A stretch of DNA of 64,000 nucleotides from Penicillus capitatus (lineage: Eukaryota > Plantae > Chlorophyta). Every line of letters starts with the position of its first letter. The stretch's first letter is position 1. This document shows, one piece after another, positions 1 to 64,000 of the stretch. The stretch covers positions 434,001 to 498,000 of the forward strand of contig OZ287703.1 of assembly GCA_965649825.1 (NCBI GenBank), read 5' to 3'. Both the position numbers and the translations under genes were made by a program. The notes under the pieces are model-generated. The model searched no databases and was not told where the DNA came from. It saw nothing but the letters and a program-made list of their open reading frames with translations.

Positions 1-219
1 CTCAATGACAAACAGAAGAATAGCTTTCAAGCGTCAACCCATCCTCTTGCGAATTTCAGGAAACCAATCACCACCACAGAAAGACAAACTCATGCGATGT
101 GAGCAACAGTTCAGTTGGTCCGCTGTTTGATGCATTGCCGTGTTCACATCGATGTAAAGAATAAGAATCTGATCAATTGTGCAGCCAAACCTTGACAGTT
201 TGAAACAAAATGGAGGACT

Positions 220-3200
220 CTAGAGATGTCCAAGGAAAATAGCATCTGTAATCATGTCTGCAAAGACCTTTCCAAATGCAGAAGCCAGTGCGTCTGCTAC
301 ATTAGCGTTCATTGCAATGTTCTGGAAAACTCTTGACAGATCTGCATCTCCAAGCGCCTCATGAAATACTCCATCTGCCGCGGCGGCCATTTCCTAAACA
401 GCAGGGCATTCATCAACTTCCAAAGCAGCATTAGAAGGAGCAACACCTGCAGTCGATCGACACACGCGTGCTCTCCAAAAGCTACGGTGTGTACACTCAG
501 GGGACGGTATTGTTCAGCCATCTCCCACATCTTCTCCATTACGAATCGAGGATCATCATGTCCATCGCCATCGGACATGAAGATGAGGACAGGCAGCTCA
601 GTGGCCTCTCTGTTGCTCAGAATATCACATGCCATATTCAAAGGAGGCAAGAAGGCTGTGTTCCCTTCGTTACATTCCAGAAGCTCCAGGTCTGCTTGAA
701 GCGGCACCCTTTGCATCACCTGCCGGGCAGAATCATCGAACTGAATGACACTGACGAGATCCGTCGTCGACTGATCTCTCAATCTCTGATCCAGGAACTG
801 TTTGAATGCGTTAGAGAGATGATCCCAAGGATCTCCCCACATCGATCCAGACTCATCCAGACAGAATATGAAGTGAAATCCAAGGCGGGAATTGACCTAA
901 GGTACAAACACTCTTCAATGAAGGATTCCAACATGCTTCATTCGCGTACTTCACAGTTTCCAAACACATCTTTCCACATCAATTCAAACGTCGCATCATC
1001 GTTATAGTGCTGAACAAATTCATGCATCATCTTGTCAGTGTCGTGCGTGATTCTGCAGAAGAGCAAATGGATGTCCTTCTCCTTCAGCCTTGCCATAACG
1101 CCGCTCGCTGTCAGTCCATGCGGATCACCCTCCGGATACCTAGATCCCAAAACCTCATTTCTAGCTGTCCATGTGCAAAACTGTTCGCACACCTGTCGTC
1201 TCCACAGTCATTGATACTTTGTCCGTGTCCAGGTGCGTCACCGATGAACACACAGAAACGAACCTTGCTTTGCCAACCATGCATGTCAGCCACAGCATCC
1301 AACGCTCCCAACACATCTTCTGGAGTATCCGTTCCGCCGCTTGCTGAACAACGGCCAAGGAAATCTGTCACGTCGTTTGTGTCCGAAGTGAACGATAAGA
1401 GATCAATTCTGTCGACATCTCCATAGTCTTTGTACGCGACCATGGCAAAACGATACTCCAACTCAATGTCGGGATGCTCTTGCTTGATCTTCTGAGAGAT
1501 ATGTTCTGAGATTCCCTACAATCAGCACTCGATCACCTTACATCGCCGATGACGATTCCTACCTTGATCTGCTCTTTGGCAGCGCTCATCCAATACATCA
1601 TGGATCCGGTACAGTCGAGGGCAAAACAGATATCCACCGTGAATGCAGATGGCTTGTTTCCTCTCAACAGCTTCGCTTCTCGTTCAGTCTCCATCGCTTC
1701 CAACAGAGTCGGAAACACCGTCTCATTGTTCTTCAGAATATCTTTGACTGTCTTCGCCTCTCCTTCGCGGAATAGAGCAGCGTTTTGCCAATCGATGAGG
1801 TTCTTCAAGTTTGATCTGTGCAGTCTGGCTGCACTTTGCATTCTGTCCGAGATGCTTTCTAAAGCATCTGGCACCATCTGAGGCAATGCCGCCGTAATCC
1901 ATTTTGGATAGCACTTCTTGACAAAGAACTGTTCCGGACCAACGCCCATTGCCAAAACATCAATTCCCAGATCTTCTTCAATCTTGTGGAGTACACTTGC
2001 CAGTCTCACACCAGAACTTCCATATCCGTCTGTGATCACAAACATCTTCTTCGGTCCACGGACACTACTCTGATCGAGAAGTTTCGCAGCAAAGAGCAAC
2101 GCATCTGCATCCATGGTGGAGAGATCGTTTCTGTGCAGGAGCATGGAGAAGAGCAAGGCAATCGAAGACTCTTCCCAAGCAGCATCTGGCAGTTTGATCG
2201 GATAGATTCCTTCTCCAAATAGAATGACTGAGAAGTCCTCGATATTCATCTGCTTCAGTGCACTGATCAGCATCAAGATTGTTTGCAGTGCACATGAACG
2301 CTTCCTGCCTTGGACCATCGATGCAGAGATGTCCAGCAAAAGAGCCACAGAGTACTCGGATTTCCCTCCACCTTTCTTGTTTGCAAAGATCTTCTTTTCA
2401 TTGCCCTTCGTCACGATGTGCTTAATGAATCCTGGCAGATGGATGGATGGACCCTGGATGTCGGCCCTCTTCCTTGTAAAGCGATTCTGTGGAAGGATAT
2501 TCTCCAGAGCCTCTACCATCTGCGTGATCTCTGCACTCAGTAACTCCTCGGCCTTCATCCAGGCAGCTTCAGCCTTTCTTAATTGATCTTTGTTCTCTCC
2601 ATGCATCCGTAGACTCTGCTGCAAATCGAGAAGGCCTTTTTCAACGGCGTCCATTGAAGAATCATCAAGTTCCAGATTGGCACCCAACAGATGACTCATC
2701 TCAGTCTCGAAAGGGAGTCCATCTGTCGTATATCCACAGTCAAAGAAGCTGCTCCTGTTCTGGCTTCCAGTTAGAATTGTCAAAGACTGTTTTCTGAGAT
2801 CTGCCGATAGTACGGATTCATCCAGATTGAGTATCAGGTCTCTGGGACAACGAGCCTGAGCGACAGGCTGTTGAATGCTACGCAGTAGTTCCCTCTTCTT
2901 CACAATCTTGGCCAGTACACATTCCATTTGCTGAACCATGAGTAACGATAGCGCATCTGGCAGTTCATTGACAGAAAGCACATCCAAGACTTTGTAACGC
3001 GCAGCAGCTTTGCTCCAGAGACCTTCGATCTGGCTCATGATATCCTTTTGTGCCTCGTCCTTGAGATTTAGAACAATGAGATCGATTCCTTTGACATCAC
3101 AGACAGAGGTGTAGTCTTCAGGAGACCTTTCCTGAGTGAGGCCATCCACGATCATGAGCATCACCCGATTGCACTGCAGCTTTTCATTCTCAGACAACGC

Positions 3201-6200
3201 ATTTGGCCAGACCTTCTCAGCGATGTGCCTCAAAGCCGAAGCAGGATACGTGCCTTGATCAAACGAAAACGATTCCAGTATCTTCTGGCCAATGAGAGGC
3301 GTGAAGGCATCATCCATCAGCTTCAACATCTGTTGCGATTTCCGATCGCCAAAGCGAGCCACAGCAAACGGATGCTCCAGTCGCTTCAGCGTCTCCATAA
3401 CGAGCACAAGCGCTTCTCTCATCTGGATCTCCTTGGTGATCATCGATCCCGAATTGTCGACCACGATGCACCATTCGATCACATGCTTCTCGGCTGTGCA
3501 ACTGTAGTACTCTTCAAAAAATGCTTCCCATCTGCGCATCACTTCTGTTAGGAAACGCATAAATGGCTCGCATTCAATCAGCAGGGAATAGGTCCATCGT
3601 TCATGACGGACAGGTTCTGCCTCAATTGGGTTTTCCAGTTCCCTTTCCTCGACATCTGCTCTGGTAATTGCAGTGTCTTTGTAGATCTTGGCAAGATCTG
3701 CATTCTGAACACTACTCTGTGTGGCTTTTCCATCTGCATTGATCTCAACTGGAACCATTTCCATCGCTTCATTCTCGGCAGCATCCGCGTAGATCTCAAA
3801 CTCCTGACTGATCGCATCTGTTCTTCTGGCGGACGGACCTGCTCGCTGACTCTGTCCACCATGTTGTCTGCTTCCTTCGATGTGACAAGGGAGCTTTATA
3901 TCGCTATGTTCTGTAACTCCCTTCTCTTCTTCTGCAGGACACGGTTGTTCTTCGGGTTGAGCCTCGCGGGGCTTCCAAACTTGAACTTCCTTTTGCACCC
4001 GAATGGTAACTTTTTGATCGAGGATGTTGCGCTGTCCTTGTACAGATGGAGATTCAGAGTATGAGGCGACCACACGTGACAGATTCTGGAACCAGTCTGA
4101 CTGCATGTCATCAATTGTTGTGACAGCATCTGCATCTGTTCCAGAAAATGCCAAAGAACAAGATGTACTCGGTCCTGCAAAACTGGAATCTCTCCAAGAA
4201 ACATCTCCTTGATTCTTCTCGAGAAGGTGATTCTCTGAAGGCATCGGGAAGTCTTCTGTCGTGCTTCCTTTTGCAACAGTCATTGCGCCGAACTCATTGA
4301 GGATCCTATCGAATTCAACTGGCAAGTTACTCTTAGGAATGGCATTCAGATGTTGTACAATGCCATCGAGCACATCCTTCACAAATCCCGGAATCTCAAA
4401 GAGAGTGCAGCGCTCCAGGTATCGTTCAAAGAAGTGAACCTGAGAGATGAGGGACAGCCCTGTACAAACGACCCGACTGTCTGCATTCTTGTCCTCTTCT
4501 TTCTTTGGAATATGGGAATAGCGGACTGCCTCTTCGAATACTTCATTCCAGAAGTCTGCAGCTGCTTTCACTTTTGCGATTCCATCCACGATGCGATCCA
4601 ATGTGAGAGCTCTGAGTGACGAGTCTTCACTGGGTGATGCTGATGTATCAGCTATGCTCTCCATCACTGCTTTGAGAATGCCTTCGACTGTGGCAAGCTT
4701 CTCCATGTATCGAATGGTGCCCTCAACACCGGCGTCATCTGATTGATGAGTCGATACAACTTCGGTACCCGACATCTCCGTCTCTCTAGAGCTTTCACTT
4801 CTGAGGAATGCAAACAGTTCCTCTGGTCTTTCGAAGTTCTCCAACAGCCAATGCCACTCTCCGTTTTCTGAAACGGCGGCTGCTTCATTTTCGTCCGTAG
4901 ATCTCTTTGCCTCGTCTCCCGATGCGATTTCTTCACGTGCTGCTTCTTCTTCACTGCTGTCCTCGGAAGGCGACTCTTCTTGTACATTAGCGATTTCAAA
5001 CTTCAGACATTTGCCATCTGCACAGGAAGGCGAATCGCGTTTCTTCCAATGTCCTTTTCCATAGAACTCAGTCAGAGACAGCAGTAATGACATCTTGGCC
5101 AGACAGAGGCCTTCAAGGGTCAGTTCGGCTCTATATCCAATGGCACTCGCAGATAGGAGAATGTTCCAAACTGCTTGACTCTTCTCTCTCTTCTCCCAAC
5201 AACCCAAAGCAGCAAGAGAATCGAAGAGCTTCTTGATTTTAAGTAGGCCATCAATGGACTCCATCTGTGATTCGTCCATGTGGGTGACCGCGTTCTTTGC
5301 TTTCACCACGTCGCCAACAAGCTTGAAGATTCCCATCACAGCCGGTTCGGTGATTTCTTCGATCTTTTTTAGCAATTCTTCTTCATTTGCATTTGAATTG
5401 ACGCCAGACCAAGATTTAATAAGGGAATTAAACGCATCAGTAATCTGCTGCGGCAGAATGAGGAGCAGAATCGTCTTCTCGAGATTTTCATTTTCACCGG
5501 GATCCTTTTCCAAAAGATCCAGCACTATTCCATATGCATCGGTCGATAGTCCTTCAGAGATGGTTCTGCAAGCAGACATTGCTGTTTCTTTCGTTAGATC
5601 CATCTGCAGAGAACAAAGCTCATTTGCGAGCTCGACCGCCTTCTCTGGGTAATTGTCATTCAACACAGCAATAAAGCTGACAACTTTCGACAGAAGATCA
5701 TGGGCATGTGTTGCATGAGAAATGGCCGCAGGATCCAGTTCGCTCAATGCCTCGATCAGCGATTCTTCGGTGCTCTGAAAGTCAACAGGAGATGGCTCAG
5801 AACTCGTGCCCTCATCTGGTGGCAGCAATTCTCGCAACGTTTCCATTAACGGTTGCAGCATAAGATCAATGCCAACGTCGCGTGGCTTCAGCTGGATCCA
5901 CAACTTCATCAAGTCTACTAGCTTCGAGCGATGCTGTGCTTCTACAAACTGAAGCTCTGCTTCTATTTCCGAAGCCTTCTGCTGAGAGTCTGGTAAATAA
6001 AGTCCGTCTGATATCCTCAAAGCAGCCGACTTGATCTTCCTCAGAAGTTCGTGGCGACCAGTAGGAAGACGATGGAGGACAGCAAAGAGCGTTTCCACAA
6101 CAACCCTCCGGATGTTGTGATTCCTTTTTGTTCCACTCATGCGTCCATAAAGAGAACAGATTGGATCGCACACAGATTCCAGTTGAGCGCCCTGAAGTAT

Positions 6201-9200
6201 TGACTCGATCTTCTTTCTTGCTTTATCACTGGGTGAATCGCCAGCATGTCTAGTCAGTGGTCTCTTTTCTTGCTTATCCGTTTCAGACAACGCCCTCACC
6301 AGATCTCGCATCATGTCGCAGTTGATCTGATCTTCGTCTTGATGCAAGAGACGACAGAATGCTGTGACGATAGCCTCAGGATCACCAGAGCATAATTGCT
6401 TCACAGAGTCTCTCACACAGCTGCCGAGTATGGACAGTAGCATCTCCTCTCTGTTATTTTCGTTCAGTGATAAGGATTGCAATATGAATTCTCTGTGTTG
6501 GTGATCTTCTGGAAGCAAATCTGCAATGACTGTGTCGAGACTTGAACCAGCATCAGTCTTTAGGATACTCTCGACGATGCTTGCAATGAATCCAAAAGAA
6601 GCGATTTCTTCATCACTGGAGAGCATCAAACTCTTCAACAGGGTCACGATGTCGCAAAGCGTCGACTCTTGATCATCAAACAACGCTGTGATGGCCTCAC
6701 AACTGTTGTCAAGCTGGGTGGCACTGAAAGCATCAGGCAGGGCTGTTTTTATCACAGCGGCGGCGGCTTTCCACTGTTGTTTCTCTGTGCAGTCTGCATG
6801 CAACAGCATGTACATTGACTGAGCCACGGTTTGTATATCGACGGAAGCATTCGAGACTGCAGCCAGGGGAATGCATATCTCAGACATGTCGCTATGACCT
6901 CTCTCCTCGAAGTGATCCTTGAGTTTATCGAAGTAGTCTGCAAGTGTAGAGGATGGGCCAGCATTCCTTCTTGGTGCCTTTTCCAAGTGCTTCAGATGAT
7001 CAGCACAGAGCGAGACTGCCTCGTTAGGATCGCTGTCGAGAATACGACGTGCTAGTTCCGTCGTCACTTTCCACTCCTTCTGGAGGATTTCGACTTCGCA
7101 AAGCATCATCAGAAGAAAGGACTGTGCTGTGGATGGAGATGAGCTTATCTCTCTTAGAATGTCCAGATTTGGAAGACAGAAGGTTGTATTCTTGATAGCT
7201 AGCCCCGACCCGCTAGATTTCTTGCATGATTGCATCAGATTGGCCAATGTATTTGGTGTATCCGACACCGGAGCCACGATCGTCAACTTCTGATGCATCA
7301 ACTGACACTTTTCTGGTTCTTCGTGAACGAAAACGGCCTGTTCTGTCTGGAAGGTCAAGTCTTCCACTATCCACCCTTTCCCTTCTTTTGCTTGCACACA
7401 GATTTCAAACTGCTTCGAAGAGCGAAAGACTGTGGACACGTCATCCGATCCAAGAAACAGCGGCTCTAGATCTTTCTTCGGGCGTCCGCTTTTCCGTTCC
7501 GTCAGCGAAAGGATCTCAGTCAACTCCGACTGAGGGGCTTTGTTGAGAATCGAAAATTGACCAGTCGTGTTGATCTTGACATCTCTGCTCATGGTTTCTC
7601 CGGGTTTCACTGAACTCGATCGTACCCAACTCGTTGGAGTAATCTCCAGCTTCCCGGATGCCCATAAAAGATACACTTTGAAAGACAGTTTCTTTCCTGT
7701 GTCTGTGAGGAAAGTCACAGTGTGCTCTTGCTTCTTGAGCCGTCTCACTGTCCACTTCATTTCAACATCGATCTCTCCCTTTCCTTCGAAGCTGTAATGG
7801 GGATGATCAAAGGTGAAGTTGTCACTTTCTGGAGGATAAACAGTAACGAGAATATCGTCCCAGTTAATGAACTTGTTTCGGGCAGTGAGCTCCAGTGATG
7901 TCTCATTCTCCTTTACCATATGCACAAGCTGTTCTGTCGTAATCTTGAATTCAACAGTCTTCTGACAAATTTCTGGAACAGGATCTATCCACCTTCCACT
8001 GATCGTCAGCTGTCTTCGTTGGCATCCCTTTGCAGACACCGTTGTCTGAATCTTGAGGTTTTCTGAGCTGTCAGGACATCTCATCCACAAGTTTACTGGC
8101 ATTTCGCTGCCAACTGGTACACTTCCCGCAGAGGGTTCCGTCTTCAATGCATCTGATTTTGACTCAATGCTAAACACCACTGGAACGTCCCCCGTGTTCT
8201 TCACTCTGAGGCAACCTGTGGCTTTTTTGCCTTTCTTCACAGTTTGCATACCATACACACAGGCGACCTTCCCGTCCATTTCGTTCAACAGTACGAACTT
8301 TGGTCGACTGATCTTCGCTTTCAGCTTCAAGTGTTTGAAGCTCTGCACAGCTCCGATGACGACAGTGGATCCGACATCCTCCTCAGTGGCACTGGGTTTC
8401 AGTGTGAATTCCAGAGATTGTGTTTCTCTTGGCAGAAGCAACATCTTCTCTGGCGCCATGGAGAGTGCGCAACGGTTATTGTTGGATTGGATCTGGCCCT
8501 TGATCAACAAGGGCAGGTCTGTCACATTCCTGATGAAGATCTCGCGCTTCTGCTGTTCTGATCTCGGCAGCAAGACTCCAAAATCTATCTCCTCTGTACT
8601 GAGCTGTACAGCTAGTCTCTGGATCGTTGCACAAAGCTTGAAGCGATCGTTCATTTTTGTCTCAGGCGATTCGATTCGCCAACGCTCACAGATTCTTCCA
8701 ACTGCTCCTTCGGTGATGTGGAACGAGAACTGATGAGTTGATCTCCCGTAAAGACGGACCCTGCTCGGGGCCAGCACAGAGAAACCACTAGTAGATGATC
8801 CCTCAGCTGGAGCCACAGAGACAATCATTGTCGAAGCCGTTCGGTTCATCACTTCCACAACGCACACGTGTGCCCTCGATCCAGTCTTCTTGTCGTCTGC
8901 AGCGTACAGATGTGTTCCAAAATCAATACTGATGTGTTTGGGGTCGAGGAAGCAGACCCCTGTGTCTGACTGCGTGACAATGAGCTTGGCACTGTGGTGC
9001 AGTTTGGTCCCTGGAAGCAAGAGATTATCTTTCTCTTTCAGTCGCATAATTCTTTCATGTTCATCTCTGACATGCTCGAAGCACAACATGCATTGGACTC
9101 TGGCGTCAGCAAGGGACAGAGCAGAGTGGCAGCGGTTTTCAGCTCTGAAAGCAATGGCTTCTTTCTGATTGGATGACAAAGGGCTATCTCCCAGTATGAC

Positions 9201-12200
9201 TCTCCACTCTTGTAGTGCTTTGTCAAGGCTGATTAAGTCTTCCTTTGATGTGGCAGACAGAGAGGTTTTGCATAGTCCCAAAACAGCTGCATAGAGCAGT
9301 GAATCGAGACTTCTCTCTCCAAGCAACTGCATACCAAACACACTCCCTTTCATCTTCCGGAAAGAAGTTTGCATCTGATTCGTCCATACAGAGCTGATAT
9401 CTTCGTCAGAATAACTCGGATCAACAAGTCTCAGACTGCTCTCCTTGCAGTCCATCTCTTGTATCTTTCTCAAAGGTTCGCCCAGTTCTTTGATGAAACT
9501 GTTGATGAGTTTGATGTCCGGTTCGATGGACCAGTTGTTTTGTGAACGAGGCAAGTCTAACTGCATCTTGGACTGCAACTCGCAGATCTTGTTAATGGCA
9601 TCTTGCCACTGCTTAATTGATTGGGTGTGCGAACTCTTCTTAATGGCAGCGCGATCAGCATCCACCAACTTAAGAGACGCATCGATTTCTTTCTCCTTCT
9701 CCTTCAGAGATTTCTCCTTGGCAAGAAGAACACCCAGTTCTTGGTATTTCTGTTCATGGACGTCCAGTGCCGTATTCATCTGTTCAGTCAGTGTAATCAT
9801 CTGCTGCATGTTCTCTTTGGCTGCTTCTTCTTGGCAAGGTTTGATATTAAACGGCAATGGAGGGTCCTCTGCGATCGGCATCTCTATCTTGCTAGCTTCA
9901 AGGGTAACGCTCAGTGTTCGTCGAGGTTCGCAGATTTCCTGCACTTCAAATGTGTTGGAAGAGATGATATCCCCTAGCTTGAATCGCTTCGTGCCAATAG
10001 GTGCACTTTGAATGGTGAATTTTAGCGTCAGTTCAAACTTTTCCTCATCATCGACTTCATAGGGGGTAGGAAAACGCACTCCTGAACGGAGTCCGTAGAA
10101 AAAATCGATTGGTGGGCCGGTTCCTCCACTGGTGCAATCGATTTGAACTCTCACGTTGCCAAAGGAAGGAGAAGAATCCAAGTATACATGAGTGAGCTCC
10201 AGGCGAATTGTAGCACACTTCATCAATCCATAGTCAGCAAAATTGATTTCTGCGCACATTTGGTTTTGCAGAAGCCATTGTTGTTTCTTCGAAACGGCAC
10301 TCAACCGACTGCCGAGCATAGGCAAACCAGTTGTTGCTTTTCTATACCAATTCTGACTCTCTATGTTACAGTAACAGAGTCTTGCGTGTTTCCACAGCTG
10401 AGGGTAATCGAAATAGAGGTTTGATGCCTTCTCCAAAAGCTCATCACAGAGACTTCGTCGTTGATTCGTCACCTCAGACAGATCCCGATTCAACTTCCGG
10501 TGAGCATCTTCGCGTCTTCTCCGGCGCTTATCTATGAGCAGGACAACACTGTCTTCGTAATCTTGACGGTCAGACGCGTATTCTGCGGATAGCTTTGCTG
10601 CAGATCGAGCATCTTGAGAGAGTTGAGCCAATGCATCATCGTGGATCCAGCTTGTGATCTCTTCGTGGATTCCACTGCATAAATGATGCAGCATGCCACA
10701 CGCTTCGATCAGAAGTCCTTTTGTATTCTCGTCAATCTCGCGTGCTTCTTGAAGGAACACTTGTGCTTCCTTCATCATCAAAGCATGGTGTGCTTTCAAG
10801 AATTTGTCGAACTGAGTAATGGGAGTCCTTGCAAAGGAAAACGCTTGATAAGCATGCCAATTGTCCAGAAGTCTTTGCCTCGTCAGTGTCAGAATTTGGT
10901 CAAGAATAGTAGAAAGGGCACGAAGCTGCTTGAACTGTGCATTGCTGAACTCGATGTCTGAGAGATCCATTTCTCGATCGCGGAGACACTTTAGAAGTTT
11001 GCCAGTGTCTCGGAAATCGCCCAGCAGCAAGATCTCTTTTAAGGGAATCTCGTCAAATACAGCATCGGCAATTCGCTGACTGAGTGTTTCGGCTGTGGAT
11101 TCGTGTTTTGCTGGAGACTGCAAGAGACTAATAGATGCGGTTTCGTACCACCACTGTTCGCATATTCTTGCCAAGTAATCCGCCAAGTATGCTCTTGGGT
11201 TCTTCCTTCTCCGTAACATCACTTTGGTGACTTCAATGATCTGTGCAGAGAGCTCAGAGAATCTCTGGTGTGTATGCTCTACCGTCATTGCAGGAAGTGA
11301 TCCTCCACATATCTCCAGCAACTGCGTTACAAGGGGATCAAGATTCTCGCACTCTTCTGAGGTAAGGATAGGGACATTGTGTGTCTGAGAGATGTTGCGC
11401 AGTGCGCCCCAGAACTCCAGAATTCCGCGAACAAAGAGCTGTCCAGCGTAGGAAACGGACTGATAGAGTGGAGCATTCTCAGCAAAGCACTGTTCAAGGA
11501 TGTATGCGAGTTGGAAGGGATTCACAAGAGTGCCATCCACAGTTCCGACTTTGAGCGACGTCGTGTGACTTGCCCAGGAGCACGGGAGCAATTTCATCTC
11601 TGCCTTCAGCTCTTCTTCGTCTGAAGAGGGCATCGAAAAAAGGATCTTCTTCTTCACAGATTCTTCCAGCCTTGGCAGGAGTGTCTCTTCATACCAACTC
11701 ATCGGATACATTCTGTGAGCATAAGTGCAACAGCAGCCGATGGAATGCAGAATCAAGCTTCCGAGGTAAGCAAAATAGAGTGCTTTGAGACCATCATCTG
11801 CTCCACATTCCTCTCCGAGGCTTCTGCACTTTTGTTCCAAACGCAGTAAGTGTGTAGACAAGTTCTCTATCTCGGATCCATTGCAGTGATCATACATGCA
11901 CCTCTTCATGAGACGCACTGCAAGGTTCTCTGCTTCCTCGCCAACATTCATCAATGAAGAGATGTTCACTGCAAGAGATTTAGACGCAATGGAGATGCGT
12001 TGTAGTGTACGCTCGTTGCCAACAGATGCACATTTGCATGAGATCTCGATGGCTCTTCTAAATGGATCGTCATTGGACAACTTCGTCAGCTGTCCTTTGA
12101 ACTGTGCATACGACTGCGACCATTTCTCAAATTCTTCTTTGGCTTCTCTGCTCACGGTGATCTCACTGTCTATCAAATTCTGGATGTCAACGAGAACTGC

Positions 12201-15200
12201 CTGGCACAGTGGACGAGGTGCGTTCATCGAAACCGCACTCTCTTCTTTCCAGAGAGATTCCACAGCTTCCGACTGAACAATATCACAGAAGCACTGTAGC
12301 CCATGTGTCAACAGATCCCGAAGTTCATCGAGCAAATGTTGGCAAATCCAAGACTTTCGCGAATTTGCCGCTGCTGTTGCAAACTCCAGTTCTGATTGTT
12401 TCTGTTTCAATTGCTCAGTAGCTTCAGCGATGGCTTTCTTCAGGGAATTTCCGGGCTGTCCTTGTCTGTACATGTATGACGATGCGTACATTTCCTGCTC
12501 TGACTTTTCACGTTCAGCTGATGCCTGTAGCGTCGCGATATCCATCTGATATTGTCGTATGGATTCCTGTATGTCATCCACTCTCTGCTGCGCTGGTTCA
12601 GAAGACGACAGTTGAATTTCAAGTTTCAAATGACTGAAGTCTTGTTCCAAGAAGAGCAGCAAGGGTACCACAACAAACTGAAAAGCTGTGACGATTTCTT
12701 GGCCCGCATCGAAGCAATCATCATCCTCCCTCCAGAATTTTGCCATTTCGTCAACTCTCAGATGATCGAATTCTCTCAGAAAGTTGTCCATTATGCTGGA
12801 CTCAAGAGGGAAGACTGGAAGAGGCTTGCCATCTGCTTGAGTATACGCCAGAGAAGACAAGAATCCACAACACTGATTCCTGCCTGCGTATGAAGGTGCA
12901 GCAGAAGATGGATGCATCTTGGCCGACAATGCTGGATTCACTAGGCATTTGTATAGATAGTCTGAATCGACCGAGAATAGAATGGCAGCATCCTCTGCAC
13001 AAAGACCGGGACAAGCAAAAGACAATCCTGCTTTGCTCGAGGCTGCTTGCTCTTTCAAATACGAGTTCAACTGTTCGTTGCGGTGCTTTAGTGCTTCCAG
13101 AATGGAATAGGTGTGAGCCATTGAAAGGTGTTCATCGGCACACAGGGCTAAGACAGTTTCCAATGCTCTCTTTCCTTCGCCTGACGTCCATTTCGACAGC
13201 ATCGATGCGTATTCATCGCTGAGATATTCGATCCGCATCTGGATAAGCTCCCCGACGGCACAGCTCAGCAGTGCATCGTGTGACTCTCGGCTGGCTTGGA
13301 AAGCCAATCTTATCGACAGAGCCTCTGAAAAACTGTACAGATTCGACAGTTCCCTCAATCTATTGCAGCCTTCATCGGCATCCTGCTGCAGCCAACACTC
13401 ACGAACAGCCTCAATCGTCTCTTCCCAGAGCAATTGCTTCTGACGACTTGAAACCATGTGAATCAAGTCATCGACAGCTTTCTTGTGACCTGTCTGCTCA
13501 GGAATGGCCTGTTCTAGCTGGTGAATCAAGTCACCGAGCTGCTTTATCTTGACACGATCGTTCCCGGATAACTGTTGAGGTACAACCAGCGAGAGATCAA
13601 CGGCCTGCAAACAATGTGATCTCTTGGACAGCAAATCCTGCAACTCTTTTGACACGAAGCTCTCTTTGTTGTCCCTTTTTGCATCCGCTCTGTCCAGTTC
13701 CATTCGGAGATCGTTCAATCTCTTAAGGTATCTGGCTAAAGAGATGTCATTCAAGTCCTCCTTGTTTAAAGAGTCCAAAGCGCGAGCTGCCTTTACAGCC
13801 TCCTGCATGACAAACACCTGAGGCTGCGATGGACTCTTTGCTCTCTTCCAAAGCTCTTGGAACTGCTGTTTCAGCAATGCCACGTTGTTTGATTGTTCAG
13901 CCATCTTCGATTTCGATCTCGTGGATGTTCCAGCCGCCGTGTCCTGGCGTTGCGTGTTGAGATCATCTACATGCGCCAGATCTGCTTCTTTCTTCTCTTT
14001 CTTTAACTTTTCTGCGAGTTCGTTTTTTAGTTTGGAGAAGATATCGTCCAGATCATTATCTTGCAGTATCTGCACAGGGATCTTCACTTTGTCGATCAGC
14101 TCGTTCAGGGCCTCCTGCCAACGATCAGAGTCTTCAAACGATTGAGATCTGTCGAGCTTCATGTCGCCTTTGCCGATCAAGAGGTCAACGAAGTAAGCAA
14201 CGGTCTCCGAGACAAAGAAGCAGATGTCGTTGCACTTCTTCCAGACATCTGTCTCGTCATAGTCCAGACATTGCTGTGCATACTGTATCAGGAATTTCTT
14301 GAGCTTAAGGATTCGTGAAATCATGTCCAGTGCAACCAACGCATCGCCAAATCTTTGGTTTATTTCATTAAGAATGATAGAGATCCAGGAGGTTAGATCA
14401 TTGACTGGGCAATCCTTCAGTTCTTCGGTCATGAGTTTTCTGAAACTAAAGGCAATGGATGCGGACTCCCAGCCAAAGGCAGATATTCTTTGCTTGACAG
14501 AATGAAGCTTTTCTTTCACTTTCCGTTCTTGAGCGGCTTGTTTTCCAAGATCAAACAGATTAATCTGAGAAGAGAGTGAGCTTCTGACATCTGCTAATCC
14601 GTTTTTATGAGCTCGAACAAGGCAAGCATCCACCTGAGTCAAGCAATAAAGCAGACTGTTCTCTTGTTCAGTGGAATAGGAATCTATTTCGGTCAAGTAA
14701 GAATTCATCTGTTTTTCCAGACTAAAGACGAGCTGCTTTGGAACAGTAGATTTCTTCCCACTTTTTGCAGCTGCTCTTCCATAACCAGCCAGAGTGCAGA
14801 GACAAGAGATAAGCGTGATGCCGAGACTGGACAGGCGCTGTTTAGATGAAGAGTCAACAGACAGCAGTTCCTCTTCGTCAAAGGAAAAGCTGTAGCTGTC
14901 TTCATGATTCGTCGTCCATTGTCTGATCCATTTTCTGGTAGATGAGCGTTCTTTGGTCCATGTGTAATGCAGCACACTCACACGTGTCTTCACAGAGTCG
15001 GCACCAGATGCTTCTTTTTCGAAAAGCACTAGAGAAACCAGATCAGACAGGCTGGTGCCTAAGTCGAGGTCGCCGACTAAAAGAGCAGCACTGGCAGGAA
15101 CACCTTCCTCGAAGATCTCCCTGTCCAAATTCTCTTGGGAGCATCTCACAATCTTATATGGGATGTCGATTTTGACAGAAGACTCGAAGAGAGCAATCCA

Positions 15201-18200
15201 GGGTAGGCAGAATTCACTCTTGGCAATACTCTGAGTAGAGCGACGGAGACGATTGAAGAGTTCATGACAGTTCCTGATGTCTCCTTTTTCTAATTCGTGA
15301 TTCGTGCTTCTTCTCTTATCTTCGAGTAGGTAAGACATGATGTCGATGTGGAATTCGACCGCAGTATTCAATTCATCTGATAATGCAAAACTGCTATCTG
15401 ATGATCGCAGTACAAGGTCGAATTGTTCCACAGCTGAATGCACCAACTTGTCATCTCCATCTTCGTCATTTGCTTCGGGTGCGCTTGAAGTCGATGGACC
15501 CGAAGTATTTGAAGCACCTCCTGTAAAGAACTGATATGTTTTCTGTATTCCTGCTTGGACCATTCGACCACCAGCCTTTACTACATTGCTGGCTCTCCAT
15601 AGAGCTCCTTCGTTTTGAAGTGGCAGCTTGGCGAGTAACTGGTAGATCTTTCGCAAGATTCTCAGTCTGCTGAGATTCTTCTGGACATCTAGGATCTCCA
15701 ATGCGCAGAAATCTTCATGCGCAGGGACCAGCAAGCCTTCAGGAAGAAGCAGCGTGGTCTTCCAATCCAATGCGCTCAACGCAAAAGCAATACCAGTTCT
15801 GTTTCTCTCAGCTGTCGATGCATCTGTACTCCTCATCAATCTGACGATGGAACGAGAGAGCTTGGTGTCCGACTCGCAGATGACTGCCGACAGCCTCTTC
15901 TGGAGATTGTACTTGACAGCTCGATCTGTGCTGCGACTCAAGTGTTTCTCCAATACACCAACCTCTTCTCCAAAAACCTCTTTCTCCAAAGGAAAGAAGC
16001 AGCACAGCAGATGCTTGATCTGGGAGATCTTCTGAAAAAGCTCTCTGACGCGCTCGAATTCTTGGTTGCGGTTTCTGAACTGCACGTCAAGGATGCAGAA
16101 CACAGCGTCCAGCACAGAGCACATATCTTCGAGAAAGGCTTTCCTCAATTTCCAGTCTGCGAACGTGGACTGTGATATGAATTCCTTCGTCTGTGAGATC
16201 AGTCTCTCTGGATTCTGACAGAAGTACTTCAGAATCTTCTCCTCTTTTTCTGAAATGTCTTTGAAATACTCGGACAGCAGTCCTCCATGGTCTCGGCACA
16301 GCTGGACGACTTCTGGAACAGTGCAAACACCTTCAACGATATCGACTGCGTTTTCTGCTTCCTGTGGGTGCAGACGGCAGAAGTAGTCCTTGATGGAGAC
16401 TGCCAGAGATCTGGAGGCTTCTGCATGTAGGTGGGCATTCTGCATGTGCTTCAGCAGATGCTTCATGCACGCACGCAACAACGATGCAAACACGAACTGA
16501 AGGTCTCTGCTCTCCTTCTGGAAGGGAGTGAGAGCATCTCTGCCACTGCTGACGCAGTAGAACTTGTGGAGGGGAAGCGATGACGTGTCTACGCAAGACT
16601 CGTGAATGGCCTGCTGCAGTCTCTTCAGATCCTCATTCGTCTCGACGATGGCTGCATACACTCGCCACAATCCCCACACGACTGCGTTGAACAGAGGCTC
16701 TCCCCTTTCCAGCCAGGTGCGGATGACAGAAAGGGCCTGCTGCAGCATCCTGAAGCTGATCTTGGAATCGCGTGTGAGGGCGATCCGAGACGTCTGCACC
16801 AGTTGCCTGACCCTGGCATGGAAGGCCACGGCGAGAATGGCGGCCACACTGCCGCCTTCGACGGATCTGAGTGCTTCCGAGGCGATCTCGACCGTTTCAT
16901 GGCTCTCCAGCAGGCGCACGTCTGGATCAAGCACATCTCCGTCGATCTCGGGCAGCCAGATCTTGATCATTCTGTTCAGCAGCGGGTTGGAGAGTCCGAA
17001 GGTGTTGATCTTCTTCCTGTCTGCCGTCGCAAAGATGCGGGTGGTGGGATGGATGCCGTCGCCGGGCTTCAGCTCCTCGCCCTCCGAGTGCTCGTATAGG
17101 CTGAGGAACGGGGTCTCCTCGAACAGGGACAGCAGTCGCTCGATCACGTCCGGCGATGCCGCATTGATGTTGTCGAAGAGGACGAACGACCCTGACTTCA
17201 GCGCCTTGATCATATCAGACTCCACGAACTTGAAGACGATCGAGGAAGAGGCATCCCCAGAGGAGATCGCGCTTTCCTTGAGCTCGTCTGCCGCACGCAC
17301 CAGCGACTGCCACTTCGTCAGCTTGCATCCCTTGAGAGTCTCGAGCGCAAGCTGCACGCGCTCGACAACCTGCTCCATTTCCTGGGGCGTGCCAGTCTCG
17401 GCGCCCTCTGTGTAGCAGGCCTGCATGGCTCCGTAGAATTCGGCTCTCCTCTTCTGCGATAACTTCCCTGCTATCCTGAGTCCGAGCCTCGCCGCGTCGT
17501 CTCTCAGTCTGAACACCTTCTTCGACAGCTCGGATGCGACGTTGCTAGCGGAGACGGGGAGCCACTGTCCGATGAGGTCGGACACTTCGAAGTCCCGGTG
17601 CAGGGACAGTACCAGCAGAGGGACGCCAGCGAGGGATGCCAGTTCCCTCACGAGGGAAGTCTTCTTGGAGCAGGTGGGTCCCTCCAGGAGCACCGCTCTC
17701 TGCGACTGGCTGGCCGTCGCCAGCAGCTCCAGCTGCCTGATGGTCTTCACCGTGTGCACCAACGATCCCTGAGACGCGCGAGCTTCGTGCTTCTCCATGT
17801 AAACGTTCCCGATCCGGACGAGGTCTCCCACAGACAGGTCGATGGACGGGCTGTCGCTCTGCTCCAGTTCCATCTGAGGCGGCTTGACGACTTCGTCGAT
17901 GGTGCGCTGGATTTGCTCTTCGGCGGATCGGTTGTCGAACCGGTGCTTGAACACCAGCTGCAGGGCCTTGCGGATGACGCTCGTGACCACTGGCCTCTTG
18001 TCGAAGCTCTCCTCGCTCTGTTCGGTATCGTCGTCGCAGGCCATCAGTCTGTGGTGGGAGATCTGCGTCTCGATGTTCCCTGCCACGATGTCGTGGACGG
18101 ACTTCAGGTCCCTCAGGTTCAGCTTGTGCTTGCGGTTGGCTCCCTGGATCTCGCCCTTCTCAACCGACTGCTCGACCTTCTTGTAGACGTCGAACACGTG

Positions 18201-21200
18201 CTGCAGGTCTTCCTCTCTCACGAGCCCTTTCTCGATGAGACCCTCGAACTGCTTTCCCAGGATCTGCTTGAGGTCCTCGCTGTCGTAGCCCTCGATCTGG
18301 ACGACCGTGAACGTGTTCTTGATGGACCTCGACAGCTTCGCCCTTCCTCCGCCCTCCGCCGCGGGATTCATCGTGGCAAAGATGCGAGTTCCGCGCACAG
18401 CGACGGGCTTCGAATCCAGCTTTCCAGGGACAGAGAAGCCCTCTGCCTCTGCAGACCCGTTGAGCAGCGGGACGAGGGATTCCAGCACCTGGGCCGGCAG
18501 CAGATTGACCTCGTCCAGCAGAATCCACCTCTGCGATTTCAGGGCCTTCAGCAGCTTTCCGTCCCTCCACTCGAAGACCCTGCGGTTGTCGATGTACATC
18601 GGCATCACCGACCCGTACAGCTGCTCGACGGATGTGTCGCTGGAGCAGTTGATGCGCTCCAGATCGGTTCCGAGGAATTTGGCCACCTGGGTGATGACGC
18701 CAGTCTTTCCTATTCCAGGAGCTCCTTCGAGCAGCAGGGGCGAGTTCGTGCAGATGGAGGCAAATATGCGAGCCATGTTCTCCCGCACGGAAGCAGTCAC
18801 GCAGAGGGACAGTTCGGGAAGCCGATCGTCACCGGACGGCGTCTCCAGTGTCCGAGGCACACTCAGAGACAGTCCTTGCCCCATCAGCGAAACCACCCTG
18901 CCAGCGTCGCCAGCCGTCTCCTCGATTTCGAACGGATTCCTTTCCACAGGAAGCTCGAGGTCGGACTTCAGCTTCTCGAACTCGTCCGAGAAGATCTTCT
19001 GAAGCACCTCGTTCTGGATGTCGGTTGGATACCCTGTTAGGTAGAAGAACTTGGCTCCCAGCATGCATCTCTTCCGGATGCTCAGGTGTCTCGGATGCGC
19101 CGTCACAAACGCGATCCATCTCAGAATCCTCCTGAAGTCCTCGCAGGGATGCTCTGGGTCATCGCCGACGACCTCGGATCGGACACCCTTGATGCTGCCC
19201 ATCACGTAGGGCAGGGACTCCACTTCAGTGGCATGAAGCGTGCGTCGAAGCTTCTCCTCTGCGATGGACATGATGTCAGGGGTGCCATAGACAGGGACTC
19301 GAATCTGCGTCAGTCTGCTTTGCGTGGCAGCGCTGAGCTGCGGCTTCTTGTTCTCTGAATCCAGGTGCGAAGTGGCAATGAAGCAGTATCCCTTCTTGGG
19401 GATCTCCATTTCTGCAGCCACTCTGGCTGAGAAGGACACGTCTTCCGGAATGCTGAACGTCGGATCCACTTCCAGCGCGCTGTTCAGTCTTTCAGTCACT
19501 GCCTGTGCACAGAGATCGTAGTCTTCCACGACAAACGCGTGCTCCATGGTGATTGCTTTGACGAATGGGCCGTCTCTGAACAAGAAACAGGGCTTGGTGT
19601 TTTGTGCGTCGCGAGAACGGACGAACATTCTCAGCTGCTCCAGTCGACGTACCATTCTCTGCACAGCAGCAGGGATCTCTTCTCCCAGAATTTCGTTTAC
19701 TAACTGCATGATCATCGCAAGAATCTCATCGAGTGAACGCAAGTAATCATCCTCTGTTTGCTCATCTATCCTTATCGCTAGATAATCCGCGTCATCAACA
19801 GCCATACCAGCGAAAGTGGGCTCTAATGTTGGCACCTGTTCTTGTACGTTATGTCCGGTTTCTTCGTTATACCCGATCTCGTCTGGCAAACCATAGACAG
19901 AATCACTTTCTTCGGCTTGATCGAAATCATATGCTGCTGCGTAATCATCTGACATATCGTCATCCTCTGTCTCTTCTTCAAGAAGGTGCGAATCAGTAGG
20001 AGCTCCGTTGGTATTCATGGATGGTGATCCAGAGGCACTGCGGTTATCCTTTTCTACGTTTACCCAGTCAGTAGATACGCCAGGTGAATTTTCTTCCTCG
20101 TCACATTCTTTTGTTGCATCAAACTGATATACTTTGCTGTAGCTATCTTCCGAAACAGCGTCATTGATACTCTCGTTCGATACAGGGGGAGATTTGGCAT
20201 TGCATTCCTGCTCTGCATCAACTGCTGCATCATCACTTGGTGTTTTGTTTTCCTGTTGCCAGTTCGACTTCTGTCCACTAAGAACATCAATCAGTTGCCT
20301 GATTATTGTCACTAGCTGTTTCTGAAGGTTTTGCATTCGGGCAATGTTCAGAGATGTCCATGGCGATTCTGTCCTTGATGTCGACTGACAAATCAGGCAT
20401 GAGAGGACAAAGGCTCCAGTTGAAGCAAGGTTTTCAAGAACCTCCACGAAGGACACCAATTGCACTTGGCCAATGAGGTCTGTCGCTTCAGACTGCGAAG
20501 TCAAGTGGACGCGCTGCACGCTCTCCGTCATCCCCGACAGCTCCAGCCACGTCTTGATGAGTTCCGTCTTGAAGGCAGATTCTCCGAAGAGGAGCACTGG
20601 CTCGTTGGCCTTCAGAGCAAAAGCCAGATCGACCAGCTTGTCCTGGAAGACGGCAGGAGGACCATTCCCAGAGAGACTGTCCCTCCAAAGCGGACTGTTG
20701 TCGAGCTTGAATCCGTGGAAGTGGACGTGGAGCTTTCCTTGGAAGAAGCTCACGCCTTGGCGTTCCCGCTTGACGTGCTTCCGTGCGCAGGCCTCTGCCT
20801 CAGTGACGCCGCCGGATCCGAAGCTGGACTCGATCAGTTGCATCAGCCTGGATGTCTCCTCTGTCGTGGTCGCCCGAGGACCCAGCAACGACATCGCCGT
20901 CGCCGCCCAAGTCACTCTCTGCCGCCCTTCGTCCTTCAGCATCTTGTATCTGCGCACGATCTTGACGATGTCTCTCATAGTCAGACGGAGTCCGTCGGCC
21001 GATGCGAAGTAGAGCTCCGCCAGAGCCCTGGAATCCATCTCCTCCGCGATGCCCTCGTATCGTCCGCCTCTGAACTTGTCTCTGACGATCTCTTGCAGCT
21101 CGTCCCGGGGGAAGTCCTCCACGTCGACTGCCAGGAAGCGGTTCCGCACGGTGATCGGCAGCTGCTTCCTGCCGTCGTTCCCGCCGCGAGACGGATTCTG

Positions 21201-24200
21201 GGTGGCGAAGAACCTGAAGTCCGGATGGACGCTCACCCTCATGTCGCTCCCGGGAATCTGGACGGTGCAGTTCCCCTCCAGGAACGGCATCAGAGCAGCG
21301 ATCACGGCGACGGGGGCCAGATTGAACTCGTCGGAGATGAACCAGTCGCCGCCCTCCATCGCCTGGACGAGGATCCCCTTCTGGAAGGAGAATCCGCTGT
21401 CCGACGGGATCCAGGTTCCGAAGTAGTCCTGGATGGTGGTCGTGTCGCTGTTGCTCAGCACCCTCACCGACTTGTCGACGCCTCCGAATCCCTTCAGGCC
21501 CTGCACCAGAGACGTCTTCCCGACGGCCGGCTTTCCTTCGAGCAGCACCGGCTTGTTGACAAAGGCACCCAGGAGCACCGCCTGCGCGTGCGCCTTCCTC
21601 GACTCGGTGAGCACCAGATCGGAGCTCTTCTCGAAGCGATCGAGCAGTCTCAGTTGGCCGAGCGCATCGCTCGGACATCCCATCTCGGCACACAGAGAGC
21701 GCCTCAGGTCGCCGTCCCTCATCTGGGCGGCGAACGCGACCGTCATCGCGCAGTGCAGGGCGACCTGGTCTTCCACCTCCGGCCTCCGGATCATCAGCAC
21801 GGTCGCGACGTCGATCAGGGTGGCAAAATCCCTGAAGGACACGAACATCTGGGTGCTCTCCGACACGAAGCGTCTGATCCTCAGACAGTAGTCCGAGATC
21901 GCGTTGAGCGATGCCTCGCAGCGATCCCTCGGCAGACAGCAGCGGACCATCGCCTCCAGCGCCCCGCGGAACTCGTCGTCCGGTCCGCATGCGGGATCGT
22001 CGATGTGGATGGTGACGAAGCGGTTGAACAGGGCGGCCGTGAGCTCCTTGGACAGGCTGTCCATTCCCCTGGCGGCGACGCCCTTGGGCGTGAAGGTGGC
22101 GATGAACTGGAAGCCTCTGGCCGGTCCAGGAGTGCTCGACCACGTTCCGTCCGCAAGCACGCGACACCTCAGCGCCTCCGTGTCTCCCCTCTCTGTCAGG
22201 CACAGCACCTTGGGGGACTCCAGCACCGGATTGATCCTCTCCTGCAGGACCGGCTCGGCCTGGCCGATGTTGTCCACGATGCAGACGCTGCCGTCTTTAA
22301 AGGCCCTGGTCAGCGGACCGTCCCTCCACTGCACGATGCCCTCGCCGACGGGACTGCTGCTCGGCAGGCACTCTCCGAGCATCGCGGACGGCTCGCTCTC
22401 CTGAGTAAGGGTGACCTGCTCGTAGTGGTTTCCCAGGAGAAAGGCGATGACCTTTCCCAGACAGGTCTTGCCTGAACCGGCTGTTCCCTCTATCAGGACG
22501 GGCTGCTCGCTGCGAACGGCCTCCGCCACGGAGACGAGGTGCTGGCACATCTGATCGCTGAGGACGACGGGCATCTCGGGAACGGACGACGTCATCGGTG
22601 GCACATCCGCGATACCGAGGTCGAAGTGCTGCGCGAAGACGTCGAAGACGTCGCTCCTTGCCTGGTCGTGTCTGATCCTTGAGCAGTATATCTCGGTTCC
22701 CAGCCGTCCCAGTCCTGTCCAAGCGTCGGTTCCCAACAGGCGATTCTCCAAGGCGCCTGCGATCCACTTGGCCAGCCAGGACTCCGAGAACGTGGTGTAG
22801 ACGCCGAACGTCTTCGTGAATTCGGCACTCTGGATCTTCCTCAGCACCGCTCTGTGGACGGCGGCGCATGCATCGAACGCCTTCCTGGCATCCTCGTCCG
22901 GAAACGGCTCGCTCGAGAAGTGGGTTGTCCAGAACTGGTCCACGAGTGTGACGTCCTTCTTGAGACATGGTCCCTGGATCCTGGCGAACCTCTCGATCGC
23001 GTCTTCCAGTCTGGGCCCCTCGGAGCTGAAGGTCAGTTTGCGTTCGCCGATGACTTTCTGGACCAGCTGCCGTCCGTCGCCTCGAAAACGGCATCCGTAG
23101 ATCAGCCACGCGTGGTCGCCCAGCTTCTCTTCTGCCTGGACGAGTTCCTCTTCGGCCAGAACCATGTCCGTCCACATCAGCAGCTCGCGGTTGGTGATCG
23201 TCGCGTAGCTTCCCTTCTCGGAGCAGCCCTCTGCGATCCTCTCTCTGACGTCGCAGTGGAAGTCCGTCATCTGTTTAGCCAGTTTTTGAATCAGCTCTGG
23301 GTTGTTGTCTCTTCCCTCGGCGATCTTCTTCTCGACGATCTCCCTCCACTCGTCTCTGGGGAGCTCCTTGAAGTGCATGATGGAGAACTGGGACATGAAG
23401 GCGTCGCTGAGGCGCTCCCTCTTGCCCGCCTGCCAGGGGTTCTGGGCGGCAAACAGGCGAAAGTCTGGGTGCTTCTTGATGAGGGTGGTGGAGGACAGGG
23501 CGGAGCTCTGGTCGCAGACGGTTATCTCTCCGGACTCCATCGCATCGATGACGACCTTCAGAGCGCCCTCCTCGGCAAGGTTCATCTCGTCGAGCAGAAC
23601 CCAGACGCCGTTCTTGAAGCTGTCGGCAAACGGCTGGAGCTCCTGGACGATCTTGCCGCTGCTGTCTACCGTCACCTTGGCCAGGAAGTCCTCGGGAGTG
23701 AGGTTGGACGACATGTTGATCCGAACGAACTTCACTCCTCTGCGGCGACACACCTCCGTGAGTGTGGCTGTCTTCCCCACCCCGGTGGATCCGATCAGCA
23801 GAACAGGGTTGCCGTCGGCGACCACCTCCTGGATCATTGCGATGTTCTCTTCGGTCGTGGCTGTCAGGATCATGGATCTCTCTTTGGACTCGGCTGCACC
23901 GTCCTCTTCCTTTTCCTTGCACGGAGGCCTGTACGTCTGGAGCACGGCGTTGCGCAGGTCGCTGCTCTCCAGAGACAGGTTGGGTCGCTCGAAGGTCTCG
24001 ATCATCCTCCTCAGGTCCGTCAGAGATGCAGTCTCTGACTGGATGCCTTGGCCAGCTGGGAATCTCGCGGAGGAGAAGGGTGGTATGGCGGCGTAGTTGT
24101 CGGATGGACGCGCTTCCACTTTGTGGACTAGAGCGTTTCGGCCATCGAGGATAAAGCAGATCAGCTCCATCAAGGAATTGATTCTGCCTTTCCCATCGCA

Positions 24201-26291
24201 TTCACGCATCAGGCCAAAGAGCTCGCCGAGTGCAGAGAAGAGAGCAGCCTTGAGTGGTTCTGTTCCTTCGCTGGAAGGATCGGTGAGATTGGTCAGCAGG
24301 TGGGAGAAGAATTTGACATCTTCAATGCTCTCTATCCCAGCTGCCGCATTGCATGCTGCTGCAATGACTTCTTTTAGAAGGTCTGCGGACTGGTCAGCCA
24401 ATACGGCTACAAATTTAGCGAAATCTTCTGCTGAGATTTTGGCGCACGCCAACTGATCAATGTCAGACATCAAGGCGTCTACTGCACACTGGAGATCGTC
24501 TCCTTTAAGCAGACAGATCAGATGAACCACAGATAGTGCGGCATCATGAGCAAAGTCTCCTTTAATTGAATGTGACAGCATTGTCTTGCACACTTTGCCC
24601 CAATCCGTGTCTGATGTCTGGATGGTGTTGCGAACTGCTATACGCCCAGCATCAGATTGAAGAAGAGAGACTGCAGCACTCAGCAACCATTCAATGTCTT
24701 CATTCTCTGCCTCCTCACACAGTTTCATAACAGCAGTCGCATCCTCCGGTTGTAGATTTCTTGTCCATTTATCGATCATTCCATGTGAACAGAACCCATT
24801 GGATAGACAAACAAATGACTCATAGTCCAAGTCGGCTAGCTTCAACAACTCGGAAAAAACAGAAAAAGATGTTCTTCGATCGATATAATCGGAAATGGTT
24901 TTAACGGCGGAATGCATTCGGAAGTTGGAATCCTGCCCTTTATCCAATTTTGTATTAGATTGAATGGAGAGAAATGTCCTGAGCAAAGATTCAACAAAAA
25001 AACTGTTCATGTTGGAGGCTGTCACAAGCTTAGCCTCGTCTGAAAAGAAAAGAGAGAGTAAATGCAATCGCTCACAGATCCATTGTTTCTTTTCTTGGTT
25101 TTCGTTGTCATAGCAACTAATATGATGAGAGCAGGCGTCAAAAAGATGCGAGGTTATGTTGAGAACGTCACTCCTAACACAAAAAGAAACCATCGTGCAA
25201 ATGTCGTCAAATGACAATATAGAACTCGCGCGGTACAACACAGGAGAGGCAAAGAGAAACTCAATGGTATCGATGAGAAGTATCGCATTGGTACGGTTCC
25301 CAAATGTCAATCCATTAAGAACTAAGGCAACTGCATCTGTGCCTTCTAGAGACATAAGTGTGCTTAGAACGGCATCGAGTTGGGGTTTTTTGAAAGCCGA
25401 ATCGCCCTTGTACAATTCTATTAGGTTGCTAACGAAAGGATGCATTGTGTTTTCCATTGTATGGGCGGCGCTCAAGGCAGACAGAAGTATTCGATCGGGT
25501 CGCACACGGGGACCAAGTTTCTTTGCTTGGTCGAGGTTGTCAATTCTGCCGTCGCTCCAAATGACCTCTGTCGCTTCCTTCACGTCAATTTCTTTGAGCC
25601 CCACGGCACCGGCAATTTCGGGGAATGTCGCTGTCACTGTTATGGAATCGAAGAACATCGACAGAAGCTCTCGAGAAGTGAGGACGCTGTTTACGATGTC
25701 TGGCGTCCATTTACTGTCTCTCATTTTGGGAATCGGAAACAAGCTGCCTTCATGGGCATCGGAGTCGTCACAGACGATTTTCTGCAGGAGGCAGAGGATG
25801 TCGTCGATGTCATCGCCAGACAATCCTCCCATTCCAAGCACATCCAGAAGGTATGCCCCGTTAGGCTTCTTACATTCATTCGTCGGTTTCAGATTCGGAG
25901 ACTTTTTGAGCATGAACACAGCTGTCACCCCAAGCTTCGAAGCATCGTACTCTCTTTCGCGAAAGAGGATGTCGTAGACGGTCTGTCTATTTTCAGTAGA
26001 TGCCTTTTCCATAAACCAGTTCAGAATCTTTGCCAGTGGACCACATGCGGCGTTCTTTGATTTGAATAGCCTGACGGCATACGCCTGAACGATACAGAAA
26101 AAGAAGATACTGCTGCCGTTTTTGGTGATGTCCGTCCCTTCCATCTCGACGGAACCCCGACGTATCATTGCATCGACTTCGCGGCGAACATCAATCAAAG
26201 CTCGGTCTTCTCCCATGCTTAACGAACGCTTCAACGCGTCTTGGAGCTGCCAGACCCCAATCCATTTGTTTTGCTTTTCTTCTTTTTTTGG
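220..26291 (-). CDS. Gene A: giant midasin/Rea1-like AAA+ protein (6 AAA modules, Ig-like repeats, 4 VWA domains), about 8,600 aa, spliced at the 3' end
   Basis: The 8233-aa ORF (1533-26234) continues through four GT-AG introns (1516-1562, 1140-1192, 897-949, 394-446) that keep the frame and join the downstream VWA ORFs; stop TAG at 220-222 (...AIFLGHL*). Main exon is 1563-26291 (24,729 nt, open from an acceptor-like tgtctttag). Six Walker A/B pairs are visible. The segment before VWA2 (LENILPQNRFTRKRADIQGPSIHLPGFIKHIV...YSVALLLDISASM) resembles the midasin pre-MIDAS motif. The true 5' exon is unresolved (candidate ATGs at 26333 and 26393). Confidence 0.93.
300..3480 (-). other. Four tandem VWA/MIDAS domains at the C-terminus of gene A
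   Basis: VWA1 WCIVVDNSGS..QGT..IVDG; VWA2 VALLLDISAS..LST..ITDG; VWA3 ICFALDCTGS..VAYKDYGD..GGTDTPED..IGDAPGHG; VWA4 FIFCLDESGS..VIQFDD..GNT..MSDG. VWA3 and VWA4 are reconstructed across introns. Confidence 0.88.
394..1562 (-). other. Four short spliceosomal introns in the 3' end of gene A (47, 53, 53, 53 nt)
   Basis: GT...AG boundaries at 1516-1562, 1140-1192, 897-949 and 394-446. Removing them restores one frame and continuous VWA motifs (EQIK|GISEH, DDR|YPEG, NCE|VNSRLGFHFIFCLDESGS, RLQ|EMAAAA). Confidence 0.88.
7290..8970 (-). other. Array of about five Ig-like beta-sandwich modules (ASH/PapD-like) in gene A
   Basis: Beta-rich units of about 100-110 aa with motifs such as ISIDFGTHLY..VEVMNRT, EEIDFGVLL..IFIRNVTDLPL, GCLRVKNTGDVPVVFSI and GKLEITP..VKPGETMSRDVKINTTG. 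Boundaries are approximate. Confidence 0.62.
15670..19705. repeat. Inverted near-identical tract 2, left arm (pairs with about 48405-52440)
   Basis: The reverse complement matches gene B colinearly with a constant coordinate sum of 68109 (shadow ORF pairs 19324-19521/48588-48785 and 15808-16005/52104-52301). Only scattered substitutions by eye. Confidence 0.92.
16700..23900 (-). other. Six-module AAA+ ring of gene A (midasin/MoxR/dynein-related clade)
   Basis: Walker A/B pairs: GSTGVGKT/LLDEMN; GTAGSGKT/IVDNIG; GKPAVGKT/ISDEFN; GESAFKT/VVEDYD; GAPGIGKT/LLDEVN; GPTCSKKT/LFDNIN. Sensor-I motifs FAAQNP, FATQNP, FATMNP. Inserts lie between Walker A and B in modules 4 and 6, as in Rea1. Confidence 0.92.
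20450..24420. repeat. Inverted near-identical tract 1, left arm (pairs with about 43900-47870)
   Basis: The reverse complement matches gene B with a constant coordinate sum of 68319 (the 671-aa shadow ORFs 20460-22475 and 45844-47859). Stretches of more than 100 nt are identical, e.g. 23750-23858 versus 44461-44570. Confidence 0.93.
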
Positions 26292-26893
26292 CTAAAGACA
26301 GTTGAGTGCGTCGTTAGAAACCAAGACGGACATTAGGCGCTGTATGTAAACGCGTGAGTCGTGGACAGTCGAATGATTCGTTAGAAAGGCCATCGGGAGA
26401 AAGACGAGGATATGCGAAGCCGCCGATCGGCGCTTCGGCATTAAAAAAGGCGAGGAAAAGATTTACGCTGCTTACCCTCTGAAACATCGTTTTCAAATCG
26501 TCAAGGGTTCGCGTGTGCTTGGTTGCTCAGAAACAAAGGCTACACCGACCGGTACGGGAATCAGTGTTAAACGGTCCGAAAGCCGTGACGAGCACGAAGG
26601 AAGGGTCGTGTCACAAAGAGCTCATGACGGACGAAAGAGCGCATCTTTGGTTGGGGGTTGTATCATCAGAACAACGAGGATACCTGGGTACGATGAAGCC
26701 TCCTGCACTCGAATCTGCTCATATTGTGTCATGCAACGCATACAAAAGATCGGCGTCGCCGCGTCTCCGTCGCGATCCTGTCTCGGACACGTGGACCTTA
26801 AGTAGAATCTCCTGTGGAGATGCTCTTCTATCAATTACTATTGCGTTTTTGCTTGTGCGGGTTGTTTTCTCTATCATTGATGCCTTGCTTGCC

Positions 26894-28471
26894 TTAAAGA
26901 AGTACTCCGGCCTTTCGGTAAACGTCGTCCAATGTTTCAGAAAGAAACTCTACAAATTCATCCTTTCTTTTGTGAAGTCGGCACATGTGCCACGCAATGG
27001 CGAAAAGAAGCTTCTCGAATTCATCGTAGTTCAGACTGAGTGGGTGGGGATGGAGTGCAAATGATTTTGGATCACTCTTCTCCTGTTTGGCATAGATGAC
27101 CATCACGGCGAGATCCTAAGATAGAGAGTGTTCTTCGTCTGCGCCCGTCTACGGTACGTACCTGCTGAGTGAATTCGCGTTCAAGGAGATCCCATTGAGC
27201 GAGATGAATGGACAAGTGTCTGAGTTCGACTCGGATCTCGTTCGAGCGAATGCGTTTCATCTGACACGACTCCAATGTCTGTTCAGTAAACTTGCGACGA
27301 TCGGCCATCGCCGTCATGGCCTCTGGTGACAGATGCTCTGCAATCTTGGAGATTTTTTCTTGCGCGTCGTTCAGGACCCCCTTGGAGCAACAGTCGGACC
27401 AGAAAGCGGCGAATTGGGCCGACAGTGCCGAAGGCAAACTGCTATCATCTTTTCTTCCAGAGACCCTATTGGCCCATACGATGCAAAGGAGTCACCAAGT
27501 GCTCGTTCTACCGGTGCGATGATATGCGAATGAGAGCAAACATGAAGTCCTGGAAGTCCAAGGACGTACTGTCCTCCTTTTCGAGCTGCGTCGATGACAC
27601 ATGCGTTGCAACAGTGTGGAACACGTCATCGCACGTCTCCGCTGGGATCTCGGCAGATACCGACTGGAAAGCAAAGGAGTGAGTGCGCTTCCTTGGTGGA
27701 AGAAGGGAGATATAAATACATGGATGAAGCTTCTGAACTGTGCGGTCGACAGACGATCGCGTTTGTCTGAATCGCGACCGTGTGTGGAAGATTGGAGGCA
27801 GAGAAAAGCAGCTTGTATGGCGCCAGCAGCAGCGATCACCGTTTGGTGCAACGCTCGACAGTCGTCCTCGGCATTGTATGATGCCGCCGTCTCTGCATCC
27901 ATCTGCACAATCGATGGTAAGGCATCCGTGACGAGCGGTTCGATTGTAAAATCCATTTCTGTCAGCCAAGCATCGTGCTGCGGTATCTCTTCGCCGTGGA
28001 GACCCCATTGGAATGGTGGTGTCCTCGGTCGGTCCGCCCATCTGATGGTCACCACGCGAACGCGTGACGGGGGTTGCGATGTGCACCTGGCCTGAAAAGC
28101 GAGAGGGCCGCTGGAGTATTGGACATAGAGTTGGCACCCGTCAGGAAAACAGGCATTGAGGATGCTGTCGATATCCAGCAGTGTCCCTTCGACGTCACGC
28201 ACCGCTTGGGGGACATACTTACCTATCGTCTCGCCTGCAGGTAAAGCGCGATGCGTAGACTGTTTTCGAGTGTTGATGATCGATGACCTCGTTGACAGGC
28301 GAGTCGTGCGCATGCTGCACATCCGATCCATCTCAGAATCTGATTGCCGTCGCCGCACTCGAGAATCAAGGACTCTTCCTGCGTTTTTTCTGTGCCATAT
28401 GGCTCCAGAAACACCTGAGTCGCCAGAATGGAGTGGTATTAGATAAGTGGCCGTGAAACCTTGACGTGCAT
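26894..28471 (-). CDS. Hypothetical protein with degenerate EF-hand-like helical motifs (6 exons)
   Basis: Five GT-AG introns (45, about 53, 56, 46, 46 nt) join ORF fragments in frame: MHVK|VFLEPYG...G|ETIGKYVPQ...FRSFIH|SVSAE...LDFQDFMFALIRISSH|RVSG...FTQQ|DLAVMVIY...LNYDEFEKLLFAIA...KAGVLL*. The intron 2 donor is ambiguous; function unknown. Confidence 0.72.
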
Positions 28472-28831
28472 GGATGCTGAATGACGACGCCTGATGCGAG
28501 AATGACGATAATCTATGGACGCAACACTCTTACAAACATTGAACATTGATCGTTGTCTTATGCCATTGTTCTAACAAGCGTCATGATGACAGCTCGGAAA
28601 AGTTTATGCAGATTTGGAAACAATATTAAGATAGTGCGAAACTAGGAGGCTTTGTGCTTACAAGTTAACTGTCGCATTCAAACACGTGACTGATGTTAAA
28701 AACACTGACATTGCGGCTTTCATGTCATTACTTTTTTGGATCCCATCGAGATGAGCTTACAACGTGGAAGTGATGCCAAATGGCCTTTGGCACAAGAAAG
28801 CAATTGGCTGCTGTGAAATGTGTAGATGCAT

Positions 28832-30802
28832 CTATACGTCGCGATAGCGACAGAGAGAACAACCCAGACAGAACTCAGTTCCTGGCATGGGGTGTTCCAT
28901 TTTGAGAGGACACTGCTCTCCTTGACATGGCTTGATCTCCCGTGTCAGATGACTATGACAGGAATCGCAGTAATGTGTGTTGCCATGACAGAACCAGCAG
29001 GCAACACTACAGCAATAGCTGATCCAGAAAACACAGTTCAATGACATATCGCATTGTCACCATGCATTACCGGCATTTCCATTCGATGAACAACGTTCCA
29101 TGACGTGGACAGTTCTGTCCGGCAGCAACGGCACAGCAGCTTCCACAGATGAGGTCTTCTGGATTGAACTCTGCGGCGTTGTTTGCGGCGGCTTGACAGT
29201 CACGTAGTCCACCAAAATAGGGCTTCTTGCATTTGGAGCACAGGTAGAACATGTACTTCTTCAAGGCATAGTCTGCAGGGCGTCCGTGAAATTCGCCTCC
29301 TGGCTGCAATGCCTAAACACCAGCAGCACTATAAACATCTGCCTTCGTTGATGGCCGGAGTGTGCAGACTTCGTCATTGATCTCAATGGACGCTTTCAGA
29401 CGATCGACTGCAAGCTTGTCCACGACTTCCTTCAGCTCCAGAATGGGTTGAATTTCTTTCTTGAGCAATGGATGGTCAAACGAGCATCTCGGGATCGTCG
29501 TCGTATCGGATTCAAGGATCTCTCTTCCAGCTGTTCCGCACATGGAACAGTAGAGATGGTTGAAACTGATGGAAGGACCAGGATATCCTTGCATCAACCG
29601 CTCCCGTGCACACTCTGCAATGCACTTCCTTCAGCTATCCGTTCACTCCTGCACAGTACCATCCTACCTAGATGGATAAGGTGTTTGCAGGAGAGCGCGA
29701 TGCAGGGACGCGTAGCAAACGATTCCCAACAGATCTGACAGCCATCGAACTCGGAACTGGAATGTGGGCAATCCGGTTCAAAGCATGGAAGACATCTGTG
29801 TACGATATTGGGATCATTGGCATCCGGTCCAACGCCGCAGCATCCGTGTCCGCACGGCAGCTTCCTGGTGCAGGATTTCTTTAAGAATCCCCGGCATTCT
29901 GGTTTGTTGCAGACAGATCGTATACGTTCGGCCACGAAAACAAAATCACTCTTCTCCAGACACCAGGAGCTGTCCACTGCTGCATGTCTGGCGAGTCTCT
30001 TGAGTTGTTGAATTGTCAGATCCCGCGGTTTTTTGCGCTCGAGACCTTTTCTTTCGCCAGGATCGAGTCTCTGTTCGCAGTAACGGCAGTTGGGCATTCG
30101 AAACTGCAGACAATTGAATCCCGTATGATAGGGCTTTGCAAAACACACGCCGCAGAAATCACGCTGACAGCCAGCACATCGAAAACGGTAGTGCTCTCCA
30201 TGATCAGACCCCATCAGCTTTCCCGATCTCTCTCCTGTATCAAGGCGTTCGATCAGGCAACGGCAATCTTCATAAGGACACCGAATGCAGCCACTCAGAC
30301 GGGCATGCAACAGACGCTCTGCCTCCAGAAATTGATCGAAGGCATCGAGGCAGAGTGTTTGGGACTCTGTTTTGGCGATGAAGCCATTACAGCCTTCATT
30401 TGGACATTCGACCCCTGTATACTCTCCTATGTCCCTCGTTTCCGATTTCTTCTGCGAAAAATCAACTCGCCAGTACGGAGATGTCACCTCTTCCCCATTG
30501 TCTAGGGTCAGGATAATTTCCGAGTCCTCCCAGTCGTTTCCGAATGCGACTTCCTCCACCGTGGCTAGTTGTATCTCTCCTTCGTCGTCGACATACGTCC
30601 CTGTGCGTTGCACTTCGAAGTGCTCTTCGAATGACTGCCTCTCCAGGAGACGCTGTTTGTTCTTGAATTGTTGTGTGAGATAAACCGTTAAACAACGATG
30701 GCAGAACAGACAGGTACAGTTGTCCAGCGGCTCAGCGTCATCAATCGGCTTATCTTCGCCACACAGGGCGCAGTGGAAGAGACACGGTATGTGAAAATCC
30801 AT
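28832..30802 (-). CDS. E3 ubiquitin ligase: RING1-IBR-like N-terminus fused to a MYCBP2/Highwire-type RING-Cys-relay (RCR) module, about 602 aa
   Basis: Exons 29668-30802, 29370-29614, 29071-29312 and 28832-29018 (introns 53, 57, 52 nt) total 1809 nt in frame. The C-terminus follows the MYCBP2 pattern: CGHGCCGV..CLPC..CQICW..CKHLIHLEC..ISFNHLYCSMC..YMFYLCSKCKKPYFGGLRDC..LICGSC..CPRHG..WKCRYCCSVACWFCHGNTHYCDSCH..CPLKMEHP..EFCLGCSLCR. Confidence 0.88.
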
Positions 30803-31433
30803 AGAGGCAATCTCTGGTATTAGGCGATCGTGCACTTAGCCACCGTTAAACAAAAAATAACGACGACGTCTGTTGAGCCCTTTCGATCTCGCAGTCTTTT
30901 CGGATTTCCTTAGTGACGCCTATCTTCTCGAGATGCCTTCCTTAACTCTCAAAACTCGTCGTCACACCGACTAATGGTCTCATCGCAACATCTAAAAAAT
31001 TTCTCTGCAGATGACGGACGGACTGCCTTCTGACATGTGTTACTACCACTTCCCGGCAATCCCGGGTGTCGATGAACACCATCACGAACTGTGCGTTGAA
31101 ACTGAAGAAAACACGACTCAAATGTCGTCCACGTGCCGAAAAGAAGAAACAAGAGTTCGAACAGATCGTTTTAGTCGACCACGTTTGACAGATATAAATC
31201 CATCGTGTACGCCGCCCCCTTAGTGAGAGAGAGAGACGACTGTGGCGTTGTTGATTAAACAAAGATGACATGAAACTTCCGGGAAACGTTTGAAGGAACG
31301 GGTGCAAGACTTCGTTTCATTATTTATGGAGATTATGAGAGCGATCTCGTTCTCAAGCCATGAGAAAGGAACGATCAAAATACGATGATTTGAGGTGAGA
31401 AGGTATCATAGATTTCCGACCGAAGTACCAACA

Positions 31434-32347
31434 CTAGAGTAATATCTTTCTGAAGGCATTGATGTTGGGACTATCTTCCTTCCCGTAGATGGCAAATATC
31501 ACCTTCTTGAAGTATCCTTGGAATTCGTCATACAACCACTTCTTAAAGAGTGCACCGACCATGTTGGGATCATTCATAAAAGCACCGCAGCCAAATGCTC
31601 CAAGCACCACTGCATGATGTCCGTGATTGGCCATTACCGTCAAGATCCGACGGATGCGTTCCTTTAGAGTGGACCAGAGCTTTCTCTCATCACCGAATGC
31701 CCGAACTCCAGCAGCCTGAGGTGCAGGACAGGTGACAATTGAAATGGAATGTGTCAGTTCTTCGTCTGCAGTGGCAAATGAAATGAAAGGCAAAAGAGTG
31801 ACATCAAAGTCTTACTCAGCATCTCTTCTGTTTCCAGATCGCGGAAGACAGGAATGTCCGGCGAATAGAGGAGATCGTGCAGGAACAGGGAATGGTTTCC
31901 ATTGACTCCGCGGTTTCGAGCATAGTTTGGTTGATCCTTGACGCACCAGTACAAGCCAGTGCATCGCACAAGACGGTCTTCCTGAGTTCTACATCCTTTG
32001 AGAAATGGACCACCGGGTTCAAAGGCGTTGGCAAAATTCAAAACGCAAGGCTGTCCATAGCCTTCATCTATTGCTCTGCGACGAGCTGTTCGTTGTTAAG
32101 GAGTATTGACTGTGTGGGCATACCGTTTTGCTGCGAAGAGAGTGTCTTCCCGCGTCACTTCTATTGTCATTTGGTACAGGTCTCGCTGGGGTCGCTGGAC
32201 TAACACAACATCATCCTCTTCCTTGTAGTGTTTCGTGCACTCTCTGGCAGCAACCAGCCGTTGTCCCATTCGACTCCCGTCTTCAACGCTTTGAGTTATG
32301 AAGTCGAGAGTTTCTTTGGCAATGACGGCGAAAGAAGACGACGCCAT
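31434..32347 (-). CDS. Microbial-type poly(ADP-ribose) glycohydrolase-like macrodomain (TIGR02452/DUF2263 family), 271 aa
   Basis: Exons 32124-32347, 31816-32075 and 31434-31765 (introns 48 and 50 nt) total 816 nt. Family motifs VLNFANAFEPGGPFLKGCRTQEDRLVRCTGL, IVTCPAP and VVLGAFGCGAFMNDP..F..VIFAI. Confidence 0.87.
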
Positions 32348-32599
32348 CGCTGTACACCTTCTCCTTTTGGCTGGGAAGATGCTTCTCTTTCGGCAGTGTG
32401 CCAGATGGGAAGATGACAGACGTGTGAAAATCTCGCGTTCCATCGAACCGACGAGACAGTAGTGAATGTAATGGGCTGAAAAATGGAGTTAACATTCATC
32501 GTCATGTCGGCTTTGAGGCAGACCCAGCCAAGTACACCCGTAATCGTGGAGAAGTCTGTAAGAGCGATGGAACTTAGAACTTCAGCAGAACAGATTCGA

Positions 32600-34250
32600 G
32601 GAAGAACACGACACACGAATGGCAGATTGCGTGTCTGTGAAAGACACCGCACACTTACTGGTTCAGCAATACTTACCCTGAAGCAGTCCGGGAACTAAGC
32701 AATATTCACCCTGGCTCGACTGCAGAGGAAAGTCCTCCGAGTCCACACTCGGACAGTCTACCTGCATGATGCGTTAGATCCGAAACTGTGTCACTTACCA
32801 AAGTTCTGCTTTCTAATTCAAGGGGACCAACCACATAACTACTTGCGCAAGAAAGACATCTAGACACTTTTTATCCGGGCTTGAGAGCATGAGCTTTTCT
32901 GTTTACTTGTCCGTTAGCATTCCGAATGCTGGTTGGTCGCCTCTTACAAGGACCGCAACTTAAAAGCTCGTATCAGTTTCCTAGTTAGTTCTCTCAGGCT
33001 ATAATGATAGGAAACAAATCCTTCTCTGCTTTAGATGCTCTAAACTGTCCTGAGATTGGTTGTTGACGATTTTTGTCTTTGATTAAGTTCTCTGTTGAAA
33101 ATCATTAGTGGTACTTTCTCGTTCACAGAGAGACACATGGCACTTGCATTACTCTAATCGCGATCCAAAGAATGTCAAATGGTGTTTCGTTATGTTATAC
33201 ATGGATTCAGTCATACCAACGCCCACAACTAAACACTATATTGCGAATCACTATTTCCAAGTTGAGCAAAAATGTCTACTTTATCGATCTCGATATGCAG
33301 CAGAAATTTCGTGAATACCGTTTACACGAAGTGAACACCTTTGTATTCCTTAAGAATGAGAGAGAATTGTAATCCACAAAAACATCGCTTGTTTGTGTCC
33401 TTCGAAATGGATGACGGTACTGTATCTTCGATAACTACGAAAAGAAAGCTCTTTAAGACCAAATCCCATTATTGTAATGTTCTTTTTAATGAGTAATTCA
33501 CGTTACATCTAAGGCAATGATGACAAAGACAGTTCTCTGCCAAAGTCTCTCTTCGTACAGCTTTGATCTGGGCAATCTTTTAAATCATGACGCTACTCAA
33601 CATGAAGAAGACACTCTAAAGCTACCTCTAGACGGTGTGGAATGAACTTAAAGTGAAAGAAGGCAATACGTGTTTCCTGTTATCGTTGTTGAACTCGAGT
33701 TCTGAAGTTTTGTGTACTAAGTTGGTTGTCTTCCTGTACTAATTCTTTGCATAAGAAGTTAGTGCGGTTTAAGAAGCTGACGTTAGTAGATAGGCATACG
33801 TTGTCATATACACCTTGCAGCTCTGCTAGGAGTGGTCCAAACAATTCTTTACCATCTCGGAAATCAATTGTGTTCACAAGATTACGCAGACAAGAACAAC
33901 TGTAGCATTTGTTTGAATGTTCATCGAGCGCACTTACAATCCTCGACGAGAATGTATACAACTTCCTTTAAGAAGACTCGATGAACACAAGCCTCTTGTT
34001 GCACACAACGAAAACAAAGTAGTGTTTTGTTGGTCTTGAAGTAAAGACTGTACGTGTGAGACATTTGAGATTCGATGCTATGTGACCGATAAGACGAATA
34101 TTGTCTACATAGTCTTCTTAGTTCATCCTGATAAAGATCTACTACCTCTTGTTTTCGAGGTTTACCGAACGGCAGTTTCAAACCACGCTTTTCTGAACAC
34201 ACCGACCCGACTTAACGCTATGTAATTATTCTTCATTCTGTGTCTTAAGT
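32600..34250 (-). other. Possible intron-rich hypothetical gene or relic (not assembled)
   Basis: Several minus-strand GTAAGT/GTATGC donors with CTAAC branch-like motifs (near 32675, 32795, 33800, 33935) and coding-like fragments (LRNLVNTIDFRDGKELFGPLLAELQGVYDN; TKFLLHIEIDKVDIFAQLG). I could not build one continuous frame. Confidence 0.3.
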
Positions 34251-34605
34251 TCTAAATATGTTGCACTCCACATCTTCATAGATGGGACATCTTGCACCTG
34301 TGAAGGCACGGATGATATTGATTGATTTTGTTGGATGACGACCTTTTAAGTTCGTGATTTCAGTCTGATGACGGCCGCGCCAGTCCTAACAGTACCTATT
34401 TCTTTCTCTCAAGGTTTAGACGTTATATATGATTCAGTCTTACGTCCCTGTGCGCCAATGGCGTGCGGGGAGAGAAACAATACGTCGACGGGTTTTCAGT
34501 GTTAGATGTAAAACAAGTTTCAATGTTTATTAATCGATCCAAGAAAGGGATTAGTGAGTCCACAACTTAGGGGTTTCACTTGGTCCCGGGCGGTACTATG
34601 TCGTA

Positions 34606-34935
34606 TTAACCAGAAGTAGACGGGGGTTTCTTACGGATCACTTCTCTTTCGACATCAAATTTAATCCATAGGATTCTTCTGTCTCGCTCGGCCGTCTTTT
34701 CTTGTACTTCAGTGAAGGGATCCTGTCTTTTTGAGCATTGGGTGCTAAGATGAGCTTTCTCGCAGTGGCGACAAACGAGAGAGAAACGGCATTCGGCGGC
34801 AATGCGATTCCCAGCTTGTCCGTATTTCCGAAAACGGCGGCGAGAATGCTCGTATTGACGTGTGCGACAGATTCGGTGACCCATTTTTTGCCATTTCTTG
34901 GTTGAGAAAGGCGTCAGTAAGGGTATCATTGGCAT
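34606..34935 (-). CDS. Short ORF with a CX2CX3HX4C zinc-knuckle-like motif
   Basis: LVCRHCEKAHLSTQCS in a 109-aa ORF; no other supporting homology. Confidence 0.2.
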   Translation of the reverse strand: MPMIPLLTPFSTKKWQKMGHRICRTRQYEHSRRRFRKYGQAGNRIAAECRFSLVCRHCEKAHLSTQCSKRQDPFTEVQEKTAERDRRILWIKFDVEREVIRKKPPSTSG

Positions 34936-36699
34936 GTATTGTTGGCTTTAAGATCGGCTGTTTTTACGTAAGTTCTTGTGTCGTCAGCGTGAGAATCGCA
35001 CCATGCCTTCATTCCATTAACGAAGAAATCTTCCGTCTCGCTTGTGTCCTTGGCATCAAAACACGGTCGCTCTGAAACGCAATATCATACGACGCCCGGA
35101 AGAAGAAAATGTGATGCGCATATAACCAGAGACGCCAGTTCCATCCAGCTTGTTCACGCGATGCATTGAGAAATGATGAGACAAAAACGATACTCTTATT
35201 TAACGGCGGCTTTTGATCTTTATCCGAGCATCAGAAGACATGTAGTTAATGACAGCTCCTGCACCGTGTCCTTGCAGACAGACGATGGGTCGCCATGTGA
35301 TTCGCTCGACGTTGCAAAACGCCAGCTCTATGTCGAGTTTGGGAAGGTGTAAACTTATCAATGTTCTTGACCAATGTAGACGATTCTGTTCAGTATTCCG
35401 CCACGAAGATGAAGTCGACTCTCGGACCACGATTCTTCAATGCTCCACGCACATCCTCGCCATTACAAGTGGCCGTGAGCTTCCATAGGATACACACCGA
35501 CTGTCACACTTCTGAAAGAAAGCGTTCCCGTCCACCATGGACCAGAGGTTGCCAACAAAACGTCGTCTGGATGACTCAATGATTGATCCGGTGCTTCCAA
35601 GACGAACCCTGCGCTTCTGTTGACGGGACATTTTCGCACAGACAGATACGCGACAAAAAATACTCAGTGACTCTAGTCTTCTACATGAACTCAAGCAACC
35701 AAAGATGAATAAGCTCAGGGACATGTCGCAGAGAATTAATAGAAAGAGATTGGATGCACCTCACCTTGTAGACGGCTGTTGGTGCTCAGCCGTGTCTGTG
35801 CCCCTGCGCATGCGGAGAATCGAGCTTCTGCAGAGCGAGACAATGTTGTTCGTTACTTGTTATGTGTAACATTGTTAACGCTTCCAACTTCAGTAGCTCG
35901 TCACGCAAAAGAGCAGTAAGAATGTGCGTCCAAGCGCCCTCCAGGATCGACGTGAGAATCAGCGGCCGTTCCAGGCTGTTTTGGTCCCTCAGCACGATCT
36001 TGAATATCCATGAAGGGCGGCGTGTCCGCCAGCCGACGAAATGGATCGCCCTCGCGGTGTTGGCTTCTCTTCGAAAAGAACCCTTGGTACCCGCCAAGGA
36101 GCGCGAAAGCAGTTTGTGCCGCCGTGACAAGCCAGCACACGAGGATGCTGTTTAGCCGCGAGGGGTGGCACAGTAGAGTCAGTCCATCCATCCTTGCGTC
36201 CGAGCGCACAGCGTGTTTCTTGTGAGGCGTGAGCGGAGCCCTTTTCCGTTCCGTCGAAGTCATGCAAGGCGACGGGTGGCGCTTCCGCTTCGTGGAGAGA
36301 CAGCCTCCGCCGGTGGTGGGAGGCGAATGGTCCCTAACCGTAGGGTGGATGCCGCGCGCACCGGAGTTCCGTCACGTCTTTGTCGATTTCCGAAAGCGGA
36401 CACGAGAATCTTGTGGTTTGGTGATGTTTTTAGGTCAGTTAGGTTAAAGGAAACAAAGTCGGAAAAAAGCATTAGAGTCCATCAAGGGTACACTCGAACA
36501 GATTTGGCCAAAAAACATGTCAGCACGCATTTGCTGTCATGACTCAGGTAGTCGGTCACCGCGTCCATGACAGGCGGACTAGAATAGATTTGGGTCGGAA
36601 CTGGTAACGGAGCGACAGTTCTGTCAGGGGAAGAGAGATGGAGACTTGACTGTGACTGCAGAGAGAACCTTCATCCTTCATCTGTACAGGGAAGGGTGC

Positions 36700-39600
36700 A
36701 CTCTATCACGACATGCCGACACACTGCTGGACGGATATCTACCTTTTGAGCAGGGTAGTGAGCATCTGCGACAACGGAATCGAACTCTGAGATCGACTCT
36801 CCACATGCCTTCTGTTTGGAGGATGCCGTGGCATGTCTGGTGTCCAACCGACCCACAGCATCGTGCCTTGTTCGTTCGCCGTTCGTGGCGCCGACGGAGG
36901 GTCCTGCTGGTGTCTGAGCTACACTGCCCGATTTCTCTGGATTTTCGGCGGAGATGGATTCGCGTGGAAACCACAATGGGTTAGGATTCTCTGCATCTGA
37001 TATTCGAGTGTCCGATCCGGCTGCTGTCGTCACACCTTCTACTGGCTCCAGAGCCAGCTCTAAGATCTCGGGATCATCGACGTCACACGCGAAATGCACA
37101 TTCCTCGATTATTCAGTGAGCGACACCTTGATTCTTCCTAGACATAGACCTGTATACGACGCAGGTCATATCACATCACTGCACCAGGGTGAGCCAGCGC
37201 AGCATTGCCTGATTCTTTCACTCTTCTGACCATCAGATCTCTTCTTCAGTGGCGAGGGATTTGCGAGATGGTCACTCCCTGCATACCTGTCCAGAAGATT
37301 CCATCCCCTGTCACTCTAGAGACAGATTTCTCGACCACGATCCAATCAGAGATTCGCAGCAGTCTCCCTCTCCACATTACGAATCGCGACCGTCGACGAG
37401 GAACGGAGAGTTGAGTGGAGTCCAGCGACCTCGGTCATCGAGAGAGTCTTTGGCTCTCAACGTTTGTTAACAGACCGTCCATCCATCCATTAAATCAGTC
37501 GTTGGTATTTGCACATCGAACGATCCACTTCAATCTAGTGTAACATCGTCTTCGTCGACTTCCCCGCTCCACCGCGATGCCTGCCACGAGAAGCACCGTT
37601 CACAGAGTGACGTCTCCGCGTGAAGGTGGATAGATGTTCCTAACAGAGTCATACGGATGTGTGACATTGTGACCGGGGCAAGAGTGAGAACGGACATGAT
37701 TCCAGATTTGGGGGGGAATGGGCTTAGAAGATCCAGTATGCGCCTGTTCAGCAAAACAGCTGGCTTCCAGGCAGATTCCACATGAAGTACGACGAACACA
37801 TGGACCGTCAAACAACACAGAACTGCACAGAAACACATCCTCTGCAGGAACGATCCCCGGACTTGCGCACCGCACAAGATGCGTCGAAAGCTAATGTCGC
37901 CAACAGGATGAAGGAAGACGTCAGCAGTCATCACATGTTGGCTGGTGTTGCAGGCTGAACGACTCCCACTGCTGCCTTGACGCGTGGGAATTGCCAGTCC
38001 GGTGGAAGATCGCGTGCTGTCAGATAGGGCTGCTCAGAGGGTCCGAGCGCCACTACGGAATCTTCCTCTATGCCGCGACCCTGATACCCTGCCGATGTGC
38101 GCCAACTGAAATACGTCTGCGTTTGAGTCAAGTTACAGAAGATGACTTTGTCTTGCGTGAGAAGATAGTGCATGCCGGCATTGTCTACTCGCCTCGCAGG
38201 ACGGCAGCTCTGGGTCTCGATCTATGCCAAAGATTCGCCGTTTCCTCCGTCAGGCGACAGAGCGCAGACGAACCATAGGACTGCAAGGTGATTAGAAGAA
38301 ACTTCGCCGCGTTCGGCGCAACGCATCGTACCGCATGCCACATCGCTATTCGAGATTCGCCTCGTTGGATCTGCATGGTAGATGCGCATGCGGCACGGAA
38401 GGACAGACTCGGCAAGACGTTCATTCGCGACGACCGAGAACACGAAAACGTGTCGTCACGCTGCTCAGAGTCCGTACAATTCGGGCGGTGGCATCATCGA
38501 CCGGACGGGTGGGTGGCCCCGCCGGCCGACCAATGGCACCTCGAGAACACCGCGTCCGGAATCAGACGAGGAGACAGCTGGCCGGCCGGTCGCTTGCAAA
38601 CCTCCGGTCGCTGCTAAACGAGGGACCTCAGCGGACGTTTTGCGTGCGTTCTGTGCATCCTTCCGAACGGAGGCGTAGTTTGGGATGCCGATTGTTTTCT
38701 CGGGGATGCGCCCGCTGTTAGAGCAGCCGCCGTGGACAACCTGGGCAGTGTTCATTTCCTTCTCCGCGCGACCTCAAACGTTCGTGCAGGCGACAGACAT
38801 GCCCGTCCGCGGCGGCGTAGATCGTTTTTCAAGTCCGGAGCGTGTTGTTGGCAGAGATCTTTTTGTTTGCCACCGTGAACAGCGGCAGATGACTCTTTAG
38901 TTTGTAGAGCATAAGCCATTCTCGGTTGCTGCAGCACCAGAGAGAATGGCAACGAGCGACTGCATCCTTGCATCCGGGCGGTCGGCTTACTCCTTGTGAA
39001 TGGAAGGCAGAGCCTATTTCTCTTTTACAGTGACCGCGCAAGGTGGTCGACCGTGTTTCGTTTCGCAGGGAAACTGCCTCGCTTCGTGCTGGGAGGCGAA
39101 TGGACGCCAACCGTCGGGCAGATGCGCGCAGCCGGAGCGAGTCACATCGTGCCTGTTTCCAAATGAGAGCGAGATGATCCTGCAGAGCTTTCCATACCAG
39201 CACCAGCTGCTGGGTCGCGGGCGACGGATGCGACGGAATTGGAAAATGCAGCTGTCAGCAAACGAACCAATGACGAATCCGGACACGTCGCTTCGAGTCT
39301 GCTGCCTGGATCAAGAACGCTAACTGTAGCTGCGCGGTATAAATTCGAGCAGGATTCTCGACCACTGCAATTTCCCTTTACGCGTTTGTGTCTTCTGTCT
39401 CTCCGAGGTTTTCCGAACTCAGTCTCGAGCACCATGTCTGCCAACGCAGCTCTGTTCGTCTTCGCCGCTATTCTCTGCCTCCACGCAGCAAGATCCCGTC
39501 TACCGCAGAAACCCTCGATGGAAAGTGTTTGGTGTTCTGGCAGGCGACTGCCTACCGCCCCGCCACGGAGTTGGTCGCCGACGAAGATGACCACGTCGTC

Positions 39601-39900
39601 GGCAAGCCGTTCTTGAAAACTGGCATCGCCAATCAACGTATGGCGACCAGCGTAGCGAGAACTCTTGTTTACTTGCATGTGCGTGTGAAGCGTTTGATAG
39701 GAAGTACGATCAATCACCTGTCCGGACGGAAACCGCATCGAACCCTGGAGACTGCAGGAACATAATGTGTTATGGGTGTAAGTTGCCAGATCGATTCGGT
39801 CAAGTGTCGAATGAGGCTGGCTCTGTGTAGATACCCTTCGAGGATGGGACTTTTATCATCGTACTGGTGAATGCAATGGATACTTAAAGGTGTATCCCAT
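36700..39900 (-). pseudogene. Possible decayed ankyrin-like and U-box/RING-like fragments
   Basis: Weak motifs in different frames: VHFACDVDDPEILELAL (about 37050-37100), GESRIAMWHAVRCVAPNAAKFLL (about 38290-38360), FPSGQVIDRTSY and GYLHRASLIRHL..TPIT (about 39700-39840). There is no continuous ORF and these may be chance matches. Confidence 0.18.
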
Positions 39901-42060
39901 CATACCCGCGTCTGGCTGGGTGTTAGGCATGTGCGCCCCATTACGCTAAAGAGGTCGCCTAAAAAACGAAGCCGATCGCATTCTTTCCGGTATAAGTTCT
40001 GGAGATTTTGCATGACTCTCTAGAACAATCCGGTTACCTTTGAATGTTCGATTTAATGAACATCGCAGCCGTTTTTTGAACTCGTCTCCTGACGCATGCC
40101 CTTTCCAACGATCATGCGTACGAATTCGGACTGCTAAGATAAGAGTGAATGCGCACGGCTCGAGAAGATGAGTAGACGGTGGCGCTGGATACCGCTGAGG
40201 CTTGGCAAATACATGTTGCACAAGAGGTGAGAAGATCTTTAACATAAGACAATCGAGATGCTGAAGAAGCTCGTAACAACAGCATCCGATTTTCTGTCAT
40301 CGTCCGTGGCCTTACGATGGCGTTCACGACGGCCGCACACATCGAAGACAGATTTGGCTCCTGAACTACTATTGCATACGAGCGACCGACTTTGCCAACC
40401 GGTCTTTCTGGTAATACTCCACTCTGGCCTTTATGTACATCAAGAAACTCTCCAACTGCCGTGTTTCCTTCCGGGGCAGATGTCTCAACGCTCCGCTCCG
40501 CTCGTTATGACAAAGCAAACGCAGCTGTTTGTGGATTCGGATAGAACAAGAGTGCATGGATGCCTCGTTTGTCAGATCATGTTGCTGCTTCAACAAGCCA
40601 AATGCAGCGTGTGCTCAGTCCATTGACGTCGACCTACATTACAGAGACATCTCAGCTGAACTCTTGGGGAATCGTCAGATGCTTTGGAGGACAATGGGAA
40701 AATGATGCGGTACTCGGCCTCAACGAATGCCTCGATTTCAGGGCACTCATCTGAGTTTCGATTTCCAAGGCGATCGAAGGGAGCGCCAGAACAACTGATT
40801 TCTGCGTATCGATAAGATGTCTATCGCGTCTTTCCATTTGCTCTAGGAATGGCAGTGATCCGTCTGAGAAAACATCCCAGATTCATCGATCTCACACATG
40901 TGTACAGTAGATGTGGAAACTAGAATGGCAACGACCTGTTCTGAGGTAAGAACGTAGCTGTGTCGGTTCGAAACGGCCCTTCAAATCGGATAGCTTCAGA
41001 CGAAGGTGAGTACGCAAACGATAGAGAGGCTTAAAAAAAATGTGTAACCTCAATGAGATGAGATAGGCAGCAGATAAGACAGAATCTTCGAAACTGAGCG
41101 ATGCAAACAAAACGCAATGTAACGGAAGCATCAACAGATCTCGCAGTTCTCTGCAACATTATGAAGTAAGCGTTGTACTAAGACGATAAAGACCTTTGTC
41201 TGTGCCCAATCCTCGAGTGCTTGGCCCTTCTGCACGTGTGTCATCTCGAAGGGGCTTCACCGGTTGACAAACGCAGTTCAGAGATTGTTTATGCACGAAA
41301 CATGTCTCATCAAGTCGAACAAGAGTCCTACAGAGTCTCCTGTCATAAGAGAAAACCTAGCCGCTAAGGTCTTCAGGCAACCGTCATAATGACATGAAGA
41401 CCACCGCACTACATCCAGTCAGGTACAGATTACTGTCGACAGACAGACACTCCGACTTCATCTCAACGCTAGAGAGAGAATTCCCCGTCACCGCAATTGA
41501 CCCATCCTTAACTTTGCTTCTGTGATCTCTGAACGCCGCGCATGGATGCGAACAATTCCTTGTACATGAACAATTTGTCAGTCTCCTAGTCCACAGTCCG
41601 ATCCTTGTTAGTTTGGTCGTCAGCACGCAGCATCCACTCACTCGCAGTACTCTATCGCGTCTCCTGCCTCCTTGGAAAACGTAACTGAAGGCAGCCGTCA
41701 TCGTCAGTAGGGTGTCACTTCACTTCGATCTGACAGGCGATGCGACCCACCGTGCTCAGCACGGACTGACCTTTCTGATCTGCGCGAACCTACGTTTATT
41801 GTTTTCACCTGCGTTTCCCTCAGCATCGATCGTGCGTTAACGCCTTCTGCTTTAAAAACCAACCTGCCGAAAGTAAGGAACGAAGTATTTACTCTTGGAC
41901 GTTGACGTGCGCGCGCACATCCGCCATCTGTGAACTCCGCGTTCGCATGCGTGACTTCATTCTGAAAAGCTGCTACTACCATACTTCACGCGTCGAACGT
42001 TTCAACCGCTTCCGAGACTCGTCTCTTCCGCTTCAACGCGTCTCCTGCTGCTAGGCTACG

Positions 42061-45000
42061 ATGGAACCGTCATGGAAATGGTTCGAGCTCTCAGTGCTTC
42101 AAGAAGCGCTGAAGGATTCTCTCGACGCAACAGACAACAACGCCCTCGAGAACATGTGTTTAGCAATTGACGCCATTATAAGTCGCGGGTCCATCGAGAC
42201 AACGGAAACTGACCTAACAAACGCTGGCATGGTTGTCTTCTTCAAATGCATTGTTCAGGCATATGCGGTTAAAGTCTTCAAAACAAAGACGGTCGCAAGC
42301 GGCCCGCTATCCCGGATCTTGAACTGGTTCGTGAAGAACATATCTTCTAAACAGCGACGTGTCATTTTCGAAATCCTCTTTTGTGAAAAAGAATACGATG
42401 CTTCAAGACTTCAGGTGGCCACTGTTGCAAAGAAGAAGGAAGGGAAAATGAAGCTAGAGAGAGACATTAAAAAGGCCAGCCCTACAATACTTCTCCAGCT
42501 ACTTGCTCTCACGAACTTCACAAATCAGGAAACTGATGCTGTTCTCAACCTACTGCTGTACGCCATTTGCAAAGATTCTGACAGTGATGTCAACACGACG
42601 TCTTCAAAGCCAAGGACTGGCGAAAAAACCATCGAGGACGAAATGATCGCTTCCAAAGAGCTCTTGTCCCTGTTCCTCAATCGTTCACTAATCTCAGACA
42701 CGCCTCATGGAAACACCAGTGCAGAAATCACCGAAGAGATCCAAGCGGATGGACACATCGATGTGTCCCAACACGATAGTGAATCGAAGGAAGATCAGGA
42801 GGCAGATCATGGAGACGAGTCAATTTCTGACACACTCCTTGTGACTGCTATGAACACCTGTTCATCCGAGGATGCATTTTCTGCATTTCTTTCCAACCTC
42901 AACACGCTTTACAATGGATCTCTCGTTTTCAAAAAACCACAACTCCATAGAATCCTAGAAACAATGTTGTCTTTAGAGGAGGTGGACGCCTCTGCCTTTC
43001 TGCTTGGGGGAGTGAAATCTGAACTAGTTGACAACGTGGCCCTTTTTTCTGACATTGCTGAGTATCTGTTTGTAGCACCTGTTCTGTATCTCACTAGTCC
43101 AGTATTGTCCTTTGACAATATCTGTGGATTGATTTCTCTTTGTGCCGAACACATTGTCTTAGAAACTCCATTGCGTTTTCCTGATGTTTTTAGTGTTTTT
43201 GTTAAGCATTCCGAAGTTAAAGATGGGAATACTCAGTGGATCTGTGAACGTCTGCATCTGCTGTCGCTGTTCCTTTCAGATGAAACGGAGTCTGTCGATG
43301 CGTCGAGCATCAGTGAAGCTTTTGTTGAATCGTTGTTTGCCGCGTTTCTAACCCTAGAAGATCAAATGCACTGGGAAGATGAGGAAAATCTCCATTTCGA
43401 TGTGTTTGCGGATCTTACAACAATAATTGAATACTGCCACAAGAACGCATCTTTTCCTGTCTTTTCCAGCCTTTTAAAGGTTTCTCAGCTGAATATTGAT
43501 GTGTTTACTCAACTGTCTGGAAAGTTCTGCTCACCTGGAATGATGTATAGATGGGGCAATCAGCCCGATACAGAGGATGTGATCGCTCTTCTGGAGCTCT
43601 GCAAAGTACCTCAGAGCGAAAGCATTGAATGGGTGCTGATGGCATTGGAATCTCTTCTTGAGTCCGAAGCCGGTCGCAATGAGATATACAATTCTCAAAG
43701 AAGCGATGCTGATTGGATTGAAGTGTGCGGAACATTGCTCGACAAATCTTCTAAGGAGTCAATGGCCACCAAGGCAGTGCCAGCTTTAGTGCGCCTCGCA
43801 TGTACCCTCGGCAAAGATAAATGCATCCATCCGATCAATGCCCTGATGTCCGAGATAGAGCAACTACTGTGTGCTGAACTCTCAACAGAGGATTTCTCCA
43901 AATTTGTAACCGTACTGGCTGACCTGTCCGCAGACCTTCTAAAAGAAGTCATTGCAGCAGCATGCAATGCGGCAGCTGGGATAGAGCGCATTGAAGATGT
44001 CCAATTCTTCTCCCACCTGCTGACCAATCTCACCGATCCTTCCAGCGAAAGAACAGAACCACTCAAGGATGCTCTCTTCTCTGCACTCGGCGAGCTCTTT
44101 GGCCTGATGCGTGAATGCGATGGGAAAGGCAGAATCAATTCCTTGATGGAGCTGATCTGCTTTATCCTCGATAACCGAAACGCTCTAGTCCACAAAGTGG
44201 AAGCTCGTCCATCCGACAACCACACCGCCGCCATACCACCCTTCTCCTCCGCGAGATTCCCAGATGGCCAAGGCATCCAGTCGGAGACTGCATCTCTGAC
44301 GGACCTGAGGAGGATGATCGAGACCTTTGAGCGACCCGGTCTGTCTCTGGAGAGCAGCGACCTGCGCAACGCCGTGCTGCAGACGTACAGGCCTCCGTGC
44401 AAGGAAAAGGAAGAGGATGGTGCATCCGAGTCCAAAGAGAGATCCATGATCCTGACCGCCACGACCGAAGAGAACATCGCAATGATCCAGGAGGTGGTCG
44501 CCGACGGCAACCCTGTTCTGCTGATCGGATCCACCGGGGTGGGGAAGACAGCCACACTCACGGAGGTGTGTCGCCGCAGAGGAGTGAAGTTCGTTCGGAT
44601 CAACATGTCGTCCAACCTCACTCCCGAGGACTTCCTGGCCAAGGTGAATGTGGACAGCAGCGGCAAGATCGTCCAGGAGCTCCAGCCGTTTGCCGACAGC
44701 TTCAAGAACGGCGTCTGGGTTCTGCTCGACGAGATGAACCTTGCCGAGGAGGGCGCTCTGAAGGTCGTCATCGATGCGATGGAGTCCGGAGAGATAACCA
44801 TCTGCGACCAGAGCTCTGCCCTGTCCTCCACCGCCGTCATCAAGAAGCACCCAGACTTCCGTCTGTTTGCCGCCCAGAACCCCTGGCAGGCGGGCAAGAG
44901 AGAGCGCCTCAGCGACTCCTTCATGTCCCAGTTCTCCATCATGCACTTCAAGGAGCTTCCCAGAGACGAGTGGAGGGAGATCGTCGAGAAGAAGATCGCC

Positions 45001-48000
45001 GAGGGAAGAGACAACAACCCGGAGCTGATTCAGAAACTGGCTAAGCAGATGACGGACTTCCACTGCGACGTCAGAGAGAGGATCGCAGAGGGCTGCTCCG
45101 AGAAGGGAAGCTACGCGACGATCACCAACCGCGAGCTGCTCATGTGGACGGACATGGTTCTGGCCGAGGAGGAACTCGTCCAGGCAGAAGAGAAGCTGGG
45201 CGATCACGCGTGGCTGATCTACGGATGCCGTTTTCGAGGCGACGGACGGCAGCTGGTCCAGAAAGTCATCGGCGATCGCAGCCTGACCTTCCGCTCCGAG
45301 GGGTCCAGACTGGAAGACGCGAACGAGAGGTTCGCCAGGATCCAGGGCCCCTGTCTCCGGAAGGACGTCACACTCGTGGACCAGTTCTGGACAGCCCACT
45401 TCTCCAGCGAGCCGTTTCCGGACGAGGATGCCAGGAAGGCGTTCGATGCATGCGCCGCCGTCCACAGATCAGTGCTGAGGAAGATCCAGGGTGCCGAATT
45501 CATGAAGACGTTCGGCGTCTACACCACGTTCTCGGAGTCCTGGCTGGCCAAGTGGATCGCCGACGCCTTGGAGAATCGCCTGTTGGGGACCGACGATTGG
45601 ACAGGACTGGGACGGCTGGGAACAGAGATTTACTGCTCAAGGATCAGACACGACCAGGCAATGAGCGACGTCTTCGACGTCTTCGCGCAGCACTTCGACC
45701 TCGGTCTCGCGGATGTGCCATCGATGACGTCGTCCGTTCCCGAGATGCCCGTCGTCCTCAGCGATCAGATGTGCCAGCACCTCGTCTCCGTGGCGGAGGC
45801 CGTTCGCAGCGAGCAGCCCGTCCTGATAGAGGGAACAGCCGGTTCAGGCAAGACCTGTCTGGGAAAGGTCATCGCCTTTCTCCTGGGAAACCACTACGAG
45901 CAGGTCACCCTCACTCAGGAGAGCGAGCCGTCCGCGATGCTCGGAGAGTGCCTGCCGAGCAGCAGTCCCGTCGGCGAGGGCATCGTGCAGTGGAGGGACG
46001 GTCCGCTGACCAGGGCCTTCGTCCAGGGCAGCGTCTGCATCGTGGACAACATCGGCCAGGCCGAGCCGGTCCTGCAGGAGAGGATCAATCCGGTGCTGGA
46101 GTCCCCCAAGGTGCTGTGCCTGACAGAGAGGGGAGACACGGAGGCGCTGAGGTGTCGCGTGCTTGCGGACGGAACGTGGTCGAGCACTCCTGGACCGGCC
46201 AGAGGCTTCCAGTTCATCGCCACCTTCACGCCCAAGGGCGTCGCCGCCAGGGGAATGGACAGCCTGTCCAAGGAGCTCACGGCCGCCCTGTTCAACCGCT
46301 TCGTCACCATCCACATCGACGATCCCGCATGCGGACCGGACGACGAGTTCCGCGGGGCGCTGGAGGCGATGGTCCGCTGCTGTCTGCCGAGGGATCGCTG
46401 CGAGGCATCGCTCAACGCGATCTCGGACTACTGTCTGAGGATCAGACGCTTCGTGTCGAAGAGCACCCAGATGTTCGTGTCCTTCAGGGATTTTGCCACC
46501 CTGATCGACGTCGCGACCGTGCTGATGATCCGGAGGCCGGAGGTGGAAGACCAGGTCGCCCTGCACTGCGCGATGACGGTCGCGTTCGCCGCCCAGATGA
46601 GGGACGGCGACCTGAGGCGCTCTCTGTGTACCGAGATGGGATGTCCGAGCGATGCGCTCGGCCAGCTGAAACTGCTCGATCGCTTCGAGAAGAGCTCCGA
46701 TCTGGTGCTCACCGAGTCGAGGAAGGCGCACGCGCAGGCGGTGCTCCTGGGTGCCTTTGTCAACAAGCCGGTGCTGCTCGAAGGAAAGCCAGCTGTCGGG
46801 AAGACGTCTCTGGTGCAGGGCCTGAAGGGATTCGGAGGCGCCGACAAGTCGGTGAGGGCTCTGAGCAACAGCGACACGACCACCATCCAGGACTACTTCG
46901 GAACCTGGATCCCGTCGGACAGCGGATTCTCCTTCCAGAAGGGGATCCTCGTCCAGGCGATGGAGGGCGGCGACTGGTTCATCTCCGACGAGTTCAATCT
47001 GGCCCCCGTCGCCGTGATCGCTGCTCTGATGCCGTTCCTGGAGGGGAACTGCACCGTCCAGATTCCCGGAAGCGACATGAGGGTGAGTGTCCATCCGGAC
47101 TTCAGGTTCTTCGCCACCCAGAATCCGTCTCGCGGCGGGAACGACGGCAGGAAGCAGCTGCCGATCACCGTGCGGAACCGCTTCCTGGCAGTCGACGTGG
47201 AGGACTTCCCCCGGGACGAGCTGCAAGAGATCGTCAGAGACAAGTTCAGAGGCGGACGATACGAGGGCATCGCGGAGGAGATGGATTCCAGGGCTCTGGC
47301 GGAGCTCTACTTCGCATCGGCCGACGGACTCCGTCTGACCATGAGAGACATCGTCAAGATCGTGCGCAGATACAAGATGCTGAAGGACGAAGGGCGGCAG
47401 AAGGTGACTTGGGCGGCGACGGCGATGTCGTTGCTGGGTCCTCGGGCGACCACGACAGAGGAGACATCCAGGCTGACGCAACTGATCGAGTCCAGCTTCG
47501 GATCCGGCGGCGTAACTGAGGCGGAGGCCTGCGCAAGGAAGCACGTCAAGCGGGAACGCCAAGGCGTGAGCTTCTTCCAAGGAAAGCTCCACGTCCACTT
47601 CCACGGATTCAAGCTCGACAACAGTCCGCTTTGGAGGGACAGTCTCTCTGGGAATGGTCCTCCTGCCGTCTTCCAGGACAAGTTGGTCGATCTGGCTTTT
47701 GCTCTGAAGGCCAACGAGCCAGTGCTCCTCTTCGGAGAATCTGCGTTCAAGACGGAACTCATCAAGACGTGGCTGGAGCTGTCGGGAATGACAGAGAGCG
47801 TGCAGCGCGTCCACTTGACGTCGCAATCTGAGGCGACAGACCTCATTGGCCAAGTGCAATTGTTGTCCTTCGTGGACGTGCTTAGCAGTCTAGCATCAAC
47901 TGGAGACTTCATCCTCTCTTACCTGGGCCAACAATTGACAGAAAAGTCAAAACCGCCTACACTGAAATTAAAGAATGTGTATATCTGCGATCTTCGAGAA

Positions 48001-51000
48001 CGATTGCGCAGAAGAGTCCTGCAATTCAAACACAAATTGTGTCGACAGGAATACGATATTGGCGATGAAGATAGCTTCTCTGCTGTCAATCTGTCTGATA
48101 CAGTTGCCACTAGCAACACTCAAGATAAGCAGACAAGTTCTAATAGTGAATACGAAGATGATTATTCAGAATTCAGTTCCAAGATCTCATCAGACGACAG
48201 TGCCACCAATGAAACCGATGAGGATAATGTTGATGACTCAGAAGACTCAAGAACGTATGAGAAGGAACATGATGTGCAAGGATCAAACTCAGTAGAGCCT
48301 AATACGTTCGACCAAGCTTCAGATTCTTTAAAAGAGAAGAGCGCCGAGTTAGCTGAAGACGACCACTTGACATTCATAGATGATGTCATTTTAAAAATCC
48401 CGGTGTTGGTAAACGAAATTTTGGGCGAAGAGATCCCTGCTGCTGTGCAGAGAATGGTACGTCGACTGGAGCAGCTGAGAATGTTCATTCGTTCTCGTGA
48501 CGCACAAAACAGCAAGCCCTGTTTCTTGTTCAGAGATGGCCCGTTCGTCAAAGCAATCACCATGGAGCACGCGTTTGTCGTGGAAGACTACGATCTCTGC
48601 GCACAGGCAGTGACTGAAAGACTGAACAGTGCACTGGAAGTGGATCCGACGTTCAGCATTCCGGAAGACGTGTCCTTCTCGGCCAGAGTGGCTGCAGAAA
48701 TGGAGATCCCCAAGAAGGGATACTGCTTCATTGCCACTTCGCACCTGGATTCAGAGAACAAGAAGCCGCAGCTCAGCGCTGCCACGCAAAGCAGACTGAC
48801 GCAGATTCGAGTCCCTGTCTATGGCACCCCTGACATCATGTCCATCGCAGAGGAGAAGCTTCGACGCACGCTTCATGCCAGTGAAGTGGAGTCCCTGCCG
48901 TACGTGATGGGCAGCATCAAGGGTGTCCGATCCGAGGTCGTCGGCGATGACCCAGAACATCCCTGCGAGGACTTCAGGAGGATTCTGAGATGGATCGCGT
49001 TTGTGACGGCGCATCCGAGGAATCTGACCATCCGGAAGAGATGCATGCTGGGAGCCAAGTTCTTCTACCTGACAGGGTATCCAACCGACATCCAGAACGA
49101 GGTGCTTCAGAAGATCTTCTCGGACGAGTTCGAGAAGCTGAAGTCCGACCTCGAGCTTCCTGTGGACAGGAATCCGTTCGAAATCGAGGAGACGGCTGGC
49201 GACGCTGGCAGGGTGGTTTCGCTGATGGGGCAAGGACTGTCTCTGAGTGTGCCACCGACACTGGAGACGCCGTCCGGTGACAATCGGCTCCCAGAACTGT
49301 CCCTCTGCGTGACCGATTCCGTGCGGGAGAACATGGCTCGCATATTTGCCTCCATCTGCACGAACTCGCCCCTGCTGCTCGAAGGAGCTCCTGGAATAGG
49401 CAAGACTGCCGTCATCACCCAGGTGGCCAGGTTCCTCGGAACCGATCTGGAGCGCATCAACTGCTCCAGCGACACATCCATCGAGCAGCTGTACGGGTCG
49501 GTGATGCCGATGTACATCGACAACCGCAGGGTCTTCGAGTGGAGGGACGGAAAGCTGCTGAAGGCCCTGAAGTCGCAGAGGTGGATTCTGCTGGACGAGG
49601 TCAATCTGCTGCCGGCCCAGGTGCTGGAATCCCTCGTCCCGCTGCTCAACGGGTCTGCAGAGGCAGAGGGCTTCTCTGTCCCTGGAAAGCTGGACTCGGA
49701 GCCCGTCGCTGTGCACGGAACTCGAATCTTTGCAACGATGAATCCCGCGGCGGAGGGCGGAGGAAGGGCGAAGCTGTCGAGGTCCATCAAGAACACGTTC
49801 ACGGTCGTCCAGATCGAGGGCTACGACAGCGAGGACCTCAAGCAGATCCTGGGCAAGCAGTTCGAAGGTCTCATCGAGAAAGGGCTCGTGGAAGAGGAAG
49901 ACCTGCAGCACGTGTTCGACGTCTACAAGAAAGTCGAGCAGTCGGTTGAGAAGGGCGAGATCCAGGGAGCCAACCGCAAGCACAAGCTGAACCTGAGGGA
50001 CCTGAAGTCCGTCCACGACATCGTGGCAGGAAACATCGAGACGCAGATCTCCCACCACAGACTGATGGCCTGCGACGACGATACCGAAGAGAGCGAGGAG
50101 AGCTTCGACAAGAGGCCAGTGGTCACGAGCGTCATCCGCAAGGCCCTGCAGCTGGTGTTTAAGCACCGGTTCGACAACCGATCCGCCGAAAAGCAGATCC
50201 AGCGCACCATCGACGAAGTCGTCAAGCCGCCTCAGATGGAACTGGATCAGAGCGACAGCCCGTCCATCGACCTGTCTGTGGGAGACCTCGTCCGGATCGG
50301 GAACGTGTACATGGAGAAGGACGAAGCTCGCGCGTCTCAGGGATCGTTGGTGCACACGGTGAAGACCATCAGGCAGCTGGAGCTGCTGGCGACGGCCAGC
50401 CAGTCGCAGAGAGCGGTGCTCCTGGAGGGACCCACCTGCTCCAAGAAGACTTCCCTCGTGAGGGAACTGGCATCCCTCGCAGGCGTCCCTCTGTTGGTAC
50501 TGTCCCTGCACCGGGACTTCGAAGTGTCCGACCTCATCGGACAGTGGCTCCCCGTCTCCGCTAGCAACGTCGCATCCGAGCTGTCGAAGAAGGTGTTCAG
50601 ACTGACAGACGACGCGGCGAGGCTCGGACTCAGGATAGCAGGGAAGTTATCGCAGAAGAGGAGAGCCGAATTCTACGGAGCCATGCAGGCCTGCTACACA
50701 GAGGGCGCCGAGACTGGCACGCCCCAGGAAATGGAGGAGGTTGTCGAGAGCGTGCAGCTTGCGCTCGAGACTCTCAAGGGATGCAAGCTGACGAAGTGGC
50801 AGTCGCTGGTGCGTGCGGCAGACGAGCTCAAGGAAAGCGCGATCTCCTCCGAGGATTCCTCTTCCTCGATCGTCTTCAAGTTCGTGGAGTCTGACCTGAT
50901 CAAGGCGCTGAAGTCAGGGTCGTTCGTCCTCTTCGACAACATCAATGCGGCATCGCCGGACGTGATCGAGCGACTGCTGTCCCTGTTCGAGGAGACCCCG

Positions 51001-54000
51001 TTCCTCAGCCTCTACGAGCACTCGGAGGGCGAGGAGCTGAGGCCCGGCGACGGCATCCATCCCACCACCCGCATCTTTGCGACGGCGGACAGGAAGAAGA
51101 TCAACACCTTCGGACTCTCCAACCCGCTGCTGAACAGAATGATCAAGATCTGGCTGCCCGAGATCGACGGAGATGTGCTTGATCCAGACGTGCGCCTGCT
51201 GGAGAGCCATGAAACGGTCGAGATCGCCTCCGAAGCACTCAGATCCGTCGAAGGCGGCAACGTGGCCGCCGTTCTCGCCGTGGCCTTCCATGCCAGGGTC
51301 AGGCAACTGGTGCAGACGTCTCGGATCACCCTCACACGCGATTCCAAGATCAGCTTCAGGATGCTGCAGCAAGCCCTGTCTGTCATCCGCACCTGGCTGG
51401 AAAGGGGAGAGCCTCTGTTCAACGCCGTGGTGTGGGGATTGTGGAGAGTGTATGCAGCCATCGTCGAGACGAATGAGGATCTGAAGAGACTGCGGCAGGC
51501 CATTCACGAGTCCTGTGAAGACACGGCGTCGCTTCCCCTCCACAAGTTCTACTGCGTCAGCAGTGGCAGAGATGCTCTCACTCCCTTCCAGAAGGAGAGC
51601 AGAAACCTTCAGTTTGTGTTTGCATCGTTGTTGTGTGCGTGCATGAAGCATCTGCTGAAGCACATCCAGAATGTCCACCTAGATGCAGAAACCTCCAGAT
51701 CTCTGGCAGTCTCCATCAAAGACTACTTCTGCCGTCTGCATCCACAGGAAGCAGAAAACGCAGTCGATATCGTTGAAGGTGTTTGCACTGTTCCAGAAGT
51801 CGTCCAGCTGTGCCGAGACCATGGAGGACTGCTGTCCGAGTATTTCAAAGACATTTCAGAAAAAGAGGAGAAGATTCTGAAGTACTTCTGTCAGAATCCA
51901 GAGAGACTGATCTCACAGACGAAGGAATTCATATCGCAGTCCACTTTCGCAGACTGGAAATTGAGGAAAGCCTTTCTCGAAGACATGTGCTCTGTGCTGG
52001 ACGCTGTGTTCTGCATCCTTGACGTGCAGTTCAGAAACCGCAACCAAGAATTCGAGCGCGTCAGAGAGCTTTTCCAGAAGATCTATCAGATCAAGCATCT
52101 GATGTGCTGCTTCTTTCCTTTGGAGAAAGAAACTTTTGGAAAAGAGGTCAGTGTATTGGAGAAACACTTGGGTCGCTGTACAGATCGAGCTGTCAAGTAC
52201 AATCTCCAGAAGAGGCTGTCGGAAGTCATCTGCGAGACGGACACCAAGCTCTCTCGTTCCATCGTCAGATTGATGAGGAGTACAGATGCATCGACTGCTG
52301 AGAGGAACAGAACTGGTATTGCTTTTGCGTTGAGCGCATTGGATTGGAAGACCACTCTACTTCTCCCTCAAGGCTTGCTGGTCTCTGCGCGTGAAGATTT
52401 CTGCGCGTTGGAGATCCTAGATGTACAGAGGAAGCTCAGCAGAATAAGCATCTTGAAGGAAGTCCATGACTTGCTCAAAGTGTTACCGCTTCCAGAAGAT
52501 AAGAATTTGCTGCACGTCGACAACAGAAGCTTGTTTGGCTTGGGTGTGAAAGCTATCCGTGACACAGTCAGCGCTTTTCGCAATTTTGTCTTTGGAAGTT
52601 CGAGATCTGACATCTCTACGCATAGCAAAGGCCTAGAAGAGGCCGAGTCGGTAAATATCGCTGTAGAACGATTGCATCTTATATTACGATCTTCGGACAG
52701 CTGTTTTGCGTTATCCGATGAATTGTTGGCTGCAGTGGATTTCCATGTTGACATCATGTCTTACCTGCTTGAAGATAGAAGAAGAAACAAGAATGCCACA
52801 CTGACCCGAGGAGACATCAGGAACTGTCATGAACTCTTCAATCGTCTCCGTCGCTCCACACAGAGTATTGCTAAGAGTGAATTCTGCCTACCCTGGATTG
52901 CTCTTTTCGAGTCTTCTGTCAAAATCGACGTCCCATACAAGATTGTGAGATGCTCCCAAGAGAATTTGGACAGGGAGATCTTTGATGGAGAGGGTCCCAC
53001 GAGTGCTGTTCTTTTGGTTGGCGACCTCGACTCAGGCACCAGCCTGTCCGATCTGGTTTCTCTTGTGCTCTTTGAGAAAGAAGCATCTAGTTCTGACTCT
53101 GAGAAGATACATGTGAATGTGCTGCACTACATGTGGAGCAAAGAATGCTCATCTAAGAAAAAGTGGATGGAACAATGGACGAAGAACCATAAAGACAATT
53201 ACTGCTTTTCCTTTTCCGAAGAAGAACTGCTCTCTGTTGATTCTTTTCCCAGGCAGCCTCTTTCCAGACTCGGCATCACGATTGTTGCCTGTCTCTCCAC
53301 TTTGGCCATTCATGGAAAAGACGGTGGAGTAGAGGGAAAGAGAGCCAGTGATGTGAATCAACGATTCATCTCCGGTCTGGAGAAGCAGATGACTTCTTAC
53401 TTGAGCGAAGTAGAGCTTTGGTCGAATAAGGAAGATGATAACTTGTTCCATCACCTGGTTCAACTGGATGCCTGTCTTGTTCAAAGTCAAAAGCAAGGAT
53501 TAAACGAGAACGGCAAATCCCTAGATAGATTTCTTCGAGTGTTCTCCGAAGTGAAGCTGATGGCAGAAGAGTCAAAGCTAGAAAAAGCACTTGATGCCAT
53601 TAAGGAGAAACTGCTGGCATCTGGATGGCAGTCAACATCTATTGCTTTCAGCTTCAGGAACTTAATGATAAAACTGGCCGATTATTCTGTCCAAGAACTG
53701 ACCTCATGCCTAAACGAGCTTCTCCGACAAACAGAATCCAAATTTGGTGACTATCTTATCGCTATGGACATGATCGCCTCAGTTTTGAAACTCAAGAAAT
53801 TACTGATACAGTACGCAACAGAATGTCTTGATGCTGACGATCTAAGCGTCTGGAAGAAGTGCAACGATCTGTGTTACTTTGTTTCAGAGGTCGTTAAGTA
53901 CTTCATTGACTTTTTGATCGTGAAAGATGACAAAATGGAGCTCAACAGATCAAAACCTCTGGAAGATTTCGATCAGTGGCATGAAGCTCTTGTCAAACAG

Positions 54001-57000
54001 ACTGCTGAACTGGAAATTCCTGCGAGTTTATTGCAAGAGAACGACCTTGAAGATATCTTCCTTGCGCTGAAGAATCAATTTAAGCAGCAACTGAAGGAAG
54101 AAAACGAAAAAGCAAGTCTTGCAAGAGCAAGCCTTCTCGGTACACAAGTTAAAGAAGGCATCACTGATACATCATCCACCGTGCTTAAGTCTAAGGCCGA
54201 GGTTCAGGCGAGTAAAGTGAAAAGCCTAAAAAGCAAATTCCAAGATCTCTGGAAGAAAGCGAAGGACCAATCCCAGCCAGCAACATTTGTCATGCAAGAG
54301 GCCGTAAAGGCTGTTCAGGCACTGGACCGTCTGAAAGAAGATGAACTGAACGACATCACTCTCGCCAGATATCAGAATAGACTGCAAAACCTTCGAATGG
54401 AGTTGGACAAGCCACAGGTAGAAGAGATTGGCAAGAGACAATCAGCAATTTCAAACGAGCTTGTGGGCCTTCTGTCCAAGAGATTGCAGTGTATGCACGC
54501 TGCTGACTTCTCGTTTGCGCATCAGCACCCCAACAGCTGCAGCTCATTTCAGTATCAGCAGTTTCAGATACATATGCGCCAGTTGGAGGATGTTGCTTTC
54601 GAGAAGTCAAGCACAAAGGAAGAAATCGAGTACTTGATTCATACGGCGTCCAATCGCCAGAAGCATTCATTGTTGCAGCAAGCACTTGAGGCTCTCTGTC
54701 AATGCTGCAAGCTGCAAAACACCGATGAGGGTCGTCGACAATTAGGAGGATTGTCGAGTTTGCACATCTTCTCTGATCAACTCTCCAATCGCTTGGCGTT
54801 TGAAGCTGATCGAGATACTCACAACGAGCTGCTGAACTGTGCTGTCGCTGAACTTGTCCAAAAACGAGCAGAGTATCTGATCGAAGAGTATTATGAGCTG
54901 TTAGCCGGGTGGAAGTCTGGAAAAGTGGGAAAATCCCTGGAAGCCGTCTTGGATCTGTGCTCTGATGAACGCTTCTCGATGGTGCACGCATATTCAACAT
55001 TGGAAGAAATGGATGGTTGCACTAAACAGCTGCAGAACGATTTAGCATCGCTGACAGCCTTGAGTAAGAATGGCCTCTGTTTTGCAAGTCCAAGTCTCTC
55101 CATGGAAGACGTTGCTGTTCTTTTCTCAGTCAATCCTGATTTCTTGTGCAATTTCTTGCTAAATCCAGTAAAAACCAGCGATCAAGACTCTGTCCCTGTG
55201 GAATTTGATTTCTCTGCAAACCAGCAGGGAGGGCTCCTATCAATGCTGGCCTATCAGCAGGAAGACGGCTCTCGGCTTCTAGTCTTTGATCGATCCTCTG
55301 ATGTAGAAGGCTTCCTGAAAGCTATGAAGACTGTCGTCGTCGATGAATGGGGAGAGAATGTCAGTCAAGATGAGAATGACCTTGGCGTGGAAGAGATCTT
55401 TGTTGCTTTTCACTTTGTCTTGATGCCTTGCGTGTTTTCACAACAACAAACCGGTCACTTGGAATCAATCATAAAACTGGCGCCTTCAGAACCATCACAG
55501 AAAAAGATTACTGACCTAGAAACATCCATCGATCATTATCAAGAGAGTATTCAGAAACTCCGAAGTCAACTTTTACAGAAAGGACTGGGACAAGAGAGAG
55601 ACTTAGACATTCTTGAAGTGGACAAAAACAATTCGAACTCTATGAAAGAAATGGAGAACGAAATGGAAAGAAAGAAAAGGGAACTGATGCAAGTGAAAAA
55701 CGAAGTGGATGCGTATCGATCAGAGATTTGCAGCATGTTGATGCGAACACTGCAAGATCTGCTAACGACAGGTCTTGTCTGCTTCTGCAAAATTATTCAG
55801 TCAAATCGATTGGAATCTCTTTTAAGAAACGGCAACACAACATCAGTGGATACAGTACATGCGTTGTACGAAGCTGTTCTCTGCGAAGTTCGGTACTCTA
55901 TAAGCAAAAGGCGAAATATGAACGTCAAGGCTGAGCAAGAATTTAAGCACTGGTGTCAGTCATGCAATGAGTTCTGTGAAGGACAGTTAAAGAAGTTGTC
56001 GAACGAAGATCCATTAAGAAAGGCTGCCGAAATTCTGTGCAAGTGCGCATTGATTGGAAACCAGCGTGCACTTCAGCGCATGTCTAGTGCAACCAAATCT
56101 CTCTCAAACAGCACCTTTTCATTCATGAACTTGGGGGCGAAAGCAGAGAACCTCGCAACAAGCCTCATCGAGACATGCACGCATAACTGGTGCAATGGAT
56201 CTGAGATAGAAAAAATATCTGAAAACCTACTACAATGGGAAGAAAAATGTAGAGGCTTTGGAGAGAAAGGTGATGTAGATGATCCCATTTCCCTTGATCT
56301 AGCTTACCTCAGAAATTTGATTCTGCATTCTGTCGGTTGCTGCTGTTCTTATGCACACAAAATATATCCGGTGAGTTGGTATGAAGAGACACTTCTGCCC
56401 AAGCTGGAGGAATCTGTGAAAGAGAAGGTCCTTCTTTCGATGCCTTCTTCCGATGAAGAAGAGCTGAAGGCAGAGATGAAATTGCTCCCATGCTGTTGGG
56501 CAAGCCACACGACGTCACTGCAAACCAGTATCGTCGAAGACACGCTTGTGAATCCCTTCCAACTCACATACATTCTTGAACAGTGCTCGGCGGTGAATGC
56601 TCCACTCTATCAGTCCGTTTCCTACGCTGGACAGCTGTTTGTCCGTGGAATTCTGGAGCTCGAGAGCACGCTGCACAACATCTCTCAGACAAACAAGATT
56701 CCTATCATCACCTCAGAAGAGTGTCAGAATCTTGATACCCTCTTAAAACAGTTGCTGGAGATGTGTGGTGAATCACTTCCTGTAATGACAGTTAAGCAGA
56801 CACACAGGAGATTCTCCGAGCTCTCTGCACAAATTGTTGAACTGACCAATGCGATGCTCCAGACAAGGAAACATCCAAGACCATACTTAACAGATTACTT
56901 GGGAAGAATTTGTGAACAGTGGTGGTACGAAACCGCATCCATGTGTCTACAGAAACTCCCAGCAGAACATAAATCTGCCACCAACACACTCAATCAGAGA

Positions 57001-60000
57001 ATCGCTAACGTACCTGGCAAGAACATCTTGGAAGATCTCTTGCAGTTGTCCGATTTCAGTGATCTTGACAAATTACGAGAAAGCCTTCGCAATAAAGGAA
57101 TGGATCTTACATCTGCGACGCTGAGTGACCAGCAGATCCAATACCTTCGTGTTTTTTCTTCCGTGCTGAGTCAACTTCCTCTCTCGGCAAGATCAAGACT
57201 GCTGCATAACTGGCGAACGTGTCAAGCATTTTCAAGTGCCAGAATGCCTGTTGAAGAGTACGATGAATTCTTGAAGGCGCACGAGAATCTACTCAAGACA
57301 GCTGTGCTAAAAATCCTTTTCTTTAGAAATGTGTTTGACGAAGAAACTAAAATGGTCATCAGCAAAGGTTGCTGCATTTTGCATAACCTTTGCAATGCTA
57401 TCTGCCATGAGGTTATAGAATGGATACAAAGCTTGCATTCTGACCTGCAGCGAGTAGTCGAGAATGCAGATACCCTTGTCGAAGATTGTGCATCAGCACG
57501 CAGAGATTACAACAAGAGTATTGCCTCATTCCTCGATGCACGCCATGAAAGAAGAAAAAGAACACAGCAAAACTGCATCCAAAAACTGAAGACTCTGGAA
57601 CAGCGTCGACAGAATCTTCGATCAGAACTGACAGAAATTACCAACGGGCTTTGTTCGCATTATTCTGACTTGTGGAGGGGAGCTACTCTTTACTTCAAAC
57701 ACGAAGGAATTTCTGACTGGTACATGCTAGAGAGCAATGGAATGCTAGACTTGAGTAGATCGCTGAATGTAGTATTGCAGAAGCAGCAAGTTCTTTATCA
57801 AGAAAAACACGTCACTGATTGCATCAATCTTGCAAAATATGAGCTGAAAAGTGTTGTTATCCAGTTGGAAATTCTAACTCTGGATCTGGATTCTTTTCTC
57901 CGGCTCGATGACGCAGTGGTCCAGATCGGAGTATCAGAAGGAGGCATAGGAAGAATACATTCTGTGAAGTATGGGTACGACTCGGGAAAACTGTTGCCCA
58001 TCTCCTACGTTGTCACCGATGAAGAGAGCTTTACACTTAGACTGTTGTTCACAGGAAAAGACAGCAATGAGTTCGCTAGGCAGTTCAAGTTGGGAGAGAT
58101 GGACAAACTCGTATGCTTTCGAGTCGATGGAGTAAAGTCTTGCGAGAGAAAACCTATTGTGAAATTCAGCATCGCCAAGAAGACAATGATTATTGGAGAG
58201 GAAGATCTTTCTATGCTGTCAGCAGTATCCTGCTCACAAACTTGTCCGGGTCCTTTGTCCCAATTATCCGAAAAAATGCACGCTCTCGTTAAAGAGTATG
58301 ATGAACATTTTGATGAGTTGCAGCAGAATATATGCCAGAACGGTGATGCAGTGAATGAAGAGAGAGAAGCATCTGCCAGCCTCAACATTTCAAGTGTCGA
58401 ACGTAGTTCTATTGAGAGAAGTCCACAAACACAGGCTACTACCAAGTGGAGTAATGTTCTTAATGAAATTACTCAGTTATTCCACGGGGTGCAGTCTGAC
58501 TTAGTGGCAGCGAGAGAAAATCAGGGGATGCACTTGAACAGCCAGAGAATTAGAGACGGGCTAAAAAGCATTGGTGATGCAATGCAAAGAATGCAGGGAC
58601 TGGAATTCGACGAGAGCAAGTTGCATGTTGTCGATTTCGACCATGATGGCAAAGATCTCTCCTCTGCTTGGACCTTGGATATGAAATCGCCTTTTCTACG
58701 AATAAAAGAATGTATGGCCAAGATGCGGCGGTTGGGAGAAAGGAGCCTTGAACTGTTATCTACTGCAGCTCTTTACGCGTTGTTCCAGACCAGTCTGGCA
58801 GTTGTCTCGAATAAGGACTTTATTAACTTGGAAAAGGAACTGCAAGAGTGGAGAGTTCTGTTGAAAGACAGTCCCATGTCGTCCAATCAGAAAGAAGCCA
58901 TTGCCTTCAAAGCTGAAAACCGCTGCCGCTCTGCTCTGTCCCTTGCTAATGCCAGAGTCCAATGCATGTCTTGCTTCGAGCATATCAGAGATGAACATCA
59001 AAGAATTACACGACTGAATGAGAAAGATAGTCCTTTGCTTCCAGGGACCAAACTGCACCACGGTGCCAAGCTCATTGTCATGCCGTCGGACACAGGGATA
59101 TGCATACTTGACACAGAACACACCAGCATTGATTTTGGGACACATCTGTACGCTGCAGATGACAAGAAGGCTGGAGCGAGAGCACGCGTGTGCGTTGTGG
59201 AAGTAGTGAACCGAACAGCTTCGACGATGATTGTCTCAGTGGCTCCAGCCGAAGGACCGTCTACTAGTGGGTTTTCTGTGCTGGCACCGAGCAGGGTCCG
59301 TCTTTACGGGAGATCAACTCATCAGTTTTCGTTCCGCATCAACGACAAGGCAGTTGGAAGGATTTGCGAGCGTTGGCAAATCCAATCGCCCGAGACAAAA
59401 CTGAACGATTGCTTCGAGCTTTGTGCAAACATCCAGAGACTGGCTGTGCAGCTCAGTGCAGAGGAGATGGACTTTGGAGTCTTGCTGACGATTTCAGAAG
59501 AGCAGAAGCGCGAGATCTTCATCAGGAATGTGACAGACCTGCCCTTGTTGATCAAGGGCCAGATCCAATCCAACAAGAACCGTTGTTCACTCTCCATGTC
59601 GCCAGAGAAGATGTTGCTGCTGCCAAGAGAAACACAATATCTGGAATTCACACTGAAACCCAGTGCCACTGAAGAGAATGTCGAATCCACTGTCGTCATT
59701 GGAGCTGTACAGAGCTTCAAGTACTTGAAGCTGAAAGCGAAGATCAGTCGACCAAAGTTTGTGTTCTTGGACGAGATGAACAAGAAACTTGAGGGTGTGC
59801 ATGACATGCGAGCTGTGAAGAAAGGCAAGACAGCAAAAAGTTCTGTTAGCTTAAAGAACGAAGGGGATGTTCCGGTCACTTTTAGCGTCAATTCAAAATT
59901 GGATGCATTGCAGATCGAACCTTCCGCTGGAAGTGTACCCATTGGCAGCATAATGCCAGTGAAGTTGATGATAAAATGCCCTGGCAACTCAGAAAACCTC

Positions 60001-63000
60001 AACATTCAGGCAATTGTGTCTGCAAAAGGATGTCAACAAAGTCAGTTGAGAATTCGTGCGAGGTGGATAGATCCTGTTCCAGAGTTCCGCGAGATATCGG
60101 TTAAGTTCAAGATTGCAACAGAGCAACTTGTGCATATGGTAAAGAAGGATGAGAGATCGCTGGAGCTCACTGCTCGAAACAAGCTCATCAACAGGGATGA
60201 CATTCCCGTTACTGTCTATCCTCCAAAAAGTGATGACTTCACATTTGATCGGCCCCATTACAGCTTTGAAGGAAAGGGAGAGATCGATGTTGAAATGAAA
60301 TGGACAGTGAGATGGCTCAAGAAGCAAGAGTACACTGTGACCTTCCTCACAGACGCAGGGAAGAAACTGTCCTTCAAAGTGCATCTTTTATGGGCAGCGG
60401 GGAAGCTTAAGATCACTCCAAAGAGTTGGTTACGACTGAATCCAGTAAAAGCTGGAGAAACCATGAGCAGAGACATCAAGATCAATACCGATCGTCAGTT
60501 TTCCATACTCAACAGACCCCCTCAGTCCAAGTTGACGAAGACCTTCTCACTGACGGAAGTTCGCAGTGGGCGTCCTAAGAAAGGACAGAAGCCCTGTCTC
60601 CTCGGATCAGATGATGCGTCGATAGGTTTCAGATCTTCGAAGCAGTTCAAAGTCTGTGTAAAAACGAAAGAAGGAACGGGCTGGATAGTTGAAGACTTGG
60701 CCTTCCAGACAGAACAGGCCGTTTTTGTTCACGAAGACCCAAAGAAGTGTCAGTTGATGCAGCAGAAGTTGACGATCGTGGCTCCAACGCCAGATACACC
60801 AAATGCATTGGCCAATTTGATGCAATCATGCAAGAAATCTACCGGCATTGGATCAGTAGGCAAGAATACAGCCTTTTGTCTTCCAAATCTGGACATTCTG
60901 AGAGAGATAAACTCATCTCCGTCCACATTGCAGTCCTTTCTTCTGATGATGCTTTGCGAAGTCGAAATCCTCCAGAAGGAGTGGAAGGTGACGACGGAAC
61001 TAGCACGTCGTATTCTCGGAAGAGATCCTGACGATGCAGCTTCGCTCTGTGCTGATCATTTGAAGCACTTGGAACAGGCACCAAGAAGGAATGCTGGCCC
61101 ATCCTCTACACTTGCAGACTACTTCGAGACGCTCAAAGATCACTTCGAGGAGAGAGGTCACAACAACATGTCTGAGATATGCATTCCTCTGGCTGCTGTC
61201 TCGAATACTCCGGTCAACATCCAAACCGTGGCTCAGGCAATGTACATGCTGCTGCATGCAGACTGCACAGAGAAACAACAGTGGAAATCCGCCATCGCCG
61301 TGATAAAGACAACCTTGCCTGATGCTTTCAGTGCTGTCAAATTTGACAGTGCTTATGATGCCGTTGCAGAGTTGCTTGATAGTCAGAAATCGGCGCTCTT
61401 CGACATCTTGGCTCTGTTGAAGCGTTTGATGCTCTCTGATGATGAGGAGATCGCTTCGTTCAGATTTGCCACAAGCATTGTCGAGAGTCTCCTAAAAACT
61501 GATGCTGGTTCAAGTGTCGACACAGTCATTGCAGGTTTACTTCCAGAAAGTCACCAGCACAGAGAATTCGTATTGCAATCCTTATCACTGAACGAAAATA
61601 ATAGAGAGGAGATGCTACTGTCCCTGGTCAGCAACCGTATGAGAGACTCAGTGAAGCAAATGTGCTCTGGTGATCCTGAGACTATCGTCACAGGATTCTG
61701 TCGTCTTGTGAAGGAAGACGAGGATCAGATCAACTGCGACATGATGCGAGATCTGGTGAGGGCGTTGTCTGAAACGGGTAAGCAAGAAAAGAGACCACTG
61801 ACTAGACATGCTGGCGATTCACCCAGCGAAAAAGCAAAGAAGAGGATCGAGCCAATACTTCAGGGTGCTCAACTGGAATCTGCGTGCGATCCAATCTGTG
61901 CACTTCACGGACGCGAGAGTGAAACAAGAAGGAATCACAACGTCCGTAGGGTTGTTGTGGAAACGCTCTTCGCTGTCCTCCATCGTCTTCCTACTGGTCG
62001 CCACGAACTTTTGAGTAACATCAAGTCGGCTGCTTTGAAGATATCTGACAGATTTTTTCCGCCAAACTCTCAGCAGAAGGCTTCGGACATAGAAAGAGAA
62101 CTTCAGTTCGTAGAAGCACAGTATCGCTCAAAGCTGGTAGACTTGATGATGCAGTGGATCCAGCTGAATCCACGCGATGTTGGCATTGATCTTGTGCTGA
62201 AACCGTTGATGGAGATGTTGCGAGAACTGCTGGCACCGGATGAGGGCACGAGCTCTGAGCCGTCTCTTGTTGACTTTCAGAGCATAGAACAATCTCTGAT
62301 CGAGGCATTGAGCAAACTGGATCCTGCAGCTATTTCTCGTGAAACACATCCTTACGATCTCCTTTCGAAGGTCGTCGGCTTTATTGCCGTGTTGAATGAG
62401 AACTGCCTAGAGAAGGCGGTCGAGCTCGCAAATGAGCTCTCTTCTCTGCAGATGGATCCAACAAAGAAAACAGCAATAGCTGCTTGCAGGGCCATCTCTG
62501 AAGAACTATCGACAGAAGCATTTAAAATAGTGATGGATCTTTTGGAAGAAGATCATGATGATGACGAAAATGTCGAGAAGTTGATTCTGCACCGCATTCT
62601 ACCGCAGCAGATTACTGATGCGTTTGACACCCTCATTGAATCTTGGTCTGACGTGGATTCAGATGCAAATGAAGAAGAATTGCTAAAGAAAATCGAAGAA
62701 ATCAGCGAACCGGATGTGATGGCCACCTTCAAGCTTGTCGGCAATGTGACGAAAGCAAAGAAATCGGTCTCCTGCATGGACGAATCACAGATGGAGTCCA
62801 TTGATGGCCTTCTTAAAATCAAGAAGCTCTTCGATTCGCTTTCCCCTCTGGGTTGTTGGGAGAAGAGAGAGAAGAGTCGAGCAGTTTGGAACATTCTCCT
62901 GTCTGCGAGTGCCATTGGATATGGAGCCGAACTGACACTTGAAGGCCTCTGTCTGAGCAAGATGTCATTACTGCTGTCTCTGACTGAGTTCTATGGAAAA

Positions 63001-64000
63001 GGACATTGGAAGAAACGGGAATCACCAACCTGTGCAGATGACAGATGTGTGAAGCTCGAAATCGCTGATGTACCAGAAGAGTCGCTTTCCGAAGAAAGCA
63101 GTGATGAAGAAGCAGAAGCAAGCGAGGAAATCGCATCTGGCGACCAGGCAAAGGTATCCGAGGACGAAAATGAAGCAACTGTCGCTTCAGAAGATGGCGA
63201 GTGGCACTGGCTGTTGGAAAACTTCGAAGGACCAAAGGAACAGCTTGTTTCCCTTGAAGAAGAGAGTTCGAGGAAGACGGAGAAACAGGCCACTGAGATG
63301 GTATCGACTGATCAACCAGGCGACGTCTGTGGTCAGAGCAGTAGTGGATACATGGAGAAACTCGACAAAGTCGAAGACATTCTCCAAACAGTGATAGAGA
63401 GCATAGTTGAAACATCAACATCACCCATTAAAGATTCATCACTCAGAGCTCTCACATTGGATCGCATCGTGGATGAAATCACCAAAGTGAAAACAGCTGC
63501 AGACTCCTGGAAAGAAGTATTCGAAGAGGCAGTTCGTTATTCCCATATTCCAAAGAAAGAAGAGGAAAGGAATGCAGACAGTCGGGTCGTATGCGCAGGG
63601 CTATTCCTCATTTCTCAGATTCAGTTTTTTGAACGATACCTGGAGCTCTGCACGCTCTTTAAGATTCCGGAATTTGTGAAGGATGTGCTTGACGGCATTG
63701 TGCAACATTTGGATGCCATTCCTAAGAGCAACTTGCCAGTAGAATTCAGTAGAATCCTCGAAGGATTTGGTGTGTCAGTTGCAACAAGAGGAACCACGAC
63801 AGAAGACTTTTCAATGCCGTCAAGGCGAAGTTTCTTTGATCAATCTGAAATGAGTAGTAGTTCCCGGAGAGATGAAAACCGCCGAAGACAAGGCCTTTCC
63901 TCTTTTTGTGCTGATAAAACAAGCAATGCAGAGGATGTCATGATAATCGATACTGCATACAAAAGCTTTCTCCGAAAACTGCCAAACATAATTTCGGGTT
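42061..64000 (+). CDS. Gene B: paralogue of gene A, giant midasin-like AAA+ protein, 3'-truncated by the window (at least 7,313 codons)
   Basis: ATG at 42061 (MEPSWKWFELSVLQEALKDSL...CIVQAYAVKVF...ILNWF) aligns with the N-terminus of gene A. After 42 kb the ORF track lists plus-strand ORFs only in the other two frames, consistent with frame 1 having no stop to the window end. Spot translations at 43501, 44461, 59101 and 63961 match gene A in frame. An upstream exon is possible (acceptor-like ctgctag at about 42054). Confidence 0.92.
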   Translation, partial: MEPSWKWFELSVLQEALKDSLDATDNNALENMCLAIDAIISRGSIETTETDLTNAGMVVFFKCIVQAYAVKVFKTKTVASGPLSRILNWFVKNISSKQRRVIFEILFCEKEYDASRLQVATVAKKKEGKMKLERDIKKASPTILLQLLALTNFTNQETDAVLNLLLYAICKDSDSDVNTTSSKPRTGEKTIEDEMIASKELLSLFLNRSLISDTPHGNTSAEITEEIQADGHIDVSQHDSESKEDQEADHGDESISDTLLVTAMNTCSSEDAFSAFLSNLNTLYNGSLVFKKPQLHRILETMLSLEEVDASAFLLGGVKSELVDNVALFSDIAEYLFVAPVLYLTSPVLSFDNICGLISLCAEHIVLETPLRFPDVFSVFVKHSEVKDGNTQWICERLHLLSLFLSDETESVDASSISEAFVESLFAAFLTLEDQMHWEDEENLHFDVFADLTTIIEYCHKNASFPVFSSLLKVSQLNIDVFTQLSGKFCSPGMMYRWGNQPDTEDVIALLELCKVPQSESIEWVLMALESLLESEAGRNEIYNSQRSDADWIEVCGTLLDKSSKESMATKAVPALVRLACTLGKDKCIHPINALMSEIEQLLCAELSTEDFSKFVTVLADLSADLLKEVIAAACNAAAGIERIEDVQFFSHLLTNLTDPSSERTEPLKDALFSALGELFGLMRECDGKGRINSLMELICFILDNRNALVHKVEARPSDNHTAAIPPFSSARFPDGQGIQSETASLTDLRRMIETFERPGLSLESSDLRNAVLQTYRPPCKEKEEDGASESKERSMILTATTEENIAMIQEVVADGNPVLLIGSTGVGKTATLTEVCRRRGVKFVRINMSSNLTPEDFLAKVNVDSSGKIVQELQPFADSFKNGVWVLLDEMNLAEEGALKVVIDAMESGEITICDQSSALSSTAVIKKHPDFRLFAAQNPWQAGKRERLSDSFMSQFSIMHFKELPRDEWREIVEKKIAEGRDNNPELIQKLAKQMTDFHCDVRERIAEGCSEKGSYATITNRELLMWTDMVLAEEELVQAEEKLGDHAWLIYGCRFRGDGRQLVQKVIGDRSLTFRSEGSRLEDANERFARIQGPCLRKDVTLVDQFWTAHFSSEPFPDEDARKAFDACAAVHRSVLRKIQGAEFMKTFGVYTTFSESWLAKWIADALENRLLGTDDWTGLGRLGTEIYCSRIRHDQAMSDVFDVFAQHFDLGLADVPSMTSSVPEMPVVLSDQMCQHLVSVAEAVRSEQPVLIEGTAGSGKTCLGKVIAFLLGNHYEQVTLTQESEPSAMLGECLPSSSPVGEGIVQWRDGPLTRAFVQGSVCIVDNIGQAEPVLQERINPVLESPKVLCLTERGDTEALRCRVLADGTWSSTPGPARGFQFIATFTPKGVAARGMDSLSKELTAALFNRFVTIHIDDPACGPDDEFRGALEAMVRCCLPRDRCEASLNAISDYCLRIRRFVSKSTQMFVSFRDFATLIDVATVLMIRRPEVEDQVALHCAMTVAFAAQMRDGDLRRSLCTEMGCPSDALGQLKLLDRFEKSSDLVLTESRKAHAQAVLLGAFVNKPVLLEGKPAVGKTSLVQGLKGFGGADKSVRALSNSDTTTIQDYFGTWIPSDSGFSFQKGILVQAMEGGDWFISDEFNLAPVAVIAALMPFLEGNCTVQIPGSDMRVSVHPDFRFFATQNPSRGGNDGRKQLPITVRNRFLAVDVEDFPRDELQEIVRDKFRGGRYEGIAEEMDSRALAELYFASADGLRLTMRDIVKIVRRYKMLKDEGRQKVTWAATAMSLLGPRATTTEETSRLTQLIESSFGSGGVTEAEACARKHVKRERQGVSFFQGKLHVHFHGFKLDNSPLWRDSLSGNGPPAVFQDKLVDLAFALKANEPVLLFGESAFKTELIKTWLELSGMTESVQRVHLTSQSEATDLIGQVQLLSFVDVLSSLASTGDFILSYLGQQLTEKSKPPTLKLKNVYICDLRERLRRRVLQFKHKLCRQEYDIGDEDSFSAVNLSDTVATSNTQDKQTSSNSEYEDDYSEFSSKISSDDSATNETDEDNVDDSEDSRTYEKEHDVQGSNSVEPNTFDQASDSLKEKSAELAEDDHLTFIDDVILKIPVLVNEILGEEIPAAVQRMVRRLEQLRMFIRSRDAQNSKPCFLFRDGPFVKAITMEHAFVVEDYDLCAQAVTERLNSALEVDPTFSIPEDVSFSARVAAEMEIPKKGYCFIATSHLDSENKKPQLSAATQSRLTQIRVPVYGTPDIMSIAEEKLRRTLHASEVESLPYVMGSIKGVRSEVVGDDPEHPCEDFRRILRWIAFVTAHPRNLTIRKRCMLGAKFFYLTGYPTDIQNEVLQKIFSDEFEKLKSDLELPVDRNPFEIEETAGDAGRVVSLMGQGLSLSVPPTLETPSGDNRLPELSLCVTDSVRENMARIFASICTNSPLLLEGAPGIGKTAVITQVARFLGTDLERINCSSDTSIEQLYGSVMPMYIDNRRVFEWRDGKLLKALKSQRWILLDEVNLLPAQVLESLVPLLNGSAEAEGFSVPGKLDSEPVAVHGTRIFATMNPAAEGGGRAKLSRSIKNTFTVVQIEGYDSEDLKQILGKQFEGLIEKGLVEEEDLQHVFDVYKKVEQSVEKGEIQGANRKHKLNLRDLKSVHDIVAGNIETQISHHRLMACDDDTEESEESFDKRPVVTSVIRKALQLVFKHRFDNRSAEKQIQRTIDEVVKPPQMELDQSDSPSIDLSVGDLVRIGNVYMEKDEARASQGSLVHTVKTIRQLELLATASQSQRAVLLEGPTCSKKTSLVRELASLAGVPLLVLSLHRDFEVSDLIGQWLPVSASNVASELSKKVFRLTDDAARLGLRIAGKLSQKRRAEFYGAMQACYTEGAETGTPQEMEEVVESVQLALETLKGCKLTKWQSLVRAADELKESAISSEDSSSSIVFKFVESDLIKALKSGSFVLFDNINAASPDVIERLLSLFEETPFLSLYEHSEGEELRPGDGIHPTTRIFATADRKKINTFGLSNPLLNRMIKIWLPEIDGDVLDPDVRLLESHETVEIASEALRSVEGGNVAAVLAVAFHARVRQLVQTSRITLTRDSKISFRMLQQALSVIRTWLERGEPLFNAVVWGLWRVYAAIVETNEDLKRLRQAIHESCEDTASLPLHKFYCVSSGRDALTPFQKESRNLQFVFASLLCACMKHLLKHIQNVHLDAETSRSLAVSIKDYFCRLHPQEAENAVDIVEGVCTVPEVVQLCRDHGGLLSEYFKDISEKEEKILKYFCQNPERLISQTKEFISQSTFADWKLRKAFLEDMCSVLDAVFCILDVQFRNRNQEFERVRELFQKIYQIKHLMCCFFPLEKETFGKEVSVLEKHLGRCTDRAVKYNLQKRLSEVICETDTKLSRSIVRLMRSTDASTAERNRTGIAFALSALDWKTTLLLPQGLLVSAREDFCALEILDVQRKLSRISILKEVHDLLKVLPLPEDKNLLHVDNRSLFGLGVKAIRDTVSAFRNFVFGSSRSDISTHSKGLEEAESVNIAVERLHLILRSSDSCFALSDELLAAVDFHVDIMSYLLEDRRRNKNATLTRGDIRNCHELFNRLRRSTQSIAKSEFCLPWIALFESSVKIDVPYKIVRCSQENLDREIFDGEGPTSAVLLVGDLDSGTSLSDLVSLVLFEKEASSSDSEKIHVNVLHYMWSKECSSKKKWMEQWTKNHKDNYCFSFSEEELLSVDSFPRQPLSRLGITIVACLSTLAIHGKDGGVEGKRASDVNQRFISGLEKQMTSYLSEVELWSNKEDDNLFHHLVQLDACLVQSQKQGLNENGKSLDRFLRVFSEVKLMAEESKLEKALDAIKEKLLASGWQSTSIAFSFRNLMIKLADYSVQELTSCLNELLRQTESKFGDYLIAMDMIASVLKLKKLLIQYATECLDADDLSVWKKCNDLCYFVSEVVKYFIDFLIVKDDKMELNRSKPLEDFDQWHEALVKQTAELEIPASLLQENDLEDIFLALKNQFKQQLKEENEKASLARASLLGTQVKEGITDTSSTVLKSKAEVQASKVKSLKSKFQDLWKKAKDQSQPATFVMQEAVKAVQALDRLKEDELNDITLARYQNRLQNLRMELDKPQVEEIGKRQSAISNELVGLLSKRLQCMHAADFSFAHQHPNSCSSFQYQQFQIHMRQLEDVAFEKSSTKEEIEYLIHTASNRQKHSLLQQALEALCQCCKLQNTDEGRRQLGGLSSLHIFSDQLSNRLAFEADRDTHNELLNCAVAELVQKRAEYLIEEYYELLAGWKSGKVGKSLEAVLDLCSDERFSMVHAYSTLEEMDGCTKQLQNDLASLTALSKNGLCFASPSLSMEDVAVLFSVNPDFLCNFLLNPVKTSDQDSVPVEFDFSANQQGGLLSMLAYQQEDGSRLLVFDRSSDVEGFLKAMKTVVVDEWGENVSQDENDLGVEEIFVAFHFVLMPCVFSQQQTGHLESIIKLAPSEPSQKKITDLETSIDHYQESIQKLRSQLLQKGLGQERDLDILEVDKNNSNSMKEMENEMERKKRELMQVKNEVDAYRSEICSMLMRTLQDLLTTGLVCFCKIIQSNRLESLLRNGNTTSVDTVHALYEAVLCEVRYSISKRRNMNVKAEQEFKHWCQSCNEFCEGQLKKLSNEDPLRKAAEILCKCALIGNQRALQRMSSATKSLSNSTFSFMNLGAKAENLATSLIETCTHNWCNGSEIEKISENLLQWEEKCRGFGEKGDVDDPISLDLAYLRNLILHSVGCCCSYAHKIYPVSWYEETLLPKLEESVKEKVLLSMPSSDEEELKAEMKLLPCCWASHTTSLQTSIVEDTLVNPFQLTYILEQCSAVNAPLYQSVSYAGQLFVRGILELESTLHNISQTNKIPIITSEECQNLDTLLKQLLEMCGESLPVMTVKQTHRRFSELSAQIVELTNAMLQTRKHPRPYLTDYLGRICEQWWYETASMCLQKLPAEHKSATNTLNQRIANVPGKNILEDLLQLSDFSDLDKLRESLRNKGMDLTSATLSDQQIQYLRVFSSVLSQLPLSARSRLLHNWRTCQAFSSARMPVEEYDEFLKAHENLLKTAVLKILFFRNVFDEETKMVISKGCCILHNLCNAICHEVIEWIQSLHSDLQRVVENADTLVEDCASARRDYNKSIASFLDARHERRKRTQQNCIQKLKTLEQRRQNLRSELTEITNGLCSHYSDLWRGATLYFKHEGISDWYMLESNGMLDLSRSLNVVLQKQQVLYQEKHVTDCINLAKYELKSVVIQLEILTLDLDSFLRLDDAVVQIGVSEGGIGRIHSVKYGYDSGKLLPISYVVTDEESFTLRLLFTGKDSNEFARQFKLGEMDKLVCFRVDGVKSCERKPIVKFSIAKKTMIIGEEDLSMLSAVSCSQTCPGPLSQLSEKMHALVKEYDEHFDELQQNICQNGDAVNEEREASASLNISSVERSSIERSPQTQATTKWSNVLNEITQLFHGVQSDLVAARENQGMHLNSQRIRDGLKSIGDAMQRMQGLEFDESKLHVVDFDHDGKDLSSAWTLDMKSPFLRIKECMAKMRRLGERSLELLSTAALYALFQTSLAVVSNKDFINLEKELQEWRVLLKDSPMSSNQKEAIAFKAENRCRSALSLANARVQCMSCFEHIRDEHQRITRLNEKDSPLLPGTKLHHGAKLIVMPSDTGICILDTEHTSIDFGTHLYAADDKKAGARARVCVVEVVNRTASTMIVSVAPAEGPSTSGFSVLAPSRVRLYGRSTHQFSFRINDKAVGRICERWQIQSPETKLNDCFELCANIQRLAVQLSAEEMDFGVLLTISEEQKREIFIRNVTDLPLLIKGQIQSNKNRCSLSMSPEKMLLLPRETQYLEFTLKPSATEENVESTVVIGAVQSFKYLKLKAKISRPKFVFLDEMNKKLEGVHDMRAVKKGKTAKSSVSLKNEGDVPVTFSVNSKLDALQIEPSAGSVPIGSIMPVKLMIKCPGNSENLNIQAIVSAKGCQQSQLRIRARWIDPVPEFREISVKFKIATEQLVHMVKKDERSLELTARNKLINRDDIPVTVYPPKSDDFTFDRPHYSFEGKGEIDVEMKWTVRWLKKQEYTVTFLTDAGKKLSFKVHLLWAAGKLKITPKSWLRLNPVKAGETMSRDIKINTDRQFSILNRPPQSKLTKTFSLTEVRSGRPKKGQKPCLLGSDDASIGFRSSKQFKVCVKTKEGTGWIVEDLAFQTEQAVFVHEDPKKCQLMQQKLTIVAPTPDTPNALANLMQSCKKSTGIGSVGKNTAFCLPNLDILREINSSPSTLQSFLLMMLCEVEILQKEWKVTTELARRILGRDPDDAASLCADHLKHLEQAPRRNAGPSSTLADYFETLKDHFEERGHNNMSEICIPLAAVSNTPVNIQTVAQAMYMLLHADCTEKQQWKSAIAVIKTTLPDAFSAVKFDSAYDAVAELLDSQKSALFDILALLKRLMLSDDEEIASFRFATSIVESLLKTDAGSSVDTVIAGLLPESHQHREFVLQSLSLNENNREEMLLSLVSNRMRDSVKQMCSGDPETIVTGFCRLVKEDEDQINCDMMRDLVRALSETGKQEKRPLTRHAGDSPSEKAKKRIEPILQGAQLESACDPICALHGRESETRRNHNVRRVVVETLFAVLHRLPTGRHELLSNIKSAALKISDRFFPPNSQQKASDIERELQFVEAQYRSKLVDLMMQWIQLNPRDVGIDLVLKPLMEMLRELLAPDEGTSSEPSLVDFQSIEQSLIEALSKLDPAAISRETHPYDLLSKVVGFIAVLNENCLEKAVELANELSSLQMDPTKKTAIAACRAISEELSTEAFKIVMDLLEEDHDDDENVEKLILHRILPQQITDAFDTLIESWSDVDSDANEEELLKKIEEISEPDVMATFKLVGNVTKAKKSVSCMDESQMESIDGLLKIKKLFDSLSPLGCWEKREKSRAVWNILLSASAIGYGAELTLEGLCLSKMSLLLSLTEFYGKGHWKKRESPTCADDRCVKLEIADVPEESLSEESSDEEAEASEEIASGDQAKVSEDENEATVASEDGEWHWLLENFEGPKEQLVSLEEESSRKTEKQATEMVSTDQPGDVCGQSSSGYMEKLDKVEDILQTVIESIVETSTSPIKDSSLRALTLDRIVDEITKVKTAADSWKEVFEEAVRYSHIPKKEEERNADSRVVCAGLFLISQIQFFERYLELCTLFKIPEFVKDVLDGIVQHLDAIPKSNLPVEFSRILEGFGVSVATRGTTTEDFSMPSRRSFFDQSEMSSSSRRDENRRRQGLSSFCADKTSNAEDVMIIDTAYKSFLRKLPNIISG
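43900..47870. repeat. Inverted near-identical tract 1, right arm
   Basis: Partner of 20450-24420; coordinate sum 68319. Confidence 0.93.
44450..51400 (+). other. Six-module AAA+ ring of gene B
   Basis: The six Walker A/B sets match gene A, e.g. GSTGVGKT at about 44527, GKPAVGKT at about 46783, GAPGIGKT at about 49384 and GPTCSKKT at about 50428. Confidence 0.92.
48405..52440. repeat. Inverted near-identical tract 2, right arm
   Basis: Partner of 15670-19705; coordinate sum 68109. Confidence 0.92.
59100..60790 (+). other. Ig-like (ASH/PapD-like) repeat array of gene B
   Basis: Colinear with 7290-8970 of gene A (TSIDFGTHLY, EEMDFGVLL..IFIRNVTDLPL, VSLKNEGDVPVTFSV). Confidence 0.6.

Follow-up and report, generated by a model that had tools for sequence, protein, structure and literature searches.

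Two giant genes in a 64,000-nucleotide stretch of Penicillus capitatus contig OZ287703.1 (hereafter the window) were found to encode, as judged from their sequences, members of a separate family that branches deeply as a sister of midasin (Rea1/MDN1). The two genes, A and B, are intact and appear to be functional paralogues. I favor, with moderate confidence, the reading that this pair encodes ATP-driven remodellers whose AAA+ rings are homogenised by gene conversion. The features are listed in Table 1.

The ORF scan of the window revealed a minus-strand stop-free frame of 8,252 codons (1536-26291; gene A) and a plus-strand stop-free frame of 7,315 codons (42055-63999; gene B), which reaches the window end. 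Since the GC content of the DNA is 47%, frames of this length cannot have arisen by chance. Gene A was reconstructed with exons at 26291-1563, 1515-1193, 1139-950, 896-447, and 393-220, and its four GT-AG introns (47-53 nt) all lie at the 3′ end. Upstream lie a tentative 12-nt first exon (26333-26322) and a 30-nt intron after it. A and B diverge from each other, head to head rather than in tandem, and their proteins are 69% identical across 7,400 residues. On gene B, Pfam detected AAA_5 (five stretches pass), AAA_lid_7, and a HYDIN-type Ig as in A. A first-pass annotation of this DNA had described two giant paralogues of about 8,600 residues with six AAA modules and, in gene A, four VWA domains. 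This description holds for A, in which Pfam finds all six AAA_5 modules and all four VWA domains, and it agrees with the open frame of B. The VWA region of gene B lies outside the window, and the four-VWA count is that of gene A alone.

Table 1. Features of genes A and B (nucleotide positions are those of the window; residues are those of the encoded protein)
Feature	Position	Strand	Residues	Remarks
Gene A	220..26291	minus	8,621 codons	5 exons; stop 222-220; intron/exon reconstruction
A N-terminal domain	23892..26291	minus	1-800	paralogue-specific
A hexa-AAA ring	16092..23894	minus	800-3400	Pfam AAA_5 x6, AAA_lid_7
A AAA1	23382-23807	minus		Pfam AAA_5
A AAA2	22041-22502	minus		Pfam AAA_5
A AAA3	21132-21548	minus		Pfam AAA_5
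A AAA4	18831-20624	minus		Pfam AAA_5
A AAA4 acidic insert	19740..20327	minus	1989-2184	28-31% D+E
A AAA5	18318-18740	minus		Pfam AAA_5
A AAA6	16968-17774	minus		Pfam AAA_5
A linker	9012..16094	minus	3400-5760	proximal half strongly diverged from B
A Ig region	7287..8984	minus	5770-6335	beta-rich
A post-Ig region	3522..7286	minus	6336-7590	no Pfam domain
A VWA1	3027..3467	minus	7609-7755	Pfam VWA; DxSxS intact; conserved in rotifer members
A midasin-type MIDAS (VWA2 with N-terminal extension)	1872..2714	minus	7860-8140	
A VWA3, PF25106-type	within 220..1631	minus	8221-~8400	across introns 1-2; Pfam
A VWA4 and C-terminal tail	within 220..1631	minus	8424-8574 (VWA4)	Pfam
Left arms of ring inverted repeat	15654..24439			window self-blastn
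Gene B	42055..64000	plus	7,315	Met at 42061; open at window end
B N-terminal domain	42055-44424	plus		
B ring	44425-52014	plus		AAA4 insert ~47992-48369
B linker	52015-59043	plus		
B Ig region	~59071-60768	plus		

The ring of A matched Rea1/Mdn1 best among PDB chains (E 4e-109), followed by NorQ/CbbQ (~1e-8) and dynein (1e-3). The bpMoxR Pfam model gave sub-threshold matches only. As in midasin, six AAA_5 modules with alternating lids lie in one chain, and AAA_lid_7 follows the odd modules (AAA1, AAA3, and AAA5 in A). In a profile-profile module matrix, AAA3, AAA4, and AAA5 corresponded one-to-one with midasin AAA3, AAA4, and AAA5, each as the best match, and the odd/even parity with midasin was kept in all six modules. 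A plain colinear BLAST against canonical midasin was discarded; because AAA modules have an odd/even periodicity, its best alignment was out of register (AAA1-3 on AAA3-5), and the profile matrix resolves the register. Gene A has four canonical P-loops (residues 834, 1269, 1586, and 2523). Across the family, Walker B reads DE in AAA1, AAA3, and AAA5 and DN in AAA2 and AAA6, and AAA4 is degenerate, whereas midasin has six canonical Walker A motifs and DE in AAA2-5. Judging from these motifs, AAA1, AAA3, and AAA5 alone look hydrolytic in the whole family, while AAA2 and AAA6 with DN may still count in the ATPase cycle. Also in contrast to midasin, AAA4 with its degenerate P-loop carries an acidic insert of about 200 residues. 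The A and B inserts share 36% identity with a 74-residue indel, and the insert of B is orthologous to that of copy 2 in a related assembly (L002).

A long linker separates the ring from the VWA region in both A and midasin. In phmmer searches with residues 7860-8140 of A, about 64 canonical midasins were recovered through their C-terminal MIDAS domain (1e-13 to 1e-8), while VWA1 gave three weak matches (~1e-5) and VWA3 and VWA4 gave none. In the alignment, VWA2 has the N-terminal extension specific to midasin, and its DxSxS, T, and D metal site is intact. However, the MIDAS domain of A is not terminal, as two VWA domains follow it; A has three extra VWA domains and an Ig array; and the D/E-rich region of several hundred residues preceding the MIDAS of midasin corresponds to short stretches in A. 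These lie at the end of the post-Ig region (acidic and of low complexity, about 100 residues, 22-28% D+E). The C-terminal VWA region of A is colinear with Rotaria P0186 (33% over 1,020 residues), and the four-VWA array is conserved. Outside A, this array was seen in rotifer members, the other members being truncated or without a detectable match. The last 1,200 residues of A had no match in an index whose ring-query matches were all shorter than about 2,100 residues; long proteins, including full-length midasins, are apparently missing from this index, and the null result is not read as absence.

The N-terminal domains of A and B are about 40% identical. This domain has no Pfam match, its family profile has no PDB match at E<=1, and a weak similarity is shared with Bryopsis proteins only. 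The midasin N-terminal domain has about 300 residues against 800 in A, and the sequences are unrelated. The linker of A has no Pfam match, and its family profile found no midasin chain in the PDB at E<=1; the midasin linker likewise has no detectable similarity to it. These two comparisons with Rea1 concern sequence, not fold. As for the Ig region, the first pass had counted about five Ig-like repeats, which is upheld in part. One domain of the HYDIN/ASH/MSP type (residues 5896-5973) is above the Pfam threshold, another (residues 6020-6090) is sub-threshold, and a third is marginal, so that five are not supported by Pfam. Five is a plausible count of the beta-rich units of about 110 residues in this region. 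No signal of internal repeats among the five putative units was obtained with hhalign, and an AlphaFold2 model of the region, based on an alignment of A and B only, had a pLDDT of 29 and was uninformative.

Is this architecture found elsewhere? In an exhaustive search of 1.84 billion representatives, about 35-40 clusters matched in one long colinear stretch, and canonical midasins ranked after them as a separate class. In the family clusters, complete N-terminal domains measure 680-960 residues, the P-loop spacing is shared, AAA4 is degenerate, and lengths of up to 7,954 residues are reached. The P-loop pattern (P1, +~440, +~310, degenerate AAA4, and then AAA5) was found in A and at least 20 members. 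In an NJ tree of AAA3-5 from 20 family and 31 canonical midasin sequences, the two groups were split with a bootstrap of 100/100. The distance between them is 1.87, as compared with 0.71 inside the canonical group. A and B cluster with Bryopsis members (99% bootstrap).

The named relatives are BSKO_02574 and BSKO_10124 of the green alga Bryopsis sp. KO-2023, CAF3709476.1 of Rotaria sp. Silwood1 and CAF1156114.1 of Adineta ricciae (bdelloid rotifers), GBG29381.1 of Hondaea fermentalgiana, KAH3757886.1 of Pelomyxa schiedti, and an Epipyxis sp. sequence in EukProt. They share the ring register, the P-loop spacing, and the degenerate AAA4, and in the Bryopsis members the similarity extends into portions of the N-terminal domain, linker, and Ig region. 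However, their ring identity to A and B is just 30-43%, and most gene models are truncated or lack detectable N- or C-terminal similarity. VWA8, a eukaryotic protein with dynein/midasin-type AAA modules and a C-terminal VWA, never surfaced as a closer relative than midasin in the searches run; by description, it differs in its length (about 1,900 residues), its fewer AAA modules, and its lack of an Ig array or a multi-VWA cluster. The family members are labeled in databases as hypothetical or, by automatic assignment, as 'Midasin' or 'Dynein heavy chain'. A 7,479-residue Rotaria magnacalcarata gene of the family type was mentioned in passing by Nowell et al. (2021, PMC7943196). Thus, the first-pass idea of a midasin-derived family other than MDN1 orthologues is borne out by the ring matches, the midasin-type VWA2, the separate clade, the different Walker pattern, the extra domains, and the several copies per genome. 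Its term 'protist system' was too narrow for a family with members in a green alga and bdelloid rotifers, and the architecture is not peculiar to this genome, as such proteins were already in public databases, none with a described function.

The rings of A and B are about 97% identical. In a self-blastn of the window, the inverted arms pair 20394-24439 with 47925-43877 (97.1%) and 15654-19704 with 52455-48405 (96.9%), and a third, older inverted tract pairs 4236-9216 with 63822-58839 (85.6%). In the ring tracts, dS between A and B is 0.01-0.14 and GC3 is 0.63-0.86 (ring about 0.85), whereas dS is saturated in the N-terminal domain, the AAA4 insert, and the proximal linker. The ring dS between orthologues of two species is, by contrast, 0.2-0.7. 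The orthology of the N-terminal domain is kept, copy 2 of the related assembly being 75% identical to B and 52% to A. The ring GC3 is raised only in copies with a nearby partner. This is ring-limited concerted evolution: gene conversion has recurred, leaving a GC-biased signature, and has held the rings nearly identical. The AAA4 insert escapes the conversion. Since dS is saturated in the unconverted regions, the A/B duplication is old, older than the split from the sister species. The first pass had correctly noticed a conserved motor with variable accessory blocks, and this pattern exists because gene conversion is limited to the ring.

What might such a machine do? By homology with Rea1, A and B would be ATP-driven mechanical remodellers. 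Each is a single chain with, in this order, a family-specific N-terminal domain of about 800 residues, the six-AAA ring, a linker of about 2,300 residues, the Ig array, a region of about 1,250 residues, and four VWA domains. Acidic residues of the targets would be gripped by the metal sites of the MIDAS/VWA cluster. Linker movement, driven by ATP turnover in AAA1, AAA3, and AAA5, the sole modules that combine Walker A with a Walker B DE, would pull the targets out of a large assembly or rearrange it. The N-terminal domain and the Ig array would probably anchor the machine or select the site. This mechanism is read off from two homologous parts, the ring and a single VWA domain. Force transmission is assumed, since relatives outside the family were undetected for the N-terminal domain, the linker, and the post-Ig region by Pfam (and by PDB profiles for the first two). 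The shrinkage of midasin's long D/E-rich tether to short acidic stretches in A counts against the mechanism. The motor and the ligand-binding parts are common to A and B, while the N-terminal domain, the acidic AAA4 insert, and the proximal linker differ. Therefore, A and B probably act at different sites or under different regulation. Midasin removes Rsa4/Ytm1-type assembly factors from pre-60S particles. As the family stands separate from canonical midasin, I think that the target of A and B is something other than the pre-60S ribosome.

The first pass had suggested a defence role. In this reading, A and B would be sensor-remodellers in conflict or innate immunity, like RNF213 or MoxR-VWA systems, with the variable blocks for recognition and the copies widening the repertoire. 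RNF213, which serves innate immunity, is also a giant single-chain six-AAA ring with only some catalytic modules. However, it has a RING/RZ E3 fused to the ring and no VWA or MIDAS, and it was not among the PDB sequence matches of the A ring. The AAA+ clade of A and B is also that of the bacterial MoxR-type proteins, which work with VWA/MIDAS partners (PMC7159879) in RavA-ViaA, NorQ-NorD, CbbQ-CbbO, and ternary conflict systems, and the PDB matches to NorQ and CbbQ fit this. In those systems, however, subunits of about 300 residues form homo-hexamers, the VWA protein is separate, and effectors are often present, whereas A and B are single fused eukaryotic chains, A with introns. No PADLOC model matched them beyond P-loop-level noise. 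Pfam searches of A and B were negative for effector, death-fold, TIR, nuclease, protease, RING, and E3 domains.

The copy number and arrangement of the family genes are in line with defence. The window has two copies and the related assembly three or more, the copies form tandem or inverted arrays at three loci, and paralogue-specific blocks adjoin a homogenised motor. The distribution is patchy, and bdelloid rotifers, animals with a propensity for horizontal gene transfer, have many copies. Two separate genes, for an RCR-type E3 ligase and a microbial-type PARG, lie between A and B. The named matches of the PARG query are bacterial or phage, and its remaining matches are eukaryotic. No Pfam domains or notable repeats were found in the intergenic 33-42 kb, and no Rfam match in the whole window. 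However, none of the five further family loci has these E3 and PARG neighbours, and around the closest PARG copy elsewhere there is no giant gene. No family relatives were detected in viral contigs, the one match being an ordinary 312-residue MoxR-like gene. Furthermore, the variable blocks are ancient rather than hypervariable and are maintained between orthologues under purifying selection (omega 0.2-0.5), and omega between orthologues of the two species is 0.05-0.54 in every region tested. A defence role thus seems unlikely.

A variant of the preferred remodeller reading names the target: the ASH-type Ig array would bring the motor to microtubule structures of the cilium, centrosome, or cytoskeleton, and the motor would there assemble components or strip them off. 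All Ig matches fall in the ASH/MSP/HYDIN/VesB/CFAP65 (CFA65)/CFAP74/Cep192 group, and the Pelomyxa member gives a weak signal of this type. As far as is known, every named host lineage builds cilia or flagella (the green alga with flagellate gametes, rotifers, the chrysophyte, the thraustochytrid, and Pelomyxa). However, ASH-type Ig domains also occur in Golgi, trafficking, and bacterial proteins and are therefore not diagnostic of cilia. With a single Ig match above the Pfam threshold and no cilia-related pointer in the neighbourhood, I give this target only a small chance. In a bolder and rather doubtful reading, the genes would represent a second ancient eukaryotic mechanoenzyme lineage beside dynein and midasin with a non-ribosomal target, in which the ring arms invert 24.4-43.9 kb and swap the N-terminal specificity modules, shufflon-like, for recognition or defence.

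It is very improbable that A and B are ordinary, if divergent and duplicated, MDN1 orthologues still maturing the 60S subunit. Their ring and MIDAS are homologous to those of midasin, UniRef names some members so, and a look for canonical MDN1 in family-bearing samples gave no co-occurrence, the two midasin fragments examined being from samples other than those of the family loci. However, the bootstrap split and the distances set the family apart from all 31 canonical midasins, and the catalytic-site pattern differs. The Pfam domains MDN1_4th and AAA_lid_5, recorded on canonical midasin loci, were not found in A or B. A has about 3,500 more residues and the three extra VWA domains, and the family is multi-copy, with at least three copies in one genome. 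Moreover, the rotifer members fall in the family, and rotifers, being animals, would be expected to possess a canonical MDN1.

Planarian Burro retroelements are reported to contain a midasin-like segment (PMC6431247), a precedent for selfish DNA. That A and B are cargo of a giant mobile element or decaying pseudogenes is nevertheless extremely unlikely, even for a multi-copy, patchy family whose B-orthologue in the related assembly carries an LTR retrotransposon: no gag, RT, or integrase similarity was detected anywhere in the window, that element (opposite strand, identical LTRs) is a recent insertion and not a carrier of the family gene, and both frames are intact across 22-25 kb under purifying selection.

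In the current view, a MoxR-like ancestor that joined six AAA+ modules in one chain left two eukaryotic descendants, midasin and dynein. The window documents a third, clearly separate lineage, which keeps the midasin ring and MIDAS but has another catalytic layout, an Ig array, and four VWA domains with metal sites, and is scattered from a green alga to rotifers. The family-wide AAA1/AAA3/AAA5 layout and the ring-limited concerted evolution of A and B are new. The locus is a clean case in which gene conversion is limited to a single functional part of a giant gene: the converted part shows a strong GC3 signature, and the flanking modules retain ancient divergence. Defining the family would correct misleading automatic names. 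It would also provide structural work with a natural variant in which the cooperation of ring, linker, and MIDAS can be tested, and one may ask which large assembly besides the pre-ribosome needs such a machine.

Both giant genes are intact. A six-frame scan of the window gave a long stop-free frame for each, and the main frame of gene A breaks off partway through a VWA motif. Inspection of the DNA revealed that coding resumes past four GT-AG introns of 47, 53, 53, and 53 nt, down to a stop codon at 222-220. The resulting 8,621 codons agree with the size of about 8,600 residues given in the first-pass annotation. The C-terminus of gene B lies outside the window, and its VWA region is beyond the window end. 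In the N-terminal alignment, A-B homology extends upstream of the first in-frame Met of A, and a splice acceptor lies exactly at 26292. Tentatively, a 12-nt first exon (ATG TCC GTC TTG) may supply the start codon, joined in frame to the main ORF by a 30-nt GT...AG intron with CTAAC. With this intron included, the GT-AG introns are 30-53 nt in length; the window is about 47% GC. A and B lie head to head, 15.8 kb apart; aligned over 7,400 residues, they share 69% identity. Each giant gene has one 22-25 kb exon, the introns of A lying only at the far 3' end and perhaps also at the 5' end. The genes adjoining giant genes have many small exons and short introns (28.8-32.5 kb of the window; 5157-7206 of L002, a contig of the related assembly ERZ26696514; and L008).

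Two genes between A and B were characterized. One contains a MYCBP2-type RING-Cys-relay (RCR) catalytic module, matched over 242 residues (E 2.5e-47; PDB 5O6C/6T7F), and Pfam gave only weak RING-like matches for it. The other, a poly(ADP-ribose) glycohydrolase (PARG) gene, has named relatives that are mostly bacterial or phage, such as Bacillus phage G gp114 at 36%; its nearest copy (64%) is on a different contig, where no giant AAA gene occurs within 10 kb of it. Since neither was found beside family genes at the other loci, both are treated as coincidental neighbours.

Pfam searches on overlapping slices of protein A recovered the six AAA modules and four VWA domains previously read from the sequence alone, and gene B has the same AAA_5, lid, and Ig matches in the part within the window. 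Of the roughly five Ig-like repeats claimed earlier, one is above the Pfam threshold, one is sub-threshold, a third is marginal, and the other two found no support. Neither an hhalign self-comparison nor an AlphaFold run of the region (pLDDT 29 from a two-sequence alignment) settled the count. The Ig domains are of the ASH type, which may hint at a link of A and B to the cilium or centrosome.

Features of the window, with residue positions referring to protein A and Walker motifs to the family alignment
Feature	Location	Strand	Remarks
Gene A main frame	1536-26291	minus	stop-free; 8,252 codons
Gene A exons	26291-1563, 1515-1193, 1139-950, 896-447, 393-220	minus	
Tentative gene A first exon	26333-26322	minus	12 nt
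Tentative exon and intron	26292-26333	minus	
Gene B frame	42055-63999	plus	stop-free; 7,315 codons; open at window end
RCR E3 gene	28835-30835	minus	multi-exon; RING and tandem-cysteine module
PARG gene	31437-32488	minus	three exons; microbial-type; PF10021/TIGR02452
N-terminal domain	residues 1-800	minus	no Pfam match
AAA1	residues 829-970		AAA_5; Walker A GxxGxGK[ST], Walker B hhhhDE
AAA2	residues 1264-1417		AAA_5; Walker A intact, Walker B DN
AAA3	residues 1582-1720		AAA_5; motifs as AAA1
AAA4	residues ~1900-2350		AAA_5; Walker A GPTsFKT, Walker B lED.DL (both degenerate); acidic insert 1989-2184
AAA5	residues 2518-2658		AAA_5; motifs as AAA1
AAA6	residues ~2840-3108		AAA_5; Walker A GPTCSxKT, Walker B DN
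Lids	after AAA1, AAA3, AAA5		AAA_lid_7 ('Midasin AAA lid')
Linker	residues 3400-5760		no Pfam match
Ig 1	residues 5896-5973		HYDIN/VesB/CFA65-type; above threshold
Ig 2	residues 6020-6090		MSP/CFAP65/BACON-type; sub-threshold
Post-Ig region	residues 6336-7590		no Pfam match
VWA1	residues 7609-7755		Pfam; DxSxS
VWA2	residues 7982-8119		Pfam; DxSxS
VWA3	residues 8221-8320		VWA_4 model; DxTxS
VWA4	residues 8424-8574		Pfam; DxSxS

The two paralogues form a mosaic. Identity is about 40% over residues 1-590, 94-99% over the ring (600-3400) except for the AAA4 insert, where it falls to 36% and a 74-residue indel occurs, 29-67% and mostly 30-55% over 3780-5760, and 70-84% over 5760-7360, which bears out the conserved motor with variable accessory blocks noted in the first-pass annotation. 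Between A and B, dS has reached saturation (>2) in the divergent blocks, whereas the ring has values of 0.01-0.14 and the C-terminal block values of 0.2-0.6. The ring DNA forms inverted-repeat arms of 4,049 and 4,051 nt with 97% identity. L002 carries an A-orthologue followed by a B-orthologue in tandem. The C-terminus of the former is 88% identical to A; the N-terminal domain of the latter is 75% identical to B and 52% to A, and its ring shows about 85% identity with either of them. Ring dS between orthologues (0.2-0.7) clearly exceeds that between A and B in the window; therefore, the duplication is older than the species split, and homogenisation of the rings followed it. Gene conversion, or concerted evolution, is thus limited to the motor.

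GC content rises abruptly from about 47% to 56-61%, and the rise coincides exactly with the converted ring segments (16000-24000 and 44000-52000). Most of the ring has a GC3 of 0.80-0.86, which drops to 0.63-0.69 in windows by the ring edges and the insert; elsewhere it is 0.42-0.58. Ring GC3 is elevated only in copies with a partner close by: besides A and B, it is 0.75 in the second copy of L002 and 0.61 in L003, where the end of another copy lies 1.6 kb upstream; the solitary third paralogue (L001 and L005) has 0.52. This pattern fits GC-biased gene conversion. In every block, N-terminal domain and insert included, comparison of orthologues gives an omega of 0.05-0.54, and both genes are under purifying selection. 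The defence role proposed earlier is possible, but I found no positive evidence for it, and omega shows no sign of an arms race.

The ring and the MIDAS domain are of midasin type, in line with the midasin-derived origin first proposed. Against structures, the A ring matched Rea1/Mdn1 at E 4e-109, compared with about 1e-8 to 1e-5 for NorQ, CbbQ, and CobS and 1e-3 for dynein. With module profiles (20 family members, 31 canonical midasins), AAA3, AAA4, and AAA5 of A scored highest with midasin AAA3, AAA4, and AAA5, respectively, AAA1 with odd modules, and AAA2 and AAA6 with even modules. Because of this odd/even periodicity, plain BLAST against canonical midasin aligned A AAA1-3 with midasin AAA3-5. 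VWA2 with about 120 preceding residues (7860-8140) matched about 64 canonical midasins in their terminal MIDAS domain (1e-13 to 1e-8); the midasin-specific extension is present, and DxSxS, Thr, and Asp are conserved. VWA1 had three weak matches of this kind, and VWA3 and VWA4 had none. In PDB searches at E<=1, profiles of the family's N-terminal domain and linker detected no midasin. The D/E-rich tether of midasin is reduced in A to stretches that are about 100 residues long and contain 22-28% D+E. The alternating Walker pattern is conserved across the family alignment, whereas canonical midasin has a Walker B of ED in AAA1, DE in AAA2-5, and DN in AAA6. With DE in AAA1, AAA3, and AAA5, the family probably hydrolyses ATP at these three alternating sites.

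Are A and B simply midasins? I searched 1.84 billion cluster representatives exhaustively with HMMER, the query being A residues 800-1999. The search returned about 35-40 graded proteins (82% to about 30% identity), each with one long colinear match, a ring beginning around residue 700-950, and a length of up to 7,954 residues. Canonical midasins ranked below them, with 4,800-5,600 residues and 8-9 separate matched stretches. They have six regular P-loops, whereas the family spacing is P1, +~440, +~310, a gap across the degenerate AAA4, and then AAA5. A distance-based NJ tree on AAA3-5 split the two groups with 100/100 bootstrap support (mean within-group distances 1.35 for the family and 0.71 for canonical midasins; between-group distance 1.87), and the family is a separate clade. 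That A and B, for all their midasin-type ring, are ordinary MDN1 orthologues is unlikely; the NJ tree places them outside the canonical midasins.

Members of this separate family include two genes of Bryopsis sp. KO-2023 ('hypothetical protein'), proteins of Rotaria sp. Silwood1, Adineta ricciae, and Didymodactylos carnosus ('unnamed protein product'; 'Midasin' in UniRef), Hondaea fermentalgiana and Pelomyxa schiedti proteins labelled 'Dynein heavy chain, cytoplasmic', an Epipyxis sp. protein (EukProt), and a JGI 'MoxR-like ATPase'. Bryopsis is the closest named relative, one of its proteins clustering with A, B, and the family protein P0034 at 99% in the NJ tree. The four-VWA array appears conserved, as all four are colinear with A in a Rotaria protein of 6,456 residues (P0186; 33% over 1,020 residues). 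A word-indexed homologue search yielded neither a full-length midasin nor any other protein of more than about 2,100 residues, so its nulls for parts of giant proteins should not be read as absence. In the literature on midasin-like, paralogue, or homologue proteins, the sole trace found of the family was a rotifer homologue with an LTR insertion (Nowell et al. 2021, PMC7943196).

A and B are probably Rea1-like mechanical remodellers. The MIDAS/VWA cluster would grip acidic residues of client proteins, AAA1, AAA3, and AAA5 would drive the linker so that clients are extracted or rearranged, and anchoring would come from the N-terminal domain and Ig array. The paralogue-specific blocks may give different sites or regulation. 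One may speculate that the acidic AAA4 insert is an internal pseudo-ligand for the metal sites.

Besides the tandem pair (contig coverage 159x), ERZ26696514 has a third, older paralogue beside a UCH gene (180x), with about 48% identity to A and B in the ring and about 30% in the N-terminal domain. The same arrangement recurs in ERZ25074695, and two SRA runs yielded more members at about 40% identity. The third paralogue type has recurrent frame breaks at similar positions, at the junction of N-terminal domain and ring and within or just after the ring. In L002, an LTR retrotransposon (12813-17500; gag, protease, RT, and integrase on the opposite strand) splits the B-orthologue after about residue 950, echoing the rotifer insertion; its two 198-nt LTRs are identical, and therefore the insertion is recent. 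The window has no similarity to its gag/pol. The neighbouring copy end in L003 is VWA4-like (4917-5535, plus strand) and precedes the start of the next copy; therefore, a third, more distant genome has tandem arrays as well. Nearby is a rubrerythrin gene. In the related species the A/B pair is in tandem, whereas it is inverted in the window. Recombination between the rings (15654-24439 and 43877-52455) would invert about 24.4-43.9 kb. Such an inversion would swap the N-terminal domains and promoters between A and B, with both frames still open.

Follow-up and report, generated by a model that had tools for sequence, protein, structure and literature searches.

Recurrent, GC-biased gene conversion as the probable cause of near-identical ATPase-ring segments in two ancient midasin-like paralogues

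Domain-restricted concerted evolution with raised GC3 is known from vertebrate gene families such as the clustered protocadherins. The arms of primate sex-chromosome palindromes convert each other with a GC bias, and their identity exceeds 99.9%. Long inverted repeats may also act as switches, since plastid genomes and the yeast 2-micron plasmid, which has its own recombinase, occur as flip-flop isomers in approximately equal amounts. Midasin (Rea1, MDN1) is an AAA+ remodeller of ribosome assembly. One study reports mammalian gene pairs on which gene conversion has acted for more than 100 million years (PMC2720389).

The window analysed here, i.e., the whole stretch of 64,000 nt, contains two paralogous genes, A and B, arranged head to head (Table 1), which represent a case of domain-restricted concerted evolution, an already known process. 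As in the vertebrate concerted families, the paralogues within a species are closer than the orthologues between species, and only a part of the gene is homogenised, with sharp boundaries, orthologous flanks and a raised GC3 in the converted part. Unlike the vertebrate cases, the two genes, each intronless and 25 kb long, belong to a microbial eukaryote, a heterologous insert within a single AAA module divides the homogenised part into two tracts, GC3 differs within one frame to an unusually large extent (0.8 vs 0.4-0.5), and the homogenisation is found in tandem as well as in head-to-head arrangements. The locus resembles the palindromes in that GC-biased conversion within one chromosome keeps inverted repeats near-identical, and in that a crossover between the arms would invert the spacer. 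However, the arms are here internal parts of ancient diverged genes and not whole duplicated blocks, A and B reach 96-97% identity and not >99.9%, and no inversion of the spacer was seen. With the plastid and 2-micron systems, the locus shares the long inverted repeats around a unique segment but, unlike them, presents one arrangement and parental linkages only.

Table 1. Positions of the features in the window, with their main properties.
Feature	Position	Strand	Remarks
Gene A	1533-26234	minus	intronless open frame, 8233 codons; first ATG 26216
Tail tracts of A (repeat pairs I6/I3/I4)	4288-9291	minus	83-88% to B 58764-63770; dS ~0.34; GC3 not raised
Short tract past tract 1 (pair I7)	14744-15285	minus	83%; partner 52809-53350
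Tract 1, A arm	15654-19763	minus	AAA4 C-terminal half, AAA5, lid, AAA6 and ~400 residues beyond; 96.3% to B arm; GC3 0.74
AAA4 insert of A	19764-20361	minus	acidic; ~60 residues longer than that of B; 30-40% amino-acid identity to B; GC3 0.38
Tract 2, A arm	20362-24476	minus	AAA1-AAA3 and N-terminal half of AAA4; 96.9% to B arm; GC3 0.81
N-domain of A	24477-26234	minus	dS vs B ~2 (saturated); orthologous to A' N-domain, dS 0.45
RING/RBR-like Cys-rich gene	29594-30835	minus	413 residues; in both species upstream of A and co-oriented with it
Inversion breakpoint interval (one)	40084-41067		~40-kb inversion separating head-to-head from tandem species
Gene B, paralogue of A	42055-64000	plus	ATG 42061; frame open to window end, at least 7315 codons
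N-domain of B	42055-43839	plus	orthologous to B' N-domain, dS 0.49
Tract 2, B arm	43840-47957	plus	from repeat search and codon alignment
AAA4 insert of B	47958-48345	plus	orthologous to B' insert (sister species); dN/dS 0.88
Tract 1, B arm	48346-52455	plus	from repeat search and codon alignment
Tail tracts of B	58764-63770	plus	partner of A 4288-9291 (repeat search)

Protein architecture and relation to midasin

The products of both genes are giant midasin-like proteins of the hexa-AAA+ type, i.e., with six AAA modules, and have a pair of VWA/MIDAS domains at the C-terminus; they can be aligned end to end with 69.5% amino-acid identity. The midasin-like product of gene A comprises an N-domain, six AAA_5 modules (matches at residues 810-950, 1245-1398, 1562-1691, 2219-2308, 2499-2639 and ~2822-3089), weak Ig-like matches and two VWA/MIDAS domains, which match the VWA and VWA_2 profiles and carry the DxSxS motifs DNSGS at residue 7593 and DISAS at residue 7968. 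The match at 2219-2308 is a half module: AAA4 is split by a divergent block, downstream of which only the C-terminal half of the AAA_5 match is resumed, and the block is thus correctly described as an AAA4 insert. The first-pass annotation had placed the N-domain of A at 24420-26291, but the upper limit does not hold, since the open frame begins at 26234 and its first ATG lies at 26216. It had also recognised an Ig array in the tail; weak Ig-like matches to HYDIN/ASH/MSP-type domains are indeed present there, but mostly below the Pfam threshold.

Midasin is the best relative of the gene A product with a solved structure among the top PDB matches (E = 7e-110). As in midasin, a single chain contains six concatenated dynein-type AAA modules, an AAA_lid_7 match, and C-terminal VWA domains with intact MIDAS motifs. 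Unlike the solved midasin chains, of 4,700-4,900 residues, the protein has ~8,200 residues; its identity to named midasins is 24-31% across part of the motor only, and it belongs to a paralogous pair with weak Ig-like modules in the tail. The two VWA domains do not show a sequence match to the MIDAS domain of midasin itself. The long D/E-rich region that lies between the linker and MIDAS in midasin is also absent, as the acidic content does not exceed 28% in any 100-residue window, and the most acidic of these windows lies in the AAA4 insert and not upstream of the VWA domains. The A/B family is probably a separate branch and not the orthologue of the ribosome-biogenesis midasin. This analysis reveals a midasin-like family of ~8,200 residues with two MIDAS domains, a type of protein for which a brief literature search found no description.

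Near-identical tracts and their GC3 islands

The window was searched for long inverted repeat pairs, and the position-wise identity was obtained from a codon alignment of A and B. Two long inverted pairs were found, both within the reading frames of the two genes. Tract 1 was recovered as a pair of 4110 nt with 96% identity, and tract 2 as a pair of 3739 nt with 97% identity (20362-24100 / 44219-47957), extended by 390 nt with 92% identity (24087-24476 / 43840-44229). The two stretches of about 4 kb that had been noticed by eye are thus real, but the 97-99% identity attributed to them needs a minor correction, to 96-97% overall and 97-100% in the cores.

Identity along the alignment is far from uniform. 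At third codon positions, it is 0.92-1.00 inside the tracts vs 0.33-0.49 in the N-domains, the AAA4 insert and much of the tail, i.e., saturation, in agreement with the earlier observation that the N-domains (A-B dS ~2) are merely recognisably homologous and that identity collapses in the AAA4 insert to return afterwards. The boundaries are as sharp as had been stated: identity steps from ~0.5 to 0.93 or more over 60-120 nt at each of the four edges, located at A coordinates ~24450 and 20450 for tract 2 and 19700 and 15690 for tract 1. The tracts are inverted and in frame; their only indel is a single codon, located at the 5' edge of tract 2. Downstream, the similarity is patchy, as had also been noticed, and the repeat pairs I3-I7 and I9, including the short tract that follows tract 1, have 71-88% identity. 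The tail tracts, at 83-88% identity, do not show a rise in GC3, and they are older or less often converted than tracts 1 and 2.

The window derives from a long-read metagenome contig with 30x coverage, judged here from the assembly alone, and collapsed tracts or cross-assembled copies might in such a case create a false identity. This is highly improbable, since the arms differ at 115 and 152 sites in the two tracts and thus are not collapsed, both frames remain open across every junction, and the same architecture with the same edges recurs on three other contigs, one from this sample and two from another.

The tracts also differ from the rest of the genes in base composition. GC1/GC2/GC3 are 0.59/0.44/0.81 in tract 2 and 0.58/0.39/0.74 in tract 1, and GC3 is 0.38-0.51 elsewhere in the same reading frame; the GC3 islands match the tracts exactly. 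The same islands are present in the genes A' and B' of a sister species, whereas GC3 is flat (0.51-0.53) in a distant homologue (L001, ~50% identity). Because expression level, chromosomal position and mutational environment are constant within a single 25-kb frame, the jump of GC3 from ~0.45 to ~0.8 can be assigned to the conversion process, and the island suggests that conversion is GC-biased. When the A-B changes of tract 2 were polarised with an outgroup, 44 weak-to-strong and 44 strong-to-weak changes were counted, which is compatible with an equilibrium at high GC but is in itself no proof of a bias. The tail tracts, in which GC3 is not raised, count against such a bias. In principle, the bias could come from a local hotspot of allelic recombination instead of ectopic conversion.

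Concerted evolution of the tracts in two species

Using the RING/RBR-like gene as anchor, we fetched four further contigs, which belong to another haplotype or strain and to a sister species. The comparison covered six gene copies of the two species, with A1, A2, A'1 and A'2 as the haplotypes of A, and B1 and B' as the two B genes. Neighbour-joining trees (500 bootstraps) group the sequences by paralogue for the N-domain and for the AAA4 insert, and by species for tract 2, in all cases with 100% bootstrap. Synonymous divergence gives the same picture, with a dS between A and B of 0.067-0.079 in the tracts vs 0.32-0.34 for A or B against the sister-species B', and a dS of 0.49 for B-B' and ~2 for A-B in the N-domain. 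In tract 2, the JC distance is 0.023 for A1-B1, 0.057 for A'-B' and 0.135 across species, and A' and B' are 95-96% identical vs 87-88% across species. Homogenisation has therefore taken place after speciation and separately in both lineages, and the N-domain and the AAA4 insert have kept their orthologous history. Tract 2 of either species has its 3' edge in the same 60-nt window; the tract edges are sharp and conserved, and they coincide with the GC3 island.

In the sister species, A' and B' are in tandem as direct repeats. The difference in orientation corresponds to an inversion of ~40 kb with both breakpoints in unique DNA outside the genes, where there are no repeats. The homogenisation is independent of gene orientation, and the sister species homogenises the same tract on its own in spite of the tandem gene order.

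These data allow us to weigh two other explanations. According to the first, the motor was copied between the genes only once, by a segmental replacement or a partial duplication, and nothing is ongoing. Two sequences alone cannot tell one event from many, and the divergence is fairly even (2-4%) over most of each tract. However, homogenisation within both species on top of 13% divergence between them demands separate events after the split, the orthologous history retained by the insert between tracts 1 and 2 requires that each tract was converted on its own, and a GC3 near 0.8 in both species implies a bias sustained for a long time. A single event is also at odds with the distribution of the differences, since those between A and B in tract 2 are over-dispersed (index 2.4) and leave a perfectly identical run of 432 nt (P < 0.0002), and since derived variants are common to B and only one A allele at 27 sites in this species and at 26 in its sister. 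With the species split of the tract 2 tree contradicting it, this explanation is very unlikely. The conversion is recurrent or ongoing, as indicated by the two lineages, the over-dispersed divergence and the derived variants shared with only one allele.

According to the second explanation, the copies are kept alike by selection, with the motor under extreme constraint as a protein, in its codons or as RNA. The tracts are certainly the part of the protein most conserved across species, with a dN/dS of 0.18-0.25, but an optimum of codon usage cannot differ by domain within one reading frame, and the distant homologue has no GC3 island. Selection is refuted as the cause by the synonymous sites, at which the species have diverged freely (dS 0.33) and the paralogues have not (dS 0.07), and we consider it almost certainly wrong.

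Recurrent interlocus gene conversion with a GC bias very probably keeps the two ATPase-ring segments of A and B near-identical. The first-pass annotation had proposed that the motor is homogenised by repeated conversion and that the accessory blocks drift apart; the homogenisation after speciation in two lineages and the GC3 island on the tracts speak strongly for that claim. A and B are ancient paralogues whose two segments would be held alike by recurrent non-reciprocal homologous recombination, each conversion tract ending where homology ends, i.e., at the N-domain, at the insert that splits AAA4 and at the region past AAA6. Since conversion would stop at these heterologous modules, they keep separate histories that long predate the split of the sister species. 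Repair of the conversion heteroduplexes would favour G and C and, over a long time, generate GC3 islands in one frame. We infer that heterology sets the edges of the tracts, and that non-crossover repair together with GC-biased mismatch repair is the molecular route. With converted and unconverted segments adjoining in one 25-kb frame, the locus offers a natural experiment of unusual clarity on ectopic recombination in an uncultured eukaryote, and the sister species adds that homogenisation persists for direct or inverted paralogues, with heterologous modules that would set stable edges.

Differences among alleles also speak for conversion. In tract 2, B1 is nearer to the A gene of the same contig (0.023) than one A allele is to the other (0.030), and the allelic divergence in the sister species is 3.3% in tract 2 vs ~1.5% in the flanks, an excess that is expected if variants are imported from the paralogue. 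Against this, the three site patterns of tract 2 were not significantly clustered once neighbouring sites had been collapsed (65 runs vs 62 expected), and thus discrete long conversion tracts are not discerned. Haplotype switching in the assembly could blur these patterns.

Possible inversion and exchange of modules

The first-pass annotation had also proposed a flip-flop, in which reciprocal crossovers in the inverted tracts invert the central segment, so that isomers coexist and the N-domains, with or without the AAA4 insert, are re-dealt between the gene bodies as combinatorial variation. The geometry on which it was based is valid, the arms being inverted, ~4 kb long, 96-97% identical and in frame without indels. 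Moreover, the locus is structurally labile, as revealed by the inversion between the two species, and the two contigs from this sample diverge by ~10% in the N-domain of A and by ~18% in its insert, vs 3% in the tract between them. However, neither a second isomer nor swapped modules appeared. When the combinations of N-domain and insert were compared across the six gene copies of the two species, only the parental ones were found: A1, A2, A'1 and A'2 pair an A-type N-domain with an A-type insert, and B1 and B' pair B-type with B-type. In this small sample of assembled contigs there is no recombinant linkage, and therefore tract 2 crossovers have left no fixed or sampled product since the two species separated (dS 0.33-0.45). 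All four arms lie on the 495-kb source contig, which passes through them unbroken in one arrangement, the only inversion detected at the locus broke outside the genes, and a crossover between the directly repeated genes of the sister species would remove or duplicate sequence and not invert it. Consequently, we regard the flip-flop as decidedly unlikely, although rare or somatic isomers might exist, and inverted near-identical tracts within paralogues are in themselves no evidence of an inversion switch.

The homogenised motor tracts might instead serve as fixed recombination linkers, through which the N-domain and the AAA4 insert are swapped or overwritten from other members of a small family of giant AAA+ genes, so that alleles would differ module by module in a machine of the recognition or defence type. 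This proposal is unlikely as well; the hint of it comes from the same two contigs, whose N-domains of A differ with a dS of 0.22. The step in divergence between these contigs begins no more than 100 nt from the start of the reading frame, and the 10 kb upstream of it differ by 1-3%.

Genes A and B and their shared tracts

Genes A and B are transcribed divergently (see the table of features), and their translated products align end to end with 69.5% identity. Pfam assigns two C-terminal VWA domains, both with intact MIDAS motifs (DNSGS and DISAS), as well as five to six AAA_5 modules of the dynein type and a lid of the midasin type, and it gives weak Ig-like matches. The nearest solved relative of the motor is midasin/Rea1 (E = 7e-110). 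No internal repeats were detected in the tail by BLASTP, and a protein search with a C-terminal query retrieved two distant JGI proteins only. The products of 8284 and 7225 residues encoded by the sister contig were absent from all search results, and thus, the protein set that was searched seems to lack very long sequences. Giant midasin-like proteins of siphonous green algae were looked for in the literature, and no report of them was found. A remains homologous to the N-terminal part of B 5' of its own first ATG (26216), over positions 26216-26300, and it has no in-frame ATG at the position matching the start codon of B (42061). A shifted start of A or a spliced 5' exon may account for this.

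The first-pass annotation had described two inverted near-identical tracts of about 4 kb in A and B, separated by the AAA4 insert. This observation holds in all respects that matter. Tract 2 covers AAA1-AAA3 and the N-terminal half of AAA4, tract 1 the downstream motor, and the insert between them is paralogue-specific and splits AAA4. A repeat search places the tracts where they had been drawn, as matches of 4110 nt at 96% identity and of 3739 nt at 97% plus 390 nt at 92%. Third-position identity in a codon alignment is 0.92-1.00 in the tracts versus 0.33-0.49 in the N-domains (5' of tract 2), the AAA4-splitting block, and much of the tail. The boundaries are sharp: near A coordinates 24450, 20450, 19700, and 15690, a stretch of 60-120 nt takes identity from about 0.5 to 0.93 or more. 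Both tracts lie in the same reading frame in A and B with zero indels. The patchy similarity noticed in the tail corresponds to additional inverted tracts of 71-88% identity.

Coordinates of the features (window positions unless a contig is named)
Feature	Position	Strand	Remarks
Gene A	26234 down to 1533	minus	8233-codon reading frame
Gene B	42055 to window end	plus	open frame, at least 7315 codons
177-residue reading frame just 3' of gene A	309-842	minus	weak VWA_2 match, E = 9e-4
RING/RBR-like gene, cysteine-rich	29594-30835	minus	counterparts L005, L006, L007 10001-11389
PARG catalytic domain, microbial-type	31434-32041	minus	split across two overlapping reading frames
Inversion breakpoint intervals	40084-41067; L004 11210-13402; L002 ~3477; L006 3629-4358
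LTR retrotransposon (RVT, integrase, gag-like), ~4.7 kb	L002 12814-17507		breaks B' in AAA1, inside tract 2
Intergenic retrotransposon (RVT, integrase)	L005 1-2310		joins window at ~38536; window without such element

Gene conversion and base composition

A search with a motor fragment retrieved contig L002 of a sister species. The RING/RBR-like neighbour of A served as an anchor and brought in L005, a second contig from the sample of the window, together with L006 and L007, both from the sister species. Three-way and six-way comparisons were made from the window and these contigs, the sister-species orthologues being named A' and B'. They bear out the proposal that gene conversion homogenises the motor of A and B, which is backed by the orthologues, by the second haplotype, and by base composition. 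In the N-domain, dS is 0.45 between A and A' and 0.49 between B and B', and it is about 2 between A and B. In tract 2, dS falls to 0.067 between A and B, and it is 0.33-0.34 for each of the pairs A-B', B-B', and A-A'. In neighbour-joining trees (500 bootstraps), sequences cluster by paralogue for the N-domain and likewise for the AAA4 insert, and by species for tract 2, with 100% support in all cases. Within the sister species, A' and B' are 95-96% identical in tract 2, versus 87-88% across species. The sister species has homogenised tract 2 independently, and in the two species the 3' edge of the tract lies in one and the same 60-nt window.

Selection at the protein level might be thought to keep the tracts alike, but it cannot explain the pattern because synonymous sites are free to diverge from one species to the other. 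Nor can one conversion event explain it, since each lineage needs a separate event, and tracts 1 and 2 also need events of their own because the intervening insert has retained its orthologous history. Recurrent conversion is also indicated by finer detail. The differences in tract 2 are over-dispersed, with an identical run of 432 nt (P < 0.0002); the two A alleles differ more from one another than the window copy of B does from the A copy on the same contig; and at 27 sites here and 26 in the sister species, B has a derived variant in common with one A allele and not with the other. Together these observations point to continuing conversion. Mosaic blocks were sought in tract 2 with a runs test, which was not significant once adjacent sites were collapsed, and discrete conversion blocks were not resolved.

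Tract 2 has a GC3 of 0.81 and tract 1 one of 0.74, versus 0.38-0.51 in the rest of the same frame, and GC1 and GC2 are also higher in the tracts. A' and B' carry the same GC3 islands with the same dip at the insert; a homologue of about 50% identity from another organism has a flat GC3 of 0.51-0.53. Since expression and position are constant along one frame, the simplest explanation of these islands would be that conversion heteroduplexes have been repaired with a GC bias over a long time. Polarised counts of changes are balanced, which fits an equilibrium and is no proof of bias. The phenomenon is of a known kind, i.e., domain-restricted concerted evolution with GC bias, in the striking setting of giant midasin-like paralogues of an uncultured eukaryote. 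Composition had gone unmentioned in the first-pass annotation.

Orientation of the gene pair

It had also been proposed that crossovers between the inverted arms could flip the segment between them and shuffle domains (flip-flop). The geometry stands, as either tract could host a crossover that turns the middle segment around without breaking a frame, but flip-flop itself is unsupported. Swapped combinations of N-domain and insert were not found: A-type goes with A-type in 4/4 A haplotypes and B-type with B-type in 2/2 B genes. In addition, the source contig (495 kb, from a long-read metagenome; ERZ25074695 ctg340373) is unbroken through all four arms. The testable evidence thus argues against flip-flop as a frequent or fixed process; rare isomers may still exist.

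In the sister species the genes are in tandem, in the order RBR', A', ERCC4 gene, and B'. The difference in orientation amounts to one inversion of about 40 kb that comprises the upstream region, the RBR gene, A, and 1.9 kb downstream, and the DNA left of the window matches, reversed, the far-upstream part of the sister locus. The breakpoints lie in unique DNA, where repeats were looked for and none was found. Beside one breakpoint, the sister species has a 5.7-kb ERCC4 region with no equivalent either in the window or in the DNA left of it. Being tandem there and inverted here, the head-to-head arrangement is evolutionarily labile, and conversion is independent of it. The 1.9 kb 3' of A is kept in the sister species with 75-87% identity.

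Neighbouring genes, haplotypes, and insertions

The spacer between A and B (15.8 kb) holds a cysteine-rich RING/RBR-like gene and a split PARG-like gene. The former lies 3.4 kb upstream of A on the same strand in both species. In RNF213 a dynein-like AAA core is paired with a ubiquitin-ligase module, and the RING/RBR-like gene beside the AAA gene A may be seen as recalling that pairing. The split PARG frames reflect either a short intron or a frameshift. No tRNA and no Rfam family was found in the whole window. Among the relatives of the neighbouring genes only one is named, a Caulerpa lentillifera protein (41% identity). The locus is eukaryotic, and related loci, on contigs of 0.9 to 7 Mb, contain LTR retrotransposons and exon-split genes. 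A bacterial origin was ruled out by the LTR retrotransposons, the exon-split genes, the RING/RBR-like gene, and the paired haplotype-like contigs, and further by the lengths of the source contig (0.5 Mb) and of related contigs (0.9-1.3 Mb).

The two contigs of the sample are 97-99% identical over about 10 kb upstream of A, and identity steps down to about 0.86 at most 100 nt from where the A reading frame starts. It averages about 90% in the N-domain (24450-26300; dS 0.22), returns to 97% in tract 2, and is about 82% in the AAA4 insert (19700-20450). The sister species has no such step, its N-domain being 98-99.6% identical between haplotypes and its tract 2 more diverged. Stretches 10-12 kb upstream of A also reach 6-9% divergence, so the gene is not alone in showing this signal. 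The step could reflect import from a third family member, old balanced alleles, or mosaic haplotype divergence.

The AAA4 insert (47958-48345 in B and 19764-20361 in A) shows dN/dS values of 0.88 between B and B' and 0.81 between the two A alleles of the sample, against 0.2-0.3 in the tracts and N-domains, and it is fast-evolving at the protein level. The A insert is the most acidic stretch of its protein (28% D+E).

The retrotransposon in B' has two 198-bp LTRs that are 100% identical, and thus, its insertion is very recent. The interrupted N-terminal product of B' has no second cluster member, and this suggests that the other sister-species haplotype lacks the insertion. Since only L005 has the intergenic retrotransposon, the two contigs of the sample differ by a structural polymorphism at this site.

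What the first reader, a model, noticed from the sequence alone, without database searches (positions are those of the whole stretch)
16700..23900. Alternating active/dead ATPase sites with matching arginine-finger retention
Seen: modules 1, 3 and 5 have intact Walker A and DE Walker B. Modules 2 and 6 have DN instead of DE, module 6 has GPTCSKKT, and module 4 has GESAFKT/EDYD. The arginine-finger position is R in modules 2 (LFNRF), 4 (TQSRL), 6 (LLNRM) and 3 (VRNRF), but Q in module 1 (FMSQF) and T in module 5 (IKNTF). Gene B is the same. Established: the Walker B glutamate is needed for hydrolysis and the arginine finger acts in trans on the neighbouring module. Inference: the ring has three composite catalytic sites, with the even modules acting as arginine-finger donors. 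This pseudo-three-fold motor differs from the activity patterns known for dynein and RNF213.
Basis: partly seen in the sequence, partly recalled or inferred. Interest (0 to 1): 0.7.

Follow-up and report, generated by a model that had tools for sequence, protein, structure and literature searches.

The report
Giant midasin-like ATPase, alternating active sites
Two neighbouring giant genes of a eukaryote (probably an alga) encode midasin-like molecular machines whose six-part ATPase ring alternates between catalytically complete and crippled parts, and about 55 relatives from algae, protists and rotifers share this pattern, marking an undescribed protein family that probably burns ATP at three sites.

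Summary
Modules 1, 3 and 5 of gene A (window 26234-1533, minus strand, over 8233 aa) have intact Walker A, DE Walker B and sensor-1 Asn. Modules 2 and 6 have DN. Module 4 has a P-loop with a one-residue deletion plus ED. The finger column reads Q, R, R, R, T, R.

That column is the true arginine finger. Read on 106 true midasins, it reproduces the published Mdn1 description (two Arg in R2, R3, R4 and R6, one in R5, none in R1). In an AlphaFold model it lies between helix H4 and strand beta5.

The alternation is not chance. In 55 relatives no even module has DE, and the even-module fingers are Arg in 127 of 127 cases. Only odd-module fingers are ever lost: M5 always, M1 in the window's clade, M3 rarely.

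The genes belong to an uncharacterised paralogue family of midasin. It differs from midasin (sites 2-5 active), dynein and RNF213. Three hydrolytic sites fed by even-module fingers is the best reading, but it is untested biochemically.

Caveats:
- Gene B is not independent evidence, because its ring was homogenised with A's by gene conversion.
- Site 2 probably still binds ATP.
- The Q in module 1 is lineage-specific.

The parts
1533..26234 (-). Gene A: one 8233-codon ORF. Order of parts: N-terminal region of about 790 aa, six-module AAA ring, long helical region, ASH/Ig-like domain, short D/E-rich stretch, then vWA/MIDAS domains. It probably continues past the stop through a short intron.
16935..23858 (-). 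AAA ring of gene A (residues 793-3100), with six AAA_5 modules. This is the region of the finding.
   Evidence: Pfam AAA_5 x6 at E 4.6e-85, plus AAA_lid_7. phmmer to Rea1/Mdn1 structures, E about 1e-110. Foldseek to Rea1, dynein and Mdn1.
23355..23837 (-). Module 1. Walker A GSTGVGKT, Walker B DE, sensor-1 N. Finger column is Q (FMSQF, 23385-23399), which points into degenerate site 6.
21987..22532 (-). Module 2. Walker A intact (GTAGSGKT), Walker B DN, sensor-1 T. Finger R (LFNRF, 22017-22031) is the donor to catalytic site 1.
21105..21572 (-). Module 3. GKPAVGKT, DE, sensor-1 N. Finger R (VRNRF) points into the ATP-binding but non-hydrolytic site 2.
19281..20627 (-). Module 4. P-loop with a one-residue deletion (GESAF-KT), Walker B ED, sensor-1 H. 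Carries an H2 insert of about 350 aa with an acidic stretch (residues 2073-2145). Finger R (TQSRL) is the donor to catalytic site 3.
18279..18767 (-). Module 5. GAPGIGKT, DE, sensor-1 N. Finger column is T (IKNTF). It is never Arg in the family and points into dead site 4.
16938..17723 (-). Module 6. P-loop GPTCSKKT (Gly replaced by Lys), Walker B DN, sensor-1 D, H2 insert of about 165 aa. Finger R (LLNRM) is the donor to catalytic site 5.
8373..8606 (-). HYDIN/CFA65/VesB-like (ASH-type) Ig-like domain in the tail of gene A.
   Evidence: Pfam PF22544, E 2.7e-07
4800..5000 (-). Short D/E-rich stretch (residues 7079-7145) ahead of the vWA domains.
3027..3467 (-). vWA domain 1 with MIDAS motif DNSGS (VVDNSGSM).
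   Evidence: Pfam VWA, E 2.1e-11
2025..2348 (-). vWA domain 2 with MIDAS motif DISAS.
   Evidence: Pfam VWA_2
1516..1562 (-). Putative 47-nt GT..AG intron inside vWA domain 3 (DCTGS motif at 1599-1622). Splicing it out continues the vWA reading frame. Inferred from sequence only.
309..842 (-). A further vWA-like ORF downstream, probably a later exon of gene A (a fourth vWA).
42055..63999 (+). Gene B: a paralogue in divergent orientation. Open for 7315 codons and running off the window. Ring at about 44461-51174 with identical motifs.
15654..24476 (-). Tract of gene A homogenised with gene B (20394-24476 and 15654-19704; partner tracts in B at 43840-47925 and 48405-52455). The M4 insert between them is not homogenised.

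Best explanation
Genes A and B are members of an uncharacterised eukaryotic family of giant proteins related to midasin. Each is a single chain with a six-module AAA+ ring and a tail of several vWA/MIDAS domains. The family is a paralogue of midasin (Rea1/MDN1), not its orthologue.

The ring is built as three odd-even module pairs:
- The odd modules (1, 3, 5) carry every cis-acting catalytic element: P-loop, Walker B Asp-Glu, sensor-1 Asn, and an Arg in the post-sensor-1 loop.
- The even modules (2, 4, 6) have lost the catalytic Glu but invariably keep the trans-acting arginine finger that completes the preceding odd site.

ATP hydrolysis is therefore predicted at three interfaces only: M1/M2, M3/M4 and M5/M6.
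- Site 2 has an intact P-loop, DN like a Walker B trap mutant, and usually keeps the M3 finger. It most likely binds ATP without hydrolysing it and acts as a structural or regulatory glue.
- Site 4 has a P-loop deletion, ED, and no M5 finger. It is probably empty.
- Site 6 has DN, a P-loop that is often degenerate, and has lost the M1 finger in this clade. It is non-hydrolytic and, in this organism, probably empty.

By analogy with Rea1, ring movements would be passed through the long helical region to the MIDAS domains, which grip and pull on ligands.

Shown here: motif content, its conservation, the finger position and direction, family membership, and purifying selection. Inferred: the actual hydrolysis pattern, nucleotide occupancy and the substrate.
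For: - Motifs are present and aligned.
- Family-wide conservation in 55 sequences from Bryopsis, Mesostigma, Chlorarachnion, Ectocarpus, Epipyxis, Hondaea, bdelloid rotifers and environmental eukaryotes. Even-module fingers are Arg in 127/127 cases, no even module has DE, odd modules have DE in 131/135, and sensor-1 Asn is in all odd modules.
- The finger column is validated against Mdn1 genetics and against secondary structure in an AF2 model.
- Finger direction is n+1 to n.
- Homology to Rea1/Mdn1 rings (E about 1e-110).
- The family is distinct from 106 true midasins, which are invariant ED / DE x4 / DN. Every module type forms its own clade, with SH-aLRT 95-99.
- Both genes are under purifying selection (omega 0.25-0.35) with 24.7 kb and 21.9 kb of uninterrupted frame.
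- An odd/even dichotomy is independently visible. With motif columns masked, odd and even modules of both families separate on one branch, SH-aLRT 90. Large H2 inserts occur only in even modules in midasin and in this family.
Against: - There are no biochemical or structural data for any member.
- Motif competence does not prove equal use. Dynein has several competent sites but one dominant site.
- DN sites might retain slow hydrolysis.
- The finger part of the pattern is weaker family-wide, because M1 and M3 usually keep Arg although their target sites lack the Glu.
- The ring as a whole was not modelled, and no finger-to-P-loop distances could be measured with the tools.
- Coexistence of a true midasin in the same genomes was not tested here.
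Confidence: 0.7

Rival explanations
1. The ring is hierarchical rather than pseudo-three-fold. The three odd sites are motif-complete, but as in dynein one of them drives the cycle and the others are regulatory. The alternation would then reflect structural bookkeeping rather than three equivalent power strokes.
For: Dynein and Rea1 show unequal site contributions despite complete motifs (PMC5116814 and PMC6920918). The three even modules are not equivalent here. M2 has an intact P-loop and no H2 insert. M4 has a P-loop deletion and a 350-aa insert. M6 has a variable P-loop and a 170-aa insert. The three pairs are therefore structurally different.
Against: All three odd sites and all three donor fingers are kept with near-100% conservation across very distant eukaryotes. 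This argues that each is used.
Confidence: 0.2
2. The genes are the organism's highly divergent midasin orthologue, acting in 60S ribosome maturation.
For: The best solved-structure matches are Rea1/Mdn1. Databases label some relatives 'Midasin'. Both have the blueprint of a ring plus a tail plus a MIDAS domain.
Against: True midasins are invariant for DE in AAA2-5 and ED in AAA1 (106/106), and this feature is not met. The family's modules form separate clades. The protein is over 8233 aa with at least three or four vWA domains and an ASH domain, against about 4900-5600 aa with one MIDAS domain. The family is multi-copy, whereas midasin is typically single-copy (established knowledge). It occurs in rotifers, and animals carry MDN1 (established knowledge, not tested here).
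Confidence: 0.05
3. The degenerate sites are decay in redundant duplicated genes, or chance, with no functional meaning.
For: The genes are recently homogenised duplicates. One related copy (P0002) has DK in M3 and looks truncated. A Bryopsis paralogue (P0006) has lost the Glu in all odd modules.
Against: The same substitutions at the same modules recur in 55 sequences across eukaryotic supergroups. Omega is 0.25-0.35. There is no stop in 8233 or 7315 codons.
Confidence: 0.02
4. The true trans-acting arginine is a different residue: the Arg about ten positions upstream in the post-sensor-1 loop (RERL, RKQL, RAKL). The finger bookkeeping would then be wrong.
For: That Arg alternates too. It is present in about 100% of odd modules and mostly absent in even ones.
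Against: As a trans finger it would point only into the non-hydrolytic even sites, which makes no sense. In midasin it is Lys in the active AAA2 and AAA4. Mdn1 genetics identify the RxRF motif. The NorQ motif order places the finger after the post-sensor-1 loop (PMC13036017).
Confidence: 0.03

Closest known systems
Midasin (Rea1 in S. cerevisiae, Mdn1 in S. pombe, MDN1 in animals)
   Same: Six AAA_5 modules in one chain, collinear with Rea1/Mdn1 (E about 1e-110). Midasin-type lid. H2 inserts in even modules. The finger of module n+1 serves site n. Long tail ending in vWA/MIDAS domains preceded by an acidic stretch. DN in module 6.
   Different: Midasin has DE plus finger in AAA2-5 and ED with no finger in AAA1 (106/106). 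This family has DE only in 1, 3 and 5, DN in 2, ED plus a P-loop deletion in 4, and no finger in 5. It also has no large H2 insert in module 2 (the auto-inhibitory insert of Rea1), several vWA domains, an ASH/Ig-like domain, a much shorter D/E-rich region, over 8200 aa, and multiple copies per genome.
Cytoplasmic and axonemal dynein heavy chains
   Same: Single-chain ring of six AAA+ modules in which some sites hydrolyse, one site binds ATP without the catalytic Glu (AAA2), and others are dead. The AF2 model of M1-M2 superposes on dynein AAA pairs (TM up to 0.57).
   Different: In dynein the competent sites are contiguous (AAA1-4) and the dead ones are AAA5-6, so they do not alternate. Dynein has no vWA tail, and its stalk and microtubule-binding domain are absent here.
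RNF213 (mysterin)
   Same: A giant single-chain six-AAA ring with mostly degenerate sites, thought to act as a conformational switch.
   Different: Only the adjacent AAA3 and AAA4 are competent. The output is an E3 ligase module, not MIDAS domains.
F1/V1-ATPase alpha3beta3 and alternating AAA+ heterohexamers (Pex1/Pex6; MoxR-vWA pairs such as BchI/BchD, CbbQO, NorQD)
   Same: They work in a similar way: catalytic and non-catalytic sites alternate around a six-fold ring, with the non-catalytic partner donating the arginine finger (F1 alpha to beta). MoxR-type AAA is coupled to a MIDAS-bearing vWA partner.
   Different: These are separate polypeptides, and F1 is RecA-like, not AAA+. Here all six modules and the vWA domains are fused in one chain. 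This comparison rests on established knowledge and was not tested here.

Membership tests
Single-chain hexameric AAA+ ring proteins of the MoxR/dynein/midasin clade | Six tandem AAA+ modules of the AAA_5 type in one polypeptide | tested here: met
   Pfam AAA_5 x6. Six Walker A hits and six Walker B-to-finger hits in order. Foldseek to Rea1, dynein and Mdn1.
Midasin / Rea1 / MDN1 orthologous group | Ring homologous to and collinear with Rea1/Mdn1, with a midasin-type lid | tested here: met
   phmmer E 5e-110 to 5jcs/6hyp and 9e-109 to 6or5. AAA_lid_7.
Midasin / Rea1 / MDN1 orthologous group | Walker B pattern of ED in AAA1, DE in AAA2-5 and DN in AAA6, with fingers R2-R6 | tested here: not met
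   The pattern is invariant in 106 midasins. The window has DE, DN, DE, ED, DE, DN and fingers Q, R, R, R, T, R.
Midasin / Rea1 / MDN1 orthologous group | Modules cluster with the corresponding midasin modules | tested here: not met
   Each family module type is its own clade, separate from every midasin module clade (SH-aLRT 95-99). One-to-one pairing is not resolved.
Midasin / Rea1 / MDN1 orthologous group | A single C-terminal MIDAS domain after a long D/E-rich region, with total length of about 4900-5600 aa | tested here: not met
   At least three or four vWA domains with DxSxS motifs, a D/E stretch of only about 66 aa, and over 8233 aa.
Midasin / Rea1 / MDN1 orthologous group | Role in pre-60S maturation (binds the UBL domains of Rsa4/Ytm1) | not testable with these tools
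   No functional data.
Undescribed 'alternating-ring' midasin paralogue family (defined here) | DE in M1, M3, M5; DN in M2, M6; ED plus a one-residue P-loop deletion in M4; no Arg finger in M5; invariant Arg fingers in M2, M4, M6; large H2 inserts in M4 and M6 only | tested here: met
   Genes A and B show every feature. Frequencies in 55 members are.
MoxR-vWA type AAA+/MIDAS partnership | MoxR-clade AAA+ modules functionally coupled to vWA domains with an intact MIDAS motif | tested here: inconclusive
   The domains are fused in one chain and DxSxS motifs are intact. Coupling itself cannot be tested.

The most novel reading that the evidence does not exclude
This is a previously undescribed, ancient and widespread eukaryotic family of mechanoenzymes of over 8000 aa. 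It would be the first single-chain AAA+ ring that works like F1-ATPase or Pex1/Pex6, with three hydrolytic odd sites alternating with three non-hydrolytic even modules that serve as arginine-finger donors.

It would also expose the origin of the midasin-type ring as a triplicated two-module (odd-even) unit. That dichotomy is still visible in midasin itself, in the module phylogeny and in H2 inserts found only in even modules.
Probability: 0.45. Interest if true: 0.75.

Novelty: new variant of a known kind. Interest (0 to 1): 0.55.

Why it matters
How single-chain AAA+ rings such as dynein, midasin and RNF213 divide labour among their six non-identical sites is an open mechanistic question. All three known cases have contiguous blocks of active sites. 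A natural, strongly conserved ring with strict alternation would be a new design point. It has three complete sites, each completed by an invariant finger from a crippled neighbour.

It would also give a ready-made test of whether such rings can run as a trimer of dimers. It points to an ancestral two-module repeat behind the midasin ring. Finally, it flags a large family of giant proteins carrying several MIDAS domains and an ASH domain. The family is found in algae, stramenopiles, rhizarians and rotifers, databases currently mislabel it as midasin, dynein or MoxR, and its cellular role is unknown.

Tried and rejected
- **Bacterial giant gene.** Considered at first and rejected. All relatives are eukaryotic. 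The neighbouring genes are split (PARG in two ORFs). A GT..AG mini-intron continues the vWA frame.
- **Ring rotation relative to midasin** (for example M4 equivalent to AAA1, because both have ED). Rejected. The phmmer matches are collinear and H2-insert positions match M4/M6 with AAA4/AAA6.
- **One-to-one orthology of modules with midasin modules.** Not resolved on 115-129 columns.
- **Organism name.** The look-up of encoding contigs on P0001 failed (over 5000 aa). The closest named relative is Bryopsis sp. KO-2023, 44% identical over M1-M3.
- **Literature.** Searches for 'midasin-like', for midasin + RNF213 + VWA8, and for midasin + paralog + AAA+ + vWA found no description of this family. 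The 2002 midasin genomics paper was not held.
- **Rfam and tandem-repeat scans of the window.** Empty.
- **Finger-to-P-loop distances.** The structure tool returns no coordinates, so these could not be measured. Only secondary-structure position and fold matches were obtained.
- **Correlation between loss of the M1 finger and extra decay of site 6.** Only about two independent events, so no statistics are possible.

Full report
**What is there**

The window holds two very large genes in divergent orientation.
- Gene A is a single ORF of 8233 codons on the minus strand (26234-1533).
- Gene B is open for 7315 codons on the plus strand from 42055 and runs off the window.

Pfam finds the following in gene A:
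- six AAA_5 (dynein-related) modules
- a midasin-type lid
- an ASH/HYDIN-like Ig domain
- vWA domains at the C-terminal end

The reading frame stops inside a third vWA domain. A 47-nt GT..AG segment (1516-1562) would, if spliced out, continue that domain. A further vWA-like ORF lies downstream at 309-842. The 16 kb between A and B holds split ORFs of a microbial-type PARG and a RING-like protein. All relatives are eukaryotic. The window is therefore nuclear DNA of a eukaryote. The closest named relative of the protein is from the siphonous green alga Bryopsis.

**Checking the observation**

They fall into common columns when the six modules are aligned.

| Module | Walker A | Walker B | Sensor-1 | Finger column |
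|---|---|---|---|---|
| M1 | intact | DE | N | Q |
| M2 | intact | DN | T | R |
| M3 | intact | DE | N | R |
| M4 | GESAF-KT (one-residue deletion) | ED | H | R |
| M5 | intact | DE | N | T |
| M6 | GPTCSKKT | DN | D | R |

Gene B has the same letters, but this is not independent evidence.
- The two rings are 96.8-96.9% identical at the DNA level, against 67-85% in the flanks.
- dS is 0.07 in the ring, against 0.35-1.9 in the flanks.
- GC3 is 0.74-0.79 in the ring tracts, against 0.40-0.51 elsewhere.

This is the signature of recent GC-biased gene conversion. Omega is 0.25-0.35 throughout, so both copies are under purifying selection.

**Is the finger column the real arginine finger?**

I built two profile HMMs, one for the Walker A part and one for the stretch from Walker B to the finger. 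I read the same columns in 106 bona fide midasins. The results were:
- AAA2 xRSRF, AAA3 FRNRF, AAA4 LRNRF, AAA5 FVNRF, AAA6 MRNRx
- no Arg in AAA1

This reproduces the mutational description of S. pombe Mdn1 exactly. R2, R3, R4 and R6 have two arginines and R5 has one. The second arginine is the critical one. R1, B1 and B6 are not identifiable (PMC5116814).

In Rea1 the finger sits on helix H4 of module n+1 and completes site n (PMC6286127). An AlphaFold2 model of M1-M2 was built from a 7-sequence alignment (pLDDT 80, pTM 0.79).
- It puts Walker B at the end of beta3 and sensor-1 at the end of beta4.
- It puts the finger column in the short loop right after H4 and before beta5, in both modules.

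Foldseek matches the model to Rea1, Mdn1 and dynein motors. The MoxR protein NorQ has the same motif order: sensor 1, post-sensor-1 loop, then finger (PMC13036017).

**Is the alternation conserved?**

A length-restricted search found 14 relatives. An exhaustive HMMER search with M1-M3 added about 40 more. I assigned modules by nearest neighbour with all motif columns masked. The counts in 55 sequences were:

| Feature | M1 | M2 | M3 | M4 | M5 | M6 |
|---|---|---|---|---|---|---|
| Walker B | DE 46/47 | DN 47/51 | DE 48/50 | ED 37/41 | DE 37/38 | DN 32/35 |
| P-loop intact | all | 48/51 | all | 0/38 | all | 10/35 |
| Finger Arg | 39/48 | 51/51 | 47/49 | 41/41 | 0/38 | 35/35 |

- No even module has DE.
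- Sensor-1 Asn is present in every odd module and in few even ones.
- An Arg in the post-sensor-1 loop, about 10 residues before the finger, is present in essentially all odd modules and is not conserved in even ones.

The fingers that feed the three complete sites are therefore invariant. The only fingers ever lost are those that point into non-hydrolytic sites. The Q of module 1 is confined to the window's own clade; H occurs in two other sequences. Family-wide, only the M5 finger is missing.

Named members come from the following groups:
- green algae: Bryopsis and Mesostigma
- a chlorarachniophyte: Chlorarachnion
- a brown alga: Ectocarpus
- a chrysophyte: Epipyxis
- a labyrinthulid: Hondaea
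- bdelloid rotifers: Rotaria, Adineta and Didymodactylos

Their database names are 'Midasin', 'Dynein heavy chain', 'MoxR-like ATPase' or 'hypothetical protein'. The second refutation condition (random degeneration in homologues) is also not met.

**Relation to midasin**

The ring is clearly homologous to and collinear with Rea1/Mdn1, but the family is not midasin.
- Midasins are invariant for ED / DE x4 / DN.
- Every module type of the family forms its own well-supported clade.
- The architecture differs: over 8233 aa, several MIDAS-bearing vWA domains, an ASH domain, and only a 66-residue acidic stretch before the vWA domains.

Two further observations suggest that an odd/even repeat is older than the split of the two families.
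- With all motif columns masked, an ML tree places all odd modules of both families on one side of a single branch and all even modules on the other (SH-aLRT 90).
- Large helix-2 inserts occur only in even modules, both in Rea1 (AAA2, 4 and 6) and here (M4 about 350 aa, M6 about 185 aa).

The tree rests on about 115 columns and is unrooted, so this is a lead and not a result.

**Most likely mechanism**

Three hydrolytic sites lie at the M1/M2, M3/M4 and M5/M6 interfaces. Each is built from a complete odd module and the finger of a crippled even module.

| Site | Features | Predicted state |
|---|---|---|
| 2 | Intact P-loop, Asp kept, Asn in place of Glu, M3 finger usually kept | Binds ATP without turnover, like dynein AAA2 or the nucleotide-filled AAA1/AAA6 of Rea1 |
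| 4 | P-loop deletion, ED, no M5 finger | Empty |
| 6 | DN, P-loop often degenerate, M1 finger lost in this clade | Non-hydrolytic, probably empty here |

Force would be passed through the long helical region to the MIDAS domains, as in Rea1. The motif content, the direction of the fingers and the conservation are shown. Hydrolysis, occupancy, equal use of the three sites and the substrate are inferred.

The main rival is a dynein-like hierarchy, in which one of the three competent sites dominates. The rivals 'divergent midasin orthologue', 'decaying duplicate' and 'finger elsewhere' are each contradicted by tests above.

**Novelty**

Three literature searches and reading of the relevant papers found no description of this family or of an alternating single-chain ring. 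The known patterns are:
- midasin: sites 2-5
- RNF213: sites 3-4
- dynein: sites 1-4 (established knowledge)

Alternation of catalytic and non-catalytic sites, with finger donation by the non-catalytic partner, is familiar from F1/V1-ATPases and from heterohexamers such as Pex1/Pex6. The principle is therefore not new. Its occurrence in a fused midasin-type ring, and the family itself, appear to be. I rate it a new variant of a known kind, of moderate to good interest.

Noticed in passing
window 15654-24476 (gene A) and 43840-52455 (gene B): The AAA rings of the two divergent paralogues have been homogenised. Nucleotide identity is 96.8-96.9% and dS 0.07, against dS 0.35-1.9 in the flanks. GC3 is raised to 0.74-0.79, against 0.40-0.51. 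This is a textbook signature of GC-biased gene conversion confined to the motor. The acidic insert of module 4 lies between the two tracts and has escaped conversion.
   Followed up: yes
window 1516-1562 (minus strand) and 309-842: Gene A's ORF ends inside a vWA domain. A 47-nt GT..AG segment would splice it on to the rest of that domain, and a fourth vWA-like ORF follows. The real protein is therefore longer than 8233 aa. There is no RNA evidence.
   Followed up: partly
modules of gene A and of midasins (P0015-P0120): Odd and even AAA modules of both this family and true midasin separate on one tree branch, even with the catalytic columns masked (SH-aLRT 90). Large helix-2 inserts occur only in even modules. 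This suggests the six-module ring arose by triplication of a two-module unit.
   Followed up: partly
gene A residues about 939, 1687 and 2629 (RERL, RKQL, RAKL; roughly window 23415, 21170, 18345): An Arg in the post-sensor-1 loop, about 10 residues before the finger, is present in nearly all odd modules of the family and is not conserved in even ones. In midasin it is Arg in AAA3/5 and Lys in AAA2/4. Its role is unknown. It is a fourth cis-element that tracks catalytic competence.
   Followed up: partly
P0006 (Bryopsis sp. KO-2023, BSKO_02574) and P0002 (locus L002): One Bryopsis paralogue has lost the Walker B Glu in all three odd modules as well (EG, DN, DG), giving a ring with no catalytic Glu at all. 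P0002, a close relative of the window genes, has DK in module 3 and a broken gene model, so it may be a decaying copy.
   Followed up: no
window 31434-32041 (minus strand): A microbial-type poly(ADP-ribose) glycohydrolase (PF10021, E 1.7e-17), split over two ORFs by a probable intron, lies between the two giant genes.
   Followed up: partly
window 29067-30835 (minus strand): A Cys-rich gene with weak RING-like matches, spread over three adjacent ORFs. It is possibly a multi-zinc-finger E3 ligase next to the giant ATPase genes.
   Followed up: no
gene A residues 5877-5954 (window 8373-8606): An ASH/HYDIN-type Ig-like domain in the tail. This domain class is typical of ciliary and centrosomal proteins, and many, though perhaps not all, of the taxa carrying the family have flagellate or ciliated stages. 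This is a speculative hint to function.
   Followed up: no
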